This document shows, piece after piece, positions 1 to 64,000 of a stretch of 64,000 bases of DNA. Under the pieces are notes generated by a model, which saw only the letters and a program-made list of their open reading frames with translations, was not told the DNA's origin and did not search any database. Source of the DNA: Ostrea edulis. Taxonomy: Eukaryota. The position numbers and the translations under genes were made by a program. Positions within the stretch are counted from its first letter, which is position 1. Every line of letters begins with the position of its first letter. The DNA lies in NCBI RefSeq assembly GCF_947568905.1, contig NC_079165.1, positions 12,338,001 through 12,402,000 of the forward strand, given 5' to 3'.

Positions 1-440
1 TGGAAGAATAATTTAGAATTAAGCTTTCATAACTAATATTTTAAAATGAAATATTATAACGTTAAGAAAAAATTCTAAAATATTGAGGGAAAAATCAATG
101 CCTTGCATTGAAAACTACTTCAACCCAACTGCATGCAGTCCACACAAATCAATAACCACTGTCAAATGGCTAGGCTGAAGTTTAAACTCGTAATAAAAAT
201 TCTATGAGATAAATAACGATGGTTGATAAAGGTACCAAAGCTGATTTCTGTCTCATCGATCCAGAAGTAGTAGGTATTTTGAATACGTATTGCTAATTTA
301 CACAATGGCTTATTAGGTAATAATGGGCCATCTAATTGTGTTTTATAATTAGTCCGGGTTTTTTTTTAAATAAAAAAAAAATTAAATTTTGCAAATACAT
401 TGTCGTCTATATTGCATGTACCAGCAATTTTAAAATACGG

Positions 441-699
441 ATTGATTGTATATTGTTTAACGTCCCTCCCGAGAAGGTCACCCATATGGAGACGTCACCA
501 TTGCCGTTGAAGGGCTGCAAAAAAGGCCTATGCTCGGCGCTTACAGCCTTTGAGCAGGGAGTGATCTTTATCGTGCAACACTTGTTGTGACACGGGACCT
601 TGGTTTCTGCGGTCTCATCCGAAGGACCGCTCCATTTAACCACCTCTTACGACAAGCAAGGGGGTACTGAGGACCTATTCTAACCCGGATCCCCACGGG
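441..699 (-). mobile_element. SINE, 5'-truncated copy of a bivalve MetaSINE-like family
   Basis: Near-identical to 1684-2364. On the minus strand it reads CCCGTGGGGATCCGGGTTAGAATAGGTCC...CCCGTGTCACAACAAGTGTTGCACGATAAAGATCAC...GGGACGTTAAACAATATACAATCAAT. Family name is from recollection of the central domain. Confidence 0.8.
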
Positions 700-1522
700 A
701 AGTAAATCAATACGGAGGAAAATCTGCTCATTCAATAACTGCTTGACTATTTGATTAAAAAACTTGTCGTTTTAGAATTAGGGTCCACATTATGGTATGT
801 TTTGGTCTGTTAAATCATTCATATTTGCAATAAACAGAGTATTGAAAATTACATAATTGAAAACGGGTAAATGTTAATTATTTCTGTGAGCAATGTAATG
901 GCCAGCCGAGGTTGACGACCATACTGCCATCTATCGAAATTTTCGTGTCATGTCGTCACTAAACATGTCTCCATTACAAACAATGATGTAATAAAAATAT
1001 GATTGTCAAGCGATTTCAAGAGATTTAAACTCTCCAATACCTCGTTCGTTTCCACGACGGAACAGCGAGTGCTTGTAAAAGGGTAAAATATTAATAATGC
1101 AGTTTTAAAATCGATGCATAATTTAAACCCGTCGACTAAAAGAAGTCCAGCGATTGGTATTATCTGCGGATTAAGACTTTGTTAGTTTCACCCAGGTTCA
1201 TAATAATATACAAACGTATAAAATATATTGCCAGATTATAGATCAATATAGTCCTGACACACAGGCATATTTGTTTCAAAGTTTGCATGGATTTGAATAC
1301 TTTAAGCCGTACTTAACAGTTTATGGAATTAAGAAATAGGCTGTATATAGATGACATTTAATTAATGTGGCGAAAAACAGCAAAATGGAGGAGAACAGCG
1401 AAATGACTTGATGTACGTAGACAAAATTTCGGTGGATTTATCGTAGTTGTTTTTGTTCTATTATTTGTCGATTGTTGGTGTGTGGATTCATTAGAAGAGT
1501 AAATTTGAAGCGAGAGGGGAAA

Positions 1523-4500
1523 ATGATCTTTAGCCTCTGGTGGATAACGTGTACATTTATCATCGTCTTCCCTACCTCATCAGGTAAGAAAAAAAAATCT
1601 TCATCTCTTTTGAGAATTTTACTATAAAATCCAATTGAATAATTACCACTGATTTAAATAAAAAAGGAATTGGTTGTAAAAAAATTTTTTACGTCCCTCG
1701 CGAGAATATTTCACTCACATGGAGACAGTGGCCGATTTAGAGGAGGGCACAACCCCCCCTCCCCCTAAAATTTTCAAATTTAAGGTAAATCGCGGTATCT
1801 TGATTCGGAAAATGTACTAAACGATAAAAGAAGCAATAATTTCTTCCACTCCCGGAGAAATAAATGGCAAAATCCTTTGATTTTTTGAATTACTTTATTA
1901 GGAGAACCTAATTTTTTCCAAAAAAACCCCCTAAAAATTTGGGTCATTTTATAAATTTCACCTTATTAAAATCATTGAAAATAGTACAAATGACTTGATA
2001 AGAGAAATATTTCAAGCCCCATAAAATCTGTAAAATCCGGGGGCTTCGCCCCCTGGACCCACACCAGGACTTCGCCCTGGACCTACTGCCTCATAAAGTG
2101 GCGCCCCCCCCCCCCCCCCCCCCCCTGTAACCACAATTCCTGGATCCGCCCCTGGGAGATGCCACCATTGCCGGTGAAGGGCTGCAAAATTTAAGGCTTT
2201 TAATCTTTGAGGAGGGAGGGATCTTTATCGCGCCACACCTGTTGTGACACAGGACATGGGTTTTTGCGGCCTCATCCGAAGGATCCCCCCCCCCCCCCCA
2301 TTTAGTCGCCTCTTACGATAAGCAAGGTGTATTGGGGACCTATTCTTACCCGGATCCCCATGGGAAAAATTGGACTTAAATAGAAATAATAACTATCCCA
2401 GGTCAATTTTTTTTGTTCATGAGCAGAATTAGAATATATTCGGGACTGTGAGATGATCGAGAACACTGAAAAATAAAAAAGAAAGAGAATGATCTGAATC
2501 TAGCAGTGAAAAAAAAACCCCAGTTAGATATAGAGAACTCTCTCTTTCTCTCTCTCATTTGAACTTGTTCGCTTAAAATGAATAAAGTTTTATGTTTATA
2601 TATCGGAACAAGTAGCGGTAACTTACTTTAACAGTGTGGAACGCTCTACTCAAAAAGTAAGAATTCGTTAATATTAATTAAGGGTGTGGAAAATATCAAC
2701 ATAATGTATTATGTAATAATACTCATGAAGAATGGTTAATGAAGACCAAAATGAAATACTTCAAGGACGTATAATGTCCGCGGGGTGTGTTAGATACGTG
2801 TGAAATTTTGATAGAGATCGGGAGACATGGTTAAACTCATAGGGTTCAACCATACCGGCTTAAAAGGGTCAGATGAACTTAGACCCGCGAGATTAGCAGT
2901 AATATTAAATCTTTACATCATAAATAAAAGACAATTGTTATCCATCCTCTCAATAAAAGCAAGCTTTCGTTGAATTCTGGTAACATGTCTGCGTTTAACA
3001 TTTAATTCTTTTGTACGATATTCCAATTATCATCATTATTATTTTTTGGCCTTTTAAACGTGAAAGGACAACGCCTTCTGAAGGTCAGATGTGCAAAAAC
3101 ATGAGAGAATAATATCTACGTGTTTCATTGCCCACAATGCTTTATAATAGTTCAGAAAATCCACAATTGATAAAACCAAACCCGGATAGATATTGTACAT
3201 CCGCTTAAAGTTGACAGATTAAAGGGAAATACCCCCCCCCCTCCCCCCGAATCCGGGTTACATACACAAAGTGTTTTCATATTCGAAAAATGGATTCCGT
3301 GTTTAATATCTGTTGTAAATCCCAACCCAATGAAATTCCAAATGTAAAACATCCATGGACGAGAGGTCTTGGAATTTTTATACCATATCTATGAAGAGAA
3401 ATCAATTCTACATACAATGTAGATCCAGATTTATAAAATACAATAATAGCTTTCACTATATTCATCTACTCAAAGTCATCCGAACAAAGTAAAAATTTAC
3501 TTAGTCATTGATTTAATTTAATGAATAAATATAACGATCCATTCGGACAAAACCCATTTGTAAAGCGCTTAGTTAACATTGATGAGATTCTCGTGTATTT
3601 TAGCGTTGATGGAGAATTTATATCCCATTAACAGTAAATAATAAAACCGATACACCAAGTGTGGCGACTGATTTGGTTAATGAGTTACATCGTGTACAAA
3701 AAGGAGCACATTGATTTTTTCCTGCATCATCTTTTATTGAAATTCTTGTGATTCTTCAATTGAAAAAAAGTCACGGTTCGTTATAGATTGAAAAGACAAG
3801 GTTTTCTAAGGCCAGTCTCTTTATGAAGCTGCAATTCAGATCGATATTGATTAATTCTTTTATTATGAAGACTGGCATATTGAGTTGTCTGTTAGAAAAT
3901 TCTGCTATTTTGTTTGAATTAACACAAAACCCCATATACATTACAGATTCGTTTTCATTGAACTTTCATCGCATTCTAATTGCCAATTTCTTATCTAAGA
4001 TCAATCATTGAAATTTGAATTCTTTTAAACTCAATTCTTGTTCACCGAGAACCTCATATTCACTGTTCATATATTTCTATCTATTTCTTCTTCATATATG
4101 TAATGCTTCTGTCTCTCTGGTCGGAGGATTTTTGTGTGCAATTCGGATTTATTTTTCAAAATCTTAAAGCAACCGATTCTTTAATAAATTCTATTTAAAC
4201 GTGATATAACGTTTATGTAAATATTCAATTCAAACACACAACTATTGCATAATTGCACATTTCTTTTTTCTATATTGGATGTACCGAAAATTTGAAACTT
4301 TCACAAAAGAAACCCTGAATTGCATGTTCAAGAAGCTTAATCTTTAATATGCCTTTTATTGTGCAATTTTTCAAATCCATTTATCATTCTATAATCACAA
4401 TGCACCTGGGTTTTGAATGCAGATTTGCAATCAACGCTGTGGGATTAAGAGAGCTAAGCAAATCTAGGGAACGTTCTGTACATGATCACCCGAAATATCG

Positions 4501-7500
4501 GAGACAGTGACGTCAGAGATCGGTTAAATTTAAAAATAAAATGACAGGGAATGTATCGACTAATTAACAATTCCCTGGTGAGTTCTAAAAACTCCGTATA
4601 GAAGGATATAATGGAATATCTGTCTAATCATTTTTAGACGTATCTTTAAAATTCGAACTATATCATACATGTACAGCCTAGTATCTTCTGTATATACTAC
4701 ATGTACAGCCTAGTATCTTCTGTATATACTACATGTACAGCCTAGTATCTTCTGTATATACTACATGTACAGCCTAGTATCTTCTGTATATACTACATGT
4801 ACAGCCTAGTATCTTCTGTATATACTACATGTACAGCCTAGTATCTTCTGTATATACTACATGTACAGCCTAGTATTTTCTGTATATACTACATGTACAG
4901 CCTACTATCTTCTGTATATACTACATGTACAGTCTAGTATCTTCTGTATATACATGTACAGCCTAGTATCTTCTGTATATACTACATGTACAGCCTAGTA
5001 TCTTCTGTATATACTACATGTACAGCCTAGTATCTTCTGTATATACTACATATACAGCCTACTATCTTCTGTATATACTACATGTACAGCCTAGTATCTT
5101 CTGTATATACTACATGTACAGCCTAGTATCTTCTGTATATACTACATGTACAGCCTAGTATCTTCTGTATATACTACATGTACAGCCTAGTATCTTCTGT
5201 ATATACTACATGTACAGTCTAGTATCTTCTGTATATACTACATGTACAGCCTAGTATCTTCTGTATATACTACATGTACAGCCTAGTATCTTCTGTATAT
5301 ACTACATGTACAGCCTACTATCTTCTGTATATACTACATGTACAGCCTACTATCTTCTGTATATACTACATGTACAGCCTACTATCTTCTGTATATACTA
5401 CATGTACAGCCTAGTATCTTCTGTATATACTACATGTACAGCCTAGTATCTTCTGTATATACTACATGTACAGCCTAGTATCTTCTGTATATACTACATG
5501 TACAGCCTAGTATCTTCTGTATATACTACATGTACAGCCTACTATCTTCTGTATATACTACATGTACAGCCTACTATCTTCTGTATATACTACATGTACA
5601 GCCTAGTATCTTCTGTATATACTACATGTACAGCCTAGTATCTTCTGTATATACTACATGTACAGCCTAGTATCTTCTGTATATACTACATGTACAGCCT
5701 AGTATCTTCTGTATATACTACATGTACAGCCTAGTATCTTCTGTATATACTACATGTATATCAAGGTTGAAGTATTTTGGGATATCATTATCCATGCTCT
5801 AATTAATTATGAAACATTTACTGATAAGATTTTATCTAATTATTCATTTAATTCATGTTCATAAAATCTCTAAATTCTTTTGCCGTTAATCACTTATGGT
5901 CTTAAATTGCTCTTTTCTTAGATGAACGTCTTGCATGATGGACATCGAATGATATTATACAATTGTCTCGCAATTAATTGTTACAACCCTTAATGTAAAA
6001 CACTCTTCATGGAAAAACAACACCCCCTAACAACAGCACAGTAACAATAACAACAATATTAACAACAACAATAAAATCAACAACAATAACAACAAAACAA
6101 CAACAACCCATTACAACAGCACCGTAACAATAATAACAACACACAACAAAAGTACAACAATAACACAACAAAACCAACGCATGTTAAGAACACAACTGTC
6201 GCACCTCTTCATGTAATACTTTTGATAGCAGCTGTAGTAGTCTGTCTGATTGAAATGCACGTTCTCGTGAAATTCATGATACTATCAAATAAAACACTAT
6301 TAACCGAGGTCAACTGTCTCGATAGGGTGCTAGGCGCTACCACGATGCATTTGTCTAAGTAAAAAAGCAAGCCCGTTGGTGTTAGTATTCAATGAAACAT
6401 GCAAGTTACAACGAGATCCCTAACAGGCTCTTTATTCCCACAAAGAAAGTGCAAAATCCACAACGGGAGTTCCAAAATCCTGAAGAGAAACTCCAGATCC
6501 ACAAAAGGAGCACAACTTCCACAAGACCGTCACACTCCACAACGGGAACTTCAAACTGAGAAGCCAAGGCTCCAAACGAGGGTCTCCAAACTCTATAATG
6601 AGAACCCAAGGTTCCAAACGAGGATCTCCAAACTCTATAAACTCTCATTATAGAGTTTGGAGCTCCTCGTTTGGAATTTTGGGTTCTCATTATAGAGTTT
6701 GGAGACCCTCGTTTGGAGATCCAAACTTTATAATGAGAACCCAAGGCTCCAAACGAGGATCTCCAAACTCTATAATGAGAACACAAGGCTCCAAACGAGG
6801 AGCTCCAAACTCCTCAAGAGAAGGTCTACACTTCTAAAACGGGAGTTCAAGATTCTACAAGAGAAACCCCAGATGCCATAATGGAGCCCTAGACTCCACA
6901 ATGGGAACTTCAAACTCCAAGGTCCAAACCCCATACACAGCAGGAACTCCAGATTCCACAACAAGAGTAATATATTTCACAAGAGGGACCCTCAACAAGA
7001 TTCCACAACAGGAGAAACTCCAGACACTACAGCTGGAAGCACATAAGAGGAATACTAGACTCCAAAACAGGTGTTCCAAGGGAATCTGTGCGGATCTCCC
7101 TAGAAACGAATACACCGTAAACATAGAGCAATACAATTGCTGAAGTCCAATTTGCGTCTTCTTTTGCAAGACAATAAGAAACAAGTTGGAGCCATTTTCA
7201 TAATGTTCTTAAGAAAATCAGAATGGTTCAGAGAAAATTCTTACTCACCCTTAATGTAAAAAGAAACCTCTCGATAGCATTGCTTAGTTATCTGCTTTTG
7301 ACGTACAGTTTACATGGTAAGTTGCAATGAAACATTTTGAAGATAGCATGAAGATGATTTCCTTAACCTTTCTTAATAGGTTTTGTAGATTTTGTGAAAT
7401 TCCGAGGACACAATGAATTGAAATATACAACCTCTGATCTCCAAATTAAAGGGTCATTAAGATTTTGAAACAAGTCTCTTTGTATGGAGATCGTTTTGAC

Positions 7501-10500
7501 ATCCCCATGTTGTTTTGTGTTCCACATTCTTCTCGTATGCATGAGGAGCGCGTGTAGATAAACTTGTTATGACCCATTAATCTTCGAAGGTGGTCAAGTG
7601 AAAGGATTTTAATTACATTCAACAATTCATCTGCAATTCATGAGCAAAATGCAGCGAAGTTTAAATGGCACAACCCGGGCAATTTGTAGTTCGATTACAA
7701 TTAAAAAGCACGGTGCATTGTATTGCTGTATTGGTTGATTTACCTCCAAATGAACAATGAAAATTCAAAACCCCATTATTTCGTAAAATGTAGAACAGTT
7801 TCCAGATTATTTGTACTTGATGTTATCCAATTCGTCATAACAATAAGCATTAATGTTAAAACGTTCGAAGATCTTTTTTTTTTTTTTACATGAATTAAAA
7901 ACAATTAGATTTCCGAATGTATTATATACGGTTCATAGTAAATAGATTATTTTAATATGGTCCTCTCCTTTGATAGAGGCAATCATGTTTCGAAAGAATG
8001 TTTTATACATGATACATGTAATGAGACGTACACGTATATCTTAGTCTATACCAAAGTGATCCAATTTCCTTGAATATTTTACACAGAAATATTCCCGGGA
8101 AAACACTGCTTATTAAAAAGGTGAACGTGTATAATTTTAAATTTTCTTTTCTCTTTATCTTCTAGAAAGCACGTGCACATTTCCTTCAGAGATAGAGGGG
8201 GACTGGTACAGTGGCCACAAAGGAAAGCTGACCTTCAACTCCACGCACCTGACAGGTTACCCTATCTATATGTCCAATGCCGTGCAATCGTTAGATTTCG
8301 AATGCTACATAAACAGTGACAGAAAATATCTTCTGAGGTACAAAAAGGCTTCTCTTTGAAGTCATAATGTAAATTTAGAAGCTAGACTTCATTCTTAGAC
8401 GTTTCGAATTTTCATATTCTTTATGCAACGTTGCTTTAGGCGATTCTAACATATTGGAGAGTTTCTGAGACGACAAAATACTTTTTTCTCTGTAATTCAT
8501 AATATTACTGCTGATATCAGGTATCTTGGTATCGATTAACTTACACCGGTACTGTCTCCTCCTAAGGTTCAAGCACTCTAGTGGGGTAGGTAATGAACAT
8601 ATGAACTGCGTTCCTTTATAATCCCAGAGACGACAAAAAGACTTAAGCACTAGATAAGGAAACATTGGTATTTTAATGGGAGGTAAACAACCTTCTTATC
8701 TGAGTGCCCGCTGATACATTAGAGCCAGGTGGTGGATTTACGTATCAAGATTGATAAACCTCCATCCTAAATAAAGAAATGATTAGAAATATGTTGCGGA
8801 CTCATACATCGATGATTGATTGAAATAGAATGACTTGTATCTGAGTGCGTACTCCTTTGACTTTAAGTGATTAATTGTTGAATCCAGAAATGAAGAGATT
8901 AAAGTCCTAAAGATAAGCATATTTACAAGATATATTAGATTTCTTACAGACCATGTAATCTACATGTGAAAATAATGTACCCTAAAATTGATCCTGTTTC
9001 TTTATTTTGTGTGACGGGATAAACTCTCGGGACTTTCGGTATGATTATGTGCCGTCAACGAATGCAAATTACATGGTTTTTATACTGGTTTTTTTTATTG
9101 TGCCTTTGGTAAAACAAGAAATACAAAATTTTCATTTGTTAATCTCGTCCATAATACTGAATCATGTCAATTCTTAATTCAAATTCTATCGTCATTATAA
9201 CGATCTAGTTTGGCAATATAACTTGACATTGGGTCAAGTGCTGTCTGGCGTGTTTCTTACCTATTGTTAAGCGGTTCTTTACACACTGATTTTGACTACG
9301 GAATTACTCCGTTTACCTGATCAAGATGTAGGGCTCACAGCGGGTGGGACCGATCTACAGGAGATATTTACTCCTCCTTGCTTACTCCTCCTACGCACCT
9401 GATCCCACCTCTGGTATATCCAGGGGTCCATGTTTGCCTAAATCTTTATTTTGTACTCCATATGGGAGTTATGGGGTTACTCACTGTTCGTTATCTTCAC
9501 TTTACCATCACTTTTTCATACAAGTGAAACAAAACTAGAAGACTTAAAATTTTTGTTTGCGAAAATAGAATCATCAATTTTACATTATACGATTTGTTGA
9601 TTTCAGAGCTACGGATACCGCCCTTGTGTTTGGGCAATACATTCGTGGTTATATATGCCTCGAATTATGGAGAATTTCCAGCACAAAGTACTACTACTAT
9701 CACGGAACAAGTAAGTGCCATCTCTAGATCAAATAAAGAACATATGAATAAACAAGATGATTTATATCATTTCAACGACAATGACAACTCCTCAATATCT
9801 CTCTGTAAACTAAATGAATAGAAAGCTTAGGCATCTGAAACTCAATACCAAGTCTGGTTCGAAAATTCTTTTAACTAATACAAAACATCGGTCTGAAACG
9901 CAATATAATGCTGAGTATTGTCTGATAATGTTAAGAAAAACAAATTCAATGAAAAATGCACTTATCAAGAAATTTAATGAAAATGCACTTATCAACAAAG
10001 GTATCAGTTTGACCAACAATGACAATGTCTATGGCCGAGTGGACGCCATCACAGTAGACACTACCAGTGCTTGTAATGAGGTTGAGCCCTATAATAAGGG
10101 CTCATTTGTTACCTTAGTGAAGAACGGTACGGAACGCCTTGGTCTATACCATAAACTGACATGTTCACGGTCTGGTCACTAATAGCGTGTTAAGCAGTTG
10201 TCGGATTTGTTTGGGGCACAGTTATGTGAACATCACACGTACATGTTTCAACCTTCACATAATCTCTGTTACTAATATGATTAATTTTGACAAAACGTGA
10301 ACTTGCACGTACGAAGAGGTTTTGAATTGATTAAGAAAATATTTTTTTTAAAGATAAAGTTTTTGAGCATGGTTGAACAATAAATGTTTGTATTGATGTC
10401 CAAAAGGACAGCGCTTAAATGTAACGAGAAAAGGATAAAGCCGTGACCAACAATCTGCTTTGATAGAACTTAACCTTGTTTTGTCATGCTCTAGCGAACT

Positions 10501-13500
10501 TAACCTTGTTTTGTCATGCTCTAGCGAACTTAACCTTGTTTTGTCATGCTCTAGCGAACTTAAACTTGTTTTGTCATGCTCTAGCGATCACGGCAACAAA
10601 CAATGACAACGTTAGGGGCTTCATTGACTCTTTTGCAACCGGAACAGTTGAGAACACTTGTGATATAGTAGAACCTTACAACACATCAGCGTTTGTTATA
10701 CTAGTTAAAGATGGTAAAAATAGCTATATATCTATCTATCTCATTTATGCTTTTGATTTCGTGTTGTGGAGATGTATTTGTTGTATAGAATATAGCGTTT
10801 TATTTTTGCATGGAGTGAAGTTTCCTCCTGGGTATGGTGTATCCCTCTCTACATCAATTCAGCTTTTTTGTTGTTATTCTACACCCTGTAGACCTGGTTA
10901 AATGTGGCTTGGATTATCATATATTTATTGTTATTTTGTATGCAAATGTGCACAATCTATTTCAAATATTGAATTTATTTTTAGAGTTTTTCATTCAATT
11001 TTATGTTTTTGGATGTTGTTGGTTGCACTGTTTTCAATTTGCGGTGTGTGTTTTTCTGTTGTGTGATTTTTGTTCACTTTAACTTCTATTTACATGCAAT
11101 TTGTCAGACTTCACTATGAACGATACTCAAATGCACATTTAATCAAATGCAGATTACAAGGTGAGAGTACTTTTATATTCTATTTGATATATGTAATATC
11201 TATACATGTATAAATATTTTTAGTGTAAGATCTTATCATAGAATAGTCTATCAGTCTACCTTTATGTAATTCTGCCAAAATGAAAGCATTGTATGCATAA
11301 ACGATTACTTTATTAACAGTATATATTTGTTCAGTGTTCTACAATGACTGAAAATTATATATCAAGTTAAAACACAATAGAAATTATTCAAACATATCTT
11401 ATATTTAATTACTAGGGTCGATCTCGACGGGGGCATCTGAAGCCACATGCGCAACCGACCTACTGGCATCATTTAGCGCTGTTTCGATTACAGACTCAAC
11501 CGGAAGTACGTCATGTTCCAATAACGTGATGGATGGTTGTACCGACAAAACAGAAATGAGATTTACATATGATGCCGGATGTGGAAATACCCTCAAATTC
11601 TCAAGTAAGTTAAAAAATTGACATTTACCAATATACTATAAGCAACATAGAGTATATCTGGTAATATACTACAAGTAACATAGAATATATCTGGTAATAT
11701 ACTGTAAGTACATACACTATATCAGGTAATATACTATAAGTACATACAGTATATCAGGTAATATACTATAAGTACATACACTATATCAGGTAATATACTA
11801 TAAGTACATACTATATATCAGCTAATATACTATAAGTACATACAGTTGATCAGGTAATATACTATAAGTAACATAGAGTATATCTGGTAATATACTATAA
11901 GTACATATACTATATCAGGTAATATACTATAAGTACGTGCTCTATATCAGGTAATATACTATAAGTATATACAGGATATCAGGTAATATACTATAAGTAT
12001 ATAGAGTATATCACGTAATATACTATAAATAAAATAGTATATCAGTCAACCGGTCAACAGGGGATGCTTACTCCTCCTAGGCACCTTGTCCCACCTCTGG
12101 TATATCCAAGGGTCCGTGTATACCCAACTCTCTATTTTGTATTGCTTATAGGAGTTATGAGATTGATCACAGTTCGTTATCTTCACCTTTCATTAAGGAA
12201 TATAATTGTAGCTGATGGGTTTTTGATAGATGTATGATTATAATTGTAGCTGATGGTTCTTTGGTAGATGAATGAATAGCATTGTAGCTGAAGGTTTTTG
12301 ATAGATGAATGAATATAATTGTAGCTGATGGTTTTTGGACCTGTATGCACAGCGTGTCAAGCGGCGGGTACACGTATTTGTCCTTGTGGAACAATGACAG
12401 CACTGTTGTTGGGAAAACGACCTATTCATATAACTCGGGGGACAACTATCAGTTTGCCTGTTTAGTGAGTAAAGCATATCAACAGAAAAGAAATTACCAA
12501 ATCTCTAAAGGAGACAATAGTGTATATAACGATTTTTTTTTCAAGTTTTGTAGAAAAATCGAACTATCATACAATGTTTTTAAAATTCTGCTAAATCTCA
12601 GAAAATATATTACAGGTGATTAGCGGAGCTTCGGCGACAATGTTTCCGAATTTTTGTTCAGACAGTACACAGACAACCACTACAGTTGCCTCCCCTGGGC
12701 TACAGTTGTCATTCACAAGTGCCACCACAACGTGTTGTAAGTTTTCCATTGAAATATGGATTCTAACTGTATACACCTTCATACCATGACTGACAGACGT
12801 CTCCATATTAAACAATATTCAATCAATCATACCATGAATTTTGTCTACAATATGATACATATCTAGTCGTTATACAAATGAAAGGTGAATACATTGCTGA
12901 ACTATGTCAATCAAGATCATCAATATAAGTATAAATTTAGTACACCAAGAATTGTTATCAGTGGCCTGACTTTCAATTTCTTTCCAGTTACAGTAAAAAA
13001 CGATTTCAGCTAACACATCTATGATGATTTCACGCTTAAAGCGAAGTGATTTCTATTCCATGTAGTTATATTATGAATTCATTGGATGTAAAACTTATAC
13101 GGTACCAATTTTGATGCACCAGATGCGCATTTTGACACATAATGTCTCTTTAATGATAACGAATTATCCTTATAACGAATCAAAATTGCTCATATCACCA
13201 TCACTTCGCTATAAGCGTGTTTTACTGTATTTGAAGCACGGTTATCAATTTGACATGTTACTGCTTCAGATGAAGAAGTAGAGGGAGGATCAAGCGCAGT
13301 GTATTACATCACGATAGTGTTAGGATCCTTGTTCATCATAGCTCTGATTATCTTAATCATAATCCTAAAGAAAAAAGGATACTGTTCCCTTCAAAAATGC
13401 AAGAAGCAGAGACCCGGATCTCCAGAAAGCACTGTAGAGCAGGGAGAACATGTGACTAATACTGTTTTTAAAATGAACAAATTGGACCCAATCCCTGGAT

Positions 13501-13709
13501 TCAAGGCCAAGAGACCTCTTCGTATTGGACCCATTGTAGAACCTAATTTGGATCCTCTTCCGAAGGTTGAACCATTGTATGCACTGTCTGATAGAAAGGA
13601 CACTACAAAACCACCCAAAAGAGGTTCGATTGGCAGTCTTTTTACTTGTGATGTCTCAACGTTCTTAATTGATAAACACATCCCTCCAACTGAAAATGTA
13701 AAGCGTTAA
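1523..13709 (+). CDS. Gene A: type-I single-pass membrane protein with Cys-rich ectodomain (DUF7042/7043/7044-like, tentative), ~451 aa with one copy of exon 4
   Basis: Phase-consistent GT-AG exons: 1523-1583 (MIFSLWWITCTFIIVFPTSS, signal peptide), 8166-8337 (ESTCTFPSEIEGDWYSGHKGKLTFN...DFECY...KYLLR), 9607-9710 (ATDTALVFG...YICLELW...YYYYHGT), 10001-10126 and/or 10585-10713, 11416-11604, 12325-12464, 12616-12736, 13270-13709 (TM VYYITIVLGSLFIIALIILIIIL, then KKK and the tail). Homologous exon by exon to genes B and C. Confidence 0.88.
1684..2364 (-). mobile_element. SINE copy (same family as 441-699) interrupted by a DNA element
   Basis: Halves 1684-1725 and 2155-2364 rejoin to the same sequence as 441-699. 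Confidence 0.8.
1726..2154. mobile_element. Non-autonomous TIR DNA element with 5-bp TSD
   Basis: Ends are CAGTGGCCGATTT and GGATCCGCCCCTG (imperfect TIR). GGAGA is duplicated at 1721-1725 and 2155-2159. Confidence 0.85.
4667..5759. repeat. 32-bp minisatellite, ~34 copies (TACATGTACAGCCTAGTATCTTCTGTATATAC)
   Basis: Direct periodicity of 32, for example 4681 and 4713. Confidence 0.97.
6030..6176. repeat. Degenerate (AAC)n low-complexity tract
   Basis: Runs of aacaacaac and aacaataac. Confidence 0.8.
6560..6812. repeat. 42-bp tandem repeat with an internally inverted block (~6644-6719)
   Basis: Units of CCAAGGCTCCAAACGAGGATCTCCAAACTCTATAATGAGAAC. The central units read CTCATTATAGAGTTTGGAG..., the reverse complement. 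Confidence 0.9.
9178..9503 (+). mobile_element. 3' fragment of Penelope-like retroelement
   Basis: Same tail as 17495-18480 (cacctgatcccacctctggt...ttcgttatcttcac), preceded by the decayed end of the ORF (...YNDLV..YNLTLGQVLSGVF). Confidence 0.75.
10001..10126 (+). CDS. Gene A exon 4A, duplicate of exon 4B (10585-10713)
   Basis: Encodes ISLTNNDNVYGRVDAITVDTTSACNEVEPYNKGSFVTLVKNG. Phase 1-1, donor G|gtacgg, weak acceptor (caacaaag). Confidence 0.55.
10466..10585. repeat. 30-bp tandem repeat x4 containing the exon 4B splice acceptor
   Basis: GAACTTAACCTTGTTTTGTCATGCTCTAGC at 10466, 10496, 10526 and 10556. Confidence 0.95.
11630..12040. repeat. ~32-bp minisatellite (ATATCAGGTAATATACTATAAGTACATACACT), ~13 copies
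   Basis: Visible periodicity. Confidence 0.92.
12045..12192 (+). mobile_element. Penelope-like 3' tail fragment
   Basis: ggggatgcttactcctcctaggcacc...cccacctctggtatatcc...gttcgttatcttcacctttc. Confidence 0.75.
12201..12338. repeat. 37-38-bp tandem repeat x4 overlapping the acceptor of the 12325 exon
   Basis: ATTGTAG|CTGATGGTTTTTG recurs with AG at 12210, 12248, 12286 and 12323. Confidence 0.9.
13085..13158. repeat. Short dispersed repeat, second copy at ~23548-23584
   Basis: gtaaaacttatacggtaccaattttgatgcaccag is identical in both places. Confidence 0.75.
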
Positions 13710-14483
13710 AGATGTTTTCTATTTTTTAAAGTATATTTTCCTATAACTATAATTATATTTATATATGAATTGTATGAATTAACAATCCAAAGCTCTATAT
13801 TGATAATTCTATATTAAATGTTAGTGTTGTGTTCTTGCTGTAACATTCTCTCCACAGTGTTAACTTTCTAACATGTGTGACTGTGTTGTGTTATAGATGA
13901 GCATTCATTGTTACACAGAGTATTGTAAACAGTACTAGTCACCCACTTCCTGTGTTGAACTGTATTCATCTGCTAATTTCTTTTTCAATGTTGGGAATAG
14001 GCAGATATGGAAACAAGGTTTTTAATCATAATGGGTGATTTCATAGGTGAATGCATGTACATGTAGATAATTTGTTAATTTATAATGTGATGTACATGAT
14101 CGATTCATTGCTTACATTCAATATATTATCATAACGGTTCTAGAAACATTATGCATCATCGACTTATTATTGTAACATTCACAATTATCGTGTGGGTAAT
14201 TGCATCGAAAAGTATAAAATATGTGTACATGCAAGTTTGAGAGAGAGAGAGAGAGAGAGGTAACAGTGGTGGCGCATTTTTATATTTGTTAGAGTTACAC
14301 CCCTTTGTCCCACAATAACCCGCATTATTAATTTCCGCCTGGTATAACCACAGTTTAGTTAACCATGTCATGTTCCCCTTGACTATTTACCCTTTACGCA
14401 ATCGTCTTCCAATTTTACCCCTTATTCACCCTTTCGTAATTAAATCACTAACTGGAAATATTTCTCGAAATTTTGTCTTGTAG

Positions 14484-14662
14484 GACTGAGGGAAATGTAT
14501 CGTTCTGATGACTGCTTTCTTTACCATTCATATGATCAATTGTATCATTCATACGAGAAGCTGTACAGCTCACAGGAGTCCGTTTATCATCCAGAAGTAA
14601 AATGTGAAAGCCCTAATTACACAAATTATCCTTCCGTGATATGTGAAAGTCCCAATCACTAG
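14484..14662 (+). CDS. Orphan Tyr-rich exon candidate
   Basis: Acceptor ttttgtcttgtag. Phase-1 frame is GLREMYRSDDCFLYHSYDQLYHSYEKLYSSQESVYHPEVKCESPNYTNYPSVICESPNH*. No upstream partner exon identified. Confidence 0.3.
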
Positions 14663-15106
14663 TATTCTTCCACATGAATCGGGCAAGCCTTTCAAATCTC
14701 TTCTTAAGCAAGTAATGAAGACTCCAACCCCAAAGGTGCTCTAATCTGCAGTGTCATTGTCTAGGGAAATAGCTTTAGATAATGAAAATCATCTATTTTA
14801 TGAAGTTTCATATTTTTCACAAGTTGTTTCTGTTTTTATACCTTTGCTGCAGTAGATGTGTGGAAATTTTTATTTCGTGTGATTTTGTGATGTTTATAAA
14901 AAATCGTAAATATCTTGTTCAGTTGTTGAAGAACTGTGATATACAGATTGTGATATAAAAAGTGTGATGTTTATATTGTGTTCAATGCAATAAAGTATGT
15001 TCACGAAACTAATCAGTTGTTCAATGTATGCTATTAACACGTTCTTATTGCTTATGTAGAAAAGCTTCACATCACTTGCAAAGCAATGTACATTTCTTTG
15101 TCATAG

Positions 15107-15597
15107 AAATAGCTCACAACACAAATATGTAGATCGGAGCACATTTTTGCACGGTGAGTTAATCTATTTATCTCGTACTCTCACTTCTCGTGACTAACCC
15201 AATTCTGATTTATTTTTGTGCTCATTGAGAATACGACTGATTCGTCATTACAGATGCCGATGCTATATCAGTAGAGAGCGTAGAGGATGAGGATAATCCG
15301 TTTACCTTCTACAACATCGCCAAGTTCGTGCTTCTTCCGAAAATTGTCTCCAAGAAGAGCTTTGATGTCGGGGCGCTGGCAGATCCGAAGCGAAACACGT
15401 TGCACGATGTTTTAGAAGTAAAGAAAACGAAGTTAAAACAGGAGAGCAAAGCCGCGGAGGAACAGGGAAAGAAATATGAAAAAGGAAAAGAAACAAATAA
15501 AGAAAAGACAAAGGACAAACCTAAACTCACTAAACAAAAATCACAAGAACCCAAGCCTGGCAACAAAAATCGTAGAAATTCAAGAAAGGGAAAATGA
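15107..15597 (+). CDS. Two orphan exons (15107-15153, 15254-15597) encoding an acidic then Lys-rich C-terminus; possible alternative tail of gene A
   Basis: Strong splice sites (tttgtcatag|, |gtgagt, cattacag|). The joined frame is NSSQHKYVDRSTFLH-DADAISVESVEDEDNPFTFYNIAKF...KGK*. Homologous to 22262-22620. Confidence 0.6.
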
Positions 15598-15926
15598 TTA
15601 TAAATGGCAGATTATGCGGTGAAGATATGGACGGTTCTTTGGCAGGCTGAGGAAAGGTGTTTCCATTATTTGTCTTCATCTGTGACCACCCATGTCTGTA
15701 GTATTTTACCTGTGAGGCTGATATTCAGTGTTGTTATGTTTATATTTCGTGAGGAGACACTTTGGTGCAATTGTAAAACCAATCATGGTTAAGTTTATCA
15801 AATCTGTTGTTACTTTCATATGTTAATTTCCTAATGAATCTATGTACATTATTGCTTGTTTGAATTCTGAATATTCTAATTCGTTTTAAACTTTATTTCG
15901 TTCATAGTCTTTATATTGAAATTATT

Positions 15927-16139
15927 CTGTAAACGTGGATATTTCCACTTTTAAAAAAAATATTTTCGCGTATTTCTTTTGCAAACCATACGCGTAGTGT
16001 TTAATTACACGATATGAGTATCTTTAGTTGATAGATTGCATAACTAGGGGAAAAGTACGCGTAGGGGTCATTTACACGAAAATCTTGTAGTCGCATATTG
16101 ATTGAAAATAACCCCACGCGTAAATGTCCACGTTTACAG
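15927..16139. mobile_element. Small MITE with CTGTAAACGTGGA...TCCACGTTTACAG TIRs (Tc1/mariner-like, TA-flanked on the right)
   Basis: Terminal inverted repeat plus internal ACGCGTA motifs. The left TA is mutated. Confidence 0.65.
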
Positions 16140-16407
16140 TATCTAAATCCTTTCGTATATTCGGATATTTCGTGTGATGTACATTTGTCTGACCTGCTGT
16201 TGAAACCGTTGTTTTTACAGACTTTATTTGATACTTTTATAAGGATTAAACAATAAACGTTGCGGCGTCTCTTTCTTCTTGGATTTTGTTTACTTTTTGC
16301 TCTTTTATTTGTATACCATTTCTAAATATTCATGAATGACATTCATTTATTATGGTTCAAAATTATTGTCGGCCTCAATTTTCGTATATTAGTTTCGCCG
16401 ATACGAA

Positions 16408-16575
16408 ATGAAAAGTGAAGATAACGAACAGCGATCAATCTTATAACTCCTATAAGCAATACAAAATAGATAGTTGGGCAGACACAGACCCCTAGACACA
16501 CCAGAGGTGGGACCAGGTGCCTAGGAGGAGTAAGCATTCCCTGTCGACCGGTCACACCCGCCATGGGCCCTATAT
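16408..16575 (-). mobile_element. Penelope-like 3' tail fragment
   Basis: Reverse complement of the tail at 12045-12192. Confidence 0.75.
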
Positions 16576-16581
16576 TCTTTT

Positions 16582-16732
16582 TAATTGTGAAATACTCAGC
16601 CCTCTGACTAATCTTTTTACTTGTGAAATACTCAGTCCTCTGACTAGTCTGTTTACTTGTGAAATACTCAGCCCTCTGACCAGTCTCTTTTAATTGTGAA
16701 ATACTCAGCCCTCTGACCAGTCTTTTTACTTT
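16582..16732. repeat. ~36-bp tandem repeat, ~4 copies (TTGTGAAATACTCAGCCCTCTGACTAGTCTTTTTAC)
   Basis: Visible periodicity. Confidence 0.9.
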
Positions 16733-16889
16733 TCATTACAGTAAGGGATGTCGGTGATCATCCCAATTGTCCAAATTCATCTTTCTTTGATAATTTAAAA
16801 ACTGTCCGATTATGGTTTGTAAGCATTTTTTATATTTTAAAACGAACATTGTTTTTAATTTATATTTAAACTAAAGGAACTTGATACCT

Positions 16890-17070
16890 ATTTCGCAGTG
16901 TATAAGTGATCAGAGCGTTCGCTTCTGGAATGGGAGGTCGTGAGTTTGAGACTCGCACGTGCCGTGGCTGCGTCAAACTTAAGACTTAAATAATAGTGAT
17001 TATTCCCGCGTCAAACCTCGGCATTTAGAAGCGAAAGTCACATGTCTTTCCTATGAAACTTGAAAAACCG
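16890..17070 (+). mobile_element. tRNA-derived SINE 5' portion (decayed)
   Basis: Decayed A-box and B-box (GAGTTTGAGACTC), followed by gcgtcaaacttaagac...cggcatttagaag, which is homologous to the minus copy at 17085-17345. Confidence 0.6.
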
Positions 17071-17084
17071 ACTTTGGTTGTTTC

Positions 17085-17345
17085 TTTTACATTCCGTCGA
17101 GAATTTGTCACTCATATTGAGACGTCACCAGCTGTAGGTGAATTACCACATATTTAGACCTATGTTTAGCGTTCAGGACCGTAGTAGTGAGGGTTCTTTA
17201 TCGTGACAATGCCTGCCGCAACACTGGACCCCCCGTCTTTAAGGTCATATCCGAAAGACCCGTGATTGTAGATCTCCCTTCTAAATACCGTGCGTTTGGC
17301 GAAGTAGCAAACACTACCTACGTTTACGTCTTGAGGTCTAGCACT
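17085..17345 (-). mobile_element. SINE (MetaSINE-like family related to 441-699)
   Basis: Shares gagaatttgtcactcatattgagacgtcacca and ttctttatcgtgac with the other SINE copies. Confidence 0.7.
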
Positions 17346-17494
17346 AAAGGATGACGACATTGGTACGACAAAGGTCCATTGAGGTCATGGTCCTAAAGTT
17401 GTGTCACATCACATATAGCTTGGCGACGGAACCATCAATACATATGCCAACGCTACTGTGACCGGGTATTCATTCATGAAAAGACCATTCTTCA

Positions 17495-18480
17495 CGATAA
17501 ATTAAAGACTAGACTTTTTGACATAACGGAAAATTGCTTCTTCAGTATTTAAACAGAAAAGGAAATATTCATATTTTGTGATTGTACGCACAGGTATTCT
17601 GAAGTTGATATTAAAAAGATGCTAGAGTTCCTCATGGACAATATCTTCACAGTCTTTGATGAGCAGGTCTTTCAACAGTCTGTTAGAATTCCCATGAGCA
17701 CGAATTATGCTCGTTTATCATCTGAACTGGTTATTATTATTGTTATTATTTTTACGATGCAGAATGAATTCCAAATCTACATGAGAAGAAAATATAATTT
17801 GCTGTGACCTTCAAATCTGTATTTAGATATATTGACGATATTTCATCTATTAACCATGATAATTTTCATCTGGATGTTGATTCAGTATATCCCAGTGAAC
17901 TCGAAATAAAAGACACCACAGGGGCTTCCACCTCTGCTTCGTACATGGATATTTTATTGAATATATAATTGATAATGGCATACTAACAAGTCAACTTTAT
18001 GACAAGAGGGGTGCCTTCAGCTTCTCCATCGTCAACTTCCCATTTTTATGTAGCAATATTCCATTTTCACCTGCACATGGTGTTTATGTCTCTCAGTTGC
18101 TTCGATAAGCTTGTTCTGCGTATAAGCTTTCTTAAAAAAAGATCGAGACAGGTTACTGATAAATAAATTGATGTTACAGAGGTTTCAACAGTCTCGATTA
18201 GTCGTTATAACGATCTAATTTACTAATATCACATCTCATTTAAAAACTGTCATTGGTCCAATTGCTGTCTGCCGTGTGCCATACAAGTTAAGACCGTTAT
18301 TTACACACTGATTTTGACTACATATTATTCCGTTTAGCCGATCGAGATTGGGCTCACGGCGGGAGTGACCGTTGGCCAGGGGATGTTTACTTCTAGGTAC
18401 CTGATCCCACCTCTGGTAAGTCTTGGGGTCCGCTTTTTCTCTGATATCTGAAATTTCGTATTCTTTAGAGGACTTACGTT
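17495..18480 (+). mobile_element. Decayed Penelope-like retroelement reverse transcriptase plus 3' tail
   Basis: Remnant peptides MLEFLMDNIFTVF..QVFQQSVRIPMSTN, FRYIDDISSIN (YIDD catalytic motif), ELEIKDTT and LYDKRGAFSFSIVNFPFLCSNIP, with stops and frameshifts. Confidence 0.88.
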
Positions 18481-20059
18481 TCATTGAAAATATTGGAGAA
18501 AATAAATCATCATTGCAATGTTGAAATAATAAATTTTATATCATGTCATGGATATAATGAAGCATATTTTTTTCTGAAAATAAACTGAATTCTAAATTTT
18601 ACTTTACAAATTCTTTTAATTTACAAAATAATCAGCTTGCACCATTTTCTTAATATTTAATAGTTACAAGTTGACTTCGTTTGTATGTGTAAAGCAGGCA
18701 AAGAAACGGTAGGTTAATTCCGATTACTTAAACCCGATCAAAGATTAACGAAGTCTGTGTTTATTCATACAAGATTAAATTCCTTTCACGTACACCGAAA
18801 CTCCATAGTGTACCCCCATCACGAATCCAGAAATACAGGTACATTACTTCTGATATATTTCTCAACTGAAGTTTATTTTGGCTTCCTCTTAATGGTATAT
18901 GACGTGCAATATTTGTAAGGAAACGCGATCTTTGAATTCTGAAACTAATTTGAATTGATTGTAGGAATTAGTATAGTGCATCACTTGCACCGCTCAAAAA
19001 GTTGTTCAACCTGGGAAATGTTGTTGGATGTAGTCAGGGAAAGGTTGGAATTAAAGACGGAATGGGCAACTCGCAGACTGGACACGTTACATCGGGGTTG
19101 ATTCCCTCCACTCGATCTACAGTGTACTCCAGTTCAATAGGTCAGTGTAATTGTCTTCACTGTATGAGAATAGGTTATAGAAATGATTGTTCATGTACAT
19201 ATCAGGTTCAGTGCAGTACACACAGATCATGTAGATTATTGGCAATATGTTTTCTTTTCCGAATTCTAATTTGAATAATTAGTTTAAGGAACCGTATTTA
19301 CTGCACCCTGAAGAGTTCCAATAAATGTTTCTTTTCATTATTAGATCCTAGCGGTTGTGTTTTACTGAAAGGTTCAATAAATCTTAAGTTATTAGTTTAG
19401 ATATAGACATTTATTCTGATCAAATTCTACTGAAGTACGGAGACTGTATTCATTATTATGTTAGATACACGGAAGACGCTTCCTAAACTTATTGTACTTC
19501 TTGTGATATTACCTGATGTCAGCATGAATAATAATTCTAGTGGGATCTGTTAATGTACTATAACATTAATTAAATGTTCTCTCTTCTAGCCACATATATC
19601 TTTTGTTTATAAGAACATTAGAAACTGTTAAGACTGCATAGTGGGATACTTCGGCAATGTTATATTGACAAAAGAGGAAACTGGTGGCCTATGATGAAAA
19701 TGCTATTATCGTTTGTGTCTTTATACATGTCCAAAATCGGTCTGATTAGGGTATAGAGGGTCTTTAGTCAAAGCTGATCGAACAGGAAAACCCATTCCAA
19801 AACAAAATCTCCAAAAGACATTTAAAGCATTCAATGTATAATAGCCTTTTTTCAAAGATAATGCAGAAATTAGGATTTTTCCATATAATCATCTTAGTGT
19901 TAAAAATTGGATAAGATATAATTTGGTGGATATTTAGTGCTTTTAATAAACGCCTTATTGATTGTTTTCATCTTTAAAATTATTCGATATGATACTGTGG
20001 ATGCAATGGTATATATAACCATTGATTTTAAAAAAATTAAAAAAGAAAGCTAATTCATA

Positions 20060-21533
20060 CGAGGGCAAATCAATAAGTACCCAGCCTAATTTATTTCCGG
20101 TTGCGATCCACCTCTTCTTTTTCGTTGTAATTGCCCTCTAGTGAGAACTGAAAAGTAAGGGTTCTTCCCATTGACCCACTCCTTAACTGCCATCACAACT
20201 TCGTCAGACCGGAAATGACGTCCACGAATATCCTTTTTCAAGTTTGGGAATAGGAAGAAGTCGCTAGGAGCTAGGTCAGGCGAATAGGCAGGATGTGGTA
20301 TTAATTCATACCCGTTTCGCTCTACAGCATCCATTGCAACTTTGCAAGTGTGGATTCTCGCGTTATCCTGTTGCAGCAAAACACCTTTAGAGAGTTTACC
20401 TCGGCGTTTTTGACGGATGGCGGTTCTCATCTGTTCTAGCAAGTTTGCATAGTACACTCCAGTTATTGTACTTCTCTTGGGTAAAAAGTCTAATATAATA
20501 ACACCTTTTGCGTCCCAAATTACTGTGGCCATCACCTTTCCAGCAGATGGTTGCATTTTGAACTTCTTTGGCCTCGGGGACCAAGGCCCTACCCACTCAC
20601 GACACTGAGCTTTATTCTAAGGCTGATAATAATGAACCCAAGTTTCATCTACTGTCGCAAGACGCAACAGAAAATCATCTTTTGATCTAAAATGCTTCAA
20701 CAAGGTGCTGCAAACTGAAGCTCTGGTTGCCATTTGCTCATTGCTAAGGGATTTGGGGGACCCAACGGGCTGTTAGCTTGCGCGTACCTTAACGATCATG
20801 TAAAATTCTTGAAACGCTACCATTGATTGATTGATTGATGTTTAGCGCCACACTCAACAATATTTCAGTTATATGGTGGCGCCCCGTTTTTTTATTGGTG
20901 GAAGAGAGAACCCAGATACAATGTACCTGGGAAGAGACCACCGACCTTCCGCAAGTAAACTGGGAAACTTTTTTACTTACCGGCGCGAGCGGGATTCGAA
21001 CCCGCGCCGAGCAGAGATGAGAGGCCGTGTGATTTAGAGCGCGATACTCTAACCACTCCGCCACGGAGGCCCCTCGCTACCATGTGAAATGCCTAATGTC
21101 TGCGTTTTTTCTTCCACCTGAATTTGCCTATCAGAGTATACCAGTTCCCGAACTTTCTTACACTTTTCTTCGTCGGTGGCATCCAGTGGGCGTTCAGACC
21201 TGGCATCATCTTCTAAAGACGTTCTACCGTGTTTGAATTCCCCTACCCAGAATTTAACCTGCGCATAAGATGGTGTAGAAGACCCATAACCATCGACTAA
21301 CTCGCCGTGTATTTCCTTGCCTGTTTAACCTTCTAAATACAAGTACCGAATTATAGCACGGTACTCAACTTTAGTTGAAAATCATACCGTTGCATCACTA
21401 GCCATATTTGACATTCAATATCTTTTTAAAGAATGACTCGATACGCGTGCAATTATGTACCCAGGTATGAAAATCGTGACCGTCTTGGTCAATCGGAAAT
21501 GGGATATGCTGGTTACTTATTGACTCGCCCTCG
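20060..21533 (-). mobile_element. Mariner (D,D34D) transposon, full-length but inactivated
   Basis: TIRs CGAGGGCAAATCAATAAGTACCCAGC / GCTGGTTACTTATTGACTCGCCCTCG, each flanked by TA. Transposase motifs ARWVP, VDETW, QDNA and YSPDLAPSD. Contains a frameshift, an in-frame stop and a SINE insertion. Confidence 0.95.
20824..21074 (-). mobile_element. Full-length tRNA-derived SINE (V-SINE-like) inserted in the mariner
   Basis: Head GGGGCCTCCGTGGCGGAGTGGTTAGAG...GGTTCGAATCCC, (CAAT)n tail, and 9-bp TSD CGCTACCAT at 20815-20823 and 21075-21083. Confidence 0.92.
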
Positions 21534-21611
21534 TATATATGAAAAATATAAGTGCAAATTTGCATCAAAATTTATTAACATTCACATTATAGAGGTTACA
21601 AGTCTTGTTTA

Positions 21612-21930
21612 TAGGTAATATTTTGCAGATTCTGTGGTCGTTATATCGATCTTATTTGCAAATACAGCTTGTCGTTAGGTCGAATGATGTGTGTCATGTT
21701 TTACACCAACTGTTAAGACTTTTTACGTACTGATTTTCACTACGGTTTACTTAGTTTACATGTACCTAATTAAGATACATGCTTCAAGGCGGTGTGATCA
21801 GTTAACAGGGGATTCTTTCTCCTTCTAGACACGTGATCCCACCTCTGGTGTGTACAGGGGTTCGTGTTTACCCTACTCTTAATTTTGTATTGATGATATA
21901 CATTACTGTTTGTTATCTTCACCTTTCCAT
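21612..21930 (+). mobile_element. Penelope-like 3' fragment
   Basis: Same ORF end and tail (gatcccacctctggtgtgtacagggg...ttatcttcacctttc) as 9178 and 17495. Confidence 0.72.
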
Positions 21931-22261
21931 TTGCACAATAGATGTAACAAATAAACCATTTATGCTGAAATTGACATTTTCTCAAATTACCGCCACCTCC
22001 TTACACGTTCGTGAAATTATGAGACCAGTAAAAGCTGACTTAGCCTAGTCGGTGCCGATTTTCACATGAAATGCTTTGTCACTACACTGTCTAGTCTCGT
22101 TGTCTGTGGTGATGATGGGGATACAAAATCTAATTTTTATCATAGAATAAAACAGAAAGCTTACAATGTAATGGGGAAAAAGTACAGTGGATTATAAAAT
22201 TGCATCAATGTATTTCTGTAATGACTCTCAAATTGAATTACATGGATACCTATCTTAACAG

Positions 22262-22620
22262 ATTACGATACAGCGTCCCTAGAAAGCGACAGCGATACAG
22301 ATCTGCCTTTCCGGTTTAGTTTTACCAGATTATCCAATCTTCCACCTTTGCCCGGTGTTCATCCTCTTGACTACAAGGCCTACATGAATACCCCGAGTAT
22401 ATCTACTGTTAGCACCAAACAATCACAGCGAGCTCAGAAATTTGGCCGCCAAACAACTTTTCATTTACCTCTAATCACCAGTCACGTGTACAGCAACCAA
22501 CCGCTGAATAATCGATGTGTCGTCACAGTTAAAGAAAAACCAAGAGAAAAAAAGAATTCCAAGAAAACCAGGAAAAAGAAAGGAACGAAAAAGAAAAAGA
22601 AAATTATGCACAGACTTTAA
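22262..22620 (+). CDS. Orphan terminal exon, paralog of 15254-15597
   Basis: Acceptor tatcttaacag, phase 1, open for 119 codons: DYDTASLESDSDTDLPFRFSFTRLSNLPPLPGVHP...KEKPREKKNSKKTRKKK...RL*. 10 of the first 19 residues are identical to DADAISVESVEDEDNPFTF. Confidence 0.55.
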
Positions 22621-23125
22621 AATCAAAACATAAGTGTTTTGAATATGATATATATATATATACAATGTACACGTATTGTATTATGCAGGGTAAATTTATG
22701 GAAAGTAAAAAAAAATCTTTCCTGTGTTTACTTATACCAAACGATGTAATAAAAATGATAATGATGGACATGTACATGTAGTCGTTTAAAGATGTACTCA
22801 TGTCGGGTGGGATCCTAAAGCGATAGTTAATGATTGCACATAACTTTCGATAGTGAAAATGAAATCATAACACAGAATATGCACTTAAAATTACATGGAT
22901 ATAATAAATAAATGCAGGAATACCAAACTCCACCGGTAAATCAAATTGGACTAAAGTGCTTACATATTTCATATCTATAGATTGTATTGATAGAAGTGTC
23001 GATTTCCATCACCTTCATATTCAATATCGCGGATGATTCGTTCTTATTTCAATAACTGACAGGTGGAGGTTATGACAGATAACTAGTGCTCACTTTGTGT
23101 GCTGAGAAAACTACATCAATACATA

Positions 23126-26100
23126 TCAAGTTTCGGTATCGAGCGTATCCGTCGAATTCGCTGCAATGTTCGTGAATGACACTTCCTGGTTCTGCGTAGA
23201 AGGTTTCTTCTTGAAGAAATCGCACATCTCTTTTCTGAAGAATTTGATGATAATCACAATGAAACCAATAATTATGATGACGAAGACTACAATTGCAAAA
23301 TAGATAGCCCAGTTTGTGGTAGGTTCCCTTTTCTTTCTAGGAGGTTTTGTGTGCCCTGTTCCTCTACCAGGCGGAGGAGCTGAATACAGAGAGAAGATAG
23401 TCCAATTCATTTCTATTTTGCATTTAACATATCCGGTAGTGATACTACGGTATTATTTTACGAACAGTAAGGGATGTTTCCATTCAAAAGAAATTAATTT
23501 GCATTGTCATTTTACAAATATCAATCTTTCTGAACGTATCATATTGCATGTAAAACTTATACGGTACCAATTTTGATGCACCAGTATGTAATATGAAAAA
23601 TAGTTAAAGTAAAATAGGTACAAAACAGACTAGCACTATATACATTGTAAATTACATGTTTATTCATTTATTTTTATTTTTGGCTAGCTAATGAATTAGT
23701 TTTTAAGGAGCGAATTATTCGTCCAATCGGTATTTCCACAAAGGACGAAGATATGATGGGCAACCCCCCCCCCTCTCTCGCTCTCCTTCCCTTGCATATG
23801 TAGGTTAATGTTAATTGCATCTTTATCATTATCCTTGTGTACATGTAAATCATAATATATCATTTACCTGGCGTAGTGGGTAGACATGTTTCTGAAACAA
23901 AAAAGAAATCATCGAAAGATTGAAGTTGAAATATTAAAGACCACCTTCATTTCATATGACACATCAATCACAGTGACAAAGCTCAAAGCTTTACATAGTG
24001 ATGCTTTACCGTTGATTTGCTTTGATTTCATTTTGAGAAATTCCGAAGCATGTGGTACATCGCTGCAGGTATCGTTAAATAATTGAAATACTGTAGAGGA
24101 CTCTTCTTGGGATATTTCCTATAAAGATTATAAATCAATTTAGAATATTTCTGATGGTTGCATTCTATATTAGAGTTTTTACATTGTTAATTACGTTCAA
24201 TTATTTTCAAAAAACATCTTTCATGTCAGATTTTTGTTTCATGTGATGCGTTGAATTTGATAACTCCTCCGTTTAACAAATCAATATACAAATAATTTGT
24301 CAGTACTAACAATGCAAATGAATCCATGACTAATTGATGAAGCAGAAAATGCATCGTCTGTCCATGTGTACAAATAGGTGATGTCATTCACTGTTTTGTG
24401 AAACAGACAGTGAAGGAGAAGAACATCTGAAAATAACAAAATGAATTACATTGATTTTATAGTGCAAAAATTAGCATACTCCTTACACTTACATTATGTC
24501 TTTTAACTGATTCGAAACGCGAGAACATAGTCTGCGCAGGATCAATTTTTAGAATCGAGGCAGGCTACTGGCGAATCAGTCGATGTTGTAGGGGTTTCAA
24601 CAGTGTCGTTTAAAAGAAAGGTGAAGATAACCAACAGTGATCAATCTCATAAATTCTATAAGCAATACAAAATAGATAGTTGGGCAAACACGGACCCCTG
24701 GACACACCAGAGGTGGGATCAGGTCATTAAAGGCAATATATCTTAAATTCTATGGTCGTTATAATTATACAACCCGTCATTAGGTTCAATGCTGTTTTAT
24801 GTTTTTCATACTAATTGTGTAACCGTTCTTTACACACTAATTTTGACTACCGGATGTAAAGCTTAAATTAATAAAGAGCTTGGTATTCTTTTTGGTATTC
24901 ACGGGATTGATTACCGTTCGTTATCTTTACTTTTTCATGTATATAGAAATGTATCACTACCTGGAATATAAGTATTGGATTGACATGATGAACTGGTGGA
25001 GATGGCGACTTGTGTGTTCTTCGCACATCCAGTGACGTAACTATCTATACATGCATTTTCTGTGCCGTTTTCATCTGCAGATAAACTCACGTAGGAATTC
25101 TTCAAGACGCTTGGACAGTCTACACTAACTATGTCCTCGCTCGACACTTGAAAATAAAATATTCTATGCATATATGCGCTTGGATTTTGTTTGTTTATTT
25201 ATTCATTTTTGCTTTCTTTCTGACATTGCATATGCCCAATAATAAAATTAGTATATTTCGTTTGCCATAAAGAAAATTAAAGATAAATGTAAAATGATCA
25301 ATTCTTTCTCATATACAAATATGACTCACCATTTTTAATTAGGCTATACATGTTGTCTATTGTGTTGGGGACAGTACATACGTCATCCATTGATGCATTC
25401 ATCTGATTCGACAAAGCATATATATTCTCGTTGACTGTTTTCTCTAGAGGTGTTGCAACATGATACATGTAATTGTCTGATTTCACTCTATCAAAACTAA
25501 GACAAAAGTACACGCTAACTTTGATGGAAAACACATCCACGTCTCGAGGAGATCTGTAATGACGTAACAAGATAAAAACGTGTTGCAAAACCTACACTCA
25601 TATTCTACCTTAAGATAGAGAGAGAGGAGGATGAGAGAAAAAAATAATCAAGGAATTATTCGAAAGGTTTATGAATTCTACTTAACCTTCTTATGATTAT
25701 ATCAGATAGGCAATTAGTTAATATTGGCAGCAAGACGAGCGAAAGCTTACTTAAGCAGGTAGTGCGTCCCATTGTTTTGAACACAGTGGAAATCCAGGGA
25801 AATTACTGCCGGTAAAATGACCGGATAATCATATATCACAGAGTCGCTGAACCTCAGGAAACCTTTGTCGGAGCTGATCCACACGCCTCTTAGATCCGAC
25901 GGGAACTGACATGACGAGGCATATATTGCTGTTAAAATATTTATTGGGAAAAATATGGCAAAGTGATTGATTTTGTGTTTCTTTTTACTTGAATTGCTCA
26001 TACTCAATATTCTTTAAAGTGCATTGAAACTAGAAACGTAGCAAAACATTAATATTTGATCAATGAAATAAATAATGCATACACAGCATCTTAAAAGTAT

Positions 26101-26196
26101 AAGTAAAATATATACAAGGCTGAAGACACACTTTTGGAGGGATATTTTACCCGTGACTCCTATGAATGTATGCAGGATAAAAATCATCAACGCCAT
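23126..26196 (-). CDS. Gene B: paralogous type-I membrane protein, ~370 aa
   Basis: Phase-consistent exons: 26196-26151 (MALMIFILHTFIGVT), 25928-25751 (SSCQFPSDLRGVWISSDKG...LDFHC...HYLLK), 25553-25330, 25146-24961, 24426-24311 (VLLLHCLF...GFICI), 24118-24010, 23379-23126 (RKKR, TM WAIYFAIVVFVIIIIGFIVIII, short tail). Confidence 0.88.
24622..24935. mobile_element. Two Penelope-like tail fragments in opposite orientation (24622-24724 minus, ~24755-24935 plus) in a gene B intron
   Basis: Both match the tail at 12045-12192 and 9178-9503. Confidence 0.68.
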
Positions 26197-27337
26197 TCTT
26201 CGTTTTTGCTTTTTTTTTCCTAAGGATTCCCACAAGTGGAATATTGATTTCACAAGTCACAATGCATTTTTCATTCAGAATAGACCTTTAAATGGAAATG
26301 AGAAATTCAAATTCAGTTAGAATTTGATAATTCCCTAATGCAGCTACAACACTTGGTAAGGACGATTTGTTTATCAACTCATTTAATCATAACGACGGTA
26401 TTTCAGAGGACAATGAAGGTGGATGGAAACAGCAGATACATATAAAACAATCAATAATCTTTCGAAATTGAATTAATAAAAACAATTTTAAAAATGTTTT
26501 GATAGATACAGCTATGTATTTTATATTTCATATTCATGTTGTATTTTACTGACCCGAATCAATATGAAAGAAAATACATTTACCTTTTTCGATCCTTATC
26601 AAAAATCCATTATGCGATTAAATGTTCCTCGTCCTCCTGCTTGTGCACTTCTTCACGAATAAATTCGTCGGTGATATATCGAAAATTTATTTTGAAGCTT
26701 AAGCCGCCTCGTTCCTTCAGTATTATATATTTCTTTCGTATATTTTAATGGATAAGGGTTTGGTTATTCAGTTGGTCGAAAGCATGTTTAATAATCGATC
26801 AGTGTTTAAAGGGAATATGAATGCGAGCGTGCCTTGGGTATTGTATTGGAAAAAAGTGCACGCATTCAAACAGTGAAATGTCTACACTGAATGTCCACAA
26901 AATTTAGATAACACAGATATGAATGTAAAGCGACAATGGATTAATCAGAAATTTTAACAAATGTCCATTGTAGTGTTTGGCGTTCATTAAACTACTCAGT
27001 TCTAACACATAAGAAGAAAAAAGAAAGATAACTCTAGATCTTTTATTGATCTACCAAGTTAGGAAATATATATTTCATGTGTGGAACTATCTAAAGTGCC
27101 AATTTAAAACATTCATCATATAAACTAATAGTCTTCAAAACATTATATTACTGCCAAAACAATTTATATTTTCCTATGGTTTAATTGTGAACCGGAAGAA
27201 TCTATACTCCCATCATGCACCACACGCTTTGGGTTTCCTGGTTATTCAATCCATAAGAACATCATTATTGAAGTCCCACTGTCTTTTAAAGCATTAATCA
27301 ATAAATACATGTATATCACTTCCTTTTGCACCAAATA

Positions 27338-30188
27338 TTAACAAGATTCAGATCCAAATGATACATCTTCATCATCCACTTCATCTCTGCTGATGATGGA
27401 AATGGTGGAAAATGGACTTGCTGCTCTAAAGATGGCCGAGTCAAAGCTGTAGAGACTGAGTCCATCTGGTTTTCTTGGCATTTTCCCGCGCATATAATCC
27501 ACTATGGTGTCAGTATATATGCACGTGATTTTTGGAGGAGGATGGATGGGTAGATTATCGATACTGAAGTCAGACTTGAATAAAGGAACAATTTGAATTG
27601 ACCGTTTGGGTCTGAAGTAATTGACAGGTTTGGAAACGGTGACCATTGCCTTTTTATGGTCAAAGCGTTGATGTCTCACTTTTTCCCCTTCCCCCATGAC
27701 AAGTGCTTTCTCTTCTTTTTTCTTCTTCATGTAAACTTTTAGACGTTTGCATAGCAATGCAAAAATCACGATCATGACAATTATAAACAGTCCCAGTAAT
27801 ATGAACAGGTAGTTAAGATCGGCAACAAACGGAGCTTCCGTGGTAGCTGAGAAAGGAAAATGTCAACACTGTGTAAAATATTGTCTTGATTTTAAAATTG
27901 ATGTTTAATTGAAAACAAAATCTCAACATTCTTAAGAGAGAAAATGCCTGATGAATAGACTTACGTACTTGGAATCAGAACTTGACAAGTATCTGAAAAA
28001 AGAGTTAGTGCTTGATATAAAAGGAAACAAAAGTATCTTTTCCTCTAGAAAAGAGGGACGTTATAGTGAATTGCATAAATGCTGGTCAGCTGTAAATCAT
28101 TCTGTTAAACCTGTGATGTCTTTCATTTCTAATGAAGAGGTCTCTGACGGATATTCTGTAAAGTTTATTGAATTTCCACAAAAGTTTGGTCTCTCATCCA
28201 GAAGCACCGTGCCATTCATATAATTTGTCATTTTCTACAAGTAGAGAGTTATAAAAAGCCATGATGCGTGTAATTGATATTGCACTGTGTAGTTTCTAAG
28301 CATCAGCAGTGGAATGAACAACATTGATTTCAGAAGTTTGTGGTTTAACTTACAAAACATGAAAATCTGAATGTTGAAGACGACAGCGTTTCATCGTTAT
28401 TCCATACAGAAAAATACGCCTGGTCATCAATAGTTCTTGTGTAAATGCATGTATACAGACCTCCGCCTGCAAACAAAACAGTCTTATTAGTTCCAAAACA
28501 ATTCTTTTGTTTCTGAAAATTATTTCGTGGATTTTTCGATTTTCATGAAACTCTTATTTTTCATTTTTTTTTTACAGTACAAACAAGAACACCTCCAATC
28601 AGTACCTGAGAGAGTTTTTTGTGTGCATTCATCTTGAGTGAAATTAAGCATGGTCTTGTTGGTGCAGCCATCGAGTTGTGCCGCCGCACAATTTTCGGAT
28701 GTACCCGACTGGCTTGTAAATGTAACATTGCTGTACACCTTCTGTAGGGCCTCAGGACACAGAGTTTGTATGGCATTATTTTCCACAGCGTCTATGAAAA
28801 TTACCCAGGATTCTTGTCACATAATATTATTGTCATCCGTAAATATTGAGTAGCGTTTTGGAAAACAATGACAAAGAGAGCCCTTTCGCTTTGGTATCCA
28901 TTGTCTTTGTGAATATGTACTTAAATGCTTATTGGTTTAGCGATGTGTGACCATTAAGGAAATGACCTCTATATGATTCGCATAATTACATCCGATATTT
29001 CTGTACTAAATTCATTATTTGGCGTACGTATGCACTACGTCATATGACATACCTTTTCGTAGTAGAACAATAAAATTGACGGGGTCTATGTAGCTACGAG
29101 TACAAATATTCTCATGGGAGTTGGATTTATCTTCAGCGATACCGACCATATTTTCTCGAATCAAGTTATCTACAGCTAAAACAAAAATTCGCAAGTTTAA
29201 AAAAAAAACCCACTTTTTATGGTTACTTTCATTTATTTCATCTCTACACACATGTAACGACATTGATGGAATAATGTACTCTACCTGTTGCATGGTAATA
29301 GTAGTTCAACTGGTCATTCACATTGTAGATATCAAGACAGATGTAAAAGAAGACGTTGGTTCCGAATATCACATTGAAGTTCACAGATCTACACAAAGCT
29401 TGATATTGTTAGTGAGGAAACAAATTTCTTTCTGTTGCAATAAACAACCAGGACAAACAAAACATATATCGAGTGATAAAAGTAATAATTTTCAAAGAAT
29501 GTGTGGTGCCCATAATTATTTTATATAAATTCCATGGATTCACTCAATTTGTTGTACTGATGCCGTGAAATCGACAGGGAATGCTTATTCCTCTTAGACA
29601 CCTGATCCCACCTCTGGTGTATCTAGGGGTTTGTGTTTGCCCTTCTCTTGAGTTTTGCATTCTTTGCGGGAATTATGAGAGATTGATCACTGTTCGCTAT
29701 CTTCACCATTTTACTTTTAATGTCCATGTTAAATGTGCTTACCTGATTGTGTACCGGTTGGTACCGACTTCAGTGAGACAAGTGAAATTATAGTAATCAA
29801 TTGTTGGATTGCTCGGGTCTGCAGACGGAATATAAACCTTGTAGTTATATATATAATCTGAGGTAATGGTTAGGTTTCCTCTTTCCGCACTTGTCCAGTC
29901 TCCCACCAAATAACTCGGAAAAGTGCACGTTCCCTCTGTATCATAAGATTAGAACAAATTAATTCAGGCAAATTAAATAAACTTCAGCGTGATTCAATAC
30001 ATGTAGACCTCTGTAACGTTTTATCTGCATGTTCTATATGAAATATTATATCTTACATGCAGCCATATATAGAAGATTCAGATATATTTATGCACGGTTA
30101 TATTTAAGGACATATTACCTGCAAATAGTATATTCAGCCCAAATACACACATAGCTTCAAAGAAATATGTCTTCATATTGAAAATCAT
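27338..30188 (-). CDS. Gene C: paralogous type-I membrane protein, ~473 aa
   Basis: Phase-consistent exons: 30188-30119 (MIFNMKTYFFEAMCVFGLNILFA), 29935-29743 (EGTCTFPSYLVGDWTSAERG...NFTC...RYTIR), 29388-29285, 29175-29053, 28791-28606, 28466-28354, 28234-28111 (weak donor gtttaa), 27846-27338 (TM YLFILLGLFIIVMIVIFALLC, long tail). Same intron positions as gene A. Confidence 0.88.
29568..29712 (+). mobile_element. Penelope-like 3' tail fragment in gene C intron
   Basis: cagggaatgcttattcctcttagacacctgatcccacctctgg...ttcgctatcttcacc. Confidence 0.72.
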
Positions 30189-30829
30189 GGCTTCAGAAAG
30201 TTCCGAGAGAAATGTGGCAATGGACGTATAACGAAAAAAGAGAAAAATGGCAATGTTACCTGTTACCAAGTACTCCGACCAAACAATATTTAATTTTGAA
30301 TGTATATACTCTTTGTTTTCATCTCATTTCATGATACGGGTGATTTCCACAAACAAATGTCACCTTGTTTCTCTCTCGGACTAAGATTTCATGATAATGC
30401 ATGGTTCATAAGTAAGCAGTGACAGCCTCTCTCAATTAAACACATGGATTTTAGCGACAGGTAAACTAACTCCAAAGGTATACCCAGAGTGCAAATGTTA
30501 ATGCATGCACTTGTTTGATTAAAAGGTATACATGATGTATTTATAATAAAGTTTTATCAATGGAACAGTAACGTTCACATTACACTTTTGGTAAATGAAA
30601 AGCAGATCTTTTTGCTTAAATTTCACTTCCGATTTCTTTTTCTAATACTGTATATCAAATATCTTTATGTCAAAAATATTTATATCAATATCTTTACATC
30701 AAATATTTTATTAAGATCAGTAATGTTATTATACATATGTACATCTAAGTGGCTGCTTAACGTTTGCCGATATTTTGTAGTTTTCAGTTCTTTGTGACAA
30801 TTTTATACTAGTATAAGTACATACGTATA

Positions 30830-31810
30830 AGTACATATACACTGCAATATACTTATCCGTACTGGTGTAAATACAATGTACTGACATGTACTAGTATAAA
30901 TACAATGCACTAACATATACTGGTATCAATTTGCAATGTACTTCTATGTACTAGGATAAATTACAATGTACTTACATGTACTAGTCTAAATTACAATGTA
31001 CTTACATGTACTGGTATAAATTTACAATGTACTTACATGTACTGGCATAAACTTACAATGTACTTACTTGTACTAGTGTAAATTTACAATGTACTGTTAG
31101 TATAAATTTACAATGTACTTACTTGTACTAGTGTAAATTTACATAGAATAAAATTACAATGTACTAACATGTACTGGTATAAATTTACAATGTACTAATA
31201 TGTACTAGGATAAATTTACAATGTACTTACATGTACTAGTATAAATTACAATTTACTAACATGTACTAGTATAAATTTACAATGTACTAACATGTACTAG
31301 GATAAATTTACAATGTACTAACATGTACTAGGATAAATTTACAATGCACTTACATGTACTGGTATAAATACAATGTACTAACATGTACTAGTATAAATTT
31401 ACAATATACTATCATGTACTAATATAAATTACAATGTACTAACATGTACTAGTATAAATTACAATGTACTTACCTGTACTAGTATAAATACAATGTACTT
31501 ATATGTATTAGTATAAATTTACAATGTACTTACATGTACTGGTATAAATTTACAATGTACTTACATGTACTAGCATAAATTTACAATGTACTAATATGTA
31601 CTAGTATAAATTTACAATGTACTTACTTGTACTAGTGTAAATTTACAATGTACTTACATGTACTAGTATAAATTTACAATGTACTAATATGTACTAGTAT
31701 AAATTTACAATGTACTTACTTGTACTAGTGTAAATTTACAATGTACTATTAGTATAAATTTACAATGTACTTACATGTACTAGTATAGATTTACAATGTA
31801 TTTACATACA
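30830..31810. repeat. 31-32-bp minisatellite (TACAATGTACTTACATGTACTAGTATAAATT[T]), ~30 copies
   Basis: Visible periodicity. Confidence 0.95.
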
Positions 31811-32303
31811 CTACATGTAATATAAATACACTACAACTTGATGTACAAAATATGTACTTTCCTGTACTAGAATAGAACGCTGCAACGTTGAAGATCCGTT
31901 GAAAGTTTATTTTTATTTAAGATTAAGTAACAATAGGATACATGTATGTAGTGTTTATTTTCATACACCTCACTCGCCCAGTTATTTATCTAAGGAACTG
32001 ATGAAGAGTAAACATATCCTGTTATACTAAGGAAATGAACTTTTAAGGCGACACCCAATTTCCGTGGCCCTCTTGCGCACAGGCTCTCGACGTTTTGAAT
32101 ATCTATGATAAAAAATTTCTTCCTGTAAACAAACTATGACAGTTGTTTTCAATCATAAATATTTAAAACGTCGAAAGCCTGTGCTCTGTTGGTATTTCAC
32201 ATGTATACATGTAGTGCACGTGTTAAAAATGGCTGGAATTATACACGTAAAAATTAAGCTTATACATTATGACAGAAGCTCAGCTTTTGTTTCATTATAT
32301 AAA

Positions 32304-32580
32304 AACATAGATTTAGTCTTCATTATCATCATTAAACTTATAAAAACAGAGATTTAGTCTTCATTATCATCATTAAACTTATAAAAACAGAGCTTTAGTC
32401 TTCATTATCATCATTAAACTTATAAAAACAGAGCTTTAGTCTTCATTATCATCATTAAACTTATAAAAACAGAGCTTTAGTCTTCATTATCATCATTAAA
32501 CTTATAAAAACAGAGCTTTAGTCTTCATTATCATCATTAAACTTATAAAAACAGAGCTTTAGTCTTCATTAACATCATTT
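32304..32580. repeat. 41-bp tandem repeat, ~6-7 copies
   Basis: TAGTCTTCATTATCATCATTAAACTTATAAAAACAGAGCTT repeated. Confidence 0.95.
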
Positions 32581-32647
32581 TTTAAAGAAGTACACGTATG
32601 TCGTCTTGTTTAATTTTCTCAATATGTACAATCATACAATTTTCTGA

Positions 32648-32779
32648 ACAGTAATGTCCACTAACAATATATACCTAACTCTATCCCTGTATACAGTAAT
32701 GTCCACTAACAATATATACCTAACTCTATCCCTGTATACAGTAATGTCCACTAACAATATATACCTAACTCTATCCCTG
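32648..32779. repeat. 45-bp tandem repeat x3
   Basis: ACAGTAATGTCCACTAACAATATATACCTAACTCTATCCCTGTAT repeated. Confidence 0.93.
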
Positions 32780-33392
32780 CATTTTCTCTAGGAGTTACAC
32801 GTAAATATACTTTGCAATTTCAAAGCCAGTGTCGGACTGACAAACCAAGATTGATTTTCCTGAGTGTGCTCCATGGAAATAGGAGTCATAATACAGTATA
32901 ATAGACTGTTTTCTCAAGAAACTGACTTGTCATGATAAATAATAGATAGAAACCGTATTCATTTGATGCGTCGACTTCCGTCTGTACCCGAACGGTGGTA
33001 ACCTTCTGCACAATGGGAGTAAGTGTGCTGAAGTTAGCAGAAGGGTCGACCCAAAGTTTATTGAGTTCGTAACAGTTTTGTCAGAAGACTCCCTTTCCGT
33101 TACAGTACGTCTGGTCGACACGGACATTTCTGTAACAAACCTGTAATATACATGTAACACGTGACGGCATAGCGGAGGAAGGTGAGACGCAGGATAAAGT
33201 ACAGAGAGGTTTGTTGACGACAGGTCTTCCTGTAAAATCTAGAGCAAAGGAAATATCAGACATATGGGATTCATAGGTCATAAGTACACAAAGTGCACGT
33301 GCTCTTGAACCTATATTGAAGTAGATATAGGGAACCGGCTTGTGCCTCCGAATGAATATAGGGGAGTACAGTATATCATATTTAGAACATAC

Positions 33393-34886
33393 CTGTGTGT
33401 ATCCACGGTAAACATAACGGAGAAATAAAATCTCAGAGATTCGCTGATCTGTAAATTGATTACATTTCTTGGAATATTATATGGATAATGTACATGTAAA
33501 TTATCGCATTTATTGCTGCGGTAGTGATGATACATAGTTCGGCGTCTCAGGAAGATTATCAAAAATGTTAAAGTGTACATGAACATTCCAAAAATTAACA
33601 CAGGCACCGGAAGTGTGGATAGCCTGTATAGATCTTATGTACATATCCTCCCCCCTTCTAGAATGAAATTATTTTTATACAGAGTCAATAATTTAATATC
33701 CAAAATATATTATTTCCCCACCGATCACCCTCATAAGTCGTTCTGAATAATCAGTTTCTACCTTATGTAAGGTTTTGAGATGACCACTTGTGAGATACTA
33801 ATATATATGTAAAGGTGTGCAACAAATCACGTAAACAAACAGGGGGCTACCTGCTTCGAGACCGATTCACGGGGTATAAACCAACTTTATCGAAGGAATT
33901 TCTGCAAATATTTCGTCAGGATGATGTAGTTCTACTTAAGTCTTTCATCTAAATCCCATGTCATCCTTTTTATTTGTCATATTCTGCCATTTATTTCATC
34001 GTACCCGAGATTTTACGCCCATTGACAGCCTTAAAGGACGTCGTGACATCACTTTACACATATAATAGTATCTCACAAGTGGTCAACTCAAAAGCTTACA
34101 GAAGGTAAAAACTGACTATTCAGAACGACTTATGAGGGTGATCGGTGGGGGAAATAACCCTAACCCATATTTTGGATATTAAATTATTGGTTCTGTATAA
34201 AAATAATGTCATTCAAGAATGGGGGTATGTACATAAGATCTATACAAGCTATTCACACTCCAGGTGCCTGTGGAAATTAAGTGTCCTAAACTACAATAAG
34301 AAATGTAAGGAATTTCATAGAACAACCAAAAAAGCTAGCTACCAGTTTGTTGCCAACACAGATACGCACGTGTGAGCGCGCGCGTGCACACACACATAAA
34401 GCTCAAACGACACGAACACTAAATTTTCAAGATTTCGGGACAGTCCGTATCTTCCTCAAGAAAAAGAAGCTAATTACACGCGAACAAGAAACAACTGATC
34501 ATTAATAAGTGGGCTATTTATAAGGAAATGGAAAAAAAAACCAAAAACCAAAAAACCCAACAAACTCAGCACCATTTGTAAACTGATTGACCACAAAATT
34601 CTTTTCTAATTTCAAACTTTAAAGAATTTGGAACTTTCATAACAAATGTGGGTACAAGAACTTGACAACAAGTCACATGGTGCTTGAATGAAAACAAATT
34701 ATTAGTTCTTCATGAAACCCTTTCTTTGTTTCAAAGGTGTAAAGTCTAGTACTCTACCGGGACTGCTGTCGGTGGGGTAGAAAAAAAAACCTGTACCCAC
34801 AGGCTGACGTTTTATTAAAGAACAATCCCCTTTGTCAATAGCTATCCAGGTGCACTTAAATTTCGGTGGAAACGAACAAGAAGTAA
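33393..34886 (-). pseudogene. Gene D: decayed fourth paralog of the A/B/C family
   Basis: Exon from 34886 encodes TSCSFPPKFKCTWIAIDKG, then two frameshifts (..LFFNKTSACGY.., RVLDFT). The next phase-2 exon starts at 34290 and is split by the 33599-34272 MITE; the restored empty site reads LGHLIFG (compare LVFG and VIFG). Confidence 0.65.
33599..34272. mobile_element. MITE with ~200-bp TIRs (CACAGGCACC...GGTGCCTGTG) and 8-bp TSD
   Basis: Long inverted arms. Flanks are AAAATTAA (33591-98) and GAAATTAA (34273-80). Same family as 41852-42263. Confidence 0.88.
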
Positions 34887-35650
34887 CTGTTGAACAAGAG
34901 AAATGTTTTGTATTACGCACATTTTATTAAATCAAATATCAGGTTAACGCCTTCCGTGTGCTTCAGACACCGGACCATGAATCTGAAATGTAATTAAAAC
35001 TTGGTCACTAATGATTAAATTATGATAAACAACAGCTTTGTGCCTAATTCATATCAATAACAAAAGGCGTCATGGTTGATATGCACGTGTGTACAGGTAC
35101 AGTAAATGTGTCACATTATTTTTCATGTGATCCATGATATTATGTTACGTGTATATATCACAAGGTTTTGTAAATTACACATAACACATATATTGATTCA
35201 AAGTGACATAGAGTTCCGTTTGAACCGGTTGTTAATTTATTTATTCAATTTGTAAAATGTTGTGAATTACTGTCAAACACTTGTCACTATAACAAATTAT
35301 CGACGATGCCTACTTACATTCAATGGTTGCGTGCATGTAGTTTTCATGCATTGTATTGTTAATGTTTGAAATATAAATTGTCGACAAAAAACTTGTAATT
35401 TCTTCGTTGATAATCAGTATATTGATTTGTGTTTGTGGTTTTTTTTTTATCAACTTTATTTTGTTTTGGTTTGTTTCATTCTGATTGAGCAAAATTTCTC
35501 CTATGAAAATCAACATATCCCTGGAATGTATTGACTTAAGTGAAAATTTGTCATATGATACAACGGGAATTTATCATACGAATTACATGCAGATTTTATG
35601 GGGGGAAAAACAACACACCAAGTGTTGAATAATGAGGCGCCGTCTCTTAG

Positions 35651-35741
35651 ACAATCTGATTAAAATCAGATCCTCGATCCGCTCGACAAGAAAAAAAAAA
35701 AAAAGAGGAGCGGATCGAGGATCTGATTTTAATCAGAGTGT
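35651..35741. mobile_element. Tiny palindromic MITE-like element
   Basis: ACAATCTGATTAAAATCAGATCCTCGATCCGCTC ... GAGCGGATCGAGGATCTGATTTTAATCAGAGTGT, flanked by the direct repeat CTCTTAG. Confidence 0.7.
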
Positions 35742-35781
35742 CTCTTAGAGGAAGTTATATTTTAAAACATTCCTTTAATTA

Positions 35782-35782
<1 letters not shown>

Positions 35783-35847
<65 letters not shown>

Positions 35848-35848
35848 C
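35783..35848. repeat. (CA)n followed by (TA)n microsatellite
   Basis: Direct reading. Confidence 0.97.
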
Positions 35849-36089
35849 TGTTGTCCAGATTCAATTCAAGAGAGATTTCAACGAAAAAACAAGGTGCAAA
35901 ATGAAATAACTCTTTTATTATAATAGTTTTCTTTATGGTAAGTACTTATGTAAACACCAGTAATTACAGCGGCGGCATTTCAGCAGCTGTAAACCATTGT
36001 TCTAATGCAAAATTAAACTAGATGAAATTACCCATTTATATCTTATACTGAAATTTGAAGTGAAATATATTTCATATCGGCAGGTGATA

Positions 36090-36091
36090 AC

Positions 36092-36126
<35 letters not shown>

Positions 36127-36138
36127 CATTCACAGAAT

Positions 36139-36175
<37 letters not shown>

Positions 36176-36212
36176 ACATTCACAGAATCAAGAGAGAGAG
36201 CATTCACAGAAT

Positions 36213-36271
<59 letters not shown>

Positions 36272-36384
36272 ATTCACAGAATCAAGAGAGAGAGAGAGAG
36301 CGAGCATTCGCAGAATCAAGAGAGAGAGAGAGAGAGAGCAATCACAGAATCAAGAGAGAGAGAGGAGAGAGAGCATTCACAGAA

Positions 36385-36438
<54 letters not shown>

Positions 36439-36452
36439 ATTCACAGAATCAC
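36090..36452. repeat. Compound (GA)n microsatellite interleaved with GCATTCACAGAATCAA units
   Basis: About 7 recurrences of the spacer between GA runs. Confidence 0.95.
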
Positions 36453-36705
36453 TAGTTGATTGTATTTTAGTTTGTGAAGTGCACTGATCCTGTGTGAGGA
36501 TCCATTCCTCTTTTGGTTAACATTAAGTAAAAGAATTTCACTGTAGCTGAGAAGATGAACATTCAGACAAGCATTTAGAAGAAATGTACACTACAAACGA
36601 AATCTTAGTGAACCTTGAAAACTTTACTGAAAAAATGAGAACAGAAAACCCATAAACAAAGCTAAAAACTAGAATAAAATAAATCAAATTATACCTCAAC
36701 AATAA

Positions 36706-37708
36706 CTAACCAGATAAAAACACACAAATTAAACAAAAAAACATAACAAACAACAAAAACCAACCAGATAAAAACACACAAATTAAACAAAAAACATAAC
36801 AAACAACAAAAACCAACCAGATAAAAACACACAAATTAAATAAAAAACATAACAAACAACAAAAACCAACCAGATAAAAACACACAAATTAAACAAAAAA
36901 CATAACAAACAACAAAAACCAACCAGATAAAAACACACAAATTGAACAAAAAACATAACAAACAACAAAAACCAACCAGATAAAAACACACAAATTAAAC
37001 AAAAAACATAACAAACAACAAAAACCAACCAGATAAAAACACACAAATTAAACAAAAAACATAACAAACAACAAAAACCAACCAGATAAAAACACACAAA
37101 TTAAACAAAAAACATAACAAACAACAAAAACCAACCAGATAAAAACACACAAATTAAACAAAAAACATAACAAACAACAAAAACCAACCAGATAAAAACA
37201 CACAAATTAAATAAAAAACATAACAAACAACAAAAACCAACCAGATAAAAACACACAAATTAAACAAAAAACATAACAAACAACAAAAACCAACCAGATA
37301 AAAACACACAAATTAAACAAAAAAACATAACAAACAACAAAAACCAACCAGATAAAAACACACAAATTAAATAAAAAACATAACAAACAACAAAAACCAA
37401 CCAGATAAAAACACACAAATTAAACAAAAAACATAACAAACAACAAAAACCAACCAGATAAAAACACACAAATTAAACAAAAAACACAACAAACAACAAA
37501 AACCAACCAGATAAAAACACACAAATTAAACAAAAAACATAACAAACAACAAAAACCAACCAGATAAAAACACACAAATTAAACAAAAAACATAACAAAC
37601 AACAAAAACCAACCAGATAAAAACACACAAATTAAACAAAAAAACATAACAAACAACAAAAACCAACCAGATAAAAACACACAAATTAAACAAAAAACAT
37701 AACAAACA
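36706..37708. repeat. 53-bp A/C-rich minisatellite, ~19 copies
   Basis: AACCAGATAAAAACACACAAATTAAACAAAAAACATAACAAACAACAAAAACC repeated. Confidence 0.97.
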
Positions 37709-37923
37709 ACACTGCCACTTAAAACAGGAAGCAAGGAACCGAATATGAAAATAGTAAACTATTTTAAAATATATTTTTAAATACATCAAAATCTTGATTG
37801 GAGATCTGCGATTAAAACCGGCAGATCCGTACAAGCCGGAAAGAGATTATTAATCACAAGTTGTGACTCAGAAACCTTATGTTTATAACAGCACAGAACG
37901 GAATTAACTTTACCAGTATTACA

Positions 37924-40069
37924 ATGGACGTGAACACAGCCAAACTCGTCACAATTATATCTCGGCTTCAATATGAGCTGGACTCCACAAAACGAAAACT
38001 TCGAATGGAAGAGGAAGAAAAAGAAAAGGCACTAACACGGTATGATATTTTCGTCATTAGTCATACTTTTATAATTCGCCCTACTCTGTGAAAAATGGAA
38101 ATTGTTAATATATTTAATTTTTTGGTCCAGGTTGAGCTCTATAGCGGGATCAAAATTATCATATAATAATCCGGATATCGCCGACTTGTCCGACAAAAAC
38201 AGGCCTCAGAAAATTGGTGAAAAATTCAATGAACTTTACGACAACGAGTGGACTGATGTCCTCGATATTCTGTCGGAGACCATGGATGAGAAAGTGGCGG
38301 TTCTGAAGCTCAGAGCTGTTCTCGAGGTAATTTCATTAGCAATGCATTTAGAATCGAATAGGAATTATTTGCTTTTCCTGAAAAATCTTCAATGCATTAT
38401 TAATCATGTATGTAGTTGTATTTTGAATACAAATGTATATCTTTACAAATATGTAAATTTGTTTTCACTTTTATCTCGAATGTTTTATATTTCATTTACA
38501 TAAATTACAACACATTTGAAACTATTTTCTCTGCTTTTGTTCAGTACATATACAAGAAAACGAAAAAGGGATCTGAGGACCAATATAAAAGCCTTCAGGA
38601 CGCTCTGTTCCAGGTACGTTGGATTGTTATAACTGTATAAAAGATCGCATGTGGGGACAATGCTGTTTCCTAGAGCCCCGGAATGAGCTGTGACATAGGC
38701 TAGTTCAGGGTCACGTGGTTACTGCCATACTCAGTCAGCAAAATACAAAAATTAATATCGATCTCCATTGTGATGTTTTTTCAAACAATTTCAACCAAAG
38801 ACAAAATATCGACCTTATCATTTTCCATGAACTCATCTAGATAAGTTTGTAAATTGTTTTTACGCTTCATTCAAGACTTTGTCAATCATATCACAAGTAT
38901 CTGAATTTTTATCAATAAATAGATACAAAAAAGAAAATACTGGATCTGTGTATTCATATATACAGTATCTGTGATCAGATAGAGATACGTCATTCACCCC
39001 CCCCCCCCCTCCCCCCTAACGCTTGGCGAAGGAACAGTTACTACCCATGTTAAGCGTTTTGGCGTCCAGAAAGTTTTAACACGTGTGAAATAATGTACGA
39101 CTTGGGCAAGGTTGTTGTAAAGCAAGTTATGATCAAAGAAAATTACGAATCCTTGCTAGTTCTTCAATTTACATTACACCATGTCAATTTTATACACTCA
39201 AAATGTTGACCAATATAGAATTTCAGCGGGGGGGGGGGGGGGGGTATATTTTTAAGCGGCATGCATGCAATTAATCATCTTTATTTTTTCTCAAATTTAC
39301 ATAACACCATGTCATTTTTGTACGCCTCAAAATGTTGACTAATCTAGAATTTTACAAGGGAAGATAGATTTTTAAACGACATGTAATCATGTTTATTTAT
39401 GGTAGTGAATGAATGTCGGTGAATATTATTCATTTATTACTTATGTTTTTTTTGTTTCTGTAGAGAGACCTGAGAAACTCTGAGACAAAGAATTTCATAG
39501 AGATATACAAAAAAATCAGCGAATTACAGAAATCTGTGTTAACATTGTCAATCAGCAATACNNNNNNNNNNNNNNNNNNNNNNNNNNNNNNNNNNNNNNN
39601 NNNNNNNNNNNNNNNNNNNNNNNNNNNNNNNNNNNNNNNNNNNNNNNNNNNNNNNNNNNNNNNNNNNNNNNNNNNNNNNNNNNNNNNNNNNNNNNNGCAT
39701 TTGTGATCTTAGCAATTTGATGACATTCATTTAATGAAGGATAAGAATTATAATTCGATCGTATTTCTCTTTCAGTCTTTAAGGGAAGATTCTGATTTTA
39801 TGCTGCCATATGAAATTGTGGTAAATTGTTGTGAGCCGTTCGTTGACAAATGTGTAGAACTTTGTTGGATGATGCACATTCAGGATCCACCTATGAGTTT
39901 AGACTTTGGATCATCGAAGACCGTAGATCAGCACATGTTTAGGCTCTTCACCAGATCGGGAAATGTGGTAGACTTTGTCGTGTGGCCTGCTCTCTTACTG
40001 CATGAAAATGGACCACTTGTTCAGAAGGGCGTTGTTCAACCCGTGAAAGTAAAACTAAAAGGGAAATAA
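37924..40069 (+). CDS. MIEAP (mitochondria-eating protein) C-terminal-domain protein, copy 1, ~259 aa
   Basis: Exons 37924-38039, 38131-38326, 38545-38613, 39464-(gap), 39776-40069. Motifs LSDKNRPQKIGEKFNELYDNEWTD and CVELCWMMHIQDPP...VVWPALLLHENGPLVQKGVVQ, recognised as the invertebrate MIEAP-domain family. Additional upstream exons are not excluded. Confidence 0.85.
39562..39696. other. Assembly gap (135 N)
   Basis: Run of n. Confidence 1.
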
Positions 40070-41851
40070 ATAAAATATGCAAATGTTGTTTTACCGCTCA
40101 TAAATACCTTTAAGTGCCAAATTTTACATCATTGTTTTGAACTTGTTACCTTTATTGTTGTTATTTTGTTTTTATTAAAAATGAATATTTCAAAGTGAGT
40201 TTGGAATAAGCATATTATTTAAAGGGAAGTTCCTGTCCATGAAAATCCTGCATACCATTAGACAGGAACAAGAACTTCCTCTTTCATAGAGGCATATATA
40301 GGTTACTTCCCCAAAATTGATGTAATCTGAATACCAGGGGGAAAAGGAAATTAAAAAATAACATTATTTTTATTTTTAAAAGAAACATTACAAATGGACG
40401 AATGTATCCAATCGCTTTTGTCTCTTTAGATACTGAAATAAGGAAATGGAAAACAATATATTTTAAAAGCATGTTACAAATGGACGCATAAATCCAATCG
40501 CTCCCTGTCTCCGGTTATTCTAAACATTACTTCATGCATAAAAACAAAAATTCCACTTTTTATTCAGCATTCGTATTGTACTGGGAAAATACAATAGAGA
40601 AAATGAATTTAAAAAATACAATAGAGAAAATTAAATTTAAAAAACATATAATTGATCAATTAGACTTTAATCAGCGGTACACGAGAACCAGTCGGAGGTC
40701 GATTACGTTATACGGATGAAAAGGATGCAAATGAACTTAATATTTTGTTCACAAATACCCCCCCCCCCCCATTTAACAAAGGTCCTTATGCATATGAGTG
40801 GATGCTGTACATGATTAGATAAAAGGCAGATGATTTGTATTTTACAGTAAAACACACAGAGACAACACTAGAACATTTCTGTAAAGCACCTTCCATGGAC
40901 GGCGATTTATCATCAACAACAACAACAAAAATCATCATGTATATCCGTTGTACAATCAGATCAGATAATTTGTACCCCCCCCCCTTTTTTTAATGGATAA
41001 ATAACTTTTCAATCTTGCTTATTCTGGAACTGTTTACGCGTAGAAGGAGTGTCCGTGCTTTTCCTCGGTCAAGTTCAAGTCTGTACTCCGTCATCTTATA
41101 CAGTGTAGCATGTAGCCAATAACGGGGAATAGGAACGCATTGTTTATAAACTCAGTAACCCTCCCCCTACACTCTAAAATTTCATTACGCGCCGAGTGAA
41201 CTCGAATTCCATTAACCTGACCCAATCCTTGTGTTTAATCTTAAAAAAAATAAAAATCAAACACTGGTAGTGCAGACTTAAATGTAGATTTAATGCACTC
41301 ATAAAAGAAATATAGAAGAGGGTTTTTGTCTGTCCACGAGACACGATCTTGATATGATATAATTCCCTTTCCTGTAAATAAGCTGACGATGTTTATTCAG
41401 TATAAACAAAATTACATACCATAATATATACCGCATGGTACAAAGAAAAATTAACCATGCGTGAAATATTTGAACAATCGTCATCCGGGTACCTCGTTTC
41501 TACAGATATACCTGATCTATATTTAGCTGTTACACGTAGATCATGGTCTGATTTAACACACCTTTTATGGATGAGGGATTCTCGAGAGGTGCAACGTGTA
41601 CAAATACGGAATGTTATATACGAAGTGTTTTAAATTCTACAATTTACGTTCGATGTGTAATAGACATGGTGTAAGTGACATGAGCATGACGTAATCCTGA
41701 TGAAGAAGGCACTAACTAAAATCCTTACACGGTGTTGTAATAAAAACTCAAGCACGGAAGAAGAAAAAAAAAAAAAAAAAAACACCCGAGAAGAGAAAAT
41801 AAACCGTGTAAATGATTTCACTTGGATGGTGTCGATACTCCTTGTCTTATT

Positions 41852-42263
41852 CACAGGCACCTGAAGTGTGCATGTCTTGTAGAGTTCACTTCTTATGTAC
41901 ATATCCCCACCTTCTAGAATGAAAATATTTTTATACAGAACAAATAATTTATCCCAAATATATTATTTCCCCACCGATCACCCTCATAAGTTGTTCTGAA
42001 TAGTCAGTTTCAACCTTCTGTAGGCCTAAGCTGTAGAGATGACCAATTGTGAGAGTAAAGCTTAGGCCTGAGCTTTAGAGATGACCACTTGTGAGAGTAA
42101 AGCTTAGGCCTACAGAAGGTTGAAACTGACTATTCAGAACAACTTATGAGGGTGATCGGTGGGAAAATAATATATTTTGGAAAAATTATTGGTTCATTTC
42201 ATTCTAGAAGGTGGGGTATGTACATAAGAACTCTACAAGACATGCACACTTCAGGTGCCTGTG
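41852..42263. mobile_element. Fold-back MITE (CACAGG termini) with perfect 8-bp TSD
   Basis: GTCTTATT at 41844-41851 and 42264-42271. The arms are near-perfectly inverted and homologous to 33599-34272. Confidence 0.93.
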
Positions 42264-43317
42264 GTCTTATTCCCGTTCCTCGAGTTATAAGACAATGGTT
42301 CATAGGTGCTGTTTCCCAAACATAAATTTATGGTTGATTAATGAAGACAAGCCAGTAATTATCAAGTTGGGTGATTATATTTAGTTAAGACTTCCAGAAA
42401 AAGAGGTGATGCCATAAAATTGCAAAAATACTTCTAGTTTATTATTTATATGTTGGTATGACACTGATATTGTCCATATGTAAACTTTTGTACACACCAT
42501 ATTTTGCGAATCATATGTACTTATTTCCCCATATGCTACATCTACGCGCGCGCGTGTGTGTGTATCCAGTAGCATCAATGGATATAAAAAAATGTTGGAA
42601 ATTATATCGACAAAATATACAATGCATACGTTAGTGGTTGAGTCATCTGAATATTTTTTAAGTTAAGGTGGTTTATTAAAGTTCGTGGAGTCTCGATGGG
42701 ATTTTATGTTAAGATACTCCTAGATGTGTTATTTCATGCGTTAGAGTTGAGTGGTTTATGTCGTGATCTTCTTGAATATGTAAACATTAACAGGTTTCTG
42801 GATGCGTCTAGACAATTCTACTTCTCTGAATAATCTCCCTTTACCCACATAAGTACATGTACTATATACATGTAATAGTACGTCTCTAGGTTCCAGGGCT
42901 CTATCACGGATTTGATATCGATTTAAGTATTCATTAGATATTATTCTTATTATGTAATTGAGATTTAGGCCCAGGGGAGAAATGGACACACCTGTTTTTT
43001 TGTAATATAATAATTGATACGTTTACTTCATCATTATTCAGAATAAGAATAAATATAAAACCAACAAAACTTTAAATGTAGAGGTTGTACTGACTGATAT
43101 CAAGCTGATTCCACGACACGGAGTCCTTTTTTACGGAGTACCGCGACTAGTGTGCCTATAATCGCTCTATATAAACACCCGAAAACGTGTTATATACACT
43201 GTATGTACCGGTACGGGTGCAGTGAACGCTCGATTATCACAAACATCACTGCGTGAATTTGAGACAATTTTATTTATTTAAAAATGATTCAGACTAGTTG
43301 AGAAACACCGGGTGATT

Positions 43318-43478
43318 GACTCAGTAAGACGTGTCCAGACTCAGTAACACGTGACCAGACTCAGTAACACATGTCCAGGCTCAGTAACACGTGTCCAGAC
43401 TCAGTGACATGTCCAGACTCAGTAACACGTGTTCAGACTTAGTGACACGTGTCCAGACTCAGTAACACGTGTCCAGGC
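43318..43478. repeat. 20-bp tandem repeat (CAGACTCAGTAACACGTGTC), ~8 copies
   Basis: Visible periodicity. Confidence 0.92.
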
Positions 43479-44291
43479 AGTATCAATACAGACAATATCA
43501 CGAAATATCATCATATACATATAAGTATTTAAAATTCTAAACCATTTCTATTACTCAGGCTTAACAATGGGAGAAAATGACGTTTAAAAATGCTAGAATG
43601 CTATTTGTTAAGGATAACGACGTGTTGAGGGGTCAAATCCTGGGAATCTCTGACATTGTATTTTTCCTGTCTACATTTTCAGACGAACTTTACGAAAATT
43701 GGGAACAAAGATGATGAAGCCCCCGAAAGTACCTTAATTTTAAATAGCTATTGCGTTTTTTTAAGTGTGTTTGTTTTGTGTCTGATTAAGCTACACTTAT
43801 TTACATGAAGGTACGGGTATTTTCTTACTGCGTGAGCGGTGGGGGCTTATCTGACCACGTCCAGAGTTTAAGAATATACTGCACGGCGTTGTTGTTTTTG
43901 TTTTTTGTTTTTCCATATTGCCGTGAAACCGTTCTACTTACAACAACAAGAATATGATATTGACTCGTACGCATATTAGTATTGTGTTTATCATGTTATC
44001 GTAATAATAAAGCATTAAATTAACAAAACATGTCTATTATGTTTCCAAAATAATGGCTACCCCTATCAGCGATCAATCCTCCAGAAAATTAGATAATTCA
44101 TAGAAACACCTAACAAACATTTGACTGTCATTACATCACCAATGGTTCGACTAATCGTCATAGTTGCAAAACATGTATTACGTTATAAATGTCCTACAGT
44201 GTAGTGTGACACTATCTAGACTATTCCACGTGTTCTTTATAAAAGGTAGACCATTGATCAGCGAATGACATTTAAATCTAAACAGTTCGGG

Positions 44292-46236
44292 ATGGCTGAC
44301 GTAGATAATTTAATACTTCTGATATCGAGGCTACAAGGAGAATTAGATGATACTAAACGTAGGCTAAAACTGGAGACTGCGGAAAAAGAAAGAGCTCTAA
44401 CAAGGTATTCTGATTATTAATTTCATAAAACGAACAGGTAACTTTATTTGAAATTTAGTATGAAATAAACTACTTTGCACCTTGTTTTCTTTCAAGACTA
44501 AAAAGCGGTTTTGTAATACATGTATTAAAAAAATACTTTGAAAACACAAACTGTGCTTACAGTTATCAATTGGGTTTTAAAAGAATAAATCATGCAAAAT
44601 TTACTCTTCTATTTACATGCAAATTAAACTGATTGCTATTTGGCAGGCTTAGTTCGATAGCTGGAACAAAACTTACTCACAATAACCCTGGAATAACGGA
44701 CCTCTCAGACAAAAACAGACCACAGAAAATTGGGGAATATTTCAATGAATTGTACGACAATGAGTGGACGGAAGCCATTGACCATCTGTCGGGGGGATAC
44801 GGGGAGGAGAAAGCTGCCCAGGTGCTCAGCGGTGTTCTTCAGGTAAGATACTTCATCTTAAGTCAAAAGGAAAATGTACAGAGCAAAAACTTTATTTTCA
44901 CTGTAAAGAAAAATTGAAGTAGTTATTTTGAATTATAGTGGTATTCTAGTTGGATTCCGATACGCGGCCTCTCCTCATTCACGTTATATAATTCAAACGC
45001 TAAAGTGTAGGTTTATTAGCATTGAGCGCTGCTGTTTTTCTCACCAGAATATGTGTTTCTCCATCACAAAAGGATTTTTCACATTTGTGCAGCATAATTG
45101 TATGGTAAATCATTCAACTTAAAAGTTTGCTCTGCTGAATTCTTAAATACATGGACTCTATAAGGTGATGTTTTTATTTTCAGTTTATCGCCAATAAGAC
45201 AAAGAGGTCTGCTGACGAGCAGTATAAGAATTTACAACAGGCGTTATTTCAGGTACATACAGAAAATCGGTGAAGTTTTTCTACTTAAGAAAAATTCTTT
45301 AATTGTTTACGACCTAGTTTTCTTACGCAACATTTTACAACTTCCAAGTTTTTTTCATTCATTTTCTGGTTGTCAAAATAAGATAGATGAAGCGATCGAT
45401 TCGCCTGAAGCATTTATACCTGTTTATAACGTTACACATGCGCCTGGAAGCCATGTTTGCTGATCGTTACTGTTAATTAACTTTACAGAGACACCTGAGG
45501 GACTCCGAGGCTGGAAACTTTATCGTAATATACAAGAAAATTAGTCAACTTCAGAAGGAGGTATCCGCACTCTCCATATCGAATGCGAAACAGGTATTCA
45601 TCCCTTATATTGTTTGCAAATCGCAAAATTTATTTAAACCAATTTCTTTGAATATTATTATTTTATTTACAAATCCAATTCTGGGCCCTGTCGGGCATAC
45701 AAGCTTAAGAAAAAAAAAAAAAAGAAGTGACAATCAAAAGACCAAATACAGAAAAAAGAGTGTACGGCAAATTAAGCTGTCCAGAAATACCGTATATGTA
45801 TAACAATATTGTATTATATATAAAATCAATTTTTAGAATCTATGAATATGCTGCTGTTAATGGTCATGAATATATGATGATAAAATCATTTCAGTTTCTG
45901 AAGGAGGATGCAGAATTTGTGTCAGAATATAAAGACATGCTGTGTCACTCTGGTTGTGAAGCATTCGTGGACAGGTGTATAGAACTGTGTTGGATGATGA
46001 ATATCCAGGATCCGCCCATGTACTTACAGTTTGAATCCTCTGACGTCATTGACAGAAGCATGTTTAGACTGTTTACCAGAAACGGAGAGCGTCTTGAGTA
46101 CGTAGTGTGGCCTGCCCTTTTATTACACGAAAACGGACCTCTTGTTCAAAAGGGCGTAGCTCAACCTGTTCCTTCCAAGTCTGCCGCTAAACATTCGAAA
46201 CCAACGGCCAGAAATAAAAGGACGATAAACAAGTGA
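44292..46236 (+). CDS. MIEAP C-terminal-domain protein, copy 2, ~274 aa
   Basis: Exons 44292-44404, 44647-44842, 45184-45252, 45489-45593, 45895-46236. Same phases and internal exon lengths (196, 69) as copy 1. Motifs NRPQKIGEYFNELYDNEWTEA, CIELCWMMNIQDPP and VVWPALLLHENGPLVQKGVAQ. Confidence 0.88.
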
Positions 46237-46947
46237 AGGGCACCTGCTTTACTGCTCTCTATTGAAAACAGTTATGGTAGTTCTACCGGTGATACGGGCC
46301 TAAAGATTTAATGACGACCTGCATTTGTCGTTGTTACATGTATGTACAGTGCAATCTAGTCATTTTTGTGTGAATTTGTGTACGTGAACATGTGTACATG
46401 TGTGTGTACACAACGACAACAGATAGTTCCATCTGAAGATTTTAAGATACCATGTGTTCATTTATGCATAACTTACCAAATTTAGTCATAAAAGACAAGT
46501 ATCAACTTAAACGCATAGTTATTTTTCTTTATGAATGGAAGAATTTATGTATCATATCTTTATTGCATGGTCTTAGAATATTTTTTTTAATTTCATGACA
46601 AATCAACTTTTGTGCCAAGTATTCATTGAGGTTTTTGTGCGTCATTCTCAAAAATATGTCTTGGATACCCCCTACTAATACGTGCGTCATACCCGACAAC
46701 AATGTGGAGTGTGTGCATGGTGCGCACTGAACTTTAAATCGATTCAGTATCACGCGCTGGACTCGCTGAACTCAAACAAGGGAAATTATGAGAACATGCT
46801 TGTTGTTAAGAAAATTTGAGCGGTTATTGCGCTTATACATGTACATTCATGTATGTAACAGAAGAAACATCTCTTTTTAAATCGTGACACACCCACCCAC
46901 CCATTTGTTTTAAATCAATGCAACTGGTATGATCAATATCGATCGGA

Positions 46948-47075
46948 CCATGGGCGGATTCAAAATTTAATTTTAGAGGGAAGGATGGGTGGGAAATCTG
47001 AGGCAGGTGGTCCCAGAGTCGCAATGCCCTGGTGGGGACCACGGGGGCAGAGTCCCCGGAAGCTTCCGTGATTTA
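46948..47075. mobile_element. Truncated fragment related to the CAG(G/T)GGCGGAT-ended DNA element family
   Basis: Starts CATGGGCGGATTCA and contains ggggcagagtccccggaagc, resembling the inverse of 2040-2080. Confidence 0.4.
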
Positions 47076-47229
47076 CTGTCTCTTAATAACAAAATCTGTC
47101 GTAAAATTAATAGTATTTTAGTCCACATACATGTAAGTGTATTTTCTGTGTTTTAAACATACTTGTAGTACTTTACTTATATTACTTTTATAAACTTTCA
47201 AAGATTCATAATTCCTATTCAAATACTAC

Positions 47230-47305
47230 TAGTCTCGCTTTCCCCAGACTCTCGCCCTCGATACTTTGCACGAGCGAGGGCGAGAGTCTGGGGAAAGCGA
47301 GACTA
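47230..47305. mobile_element. 76-bp non-autonomous MITE with TAG termini and 9-bp TSD (AcademH-like)
   Basis: TAGTCTCGCTTTCCCCAGACTCTCGCCCTCG ... CGAGGGCGAGAGTCTGGGGAAAGCGAGACTA. AAATACTAC at 47221-47229 and 47306-47314. Confidence 0.88.
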
Positions 47306-48008
47306 AAATACTACTTGTGCCTGGCATCTTTTTTCACAATATAATTAAATTAAGGCGTAGAGATATACGTAAGCGGATCAAAGGATCTTTAATCGGGCAC
47401 GGACGCATATTTTGAAGACCATATTCATTAGCCTAATTTATTTAGACATCGATTCATGTGCCGAGATTTAATATCATCATGAAAAATAGATAGATATATA
47501 CAATTTAGTCTTCTCAAAAACTTATCTGAGATAGGTGCTAACCATATTGGCTAATCAAAGTAACAGATACTTTCTTTAGTAGCTTTAGTACTTACTTCAG
47601 TAACTTTAGTACTTACTTTAGTAACTTTAGTACTTTTTTCAGTAACTTTAGTACTTTCTTCAGTAACTTTAGTTCTTACTTCAGTGACTTTAATACTTAC
47701 TTCAGTAACTTTAGTTCTTTCTTCAGTAACTTAGTACTTACTTTTGTAACTTTAGCACTTACTTCTGTAACATTAGTACTTTCTTTAGTAACTTTAGTAC
47801 TTATTTCTGTAAATTTAGTACTTACTTCAGTAACTTTAGTACTTTCTACAGTAACTTAGTACTTAATTTTGTAACTTTAGTACTTACTTCAGTAACTTTA
47901 TCACTTGCTTCAGTAATTTAGTACTTACTTCAATAACTTTAGTACTTTCTTCAGTAACTTTAGTACTTTCTTCAATAACTTTAGTACTTACTTCAGTAAC
48001 TTTAGTAC

Positions 48009-48165
48009 ATAATAATAAATTCTTTTATTTAGACAGGATAGCACAATTTGTACAAATGACTAGTTTACATTGTGGTCCTGTATAAAACATATTCATAGAC
48101 AGATAAATGAGAGAATAGAAAAATAGATAACATAATATAAAATATATACATACAATACACACACA
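48009..48165 (-). mobile_element. Probable 5'-truncated LINE 3' tail
   Basis: The minus strand ends ...CTAAATAAAAGAATTTATTATTAT (polyA signal plus a TTA tail). Flanked by AGTAC. Confidence 0.45.
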
Positions 48166-48344
48166 GTACTTACTTCAGTAACTTTAGTACTTTCTTCAGT
48201 AACTTTAGTACTTTCTTCAGTAACTTTAGTACTTACTTCAGTAACTTTAATACTTTCTTCAGTAACTTTAGTACTTTCTTCAGTGACTTTAGTACTTACT
48301 TAAGTAACTTTAGTACTTTCTTCAGTAATTTAGTACTTACTTAA

Positions 48345-49328
48345 AGAGACACTACAGCTCATTTCCCACATTTTAATAAAGTGTTTTTAAAAACACGTAT
48401 TGATAAAATGATAAAAATCATATCGATACTGACAATTTTGAACGATTGGATGCATTAATTTACTCTCAACTGCGCTTTGAAGATCGTCCGGAATTCAAAG
48501 GTTTCTTCATGCTGACTCGGACTTTTGAATGCTTATTTACATCACGTGGTTTTGAATGACAGCAAAGGTGTTGTGTAGGAATCCCCTTCAAGGGGACCAC
48601 ACTCACCTTTCAAGTATAAGCTAGATTATTTCCTGCTCATTATAATAAGTAATTATATAAATCATAATTCAACAGAAACCCACCTATGTTCTTATTGACC
48701 GATGTTTTTACAACTGGTTAACACCTGTCGTGTTCAGATAAAAATAACACTTTTAAAGCAGTTCTTCGCGGCTAGTCCTAATAGCAGATTTAGGGGGGCC
48801 AGGATCCCCCTCTCCTTTTTAACCACAAATTGTGAGTGAAACTCCAAATTTTGCACCCAGAATGGCCGATTACTTTGGCTAATATTTGACTTTCACATCC
48901 CCCTTCGGAAATCCTAGATCCGCCACTGAGTTACAATCGTTTCTCCTAGCTTTTCGTTTTCCAACGGTCATACTGATCCCAAGGTAAATTTTATTTCACG
49001 TATGAGTTTTGTCTCATTTTATTTTTACCTCTTTTCTCATAGAATCTTTCAAAATTCTGGATCTATCGATATCCACTGCACTCACTTAACGACATGCTGC
49101 ACTGTTTACTGTCTATGCGCATGCGTCTGAAGACCGAAGGAGGAGACTCGATATTTTTTGTATAGGCCATCAAAAAGTATTAATTTTTACGTTAAAACGA
49201 GAGTTTTTAACTTTAGATAAGTGTTATTTTCGCAAAGTTCATACATTCAACAATGCAACAAAAATTGAGAAAGCCCTGAGAAAATTGTCATTTCATGATT
49301 TTTGCGCAAAATGAGCTGTAGTGTCTCT
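48345..49328. mobile_element. Non-autonomous Kolobok-like DNA transposon
   Basis: TIR AGAGACACTACAGCTCATTT...AAATGAGCTGTAGTGTCTCT flanked by TTAA on both sides. RR termini favour Kolobok over piggyBac. Confidence 0.88.
48778..48928. mobile_element. Decayed CAG(T)GGCGGAT-type element nested in the Kolobok-like element
   Basis: Right end CTAGATCCGCCACTG, decayed left end TAATAGCAGATTTAGG. TSD is only partial. Confidence 0.55.
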
Positions 49329-50944
49329 TTAAGTAATTTAGTACTTACTTCAGTAATTTAGTACTTACTTCTGTAACTTTAGTACTTTCTTCAGTAATTT
49401 AGTACTTACTTTAGTAATTTAGTACTTACTTCAGTAATTTAGTACTTACATCAGTAACTTTAGTACTTACTTCAGTAATTTAGTACTTACTTCAGTAATT
49501 TAGTACTTACTTCAGTAATTTAGTACTTTCTTCAGTAATTTAGTACTTTCGTCATTAACTTTAGTACTTTCTTCAGTAACTTTATTATTTTCTTCAGTAA
49601 CTTTAGTACTTTCTTCAGTAACTTTAATAGAGTATTAATTACCTGAATTTGAACATTTACCTTACCTCTAAAAATCATCGAATAGATCCCTATTAATAGT
49701 CACACATGATGAAAATCTAACAATATATTTTTTTTACAAAGTGATATAGGCTTCGGCATTCACTAATCAACTTGTTTTGAACATATTTTATTGATGAAAT
49801 CAAAAGGATTGGGAACAAGTTCTAACAACTTACAAGTCCCTCTCCTAAAATAACACAATATGTCATGCAGGGTAATAATTAACATGTAAAATGTACAATG
49901 ATTAAACGAATCTACAAGTTTCTTCAATAGATTTATGAACAACTGAAAAAAAAGATATTTATATTAGTTTACAGAGGCAAATAACAATTTTGTATCAATA
50001 TTTACCAAGTTAAGCATGAAAAGACGATCGATTTAAAAGATAATTTCTAGCTCTGGAGTAATTTTTACAAGCAAAACAGAGATGATCTTCATTAATATGT
50101 ATATTGTAACTAATCAAGTTACAAATGCAAATCAAAGTCTCTTGCAGACTTTTAAACTTTCTCTTCTTTTCACTTGAAAAAAATAAAAGATCTAGCTAGC
50201 GATAATCGCATACCGTGTCCTCGACGATACGTCAAGAATGACACAGTTATCGTTCCTAGTTAAGGGTACAACTTTTCAAAACGAAAGTAGATAACATTTT
50301 TGGAACTTTTCACCTGTACAGTGGACTGAGTAGGTGACTTGGGAGGAAGATTTACTAATGCTTTGAAGCCGATGGCGACGTCTCTGGACAATGTGAGTTC
50401 TTATTTGTGTTCATTACGAATTGGAATTATTCAAAACAACCATATCAGAAAATGTCCCTCCCCCAATAAACAGATAAAGTCTGCCATTTCACATGTACTG
50501 AGAATGACATCAAATAGGTCTAGTGGTAAAATTTGACTCTACTGAACTTCAGTTTTATTTTGTACAATATCAAAATCTGTGATCTGTGATTTCAAGCTGC
50601 AATAAGCAATCTAGGAGACTAATATTAACTGATTAATAAAGATTTAGGATATACTGTTATATTGCGATCAACTTTCGTTTTCAACGCATTAAAACCTGTA
50701 TTATATCATATCTGTTTAACTGTGTCATTTGTACTGTAGAGCGGAAACCGGAAACTACGCCGGCCGATTGTTTGTCCCCACAGGAGTCACATCAAGTCAA
50801 TTAATTAAGTTATTATGTTAATACTAGTCTAGAGCATTTAGAATGAAACTCCCTGTAAACCGCCTTTGCCACTTGGGCAGAAATCTACTTTATATTGTCT
50901 TTCTCGGGTGGTTTAATCTTCAAATCAAGTAGGCTATCGCCAAT

Positions 50945-51100
50945 AATTATAATTATAATACATGTATAGAATTATATGATACATGTATAGAATTATAATA
51001 CATCTATAGAATTATAATACATGTATAGAATTATAATACATGTATAGAATTATGATACATGTATAGAATTATAATGCATGTATAGAATTATAATACATGT
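50945..51100. repeat. ~19-bp tandem repeat (TTATAATACATGTATAGAA), ~8 copies
   Basis: Visible periodicity. Confidence 0.92.
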
Positions 51101-51183
51101 GTATGGTCAGGCCTTTCATGGAGAACCAGTGAATGTTCCTTTATAAGAATTATCATAGAGAGAGTTCATTCTCTAGGTTAAAG

Positions 51184-51184
<1 letters not shown>

Positions 51185-51258
<74 letters not shown>
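51185..51258. repeat. (CT)n microsatellite
   Basis: Direct reading. Confidence 0.97.
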
Positions 51259-51259
<1 letters not shown>

Positions 51260-54200
51260 GCTCTCTACACATACTCATGTTTATTTATACATACACATGT
51301 TTATCTATACATACTTATGTTTATTTATACATACACATGTTTATCTATACATACACATGTTCATCTATACATACACATGTTTATCTATACATACTCCTGT
51401 TATCGATACATACACATGTTTATCTACACATACTAATGTTTATCTATACCTACTTATGTTCATCTATACATACACATGTTTATCTACACATTCTCATGTT
51501 TATCTACACATTCTCATGTTTATCTATACATACACATGTTTATCTATACATACTTATGTTTATCTATATATACTCATGTTTATCTATAGATACACATGTT
51601 TATCTATACATACTTATGTTTATCTACACATTCTCATGTTTATCTATACATACACATGTTTATCTATACATACTCCGTTATCGATACATACTGATGTTTA
51701 TCTATACATACTGATGTTTATCTACACATACTAATGTTTATCTATACATACTAATGTTTATCTATACATACACATGTTTATCTATACATACTCCTGTTTA
51801 TCTATACATACATATGCTTATCTATACATACACACGTTTATCTATACATTCACATGTTTATCTATACATACACACGTTTATCTATACATACTCATGTTTA
51901 TCTATACATACACATGTTTATCTATACATGCTCATGTTTATCTATACATGCTCATGTTTATCTATACATACTCATGTTTATCTATACATACACATGTTTA
52001 TCTATACATACTCATGTTTATCTATACATACTCATGTTTATCTATACATACACACGTTTATCTATACATACTCATGTTTATCTATACATACTCATGTTTA
52101 TCTATACATGCTCATGTTTATCTATACATGCTCATGTTTATCTATACATACTCATGTTTATCTATACATACACATGTTTATCTACACATGCTCATGTTTA
52201 TCTATACATGCTCATGTTTATCTATACATACTCATGTTTATCTATACATACACATGTTTATCTACACATGCTCATGTTTATCTATACATGCTCATGTTTA
52301 TATATACATACTCATGTTTATCTATACATACACATGTTTATCTATACATTCTCATGTTTATCTATACATACTCATGTTTATCTACACATTCTCATGTTTA
52401 TCTATACATACTCATGTTTATCTACACATTCTCATGTTTAATTATGCATTCTCATGTTTATCTATACATATTTATGTTTATCTATAGATACACATGTTTT
52501 TCTACACATTATCATGTTTATCTATAGGTACTAATGTTTATCTACATATTCTCATGTTTATCTATACATACTCATGTTTATCTATACATACTCATGTTTA
52601 GCTATACATACTCATGTTTATCTATAGATACACATGTTTATCTATACATTCTCATGTTTATCTATACATTCTCATGTTTATCTATATATACACATGTTTA
52701 TCTATACATACTCATGTTTATCTTTACATACTTATGCTTATCTATAGATACTTATGTTTATCTATACATACTGATATTTATCTACACATTCTCATGTTTA
52801 TCTATAGATACTCATGTTTATCTATACATACTCATGTTTATCTATACATTCTCATGTTTATCTATACATACTTATGTTTATAGATACATACTCATATTTA
52901 TCTACACATTCTCATGTTTATCTATAGATACTTATGTTTATCTATACATACTCATATTTATCTACACATTCTCATGTTTATCTATACATTCTCATGTTTA
53001 TCTATACATACTCATGTTTATCTATACATGTACATACTGATGTTTATCTATACATACTCATGTTTATCTATACATACTCATGTTTATCTATACATACACA
53101 TGTTTATCTATACATACTCATGTTTATCTATACATACTCATGTTTATCTATACATACTCATGTTTATCTATCCATACTTATGTTTATCTATACATACACA
53201 TGTTTATCTATACATACTCATGTTTATCTATACATTCTCATGTTTATCTATACATACTCATGTTTATCTATACATACACATGTTTATCTATACATACTCA
53301 TGTTTATCTATACATTCTCATGTTTATCTATACATACTCATGTTTATCTATACATACTCATGTTTATCTATACATTCACATGTTTATCTATACATACACA
53401 CGTTTATCTATACATACTCATGTTTATCTATACATACTCATGTTTATCTATACATACTCATGTTTATCTATACATACTTATGTTTATCTATACATACTCA
53501 TGTTTATCTACACATACTTATGTTTATCTATACATTCTCATGTTTATCTATACATACTCATGTTTATCTATACATACATATGTTTATCTATACATACTTA
53601 TGTTTATCTATACATACTCATGTTTATCTACACATACTTATGTTTATCTATACATTCTCATGTTTATCTATACATACTCATGTTTATCTATACATACTTA
53701 TGTTTATCTATACATACTCATGTTTATCTATACATACTCATGTTTATCTATACATACTCATGTTTATCTACACATACTTATGTTTATCTATACATACACA
53801 TGTTTATCTATACATACATATGCTTATCTATACATTCACATGTTTATCTATACATACACACGTTTATCTATACATACTCATGTTTATCTATACATACTCA
53901 TGTTTATCTATACATACAGATGCTTATCTATACATACTCATGTTTATCTATACATACTTATGTTTATCTATACATACACATGTTTATCTATACATACATA
54001 TGCTTATCTATACATACACATGTTTATCTATACATACACATGTTTATCTATACATACTAATGTTTATCTACACATACTAATGTTTATCTATACATACACA
54101 TGTTTATCTATACATACACACGTTTATCTATATATACACTAGGGCTGGGACGATTCAGGGTTAGCTCGATTCGGTTCGGTTTCGATTCAGAACAGCACGG

Positions 54201-54867
54201 TTCTGTTATTTTCGATTCGGTTCATGTTAGATCCGATTTATCTAATGACACCACAAAAATTGACAATTTTAATGAGTAGCATATTTGATTTGATTTAATT
54301 CAAGTTATATAACTATATGTTGTCATTTGTAAACATCATATCTATTCATAATGGCATTTTATAACTTTGATAGAAAAAAGAAAACACTGACAGTCTATCA
54401 AAATTTGTTATATTAATGTGCTGCATAAGTTTTGGATTACTAAACAAATCTATAGTGAATCTAAAATGTATATAATATTGTTTTCATTGATATGCAAAAA
54501 TTCAACAATTCTATCAATTGAGAGTCTTTGAAAATCTCTCCTTTATTGATTTACTTCTCTCATGTTAACTGTCAAATCTGTGTCATTACTTACGATGTTG
54601 ATTTCACTCCACCACTGACAGAAATGCTATATATGTCATGTAAAGATAAACTGCAATGATCTTACGGACCATATTCTGTTGGTATCTGAGTGGTGAAAAT
54701 GCTAACTCTTAACACAGTAGTGATTTAAATCTCCGTTGCATAAAAAACCACATGTTTTCAACATCACTCGGACGCCATATTTGTTGTTTTGGTGTAAGTA
54801 AAATCTAAACCGAACCGAACCGAAATCCGGAATTTGTAATCGGTGCATCGAATCGAATGGTATGAAT

Positions 54868-54902
<35 letters not shown>

Positions 54903-57900
54903 CCTAATATACACATGCTTATCTATACATACACATGTTTATCTATACATACACATGTTTATCTATACATACACATGTTTATCTATACATACTCATGTTT
55001 ATCTACACATACTCATGTTTATCTATACATACACATGTTTATCTATACATACACATGTTTATCTACACATTCTCATGTTTATCTACACATTCTCATGTTT
55101 ATCTACACATGCTCATGTATATCTACACATACTCATGTTTATCTATACATACACATGTTTATCTATACATACTCATATTTATCTATACATACTTATGTTT
55201 ATCTACACATTCTCATGATTATCTATACATACTGATGTTTATCTATACATACACATGTTTATCTATACATACTCATGTTTATCTATACATACTCATGTTT
55301 ATCTATACATATTTATGTTTATCTATAGATACTAATGTTTATCTATACATACTCATGTTTATCTATACATACTTATGTTTATCTACACATTCTCATGTTT
55401 ATCTATACATATTTATGTTTATCTATAGATACTAATGTTTATCTATACATATTTATGTTTATCTATAGATACTAATGTTTATCTACACATTCTCATGTTT
55501 ATCTATACATACACATGTTTTTCTACACATTATCATGTTTATCTATAGATACTAATGTTTATCTACATATTCTCATGTTTATCTATACATACTCATGTTT
55601 ATCTATACATACACATGTTTATCTATACATACACATGTTTATCTACACATGCTCATGTTTATCTACACATACTTATGTTCATCTATACATACTCATGTTT
55701 ATCTTTACATACTTATGCTTATCTATAGATACTTATGTTTATATATACATACTGATATTTATCTACACATTCTCATGTTTATCTATAGATACTCATGTTT
55801 ATCTATACATACAGATGTTTATCTATACATACACACGTTTATCTATACATACTCATGTTTATCTATACATACAGATGCTTATCTATACATACTCATGTTT
55901 ATCTATACATACTTATGTTTATCTATACATACACATGTTTATCTATACATACATATGCTTATCTATACATACTCATGTTTATCTATACATTCTCATGTTT
56001 ATCTATACATACTTATGTTTATATATACATACTCATGTTTATCTATACATACACATGTTTATCTATACATACTCATGTTTATCTATACATTCTCATGTTT
56101 ATCTATAGATACTTATGTTTATCTATACATACACATGTTTATCTACACATACTTATGTTTATCTATACATTCTCATGTTTATCTATACATACATATGTTT
56201 ATCTATACATACTTATGTTCATCTATACATACACATGTTTTTCTATACATACATATGTTTATACATACTCATGTTTATCTATACATACTTATGTCTATCT
56301 ATACATACTCATGTTTATCTACACATACTTATGTTTATCTATACATACTCATGTTTATCTATACATACACATGTTTATCTATACATACATATGTTTATCT
56401 ATACATACTTATGTTCATCTATACATACTCATGTTTATCTACACATTCTCATGTTTATCTATAGATACTCATGTTTATCTATACATACTTATGTTTATCT
56501 ATACATACATATGTTTATCTACACATACTTATGTTTAGCTATACATACTCAAGTTTATCTATACATACTTATGTTCATCTACACATTCTCATGTTTATCT
56601 ATACATACTCATGTTTAGCTATACATACTCATGTTTATCTATACATACTGATGTTTATCTATACATACACATAATTATCTATACATACTGATGTTTATCT
56701 ATACATACACATGTTTATCTATACATACATATGTTTATCTATACATACACATGTTTATCTCTACATACTCATGTTTATCTACACATTCTCATGTTTATCT
56801 ATACATACACATGTTTATCTATACATACTTATGTTTATTTATACATACTCATGTTTATCTATACATACTCATGTTTATCTACACATTCTCATGTTTATCT
56901 ATACATACTCATGTTTATTTACACATTCTCATGTTTAATTATGCATTCTCATGTTTATCTATACATACACATGTTTATCTATACATGTACATACTGATGT
57001 TTATCTATACATACTAATGTTTATCTATACATACTCATGTTTATCAATACATACACATGTTTATCTATACATACACATGTTTATCTATACATGTACATAC
57101 TGATGTTTATCTATACATACTAATGTTTATCAATACATACACATGTTTATCTATACATACACATGTTTATCTATACATGTACATACTGATGTTTATCTAT
57201 ACATACTAATGTTTATCTATACATACTCATGTTTATCAATACATACTCATGTTTATCTATACATACTGATGTTTATGTATACATGTACATACTGATGTTT
57301 ATCTATACATACTCATGTTTATCTATACATACTCATGTTTATCTATACATACTCATGTTTATCTACACATGCTCATGTTTATCTACACATACTTATGTTC
57401 ATCTATACATACTCATGTTTATCTTTACATACTTATGCTTATCTATAGATACTTATGTTTATATATACATACTGATATTTATCTACACATTCTCATGTTT
57501 ATCTATAGATACTCATGTTTATCTATGCATACAGATGTTTATCTATACATACACACGTTTATCTATACATACTCATGTTTATCTATACATACAGATGCTT
57601 ATCTATACATACTCATGTTTATCTATACATACTTATGTTTATCTATACATACACATGTTTATCTATACATACATATGCTTATCTATACATACTCATGTTT
57701 ATCTATACATTCTCATGTTTATCTATACATACTTATGTTTATATATACATACTCATGTTTATCTATACATACACATGTTTATCTATACATACTCATGTTT
57801 ATCTATACATTCTCATGTTTATCTATAGATACTTATGTTTATCTATACATACACATGTTTATCTACACATTCTCATGTTTATCTATACATACTCATGTTT

Positions 57901-59415
57901 ATCTATACATTCTCATGTTTATCTATACATACATATGTTTATCTATACATACTTATGTTCATCTATACATACACATGTTTTTCTATACATACATATGTTT
58001 ATACATACTCATGTTTATCTATACATACTCATGTTTATCTATACATTCTCATGTTTATCTATACATACTCATGTTTATCTATACATACACATGTTTTTCT
58101 ATACATACATATGTTTATACATACTCATGTTTATCTATAGATACTAATGTTTATCTATACATACTCATGTTTATCTATACATTCTCATGTTTATCTATAC
58201 ATACTCATGTTTATCTATACATACTCATGTTTATCTATACATACACATGTTTATCTATACATACTCATGTTTATCTATACATACTCATGTTTATCTATAC
58301 ATACTCATGTTTATCTATACATACACATGTTTATCTATACATTCTCATGTTTATCTATACATACTCATGTTTATCTATACATACATATGTTTATCTATAC
58401 ATACTTATGTTCATCTATACATACTCATGTTTATCTACACATTCTCATGTTTATCTATAGATACTCATGTTTATCTATACATACTTATGTTTATCTATAC
58501 ATACATATGTTTATCTACACATACTTATGTTTAGCTATACATACTCAAGTTTATCTATACATACTTATGTTCATCTACACATTCTCATGTTTATCTATAC
58601 ATACTCATGTTTAGCTATACATACTCATGTTTATCTATACATACTGATGTTTATCTATACATACACATAATTATCTATACATACTGATGTTTATCTATAC
58701 ATACACATGTTTATCTATACATACATATGTTTATCTATACATACTTATGTTCATCTATACATACTCATGTTTATCTCTACATACTCATGTTTATCTACAC
58801 ATTCTCATGTTTATCTATACATACACATGTTTATCTATACATACTTATGTTTATTTATACATACTCATGTTTATCTATACATACTCATGTTTATCTACAC
58901 ATTCTCATGTTTAATTATGCATTCTCATGTTTATCTATACATACACATGTTTATCTATACATGTACATACTGATGTTTATCTATACATACTAATGTTTAT
59001 CTATACATACTCATGTTTATCAATACATACACATGTTTATCTATACATACACATGTTTATCTATACATGTACATACTGATGTTTATCTATACATACTAAT
59101 GTTTATCAATACATACACATGTTTATCTATACATACACATGTTTATCTATACATGTACATACTGATGTTTATCTATACATACTAATGTTTATCTATACAT
59201 ACTCATGTTTATCAATACATACTAATGTTTATCTATACATACTGATGTTTATGTATACATGTACATACTGATGTTTATCTATACATACTCATGTTTATCT
59301 ATACATACTCATGTTTATCTATACATACTCATGTTTATCTATACATGTACATACTCATGTTTATCTATACATGTACATGCTAATGTTTATATACATGCAT
59401 GTACTTATGTTTATC
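51259..59415. repeat. ~8 kb 20-bp satellite (CATGTTTATCTATACATACT) with higher-order duplications
   Basis: Continuous 20-bp periodicity, interrupted only at 54140-54906. Confidence 0.98.
54140..54906. mobile_element. Non-autonomous hAT element inserted in the satellite
   Basis: TAGGGCTG...CAGCCCTA termini, 8-bp TSD ATATACAC (54132-39 and 54907-14), and subterminal TTCGG/CGAA repeats. Confidence 0.93.
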
Positions 59416-60104
59416 TAACCATTCTGAAGATATTCGTGTACAGATAATGATGTTGATGTTCAGATAATGATGTTCATGTTCAGATAATGATGTTCATATG
59501 AAGTCGCCTACGTATACCCATTTTACCCACAACATGTTCAATTGCTCCCTGTGTATCATTATGATGGGTTTGATACAGAACCTACCAGTTCCTCCAAGTA
59601 TACATTATCTATTGCTTGATAGGTAGAATAGAATATCTGTACATTTTTACAAGTACATTCTAATGATTATTAAAGAAGGTGGTGCACGTCTCATGTTAAT
59701 TTCCCTAAAGGTGTTGCATGACAGATCGAACAAATTAAGTTATTAAAATATATTATAGAACCAATTGGAACTTATGTCTTGATTCAATAATATTTAAAAT
59801 CAAGTATAAAAGACATGTATTGACAAAATTAGGCAAAATATTTCGAGTTTAAATCAAGCAATAGGCGATTTATATGATTTTCAACGTTAAAATGGAGGGG
59901 TATCCCCGAATTTCAGAAAAACTGCCTCCGTGAAACAAAATAAAATTAGTATGAACATGTTTTTCGAGTTTTCCACTAAAAAAAAAAACTCGCTTTGAAA
60001 TTTTGTTTCACGAGGGCATTTATTGTAAATTTAAAAAAATTCGAAACGATTTCACTGGTATTTTCAACTTCACCTGTGCGCTAATTTTCGATAGTATTAT
60101 ATGG

Positions 60105-60200
60105 TCTACTGCGTGGTTTAGTGGATAAGGTCGTCAACTCTTATATGTAAAGATGTTTTTTATTTTTAAAATGACCGGGTTCGACTCCCTCACGAACACA
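60105..60200 (+). other. tRNA-like Pol III promoter (A and B boxes), not a functional tRNA
   Basis: TGGTTTAGTGG and GGTTCGACTCC are separated by an AT-rich spacer. No cloverleaf or acceptor stem is evident. Confidence 0.5.
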
Positions 60201-61621
60201 TTTTGTTTTTCAAATTACGTTTTCCATCTAAATTTGTTTTCTTAATTGAAACACGCTTCTAATTTTTATAAATGTTTCATGTCAAATCTCTGTTTATTAC
60301 TATGTGCCGAGTTTGAAATAAGCTTCCAACCTGGACACTAGTTTAGTTTGTGATTAGGACTCTCAACAAACACGCCGAATACAGCATGCAATACCTGTGT
60401 TTTAATAGTCAAGGCTGCTAAGGAGAACTTGTATGTTTTTCTGAATGAAAGTTGTTGACAAAGGCATGATGCCTTTTACAAAAATCTGTTGTGAACTTTG
60501 CAAAGCTATGAAAGAAAAACTTTAAGGCCAAACAAGGTAAATAACCGTTAAACAGTTTGAGTTTATATGTATTCCAGTAGGAAATTGCTGTGTTGAATCA
60601 ATATTTACAGGTGCATGTACTACGAATAATGTTGAATTTTATTAATGCGTATTAAACTTCCCATATTTTATTTTGTGGTCAGAGTCATGTACAGTTGCCA
60701 ATTGTTGGTTGTAGAATATACATTGTAATACATACGAGTATAAGAGCATTTGGACTGTAGTGGTATAGAATATTAAATATTTGATACACTCGTAACATGT
60801 AACAATATACATTGTATCTGATATTCAGAAAAAAGAAGACAATTTAATTTTAACGATTTCAAAAATTATCATTAGACTACATGTATAATGTATTGACACA
60901 TAAAATGTATTAAGCTTGTCCGTAGTACTGGGGAATCTTTCAGGTATTTAAAGCTGACATGAATTAATAAATACGTACACCTTTCTCATCTTATCCGCCA
61001 TATTTCTCTCAGGTAGCCTAATTTACTCTACCCGTATATACCCCAAATGTGATTGTCACACCTGAGTGATTTTTCTAGGTGGACTCGACCAGTGCACATC
61101 TCCGATAGTAATATATAGGGAATGAGAAACAAATAAAATAACATTTTAAAACCTTATGCTTTGCTCAAAATTACAAAATATTGATTGTATACTAATGCAT
61201 TCTGGAAGTTTAGATAAGTTAGACAAAAATACAAAAAAAAAACAAAAAAAAACAAAAACAACAACTTTTCTTGCATACTTGCAAGTGCAAGCAAGTATTT
61301 GCATTTTCTAATAAAATAAATGCGGATAAATCATTTGCCAATTACATACTGATAGAATGGAATAGGCAAAGAGCATAAAATATATTATTTATATCAATTC
61401 TTGCAAAATAAAGGTGCATGCCATATGCATAATTTGCAATGCACAAGGTATAATCGCCCCAAAATAGTATCAAATACGGGCGTCTATTCAACAGGTATCG
61501 GAGATGTGCACTTACCGAAAATATTAGATTCTCTTTATTCTGAAAAATCCACGAAACAAAATGATAAATTCCATTTGTATCTCGTTAGAACTTTACAACA
61601 CGTTGTCATTCCATTATACAG

Positions 61622-61720
61622 ACTGCGACACACTTCACCCGTGCCAAATAGGGTGTCTTCAATCAGGGGAGATGTCAGAGTCGAAATTTTTTTCCTGTAT
61701 TGAATGCTTGTCTGGTCGAG
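61622..61720 (+). CDS. Isolated EGF/laminin-EGF-like exon candidate
   Basis: ccattatacag|, 99 nt, phase 1-1: DCDTLHPCQIGCLQSGEMSESKFFSCIECLSGR. Weak donor gttttg. Confidence 0.3.
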
Positions 61721-61998
61721 GTTTTGCAGTTTATAGAAATCGGGAATCTAATATCTGGTTGGATATATTGCGTGCACAATTCAAAATTTCTCGATGATCA
61801 TATACAAACTTGGATATACAAATAAGGGAATAATGATCGAAAATATACATCTGTGTGCAAATGCGTGTATTACATTTGCAATCCATAATAAACAGTTCAT
61901 TACACAAAGACATATATGAAAGGAAATTTATAAACGAAAATATAGTTTTGTTGTCTCTTTTGGAACCACATAATTATTTACGGTCTCTGTATGTCCAT

Positions 61999-62003
<5 letters not shown>

Positions 62004-62081
<78 letters not shown>
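62004..62081. repeat. (GA)n microsatellite
   Basis: Direct reading. Confidence 0.97.
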
Positions 62082-62083
<2 letters not shown>

Positions 62084-64000
62084 TCCTACTTCGATTTATA
62101 ATATATCATATTCACAGAAGGAAAGAAAATTGATCACTTATATAAATGTAAGCTTACAAGCATTAAAAATTTCCAGCTATTTAAAAATTTGTGATTGATT
62201 AAAAATTTGTGATTGACAATATATTGGAAACTTACAGGAGTTGATGCTTATAATTGAATTGATTACAAATTTTAAAATAAGAATATTAGTTTGAACTGTG
62301 CATGTAGAAAATACTGACTTTGTATGTTAGAATAATGGGAAAAAAGTAAATTGTCAAAAAAAGTGGGAAAGCACACCAGCCCTCCTGCCCACCCCAACCC
62401 CCTGTTTTCGTGCCTGAAACAACATATCAATTTGTGTTGAAAGAAAGGTGCATATCTACATTTCATTAAATTCCAAAGGAGCTCGAATTTATGTGTTCCC
62501 CTATTAATTATTTTGTATGCAAGATTCGTTCCCGAATTTAGAATCATGCTTTCAGTCAGAGCAGAAATGAATTCATTTTGAAGTACATCTAGTTTGAATG
62601 CAAATGTTGGGTTCCTTCTTTTAATTTCATCAAACTCATTAGAAACCCCTCTCCCAAACTATGCAACTTTGTTTTTATTGATATCTAAATCGGTATAAAT
62701 GAATCCGGATATAAATTATATAATGGTTTTTTTTTTTCGTGATCATATAGATATTGATACTGATAATGAAAAAAAAAAATGTTTATACTCTTGCCTTTTG
62801 CATATCCTACTAATGCATTACAGTATATTGACATTGTATCATATCAAATAAAACCTCAACACGAATTTTACTGATTTATGCATACTAACATCTTATCGAA
62901 TACATTTGAATTTGACATTTCTACGTACATCGGTATGGCCATTGCGCCAGATCTACGAAATGAAAATATTTATGAATAAATTACACTCAAGCCTCAAAGT
63001 AATCATTATGGCATGTCACAGAAACGTTAAAACACACAAATGCTATAGTCCTGCAATACATGCATGCGATTTTTCTGAATACATGTATTTATGTATTCAC
63101 GAAGGAAGTCCCTACGCTTGAAAATATCTTGGTCTTTATTGCATTTTGTTTTGTGATTTTGGTTTACCATTCCTTACATTGTGTAAATGAAGGAAAACTT
63201 GGTAAAGGGTGCAATTCTACATGCACCATACAATTAGTATACATGCATGTGTTTCAAAGCAAAATGTACAAGTAATAACCAGACATGTATCGTAATTTTT
63301 CGGGGGGGGGGGGGGGTGTTAGGGGTGTTACAACAGGGGAAAAAATGGAAAATTGGATTCTTCAAAATCTCTTGCCATTCAAAATAATTATTAAAAAAGA
63401 TGAACGAAAACAGCAATAAAATAAAACAAAACACACAAACAAACCAAGATGTTTTGTCCGATGTTCAAAGTCCTAATGTGGGGGTGAGGGGTTAAAGAGT
63501 CTTTTACTTTGGCTACCTCAATAATTTCCCCCTACACTTCATTTTCTTCAATCGTTGGGGGTCGGATGGGGTGGTTAGAGTCCTCTTCTATGAGTGCCTC
63601 ATATCTTCATTTTCTTAATTGGTGGTGGTGTGTTTCTTCTACTATTATATCAGAACTTTCAAGCTGGGGTAAGTGGGGGAGGGGTTGTCACTCATTGTAT
63701 CTTTAATTTGCATTACAAACTAACAAAAAATGGATATTGTTATTAAAGGTGGGTGACAGACACTCTTGTCCTCTCCCCTTGATGTTTGATAACGACTCAT
63801 AATATGATAAACTCGATTATTACATTTTGCGTTAGTACAATTTGCGTCGAGTTCGACGCAGAATGTAATAACGCAAAATGGCATAAATATACAAGATATA
63901 TTGAGCGCCAAATTAGCATAAAATGAAGTAATTGAAAATAACATTATTTAAAAATATGTTTAATTTTTAATTATTGCGTGCTTTAAATGAATCAAATAAA

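What the first reader, a model, noticed from the sequence alone, without database searches (positions are those of the whole stretch)
1523..34886. Hidden cluster of rapidly diverging single-pass receptors with an uncharacterised 11-Cys ectodomain
Seen: three intact spliced genes (A plus; B and C minus) and a pseudogene share signal peptide, CxFP-x4-G-x-W...DFxC...YLL/YTI, YxCL...YYH, an exon carrying four Cys (including C-x7-C-x12/13-C), C...YL.VW.D...F.C, a final Cys, then TM. Eleven Cys positions align in all three genes, while the residues between them are highly divergent and the tails differ. The ORF track shows only fragments. From recollection, the motifs resemble the uncharacterised Pfam DUF7042/7043/7044 and APCDD1-like folds. 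Inference: a birth-and-death family with a conserved scaffold, variable surfaces and variable tails is the pattern of immune or recognition receptors, and no function is known to me.
Basis: partly seen in the sequence, partly recalled or inferred. Interest (0 to 1): 0.78.

Follow-up and report, generated by a model that had tools for sequence, protein, structure and literature searches.

The report
Oyster membrane proteins with twin lipocalin-like barrels
Three neighbouring, intact and transcribed flat-oyster genes encode single-pass membrane proteins whose outer part is two disulfide-rich lipocalin-like barrels of an unstudied invertebrate family (Pfam DUF7043/7044 + DUF7042), but they are old, conserved paralogues, not a fast-evolving immune-receptor cluster.

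Summary
The window is Ostrea edulis. It carries three intact GT-AG genes: A on the + strand (1523-15597), B and C on the - strand (26196-23126 and 30188-27338). Gene C equals RefSeq LOC125654591 exactly. Spliced contigs from two runs confirm all seven B introns and the five C introns that were covered. Each protein has a signal peptide, a 268-281 aa ectodomain with 12 aligned Cys (11 near-invariant family-wide), a TM helix and a tail.

AlphaFold plus structure searches show two tandem calycin (lipocalin/FABP-like) beta-barrels. APCDD1 shares the architecture, but membership was tested and not met.

A, B and C each have 1:1 orthologues in other oysters, and the C-to-B tandem is conserved in Crassostrea gigas. 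dN is 0.14 (C) and 0.29 (B) against saturated dS, so omega is about 0.1 or less. A and C share conserved tail motifs. The "pseudogene" is one marginal relic exon.

The function is unknown. My best inference is a cell-surface binder of a hydrophobic or lipid-modified ligand. The genes are ordinary; the protein family is uncharacterised and worth study.

The parts
1523..15597 (+). Gene A. Coding exons: 1523-1583 (signal peptide), 8166-8337, 9607-9710, 10001-10126 (duplicated exon, copy 1), 10585-10713 (copy 2), 11416-11604 (four-Cys exon), 12325-12464, 12616-12736, 13270-13623 (TM + tail), 15254-15597 (Lys-rich tail with NPF). The protein is 536/537 aa with one copy of the duplicated exon and 579 aa with both.
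   Evidence: Junctions were chosen as phase-compatible GT-AG pairs scoring best against the C. gigas orthologues P0003 and P0112. The model has no internal stop and is 79.6 % identical to P0003. The first exon and the use of the duplicated exon are not verified by RNA. A possible alternative first exon lies at 7223-7316.
23126..26196 (-). Gene B. Coding exons: 26196-26151 (signal peptide), 25928-25751, 25553-25330 (a fused exon that equals two exons of A and C), 25146-24961 (four-Cys exon), 24426-24311, 24118-24010, 23891-23868 (24-nt exon carrying the last Cys), 23379-23126 (TM + short tail). The protein is 378 aa.
   Evidence: Modelled. All 7 introns are skipped exactly by spliced contigs in runs X1 and X2. 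The internal exon sizes are identical to the C. gigas orthologue in L001.
26151..26700 (-). Gene B 5' part. The exon carrying the ATG extends to 26283, a 5'-UTR intron spans 26284-26581, and an upstream non-coding exon begins at 26582.
   Evidence: Joint 26283|26582 (skips 298, CT..AC ends) in X1 and X2 contigs.
27338..30188 (-). Gene C, which is RefSeq LOC125654591. Coding exons: 30188-30119 (signal peptide), 29935-29743, 29388-29285, 29175-29053, 28791-28606 (four-Cys exon), 28466-28354, 28234-28111, 27992-27969 (24-nt exon carrying the last Cys), 27846-27338 (TM + tail). The protein is 481 aa.
   Evidence: P0150 threads exactly onto the window with GT-AG introns. Five junctions are confirmed by spliced contigs. 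The C. gigas orthologue has the same exon sizes.
29053..29935 (-). Region of gene C encoding barrel 1 (residues ~25-172). It contains the CxFPx4GxW motif and matches DUF7043/DUF7044.
27969..28791 (-). Region of gene C encoding barrel 2 (residues ~173-312). It matches DUF7042.
34705..34923 (-). Relic of an exon-1-like sequence (CSFPPKFKCTW..DKG..YP-x8-LDFTP). The conserved Gly and the second Cys are lost, and no further exons are present.
   Evidence: Family HMM hit at 34884-34816, score 10.2, iE 0.047, with nothing else between 31.5 and 36 kb. Weak tblastn hits from P0099 and P0027. The motif spacing was read directly from the sequence.

Best explanation
The region holds three ancient paralogous genes (A, B and C) of the invertebrate DUF7043/7044 + DUF7042 family in Ostrea edulis.

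Shown: each gene encodes a type I membrane protein made of a signal peptide, two tandem calycin-type (lipocalin/FABP/avidin-like) eight-stranded beta-barrels with 11 near-invariant cysteines plus a twelfth next to the membrane, one TM helix, and a cytoplasmic tail. Also shown: the genes are intact, B and C are spliced and transcribed, the genes are syntenic with Crassostrea, and they evolve under purifying selection.

Inferred: calycin barrels typically enclose small hydrophobic molecules. The N-terminal barrel keeps the calycin-style G-x-W motif. The tails of A, C and many relatives keep short Pro/Tyr motifs, and A also has an acidic NPF. From this I infer that the proteins most likely act at the cell surface as binders of a hydrophobic or lipid-modified ligand, and couple that binding to endocytosis or signalling through the tail. 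B, which has a short tail, may be a non-signalling or decoy version. I find no evidence that they are a diversifying immune-receptor cluster.
For: - Gene models are intact. Gene C equals RefSeq P0150.
- Spliced contigs confirm 12 of the 12 coding junctions covered.
- Pfam: 31, 24 and 21 of 35 family members match DUF7043, DUF7042 and DUF7044, and P0009 and P0011 pass the curated cut-offs.
- The AF2 ectodomain model has pLDDT mostly above 90 and is all-beta.
- G35 and W37 are nearly invariant. The Cys scaffold is conserved.
- Tail motifs are conserved.
- The C-to-B tandem and the exon sizes are conserved in C. gigas. A, B and C have 1:1 orthologues in C. gigas. B also has them in C. virginica and two Saccostrea species, and C in Saccostrea echinata.
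- dN is 0.14 (C) and 0.29 (B) with dS above 2.
Against: - No ligand, pocket or partner was observed.
- The window's own proteins score just below Pfam's cut-offs (P0150: DUF7042 25.4 bits and DUF7043 15.4 bits, against a cut-off of 27).
- dS is saturated, so omega is only an upper-bound estimate, and site-specific positive selection was not tested.
- The RNA evidence comes from assembled contigs of one study, from an organism about 3-4 % diverged. Its RNA status is the tool's guess.
- Gene A was not covered by reads.
Confidence: 0.55

Rival explanations
1. One reading: a birth-and-death family of immune or recognition receptors, with a fixed Cys scaffold and surfaces that diversify quickly to recognise pathogens or non-self.
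For: - The paralogues are only 27-32 % identical around a fixed Cys scaffold.
- A relic exon lies next to the cluster.
- Gene B evolves twice as fast as C (dN 0.29 against 0.14), and barrel 2 evolves faster than barrel 1.
- The family has many paralogues in molluscs: 111 clusters at 50 % identity.
- The ectodomains carry many N-glycosylation sequons.
Against: - Each gene has a 1:1 orthologue, and the C-to-B tandem is syntenic across oyster genera.
- Omega is about 0.1 or less.
- There are only three genes here and no lineage-specific expansion in the window.
- The cytoplasmic motifs are conserved, and no ITAM/ITIM, TIR or death domain was detected by Pfam.
- No expression or challenge data were found.
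Confidence: 0.12
2. The proteins are remote homologues of APCDD1. They would be surface proteins whose second barrel binds the palmitoleate of WNTs (or another lipidated morphogen) and so titrates the ligand.
For: - The overall plan matches that described for APCDD1 in PMC10193966: signal peptide, two apposed beta-barrels with weak lipocalin/P2 similarity, 12 cysteines, a single TM helix.
- Our barrels find the same generic neighbours, lipocalins and myelin P2/FABP.
Against: - No member hits Pfam APCDD1 at E<=1.
- A family profile finds no APCDD1 chain among PDB sequences at E<=10.
- APCDD1 is not in the top 50 of Foldseek, VIA-wide or VIA second-look.
- The barrels here are about 140 aa, against about 200 aa with helix-loop inserts in APCDD1.
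- hhalign does not show that the two barrels are homologous to each other (probability 0.7 %), whereas ABD1 and ABD2 are.
- The paper reports that invertebrates carry true APCDD1 homologues at 25-40 % identity.
Confidence: 0.1
3. The barrels are only rigid scaffolds for protein-protein or glycan contacts (adhesion, co-receptor or matrix binding), with no small ligand enclosed.
For: - Several of the structural neighbours use the same fold without a lipid ligand: potempin protease inhibitors, T6SS immunity proteins, TbpB lobes.
- The ectodomains are heavily disulfide-stapled and glycosylated.
Against: - Most of the best matches to barrel 2 are lipid or small-molecule binders.
- The calycin G-x-W motif is retained.
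- Nothing tested here separates this rival from the best explanation.
Confidence: 0.2

Closest known systems
Pfam DUF7043 (PF23070) / DUF7044 (PF23071) + DUF7042 (PF23069) proteins of molluscs and arthropods
   Same: The domain order is the same: barrel 1 matches DUF7043/7044 and barrel 2 matches DUF7042. The cysteine pattern is the same. The Atlas structural and feature neighbours are exactly these clusters.
   Different: The oyster proteins score at or just under Pfam's cut-offs. They have only two barrels followed by a TM helix and a motif-bearing tail. The arthropod proteins in the Atlas clusters are longer (550-720 aa) and often also carry DUF7045. No member of either group has a known function.
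APCDD1 / APCDD1L (vertebrate WNT inhibitor; PMC10193966)
   Same: It is a type I single-pass protein with two beta-barrels that show weak lipocalin/P2 likeness and 12 conserved cysteines. One of its barrels binds a lipid.
   Different: No sequence or profile similarity was detected. No structural match above the generic level was found. The barrels here are smaller and lack the helix-loop insert. The two barrels are not detectably homologous to each other. The cysteine pairing is unknown.
Calycin superfamily (lipocalins, FABP/myelin P2, avidins, nitrobindin)
   Different: The barrels here are tandem, membrane-anchored and carry about six disulfides. Sequence identity to calycins is 6-14 %. No Pfam lipocalin or avidin hit was found.

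Membership tests
DUF7043/7044 + DUF7042 family (Pfam PF23070/PF23071/PF23069) | The second ectodomain domain matches PF23069 (DUF7042) | tested here: met
   P0150 (gene C) matches at E 1.4e-5 with 25.4 bits, against a cut-off of 27. The database's precomputed annotation lists PF23069 for P0150. 24 of 35 family members match, best E 8.4e-12. P0009 and P0011 pass the cut-off.
DUF7043/7044 + DUF7042 family (Pfam PF23070/PF23071/PF23069) | The first ectodomain domain matches PF23070 or PF23071 | tested here: inconclusive
   The window's own proteins are sub-threshold: exon 1 of A and B hit DUF7044 at E 4e-4, and P0150 hits DUF7043 at E 0.025. At family level 31 of 35 members match DUF7043 (best E 7.7e-8), and P0009 passes the cut-off with 27.9 bits.
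DUF7043/7044 + DUF7042 family (Pfam PF23070/PF23071/PF23069) | Predicted structure resembles other members | tested here: met
   Atlas fold search: mollusc DUF7042 cluster at TM 0.56 (301 residues aligned) and arthropod DUF7042/43/44/45 cluster at TM 0.41. Feature search scores 0.93.
APCDD1 (Pfam PF14921) | Sequence or profile similarity to the APCDD1 domain | tested here: not met
   None of the 35 members hits PF14921 at E<=1. No APCDD1 chain appears in the profile search of PDB sequences at E<=10.
APCDD1 (Pfam PF14921) | Structural match to solved APCDD1 above generic barrels | tested here: not met
   APCDD1 is absent from the top 50 of Foldseek PDB, VIA-wide and VIA second-look. The tools warn that an absent family is not thereby excluded.
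APCDD1 (Pfam PF14921) | Two barrels + 12 disulfide-bonded Cys including one interdomain bond + a single TM helix | tested here: inconclusive
   The architecture and the Cys count agree. The pairing could not be examined because no model coordinates were available. The last Cys is missing in 9 of 34 relatives while the first is invariant.
APCDD1 (Pfam PF14921) | Lipid pocket and WNT binding | not testable with these tools
   This needs an experimental structure or binding assays.
Calycin superfamily (lipocalin-like fold) | Eight-stranded antiparallel up-and-down beta-barrel | tested here: met
Calycin superfamily (lipocalin-like fold) | Enclosed hydrophobic ligand cavity | not testable with these tools
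   Coordinates are not returned by the tools, so no cavity analysis was possible.
Diversifying immune-receptor gene family | Lineage-specific expansion or turnover and elevated dN/dS | tested here: not met
   1:1 orthologues, with the C-to-B tandem conserved in C. gigas. Omega is about 0.1 or less. Only one marginal relic exon is present. Site models and population data were not tested.

The most novel reading that the evidence does not exclude
The DUF7043/7044 + DUF7042 proteins are an invertebrate-wide, unrecognised class of membrane-anchored tandem-calycin receptors. They would be distant kin or functional analogues of APCDD1 that capture lipids or lipid-modified signalling proteins (for example WNT or Hedgehog) at the cell surface, and act through the conserved PKxEPxY / SLYSF / NPF tail motifs.
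Probability: 0.15. Interest if true: 0.7.

Novelty: new member of a known kind. Interest (0 to 1): 0.35.

Why it matters
The genes themselves are ordinary predicted oyster genes. Their family, however, is a widespread mollusc and arthropod group of surface proteins with no literature at all.

This work gives the first concrete and testable handle on that family:
- a confident two-barrel calycin model;
- an 11+1 cysteine scaffold;
- conserved cytoplasmic motifs;
- a three-gene set, with the C-to-B tandem syntenic in C. gigas, and contrasting tails (long signalling-type tails in A and C, a short tail in B).

If the barrels do bind lipids or lipidated ligands, the family would be an invertebrate counterpart of APCDD1-type surface lipid binders.

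Tried and rejected
- tblastx between the paralogous loci linked only the first exons, because the genes are too diverged. It mostly picked up intronic repeats.
- The word-indexed homologue searches returned few proteins, and no O. edulis entry for gene B. Gene A was not queried. I therefore cannot say whether A and B are annotated in O. edulis.
- The exact look-up of the C. gigas isoform P0116 failed, and the longest isoform P0115 had to be used instead.
- The family profile against PDB sequences hit only TM-helix noise.
- hhalign of barrel 1 against barrel 2 was not significant (probability 0.7 %), so an internal duplication is not shown.
- The language-model atlas found no other named family once the DUF704x families were excluded.
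- Literature searches for the DUF names, the Pfam and InterPro ids, and the orthologues' LOC ids found nothing.
- NG86 dS was saturated or not computable for several partitions, so only bounds on omega are given.
- An N-terminal resemblance to avidin (C..GxWT..G..LTI) that I recalled from memory was not pursued as evidence. P0150, scanned individually at E<=1, shows no avidin-family match in Pfam, and Foldseek's avidin matches have rmsd of about 8 A.
- The spliced proteins of A and B could not be passed to the Pfam, fold or search tools, because they have no reference. Orthologue ids and single exons were used instead.
Full report
**What is in the sequence**

The window is AT-rich (about 35 % GC) and full of introns and repeats, so the genome is eukaryotic. 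A six-frame motif scan finds CxFPx4GxW at exactly three sites (+8174, -25911, -29927). The Cx7Cx12-13C exon is found next to each of them (+11514, -25051, -28690).

A profile of the first ectodomain exon was searched against 1.84 billion representative proteins and returned 111 relatives. One relative retrieved afterwards, P0150 (Ostrea edulis LOC125654591, 'uncharacterized protein', 481 aa), threads onto the window letter for letter through nine GT-AG exons. The window is therefore European flat oyster, and gene C is an existing RefSeq model.

**Gene models**

Genes A and B were modelled junction by junction. At each junction I chose the phase-compatible GT-AG pair that scored best against the nearest orthologue. 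For A the guides were the C. gigas LOC105321884 isoforms P0003 and P0112, and for B the guide was P0019.
- Gene B has 8 coding exons (26196-23126, - strand, 378 aa).
- Gene A has 10 coding exons (1523-15597, + strand).
- All models are open, and every intron is GT-AG.

**Transcription**

Two runs from one study come from an organism about 3-4 % diverged from the window, and the tool only guesses that they are RNA. They contain 1.5-2.2 kb contigs that skip exactly the seven predicted B introns, a 5'-UTR intron (26284-26581), and the five C introns inside the 6-kb stretch I could lay. All but one of these joints have CT..AC ends, as expected for minus-strand GT-AG. The exception is the C intron at 28467-28605, which is laid two bases off and reads GC..GT. 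Low-coverage DNA runs of the window's own species read straight through the exon-intron boundaries.

Gene A was not covered. Its first exon (1523-1583) is the best candidate by sequence, but it remains unverified, and a possible alternative lies at 7223-7316.

**The proteins**

Each protein has a signal peptide beginning M(AL)MIF, an ectodomain of 268-281 aa between its first and last conserved Cys, a TM helix and a tail. Each ectodomain has 12 Cys that align. MAFFT aligns 10 directly, and two are offset by local gaps. Across 34 family members, 11 Cys are present in 32-34 sequences, and the membrane-proximal twelfth is present in 25. The ectodomains are 27-32 % identical between paralogues.

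The tails are not simply variable. A, C and many bivalve relatives share F[RK][PA]KR.[IL]..P and PK[VI]x[PC][LI]Y. C-type tails add DYM...LSLYSF. A adds an acidic NPF and a Lys-rich end. B's tail is short and has none of these motifs.

**Family**

Full-length relatives confirm the assignment.
- 31 of 35 members match DUF7043, 24 match DUF7042 and 21 match DUF7044.
- P0009 and P0011 pass the curated cut-offs.
- P0150 reaches 25.4 bits for DUF7042 against a cut-off of 27.

Members come from oysters, scallops, ark clams, unionids, Mya and gastropods, and all are unnamed. Atlas neighbours are mollusc and arthropod DUF7042-45 clusters. No paper in the library mentions these DUFs, their accession numbers or the orthologues' gene ids.

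**Fold**

AlphaFold2 was run on P0150 with the 35-sequence alignment. The ectodomain is confident (pLDDT mostly above 90) and all-beta. It is followed by a TM helix and a disordered tail.

The nearly invariant G35-x-W37 corresponds to the G-x-W signature of calycins. That correspondence rests on my own knowledge and was not tested. hhalign does not show the two barrels to be homologous to each other.

**APCDD1**

The published structure (PMC10193966) shows a single-pass protein with two apposed beta-barrels, weakly lipocalin/P2-like. It has 12 disulfide-bonded Cys, one pair of which links the two domains, and a lipid pocket in ABD2 that binds WNT7A. The plan is strikingly parallel to the one here.

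Every membership test I could run failed, however. There is no Pfam APCDD1 hit at E<=1 in any of the 35 members. No APCDD1 chain appears in a profile search of PDB sequences. APCDD1 is absent from three structural top-50 lists. The likeness is therefore architectural only. It supports 'may work like' and not 'is a member'.

**Evolution**

A 25-kb C. gigas locus (L001) carries the C orthologue, with nine exons of the same internal sizes and three alternative first exons. Directly downstream on the same strand lies the B orthologue, with eight exons and identical internal sizes of 178, 224, 186, 116, 109 and 24 nt. B also has orthologues in C. virginica and two Saccostrea species, and C has one in Saccostrea echinata. 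A is 79.6 % identical to its C. gigas orthologue.

Nei-Gojobori estimates between O. edulis and C. gigas are as follows.
- Gene C: dN 0.144 overall, 0.072 in barrel 1, 0.148 in barrel 2, 0.141 in the tail.
- Gene B: dN 0.289.
- dS is above 2 or not computable, so omega is about 0.1 or less.

The paralogues are therefore old and constrained. B is the fastest of the three, and barrel 2 evolves faster than barrel 1.

A family HMM run over all six frames of the window finds only the exons of A, B and C, plus one marginal fragment at 34884-34816 (score 10.2, iE 0.047). The motif spacing of that fragment matches exon 1, but it has lost the conserved Gly and the second Cys, and no other exon accompanies it. 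This is thin support for 'birth-and-death'.

**Mechanism and verdict**

Shown: three intact paralogous genes, two of them shown to be transcribed, that encode type I membrane proteins with a tandem calycin-barrel, Cys-stapled ectodomain of the DUF7043/44 + DUF7042 family. They are conserved across oysters, with the C-to-B tandem syntenic in C. gigas.

Inferred, with moderate to low confidence: the barrels bind a hydrophobic or lipid-modified ligand at the cell surface, and the conserved tail motifs couple this to endocytosis or signalling, with short-tailed B as a possible decoy.

The immune-receptor reading and true APCDD1 kinship remain possible but unsupported. The genes are ordinary annotated loci. 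The interest lies in the family being completely uncharacterised, and in the concrete structural hypothesis now available.

Noticed in passing
window 10001-10126 and 10585-10713 (+): An exon of gene A is tandemly duplicated. The two copies are 51 % identical at the protein level, both are phase 1-1, their lengths (126 and 129 nt) are multiples of 3, and each carries the fourth conserved Cys. Both copies exist in C. gigas: isoform P0112 contains both and P0003 contains only copy 1. Using both would give a 13th Cys, so mutually exclusive use seems likely, but no reads were laid here.
   Followed up: partly
window 24609-24745, 23548-23584; also 9398-9506, 12082-12198, 16403-16516, 21830-21928, 29572-29718: A short interspersed repeat, whose translation reads ..PDPTSGISRGPCLP.. 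/ ..LIPPLVCPGVRVCPT.., sits in introns of A, B and C and between the genes. Word depth at the two copies that were laid is thousands-fold in all four runs, so it is a very high-copy element, SINE- or MITE-like.
   Followed up: no
window 20086-20556 (-) and 17619-17968 (+): Transposon remnants lie between genes A and B. One is a 156-aa ORF that resembles a mariner/Tc1-type transposase C-terminus (..DNARIHT..YSPDLAPSDFFLF..). The others are ORFs that resemble reverse-transcriptase fragments (..FRYIDDI..). This was read from the ORF list only.
   Followed up: no
window ~51200-59200: A long tandem or satellite-like array. The same short translated pattern recurs dozens of times. GC falls to 25-28 % and GC skew reaches -0.5.
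   Followed up: no
window 6000-7200 (inside gene A intron 1): Overlapping low-complexity ORFs on both strands, built from a degenerate repeat (..YRVWRSSFG.. / ..SKLYNENPRLQTR..). This is probably a minisatellite and not coding sequence.
   Followed up: no
L001 10001-12070 (C. gigas): The C. gigas orthologue of gene C has three alternative first coding exons (10001-10040, 10931-10994, 11069-11153). These give isoforms with different N-termini, and not all of them look like signal peptides.
   Followed up: partly
L001 1-8764 (C. gigas): Three MIEAP-domain (PF16026) genes lie upstream of the C orthologue on the opposite strand. Whether the same neighbours lie beyond 36 kb in the window was not checked.
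   Followed up: no
window 13624-13709 (+): If the weak donor at 13623 (GTTCGA) is not used, gene A reads through to a stop at 13707-13709. That would give a shorter 450-aa isoform lacking the NPF/Lys-rich tail.
   Followed up: no

What the first reader, a model, noticed from the sequence alone, without database searches (positions are those of the whole stretch)
10001..10713. Tandemly duplicated exon 4 in gene A: candidate mutually exclusive exons
Seen: 4A (ISLTNNDNVYGRVDAITVDTTSACNEVEPYNKGSFVTLVKNG) and 4B (ITATNNDNVRGFIDSFATGTVENTCDIVEPYNTSAFVILVKDG) are homologous, both phase 1-1 and both open. Gene C has a single equivalent exon (29053-29175) and gene B a single equivalent segment. Including both would add a second copy of a conserved Cys. 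Inference: Dscam-style either/or splicing would swap an ectodomain segment. The weak 4A acceptor (caacaaag, preceded by a duplicated TGAAAATGCACTTATCAA) could alternatively mean 4A is minor or dying.
Basis: partly seen in the sequence, partly recalled or inferred. Interest (0 to 1): 0.7.

Follow-up and report, generated by a model that had tools for sequence, protein, structure and literature searches.

The report
Old alternative exon pair, oyster membrane protein
A flat-oyster gene for an uncharacterised cell-surface protein has two old copies of its fourth exon; related oysters splice in one copy or the other, never both in the assembled mRNAs I saw, which is ordinary either/or splicing already visible in public gene models of other oysters.

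Summary
Exons 10001-10126 (4A) and 10585-10713 (4B) are homologous: 50% identical in protein, both phase 1-1, both open, both with AG/GT. The gene is Ostrea edulis LOC125680491.

The pair is old. Five orthologous loci from four other oyster species keep both exons intact and in the same order. Synonymous sites between 4A and 4B are saturated, and dN/dS across species is 0.05-0.21 for 4A and 0.08-0.42 for 4B. So 4A is not dying. It is the better conserved copy and the ancestral type, because scallop and ark shell have one 4A-like exon.

RefSeq isoforms X1 and X2 of three Crassostrea/Magallana species differ only in 4B versus 4A. Of 23 distinct mRNA-size contig proteins, 10 carry 4A only, 13 carry 4B only, and none carry both or neither.

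In O. edulis itself the public models show only 4B (X1, X3) or skipping of both (X2). No RNA run was available, so use of 4A in this species is inferred, not shown.

Exclusivity is not enforced by a short intron, splice-site type or reading frame, and a Dscam-style docking site was not supported. In a predicted model the exon encodes a strand, a loop with a conserved Cys, and the last strand of a lipocalin-like barrel.

Earlier notes of this scan report similar exon pairs elsewhere in this genome. Ordinary kind; moderate-low interest.

The parts
1523..1583 (+). Gene A (LOC125680491) exon 1, coding part (signal peptide)
   Evidence: tblastn of RefSeq isoform X1 (P0033), residues 1-20, 100% identity
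8166..8337 (+). Exon 2, start of barrel 1 (CTFPS...GDW motif)
   Evidence: Splice sites and frame; weak Pfam DUF7044/DUF7043 match; matches P0033
9607..9710 (+). Exon 3, ends in phase 1, donor GTAAGT
   Evidence: 82-94% identical in protein to the other oysters
9939..9999 (+). 27-nt tandem repeat (2.2 copies) abutting the 4A acceptor; not evident at this acceptor in the 50 nt displayed for the other oysters
   Evidence: TRF; acceptor contexts of the other species
10001..10126 (+). Exon 4A: ancestral-type copy, 126 nt, phase 1-1, purine-rich acceptor
   Evidence: intact in 5 orthologous loci; dN/dS 0.05-0.21; used in Crassostrea/Magallana mRNAs; closest to the single exon of scallop and ark shell
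10466..10587 (+). 30-nt tandem repeat (4.1 copies) that holds the 4B polypyrimidine tract and acceptor AG. It gives four in-frame AGs 30 nt apart.
   Evidence: TRF and the repeat finder; the frame stays open through the repeat (ORF 10467-10898)
10585..10713 (+). Exon 4B: derived, faster-evolving copy, 129 nt, phase 1-1; the exon used in O. edulis RefSeq X1 and X3
   Evidence: dN/dS 0.08-0.42
11108..11160 (+). Conserved 53-nt exon-like block in intron 4B-5. It has an acceptor-like TTTGTCAG| and a donor-like AAG|GTGAGA, and a stop after 11 codons in phase 1.
   Evidence: Mean pairwise identity is 82% among 5 oysters, against 41-50% in the flanks. It is absent from scallop, ark shell and the paralogues in the window.
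11416..11604 (+). Exon 5, start of barrel 2
12325..12464 (+). Exon 6; its acceptor lies in a 38-nt tandem repeat (12198-12337)
12616..12736 (+). Exon 7
13270..13623 (+). Exon 8 (transmembrane helix and tail). It has an internal donor at 13624; read-through would end at the stop at 13707-13709.
   Evidence: the read-through form is seen in Crassostrea contig proteins
14483..14659 (+). Alternative last coding exon of isoform X3
   Evidence: tblastn of P0034
15251..15597 (+). Last coding exon of isoforms X1 and X2 (ends approximate)
   Evidence: tblastn of P0033
29053..29175 (-). Single exon-4 equivalent of paralogue C
25328..25450 (-). Exon-4 equivalent of paralogue B, fused to its exon 3 (no intron between them)

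Best explanation
Exons 4A and 4B come from a tandem exon duplication. It happened in the oyster lineage after the split from scallops and ark shells and before Ostrea, Crassostrea/Magallana and Saccostrea diverged. 4A keeps the ancestral sequence type and 4B is the derived copy. Both are kept by purifying selection because each mRNA normally takes one of them. This makes two forms of a type I membrane protein whose predicted ectodomain is two lipocalin-like beta-barrels. In the model the exon encodes a strand, a roughly 12-residue loop ahead of an invariant Cys, and the last strand of barrel 1. The two exons differ mostly in that loop, so the switch most likely changes what barrel 1 binds. This last step is inferred. 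The choice appears to rest on regulated competition between suboptimal splice sites: a purine-rich acceptor on 4A, and donors matching 6 of 9 consensus positions on both exons, conserved in all five species. No hard-wired constraint was found, so skipping of both exons occurs as a minor product. In O. edulis, 4B is the annotated default. Use of 4A is inferred from conservation and has not been seen in RNA.
For: Homology and phases. Synonymous sites between 4A and 4B are saturated (pS 0.93) while pN is 0.32. Both exons are intact with AG/GT in M. gigas, C. virginica, S. echinata (two loci) and S. cucullata. Pairwise dN/dS is 0.05-0.21 for 4A and 0.08-0.42 for 4B, and pairs that include O. edulis give 0.05-0.16 for 4A. 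RefSeq X1/X2 pairs of 550/549 or 547/546 aa differ only in 4B versus 4A. Of 23 distinct spanning contig proteins, 10 have 4A only, 13 have 4B only, and none has both or neither. Contigs L006-L008 join exon 3, 4A and exon 5, and L009 joins exon 3, 4B and exon 5 on the M. gigas locus. Scallop and ark shell have one exon 4, closer to 4A (63% and 49%) than to 4B (38%). AF2 models with 4B (O. edulis) and with 4A (C. gigas) give the same strand-loop-strand layout inside barrel 1, with pLDDT mostly 70-90 for 4B and 56-89 for 4A. The barrels match lipocalin-like folds at Z 5-8. Cys138 is invariant. Four resequenced O. edulis samples show no variant in 4A.
Against: No O. edulis transcript with 4A was seen. 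RefSeq has only 4B (X1, X3) and skip-both (X2) for this species. No RNA run was on offer, and no transcript fragment with O. edulis 4A is in the protein collection within the length range searched. Saccostrea also lacks an annotated 4A isoform. Nothing found here enforces exclusivity. One automated M. gigas model (UniProt A0A8W8KYP7, 592 aa) contains both exons. O. edulis has the weakest 4A acceptor of the five species, with pyrimidine fraction 0.45. The fold assignment rests on predicted models with a shallow alignment and middling Z scores, and the binding role of the loop is inference.
Confidence: 0.72

Rival explanations
1. In O. edulis, and perhaps Saccostrea, 4A has recently fallen out of use. 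Only 4B-containing and exon-4-less mRNAs would be made, and 4A still looks intact because too little time has passed for decay.
For: There is no 4A isoform in the RefSeq models of O. edulis, S. echinata or S. cucullata. O. edulis has the weakest 4A acceptor of the five species. A species-specific 27-nt duplication sits right at that acceptor. No RNA evidence was obtainable.
Against: dN/dS for 4A in pairs with O. edulis is 0.05-0.16, as low as or lower than for 4B. The two Saccostrea 4A exons are identical in protein with dS 0.12. The AG and GT are intact. Four resequenced samples have no variant in 4A, while one has three in 4B. An equally purine-rich acceptor is used in M. gigas and C. virginica. 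Gene models list only isoforms for which the annotator had reads.
Confidence: 0.17
2. 4A and 4B are two independent cassette exons. All four combinations (A, B, both, neither) would be made in real amounts, and the protein tolerates two copies of the segment.
For: The lengths are 126 and 129 nt, so every combination keeps the frame. The intron between them is 349-514 nt, which is too long for steric blocking. Skip-both models exist in two species, and one automated model has both exons.
Against: None of 23 distinct spanning mRNA contig proteins has both or neither. Co-inclusion would give 13 Cys and skipping would give 11, against a family-wide 12. In the models the segment forms integral strands of an 8-stranded barrel. 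All relatives outside oysters and the paralogues have one copy.
Confidence: 0.07
3. Exclusivity is enforced by competing RNA pairing as in Dscam or 14-3-3xi. A conserved docking site, possibly the 53-nt block at 11108-11160, would pair with selector sequences next to each variant exon.
For: The block is the only strongly conserved intronic element found, at 82% identity. In O. edulis it is partly complementary to sites downstream of 4A (10275-10289) and downstream of 4B (10895-10918) (pairs I17 and I3).
Against: RNAduplex energies between the block and the introns (-21 to -23 kcal/mol) fall within the range of shuffled blocks (-17 to -26) in all five species, and the best sites are not at matching positions. 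No 8-mer is conserved at a matching position in introns 3-4A or 4A-4B. The block has exon-like splice signals and an open frame ending in a conserved stop, which fits a cassette exon better.
Confidence: 0.05

Closest known systems
Two-exon mutually exclusive pairs made by tandem exon duplication (for example FGFR2 IIIb/IIIc, PKM exons 9/10, alpha-tropomyosin exons 2/3; from general knowledge)
   Same: The exons are adjacent and homologous, have the same phase and nearly the same length, one is used per mRNA, and they swap a structurally integral segment. The pair is conserved across a family of species.
   Different: Both lengths are multiples of three, so reading frame and NMD cannot police the choice as they do in PKM and FGFR2. 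The intron between them is 349-514 nt with AGs inside it, so steric blocking as in tropomyosin is unlikely. All splice sites are GT-AG. Skipping of both exons is annotated in two species.
Dscam, 14-3-3xi and Mhc clusters in arthropods (docking site/selector RNA pairing; from general knowledge)
   Same: Homologous alternative exons that recode part of an ectodomain, with a conserved intronic element downstream of the last variant.
   Different: There are only two variants. Pairing of the conserved element was no better than shuffled controls, and the element looks like a small stop-containing exon.
Public RefSeq models: C. gigas LOC105321884 X1/X2, C. angulata LOC128156408 X1/X2, C. virginica LOC111126686 X1/X2
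   Same: They are orthologues of the window's gene, and X1 and X2 differ only by 4B versus 4A. They already display the either/or use.
   Different: The O. edulis entry (LOC125680491 X1-X3) lists no 4A isoform. No paper naming any of these loci was found.
Pfam DUF7042, DUF7043 and DUF7044; lipocalin-like (calycin) barrels; APCDD1 (two-barrel type I membrane protein, PDB 8e0r)
   Same: There are sub-threshold Pfam matches to the two ectodomain halves. The predicted model has two 8-stranded barrels that align to lipocalin-like folds at Z 5-8, and to APCDD1 at Z 5.3. Topology is type I, with 12 ectodomain Cys.
   Different: All Pfam scores are below the gathering cut-off of 27 bits. Foldseek found no match at E <= 0.001. 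A PDB sequence profile search found nothing. Z under 8 may only reflect a common arrangement. No ligand is known.

Membership tests
Mutually exclusive exon pair from tandem exon duplication | Adjacent exons that are homologous to each other, with the same phase and similar length | tested here: met
   50% protein identity, E 5e-9; 126 and 129 nt; both phase 1-1
Mutually exclusive exon pair from tandem exon duplication | Both copies have intact splice sites and evolve under purifying selection | tested here: met
   AG/GT in five species; dN/dS 0.05-0.21 for 4A and 0.08-0.42 for 4B
Mutually exclusive exon pair from tandem exon duplication | Mature mRNAs carry exactly one of the two (in related oysters) | tested here: met
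   10 contig proteins with 4A only, 13 with 4B only, none with both or neither, among 23 distinct spanning contig proteins; junctions checked on the M. gigas locus; RefSeq X1/X2
Mutually exclusive exon pair from tandem exon duplication | Mature mRNAs carry exactly one of the two in O. edulis itself | not testable with these tools
   No RNA run was served. Public models show 4B or skip-both only. No fragment with O. edulis 4A was found.
Mutually exclusive exon pair from tandem exon duplication | A known enforcing mechanism: steric hindrance, U2/U12 incompatibility, or frame shift with NMD | tested here: not met
   The intron is 349-514 nt, all sites are GT-AG, and both lengths are divisible by three
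Docking site/selector (Dscam-type) competing RNA structures | A conserved intronic docking site that is complementary to a selector next to each variant exon, in all species | tested here: not met
   Duplex energies are within the shuffled range and the positions are not conserved. There are no conserved 8-mers at matching positions next to 4A. The test was crude (40-nt windows, 5 shuffles).
Pfam DUF7042 / DUF7043 / DUF7044 | Score at or above the gathering cut-off (27 bits) | tested here: not met
   P0033 scores 22.7, 18.9 and 16.8 bits. Some orthologues carry a precomputed PF23069 hit.
Lipocalin-like (calycin) beta-barrel fold | An eight-stranded up-and-down barrel that aligns to solved lipocalin-like structures | tested here: inconclusive
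   The AF2 model has eight to nine strands per domain at pLDDT mostly 70-92. VIA Z is 5-8 (Tp0751 at 8.0, several lipocalins near 6). Foldseek found nothing significant.

The most novel reading that the evidence does not exclude
The pair would be a strictly either/or switch kept for over a hundred million years (the age is my rough estimate, not computed) without any known policing mechanism: no steric block, no splice-site incompatibility, no frame/NMD check and no detectable docking site. It would work together with the oyster-specific 53-nt stop-containing exon just downstream. The gene could then make two membrane receptor forms with different barrel-1 loops, plus a truncated secreted one-barrel form.
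Probability: 0.12. Interest if true: 0.55.

Novelty: new member of a known kind. Interest (0 to 1): 0.3.

Why it matters
It shows that the O. edulis annotation probably lacks one isoform. It also offers a test case for how an in-frame exon pair with a long intervening intron stays exclusive. The biological pay-off is limited until the protein's ligand or role is known.

Tried and rejected
1. The look-up of sequencing runs returned only four DNA-like holders and no RNA run. Laying them gave only polymorphism data.

2. A search for transcript fragments with O. edulis 4A, using the 122-aa open frame around 4A by reference, returned only the genomic ORF itself.

3. A search with the C. gigas 4A segment returned only C. 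gigas cluster representatives, because clustering at 90% hides isoforms.

4. The docking/selector model was tested with RNAduplex of the conserved block against all three introns in five species. It scored no better than shuffled controls (the first attempt timed out).

5. Flanking intron similarity between the two copies is no better than shuffles.

6. Rfam found nothing in 9600-11500.

7. RNAalifold on the conserved block found only an invariant 8-bp helix between its 5' part and its donor-like site. The helix is weak (-4 kcal/mol) and shows no covariation.

8. Fold and sequence searches gave little. Foldseek against the PDB found no match at E <= 0.001, and a PDB profile search found nothing.

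9. Literature searches for the DUF names and for five LOC identifiers found no papers. Papers that mention mutually exclusive exons together with Crassostrea were listed by title and abstract only, and none appeared to concern this gene.

10. My first Pfam scan used the wrong frame for exon 3. This was corrected.

Exons were searched one by one by reference, and the full-length proteins used were those returned by the databases.
Full report
**What is in the sequence**

The window is AT-rich animal DNA. Gene A lies on the + strand.

- Exon 4A is 10001-10126 (126 nt). Exon 4B is 10585-10713 (129 nt).
- Both are open in the frame that takes one codon base from exon 3 (which ends at 9710) and gives one to exon 5 (which starts at 11416).
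- Both have AG acceptors and GT donors.
- Their peptides are 50% identical. tblastn against the window gives E about 5e-9, and the next best place in the window scores E 0.1 or worse.

I rebuilt the gene with consistent phases:

| Exon | Coordinates |
|---|---|
| 1 (coding part) | 1523-1583 |
| 2 | 8166-8337 |
| 3 | 9607-9710 |
| 4A | 10001-10126 |
| 4B | 10585-10713 |
| 5 | 11416-11604 |
| 6 | 12325-12464 |
| 7 | 12616-12736 |
| 8 | 13270-13623 |
| alternative ends | 14483-14659 or about 15251-15597 |

Paralogue C (minus strand) has a single equivalent exon at 29053-29175. Paralogue B has the segment fused to its exon 3.

**Which gene it is**

A search with the last-exon peptide found close relatives. 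A full-length search with one of them then found Ostrea edulis LOC125680491. Its isoforms match the window at 100% over the exons that tblastn mapped. Earlier notes of this scan had already called this genome the flat oyster.

The product is an uncharacterised type I membrane protein. Pfam gives only sub-threshold matches to DUF7044/DUF7043 (N-terminal half) and DUF7042 (second half). No paper names the gene or these DUFs.

**Age and selection**

- Between 4A and 4B, synonymous sites are saturated (pS 0.93; third codon positions identical at 13 of 41), while pN is 0.32.
- The flanking introns of the two copies are no more alike than shuffled sequence.
- I fetched the orthologous loci of Magallana gigas, Crassostrea virginica, Saccostrea echinata (two loci) and S. 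cucullata. All five loci keep both exons, in the same order, open, with AG and GT and the same phases.
- Pairwise dN/dS is 0.05-0.21 for 4A and 0.08-0.42 for 4B. Pairs that include O. edulis give 0.05-0.16 for 4A.
- 4A is 73-78% identical in protein between O. edulis and the other oysters. 4B is only 57-67% identical.
- The scallop Mizuhopecten and the ark shell Tegillarca have one exon 4. It is closer to 4A (63% and 49%) than to 4B (38%).

So 4A is the ancestral type and 4B is an oyster-lineage copy that evolves faster.

**Use in RNA**

No RNA run was available for this stretch. The four holders are DNA-like, and I could only read polymorphism from them:

- No variant lies in 4A.
- One sample has three variants in 4B: one synonymous, V>A and I>M. 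Both replacements lead to residues that other oysters have at those positions.

The protein collection gave the rest.

- RefSeq isoforms X1 and X2 of C. gigas (550 and 549 aa), C. angulata (550 and 549) and C. virginica (547 and 546) differ only in carrying 4B or 4A.
- I read 39 contig-derived proteins from Crassostrea/Magallana sequencing runs. Of these, 23 span exon 3 to exon 5: 10 have 4A only, 13 have 4B only, none has both and none has neither.
- I fetched four of these contigs. They are 2.0-2.2 kb with an uninterrupted 549- or 550-codon frame.
- On the M. gigas locus, L006-L008 (three runs) join exon 3 to 4A to exon 5, and L009 joins exon 3 to 4B to exon 5.
- The one model with both exons is an automated 592-aa UniProt entry.

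For O. edulis itself, X1 and X3 carry 4B and X2 skips both exons. S. echinata likewise has a 4B form and a skip-both form. No fragment with O. edulis 4A exists in the collection in the length range I could search. Use of 4A in this species therefore stays an inference from conservation.

**How exclusivity might work**

- The intron between the two exons is 349-514 nt in the five species. That is too long for simple steric blocking, and it contains AGs.
- All sites are GT-AG.
- Both exon lengths are multiples of three, so the reading frame cannot police the choice.
- The 4A acceptor is purine-rich in every species (pyrimidine fraction 0.45-0.60, against 0.65-0.75 for 4B).
- Both variant donors match 6 of 9 consensus positions, against 8 of 9 for exon 3.
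- This weak-site pattern is conserved even where 4A is demonstrably used, which fits regulated competition.

I tested a docking/selector model using the only strongly conserved intronic block I found. Its duplex energies with the introns are within the range of shuffled controls, and the best sites are not at matching positions. This test was crude, so the model is unsupported rather than excluded.

**What the exon encodes**

AlphaFold2 models were made of O. edulis X1 (4B) and C. gigas X2 (4A), each with a 22-sequence alignment.

- Both give two 8-stranded barrels (about residues 22-157 and 166-306), then a transmembrane helix and a disordered tail.
- VIA-align matches both barrels to lipocalin-like folds at Z 5-8. 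Tp0751 scores 8.0, several lipocalins score near 6, and APCDD1 scores 5.3.
- Foldseek and a PDB sequence profile search found nothing significant. I treat the fold as likely and the APCDD1 likeness as a lead only.
- In O. edulis X1, exon 4 covers residues 113-156. It supplies a strand (123-126), a loop with a short helix, the invariant Cys138, and the last strand of barrel 1 (148-154).
- The two exons agree in the strands and differ mainly in the loop before the Cys. Across species that loop is conserved in 4A and variable in 4B.

One copy gives 12 ectodomain Cys, two copies give 13 and none gives 11. Together with the single copy in all relatives, this argues that one copy per protein is the functional state.

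**Verdict**

This is a real, old, selected alternative exon pair. It is used either/or in related oysters and is already visible in their public gene models, but I found no paper describing it. Earlier notes of this scan report several similar exon pairs in other parts of this genome.

For O. edulis the missing piece is direct RNA evidence for 4A.

Noticed in passing
window 11108-11160 (intron between 4B and exon 5); L001 9488-9539, L002 7229-7280, L003 8693-8745, L005 7794-7846: A 52-53-nt exon-like block with an acceptor-like TTTGTCAG| and a donor-like AAG|GTGAGA. It is 82% identical on average among five oysters, while its flanks are 41-50%. In phase 1 it reads 11 conserved codons and then a conserved TAA. 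If spliced in, it would end the protein after barrel 1, giving a truncated secreted form or an NMD target. It is absent from scallop, ark shell and the paralogues. No transcript evidence was obtained.
   Followed up: partly
window 10466-10587, 9939-9999 and 12198-12337: Three acceptors of this gene (4B, 4A, exon 6) sit in or against tandem repeats of 30, 27 and 38 nt that copy the acceptor region. The 30-nt array gives four in-frame AGs before 4B, and the frame stays open through it (10 extra residues per unit if an upstream AG were used). No repeat is evident in the 50 nt displayed upstream of the 4A and 4B acceptors in the other oysters (the exon 6 acceptor was not compared). The short-read contigs break there, so copy number in other individuals is unknown.
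   Followed up: partly
window 13624, 14483-14659, about 15251-15597, and stop at 13707-13709: The gene has three alternative C-termini: read-through of exon 8, or splicing from an internal donor at 13624 to either of two downstream exons (isoform X3 versus X1/X2). The same three tails occur in Crassostrea contig proteins.
   Followed up: partly
window 9282-9478, 12040-12236 and 13025-13221: Extremely high-copy dispersed repeats lie in the introns, with summed contig depth in the hundreds of thousands to millions in all four DNA runs. Copies also occur near 16400-16550, 24620-24740 and 29570-29660. They are probably an abundant oyster SINE or MITE family.
   Followed up: no
window 20089-21324 (minus strand): Open frames on the minus strand that, from reading the translations alone, resemble a mariner/Tc1-type transposase. 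No family scan was run on them.
   Followed up: no
window 51100-59450: About 8 kb of pyrimidine-skewed satellite with a short unit of roughly 32 nt. It gives long spurious open frames.
   Followed up: no
L003 and L004 (Saccostrea echinata, same scaffold, about 5.5 Mb apart): Two loci encode the identical 541-aa protein, each with both exon 4 copies. This is either a recent segmental duplication or an assembly duplicate. C. virginica likewise has two LOC entries (111126686 and 111126948).
   Followed up: no
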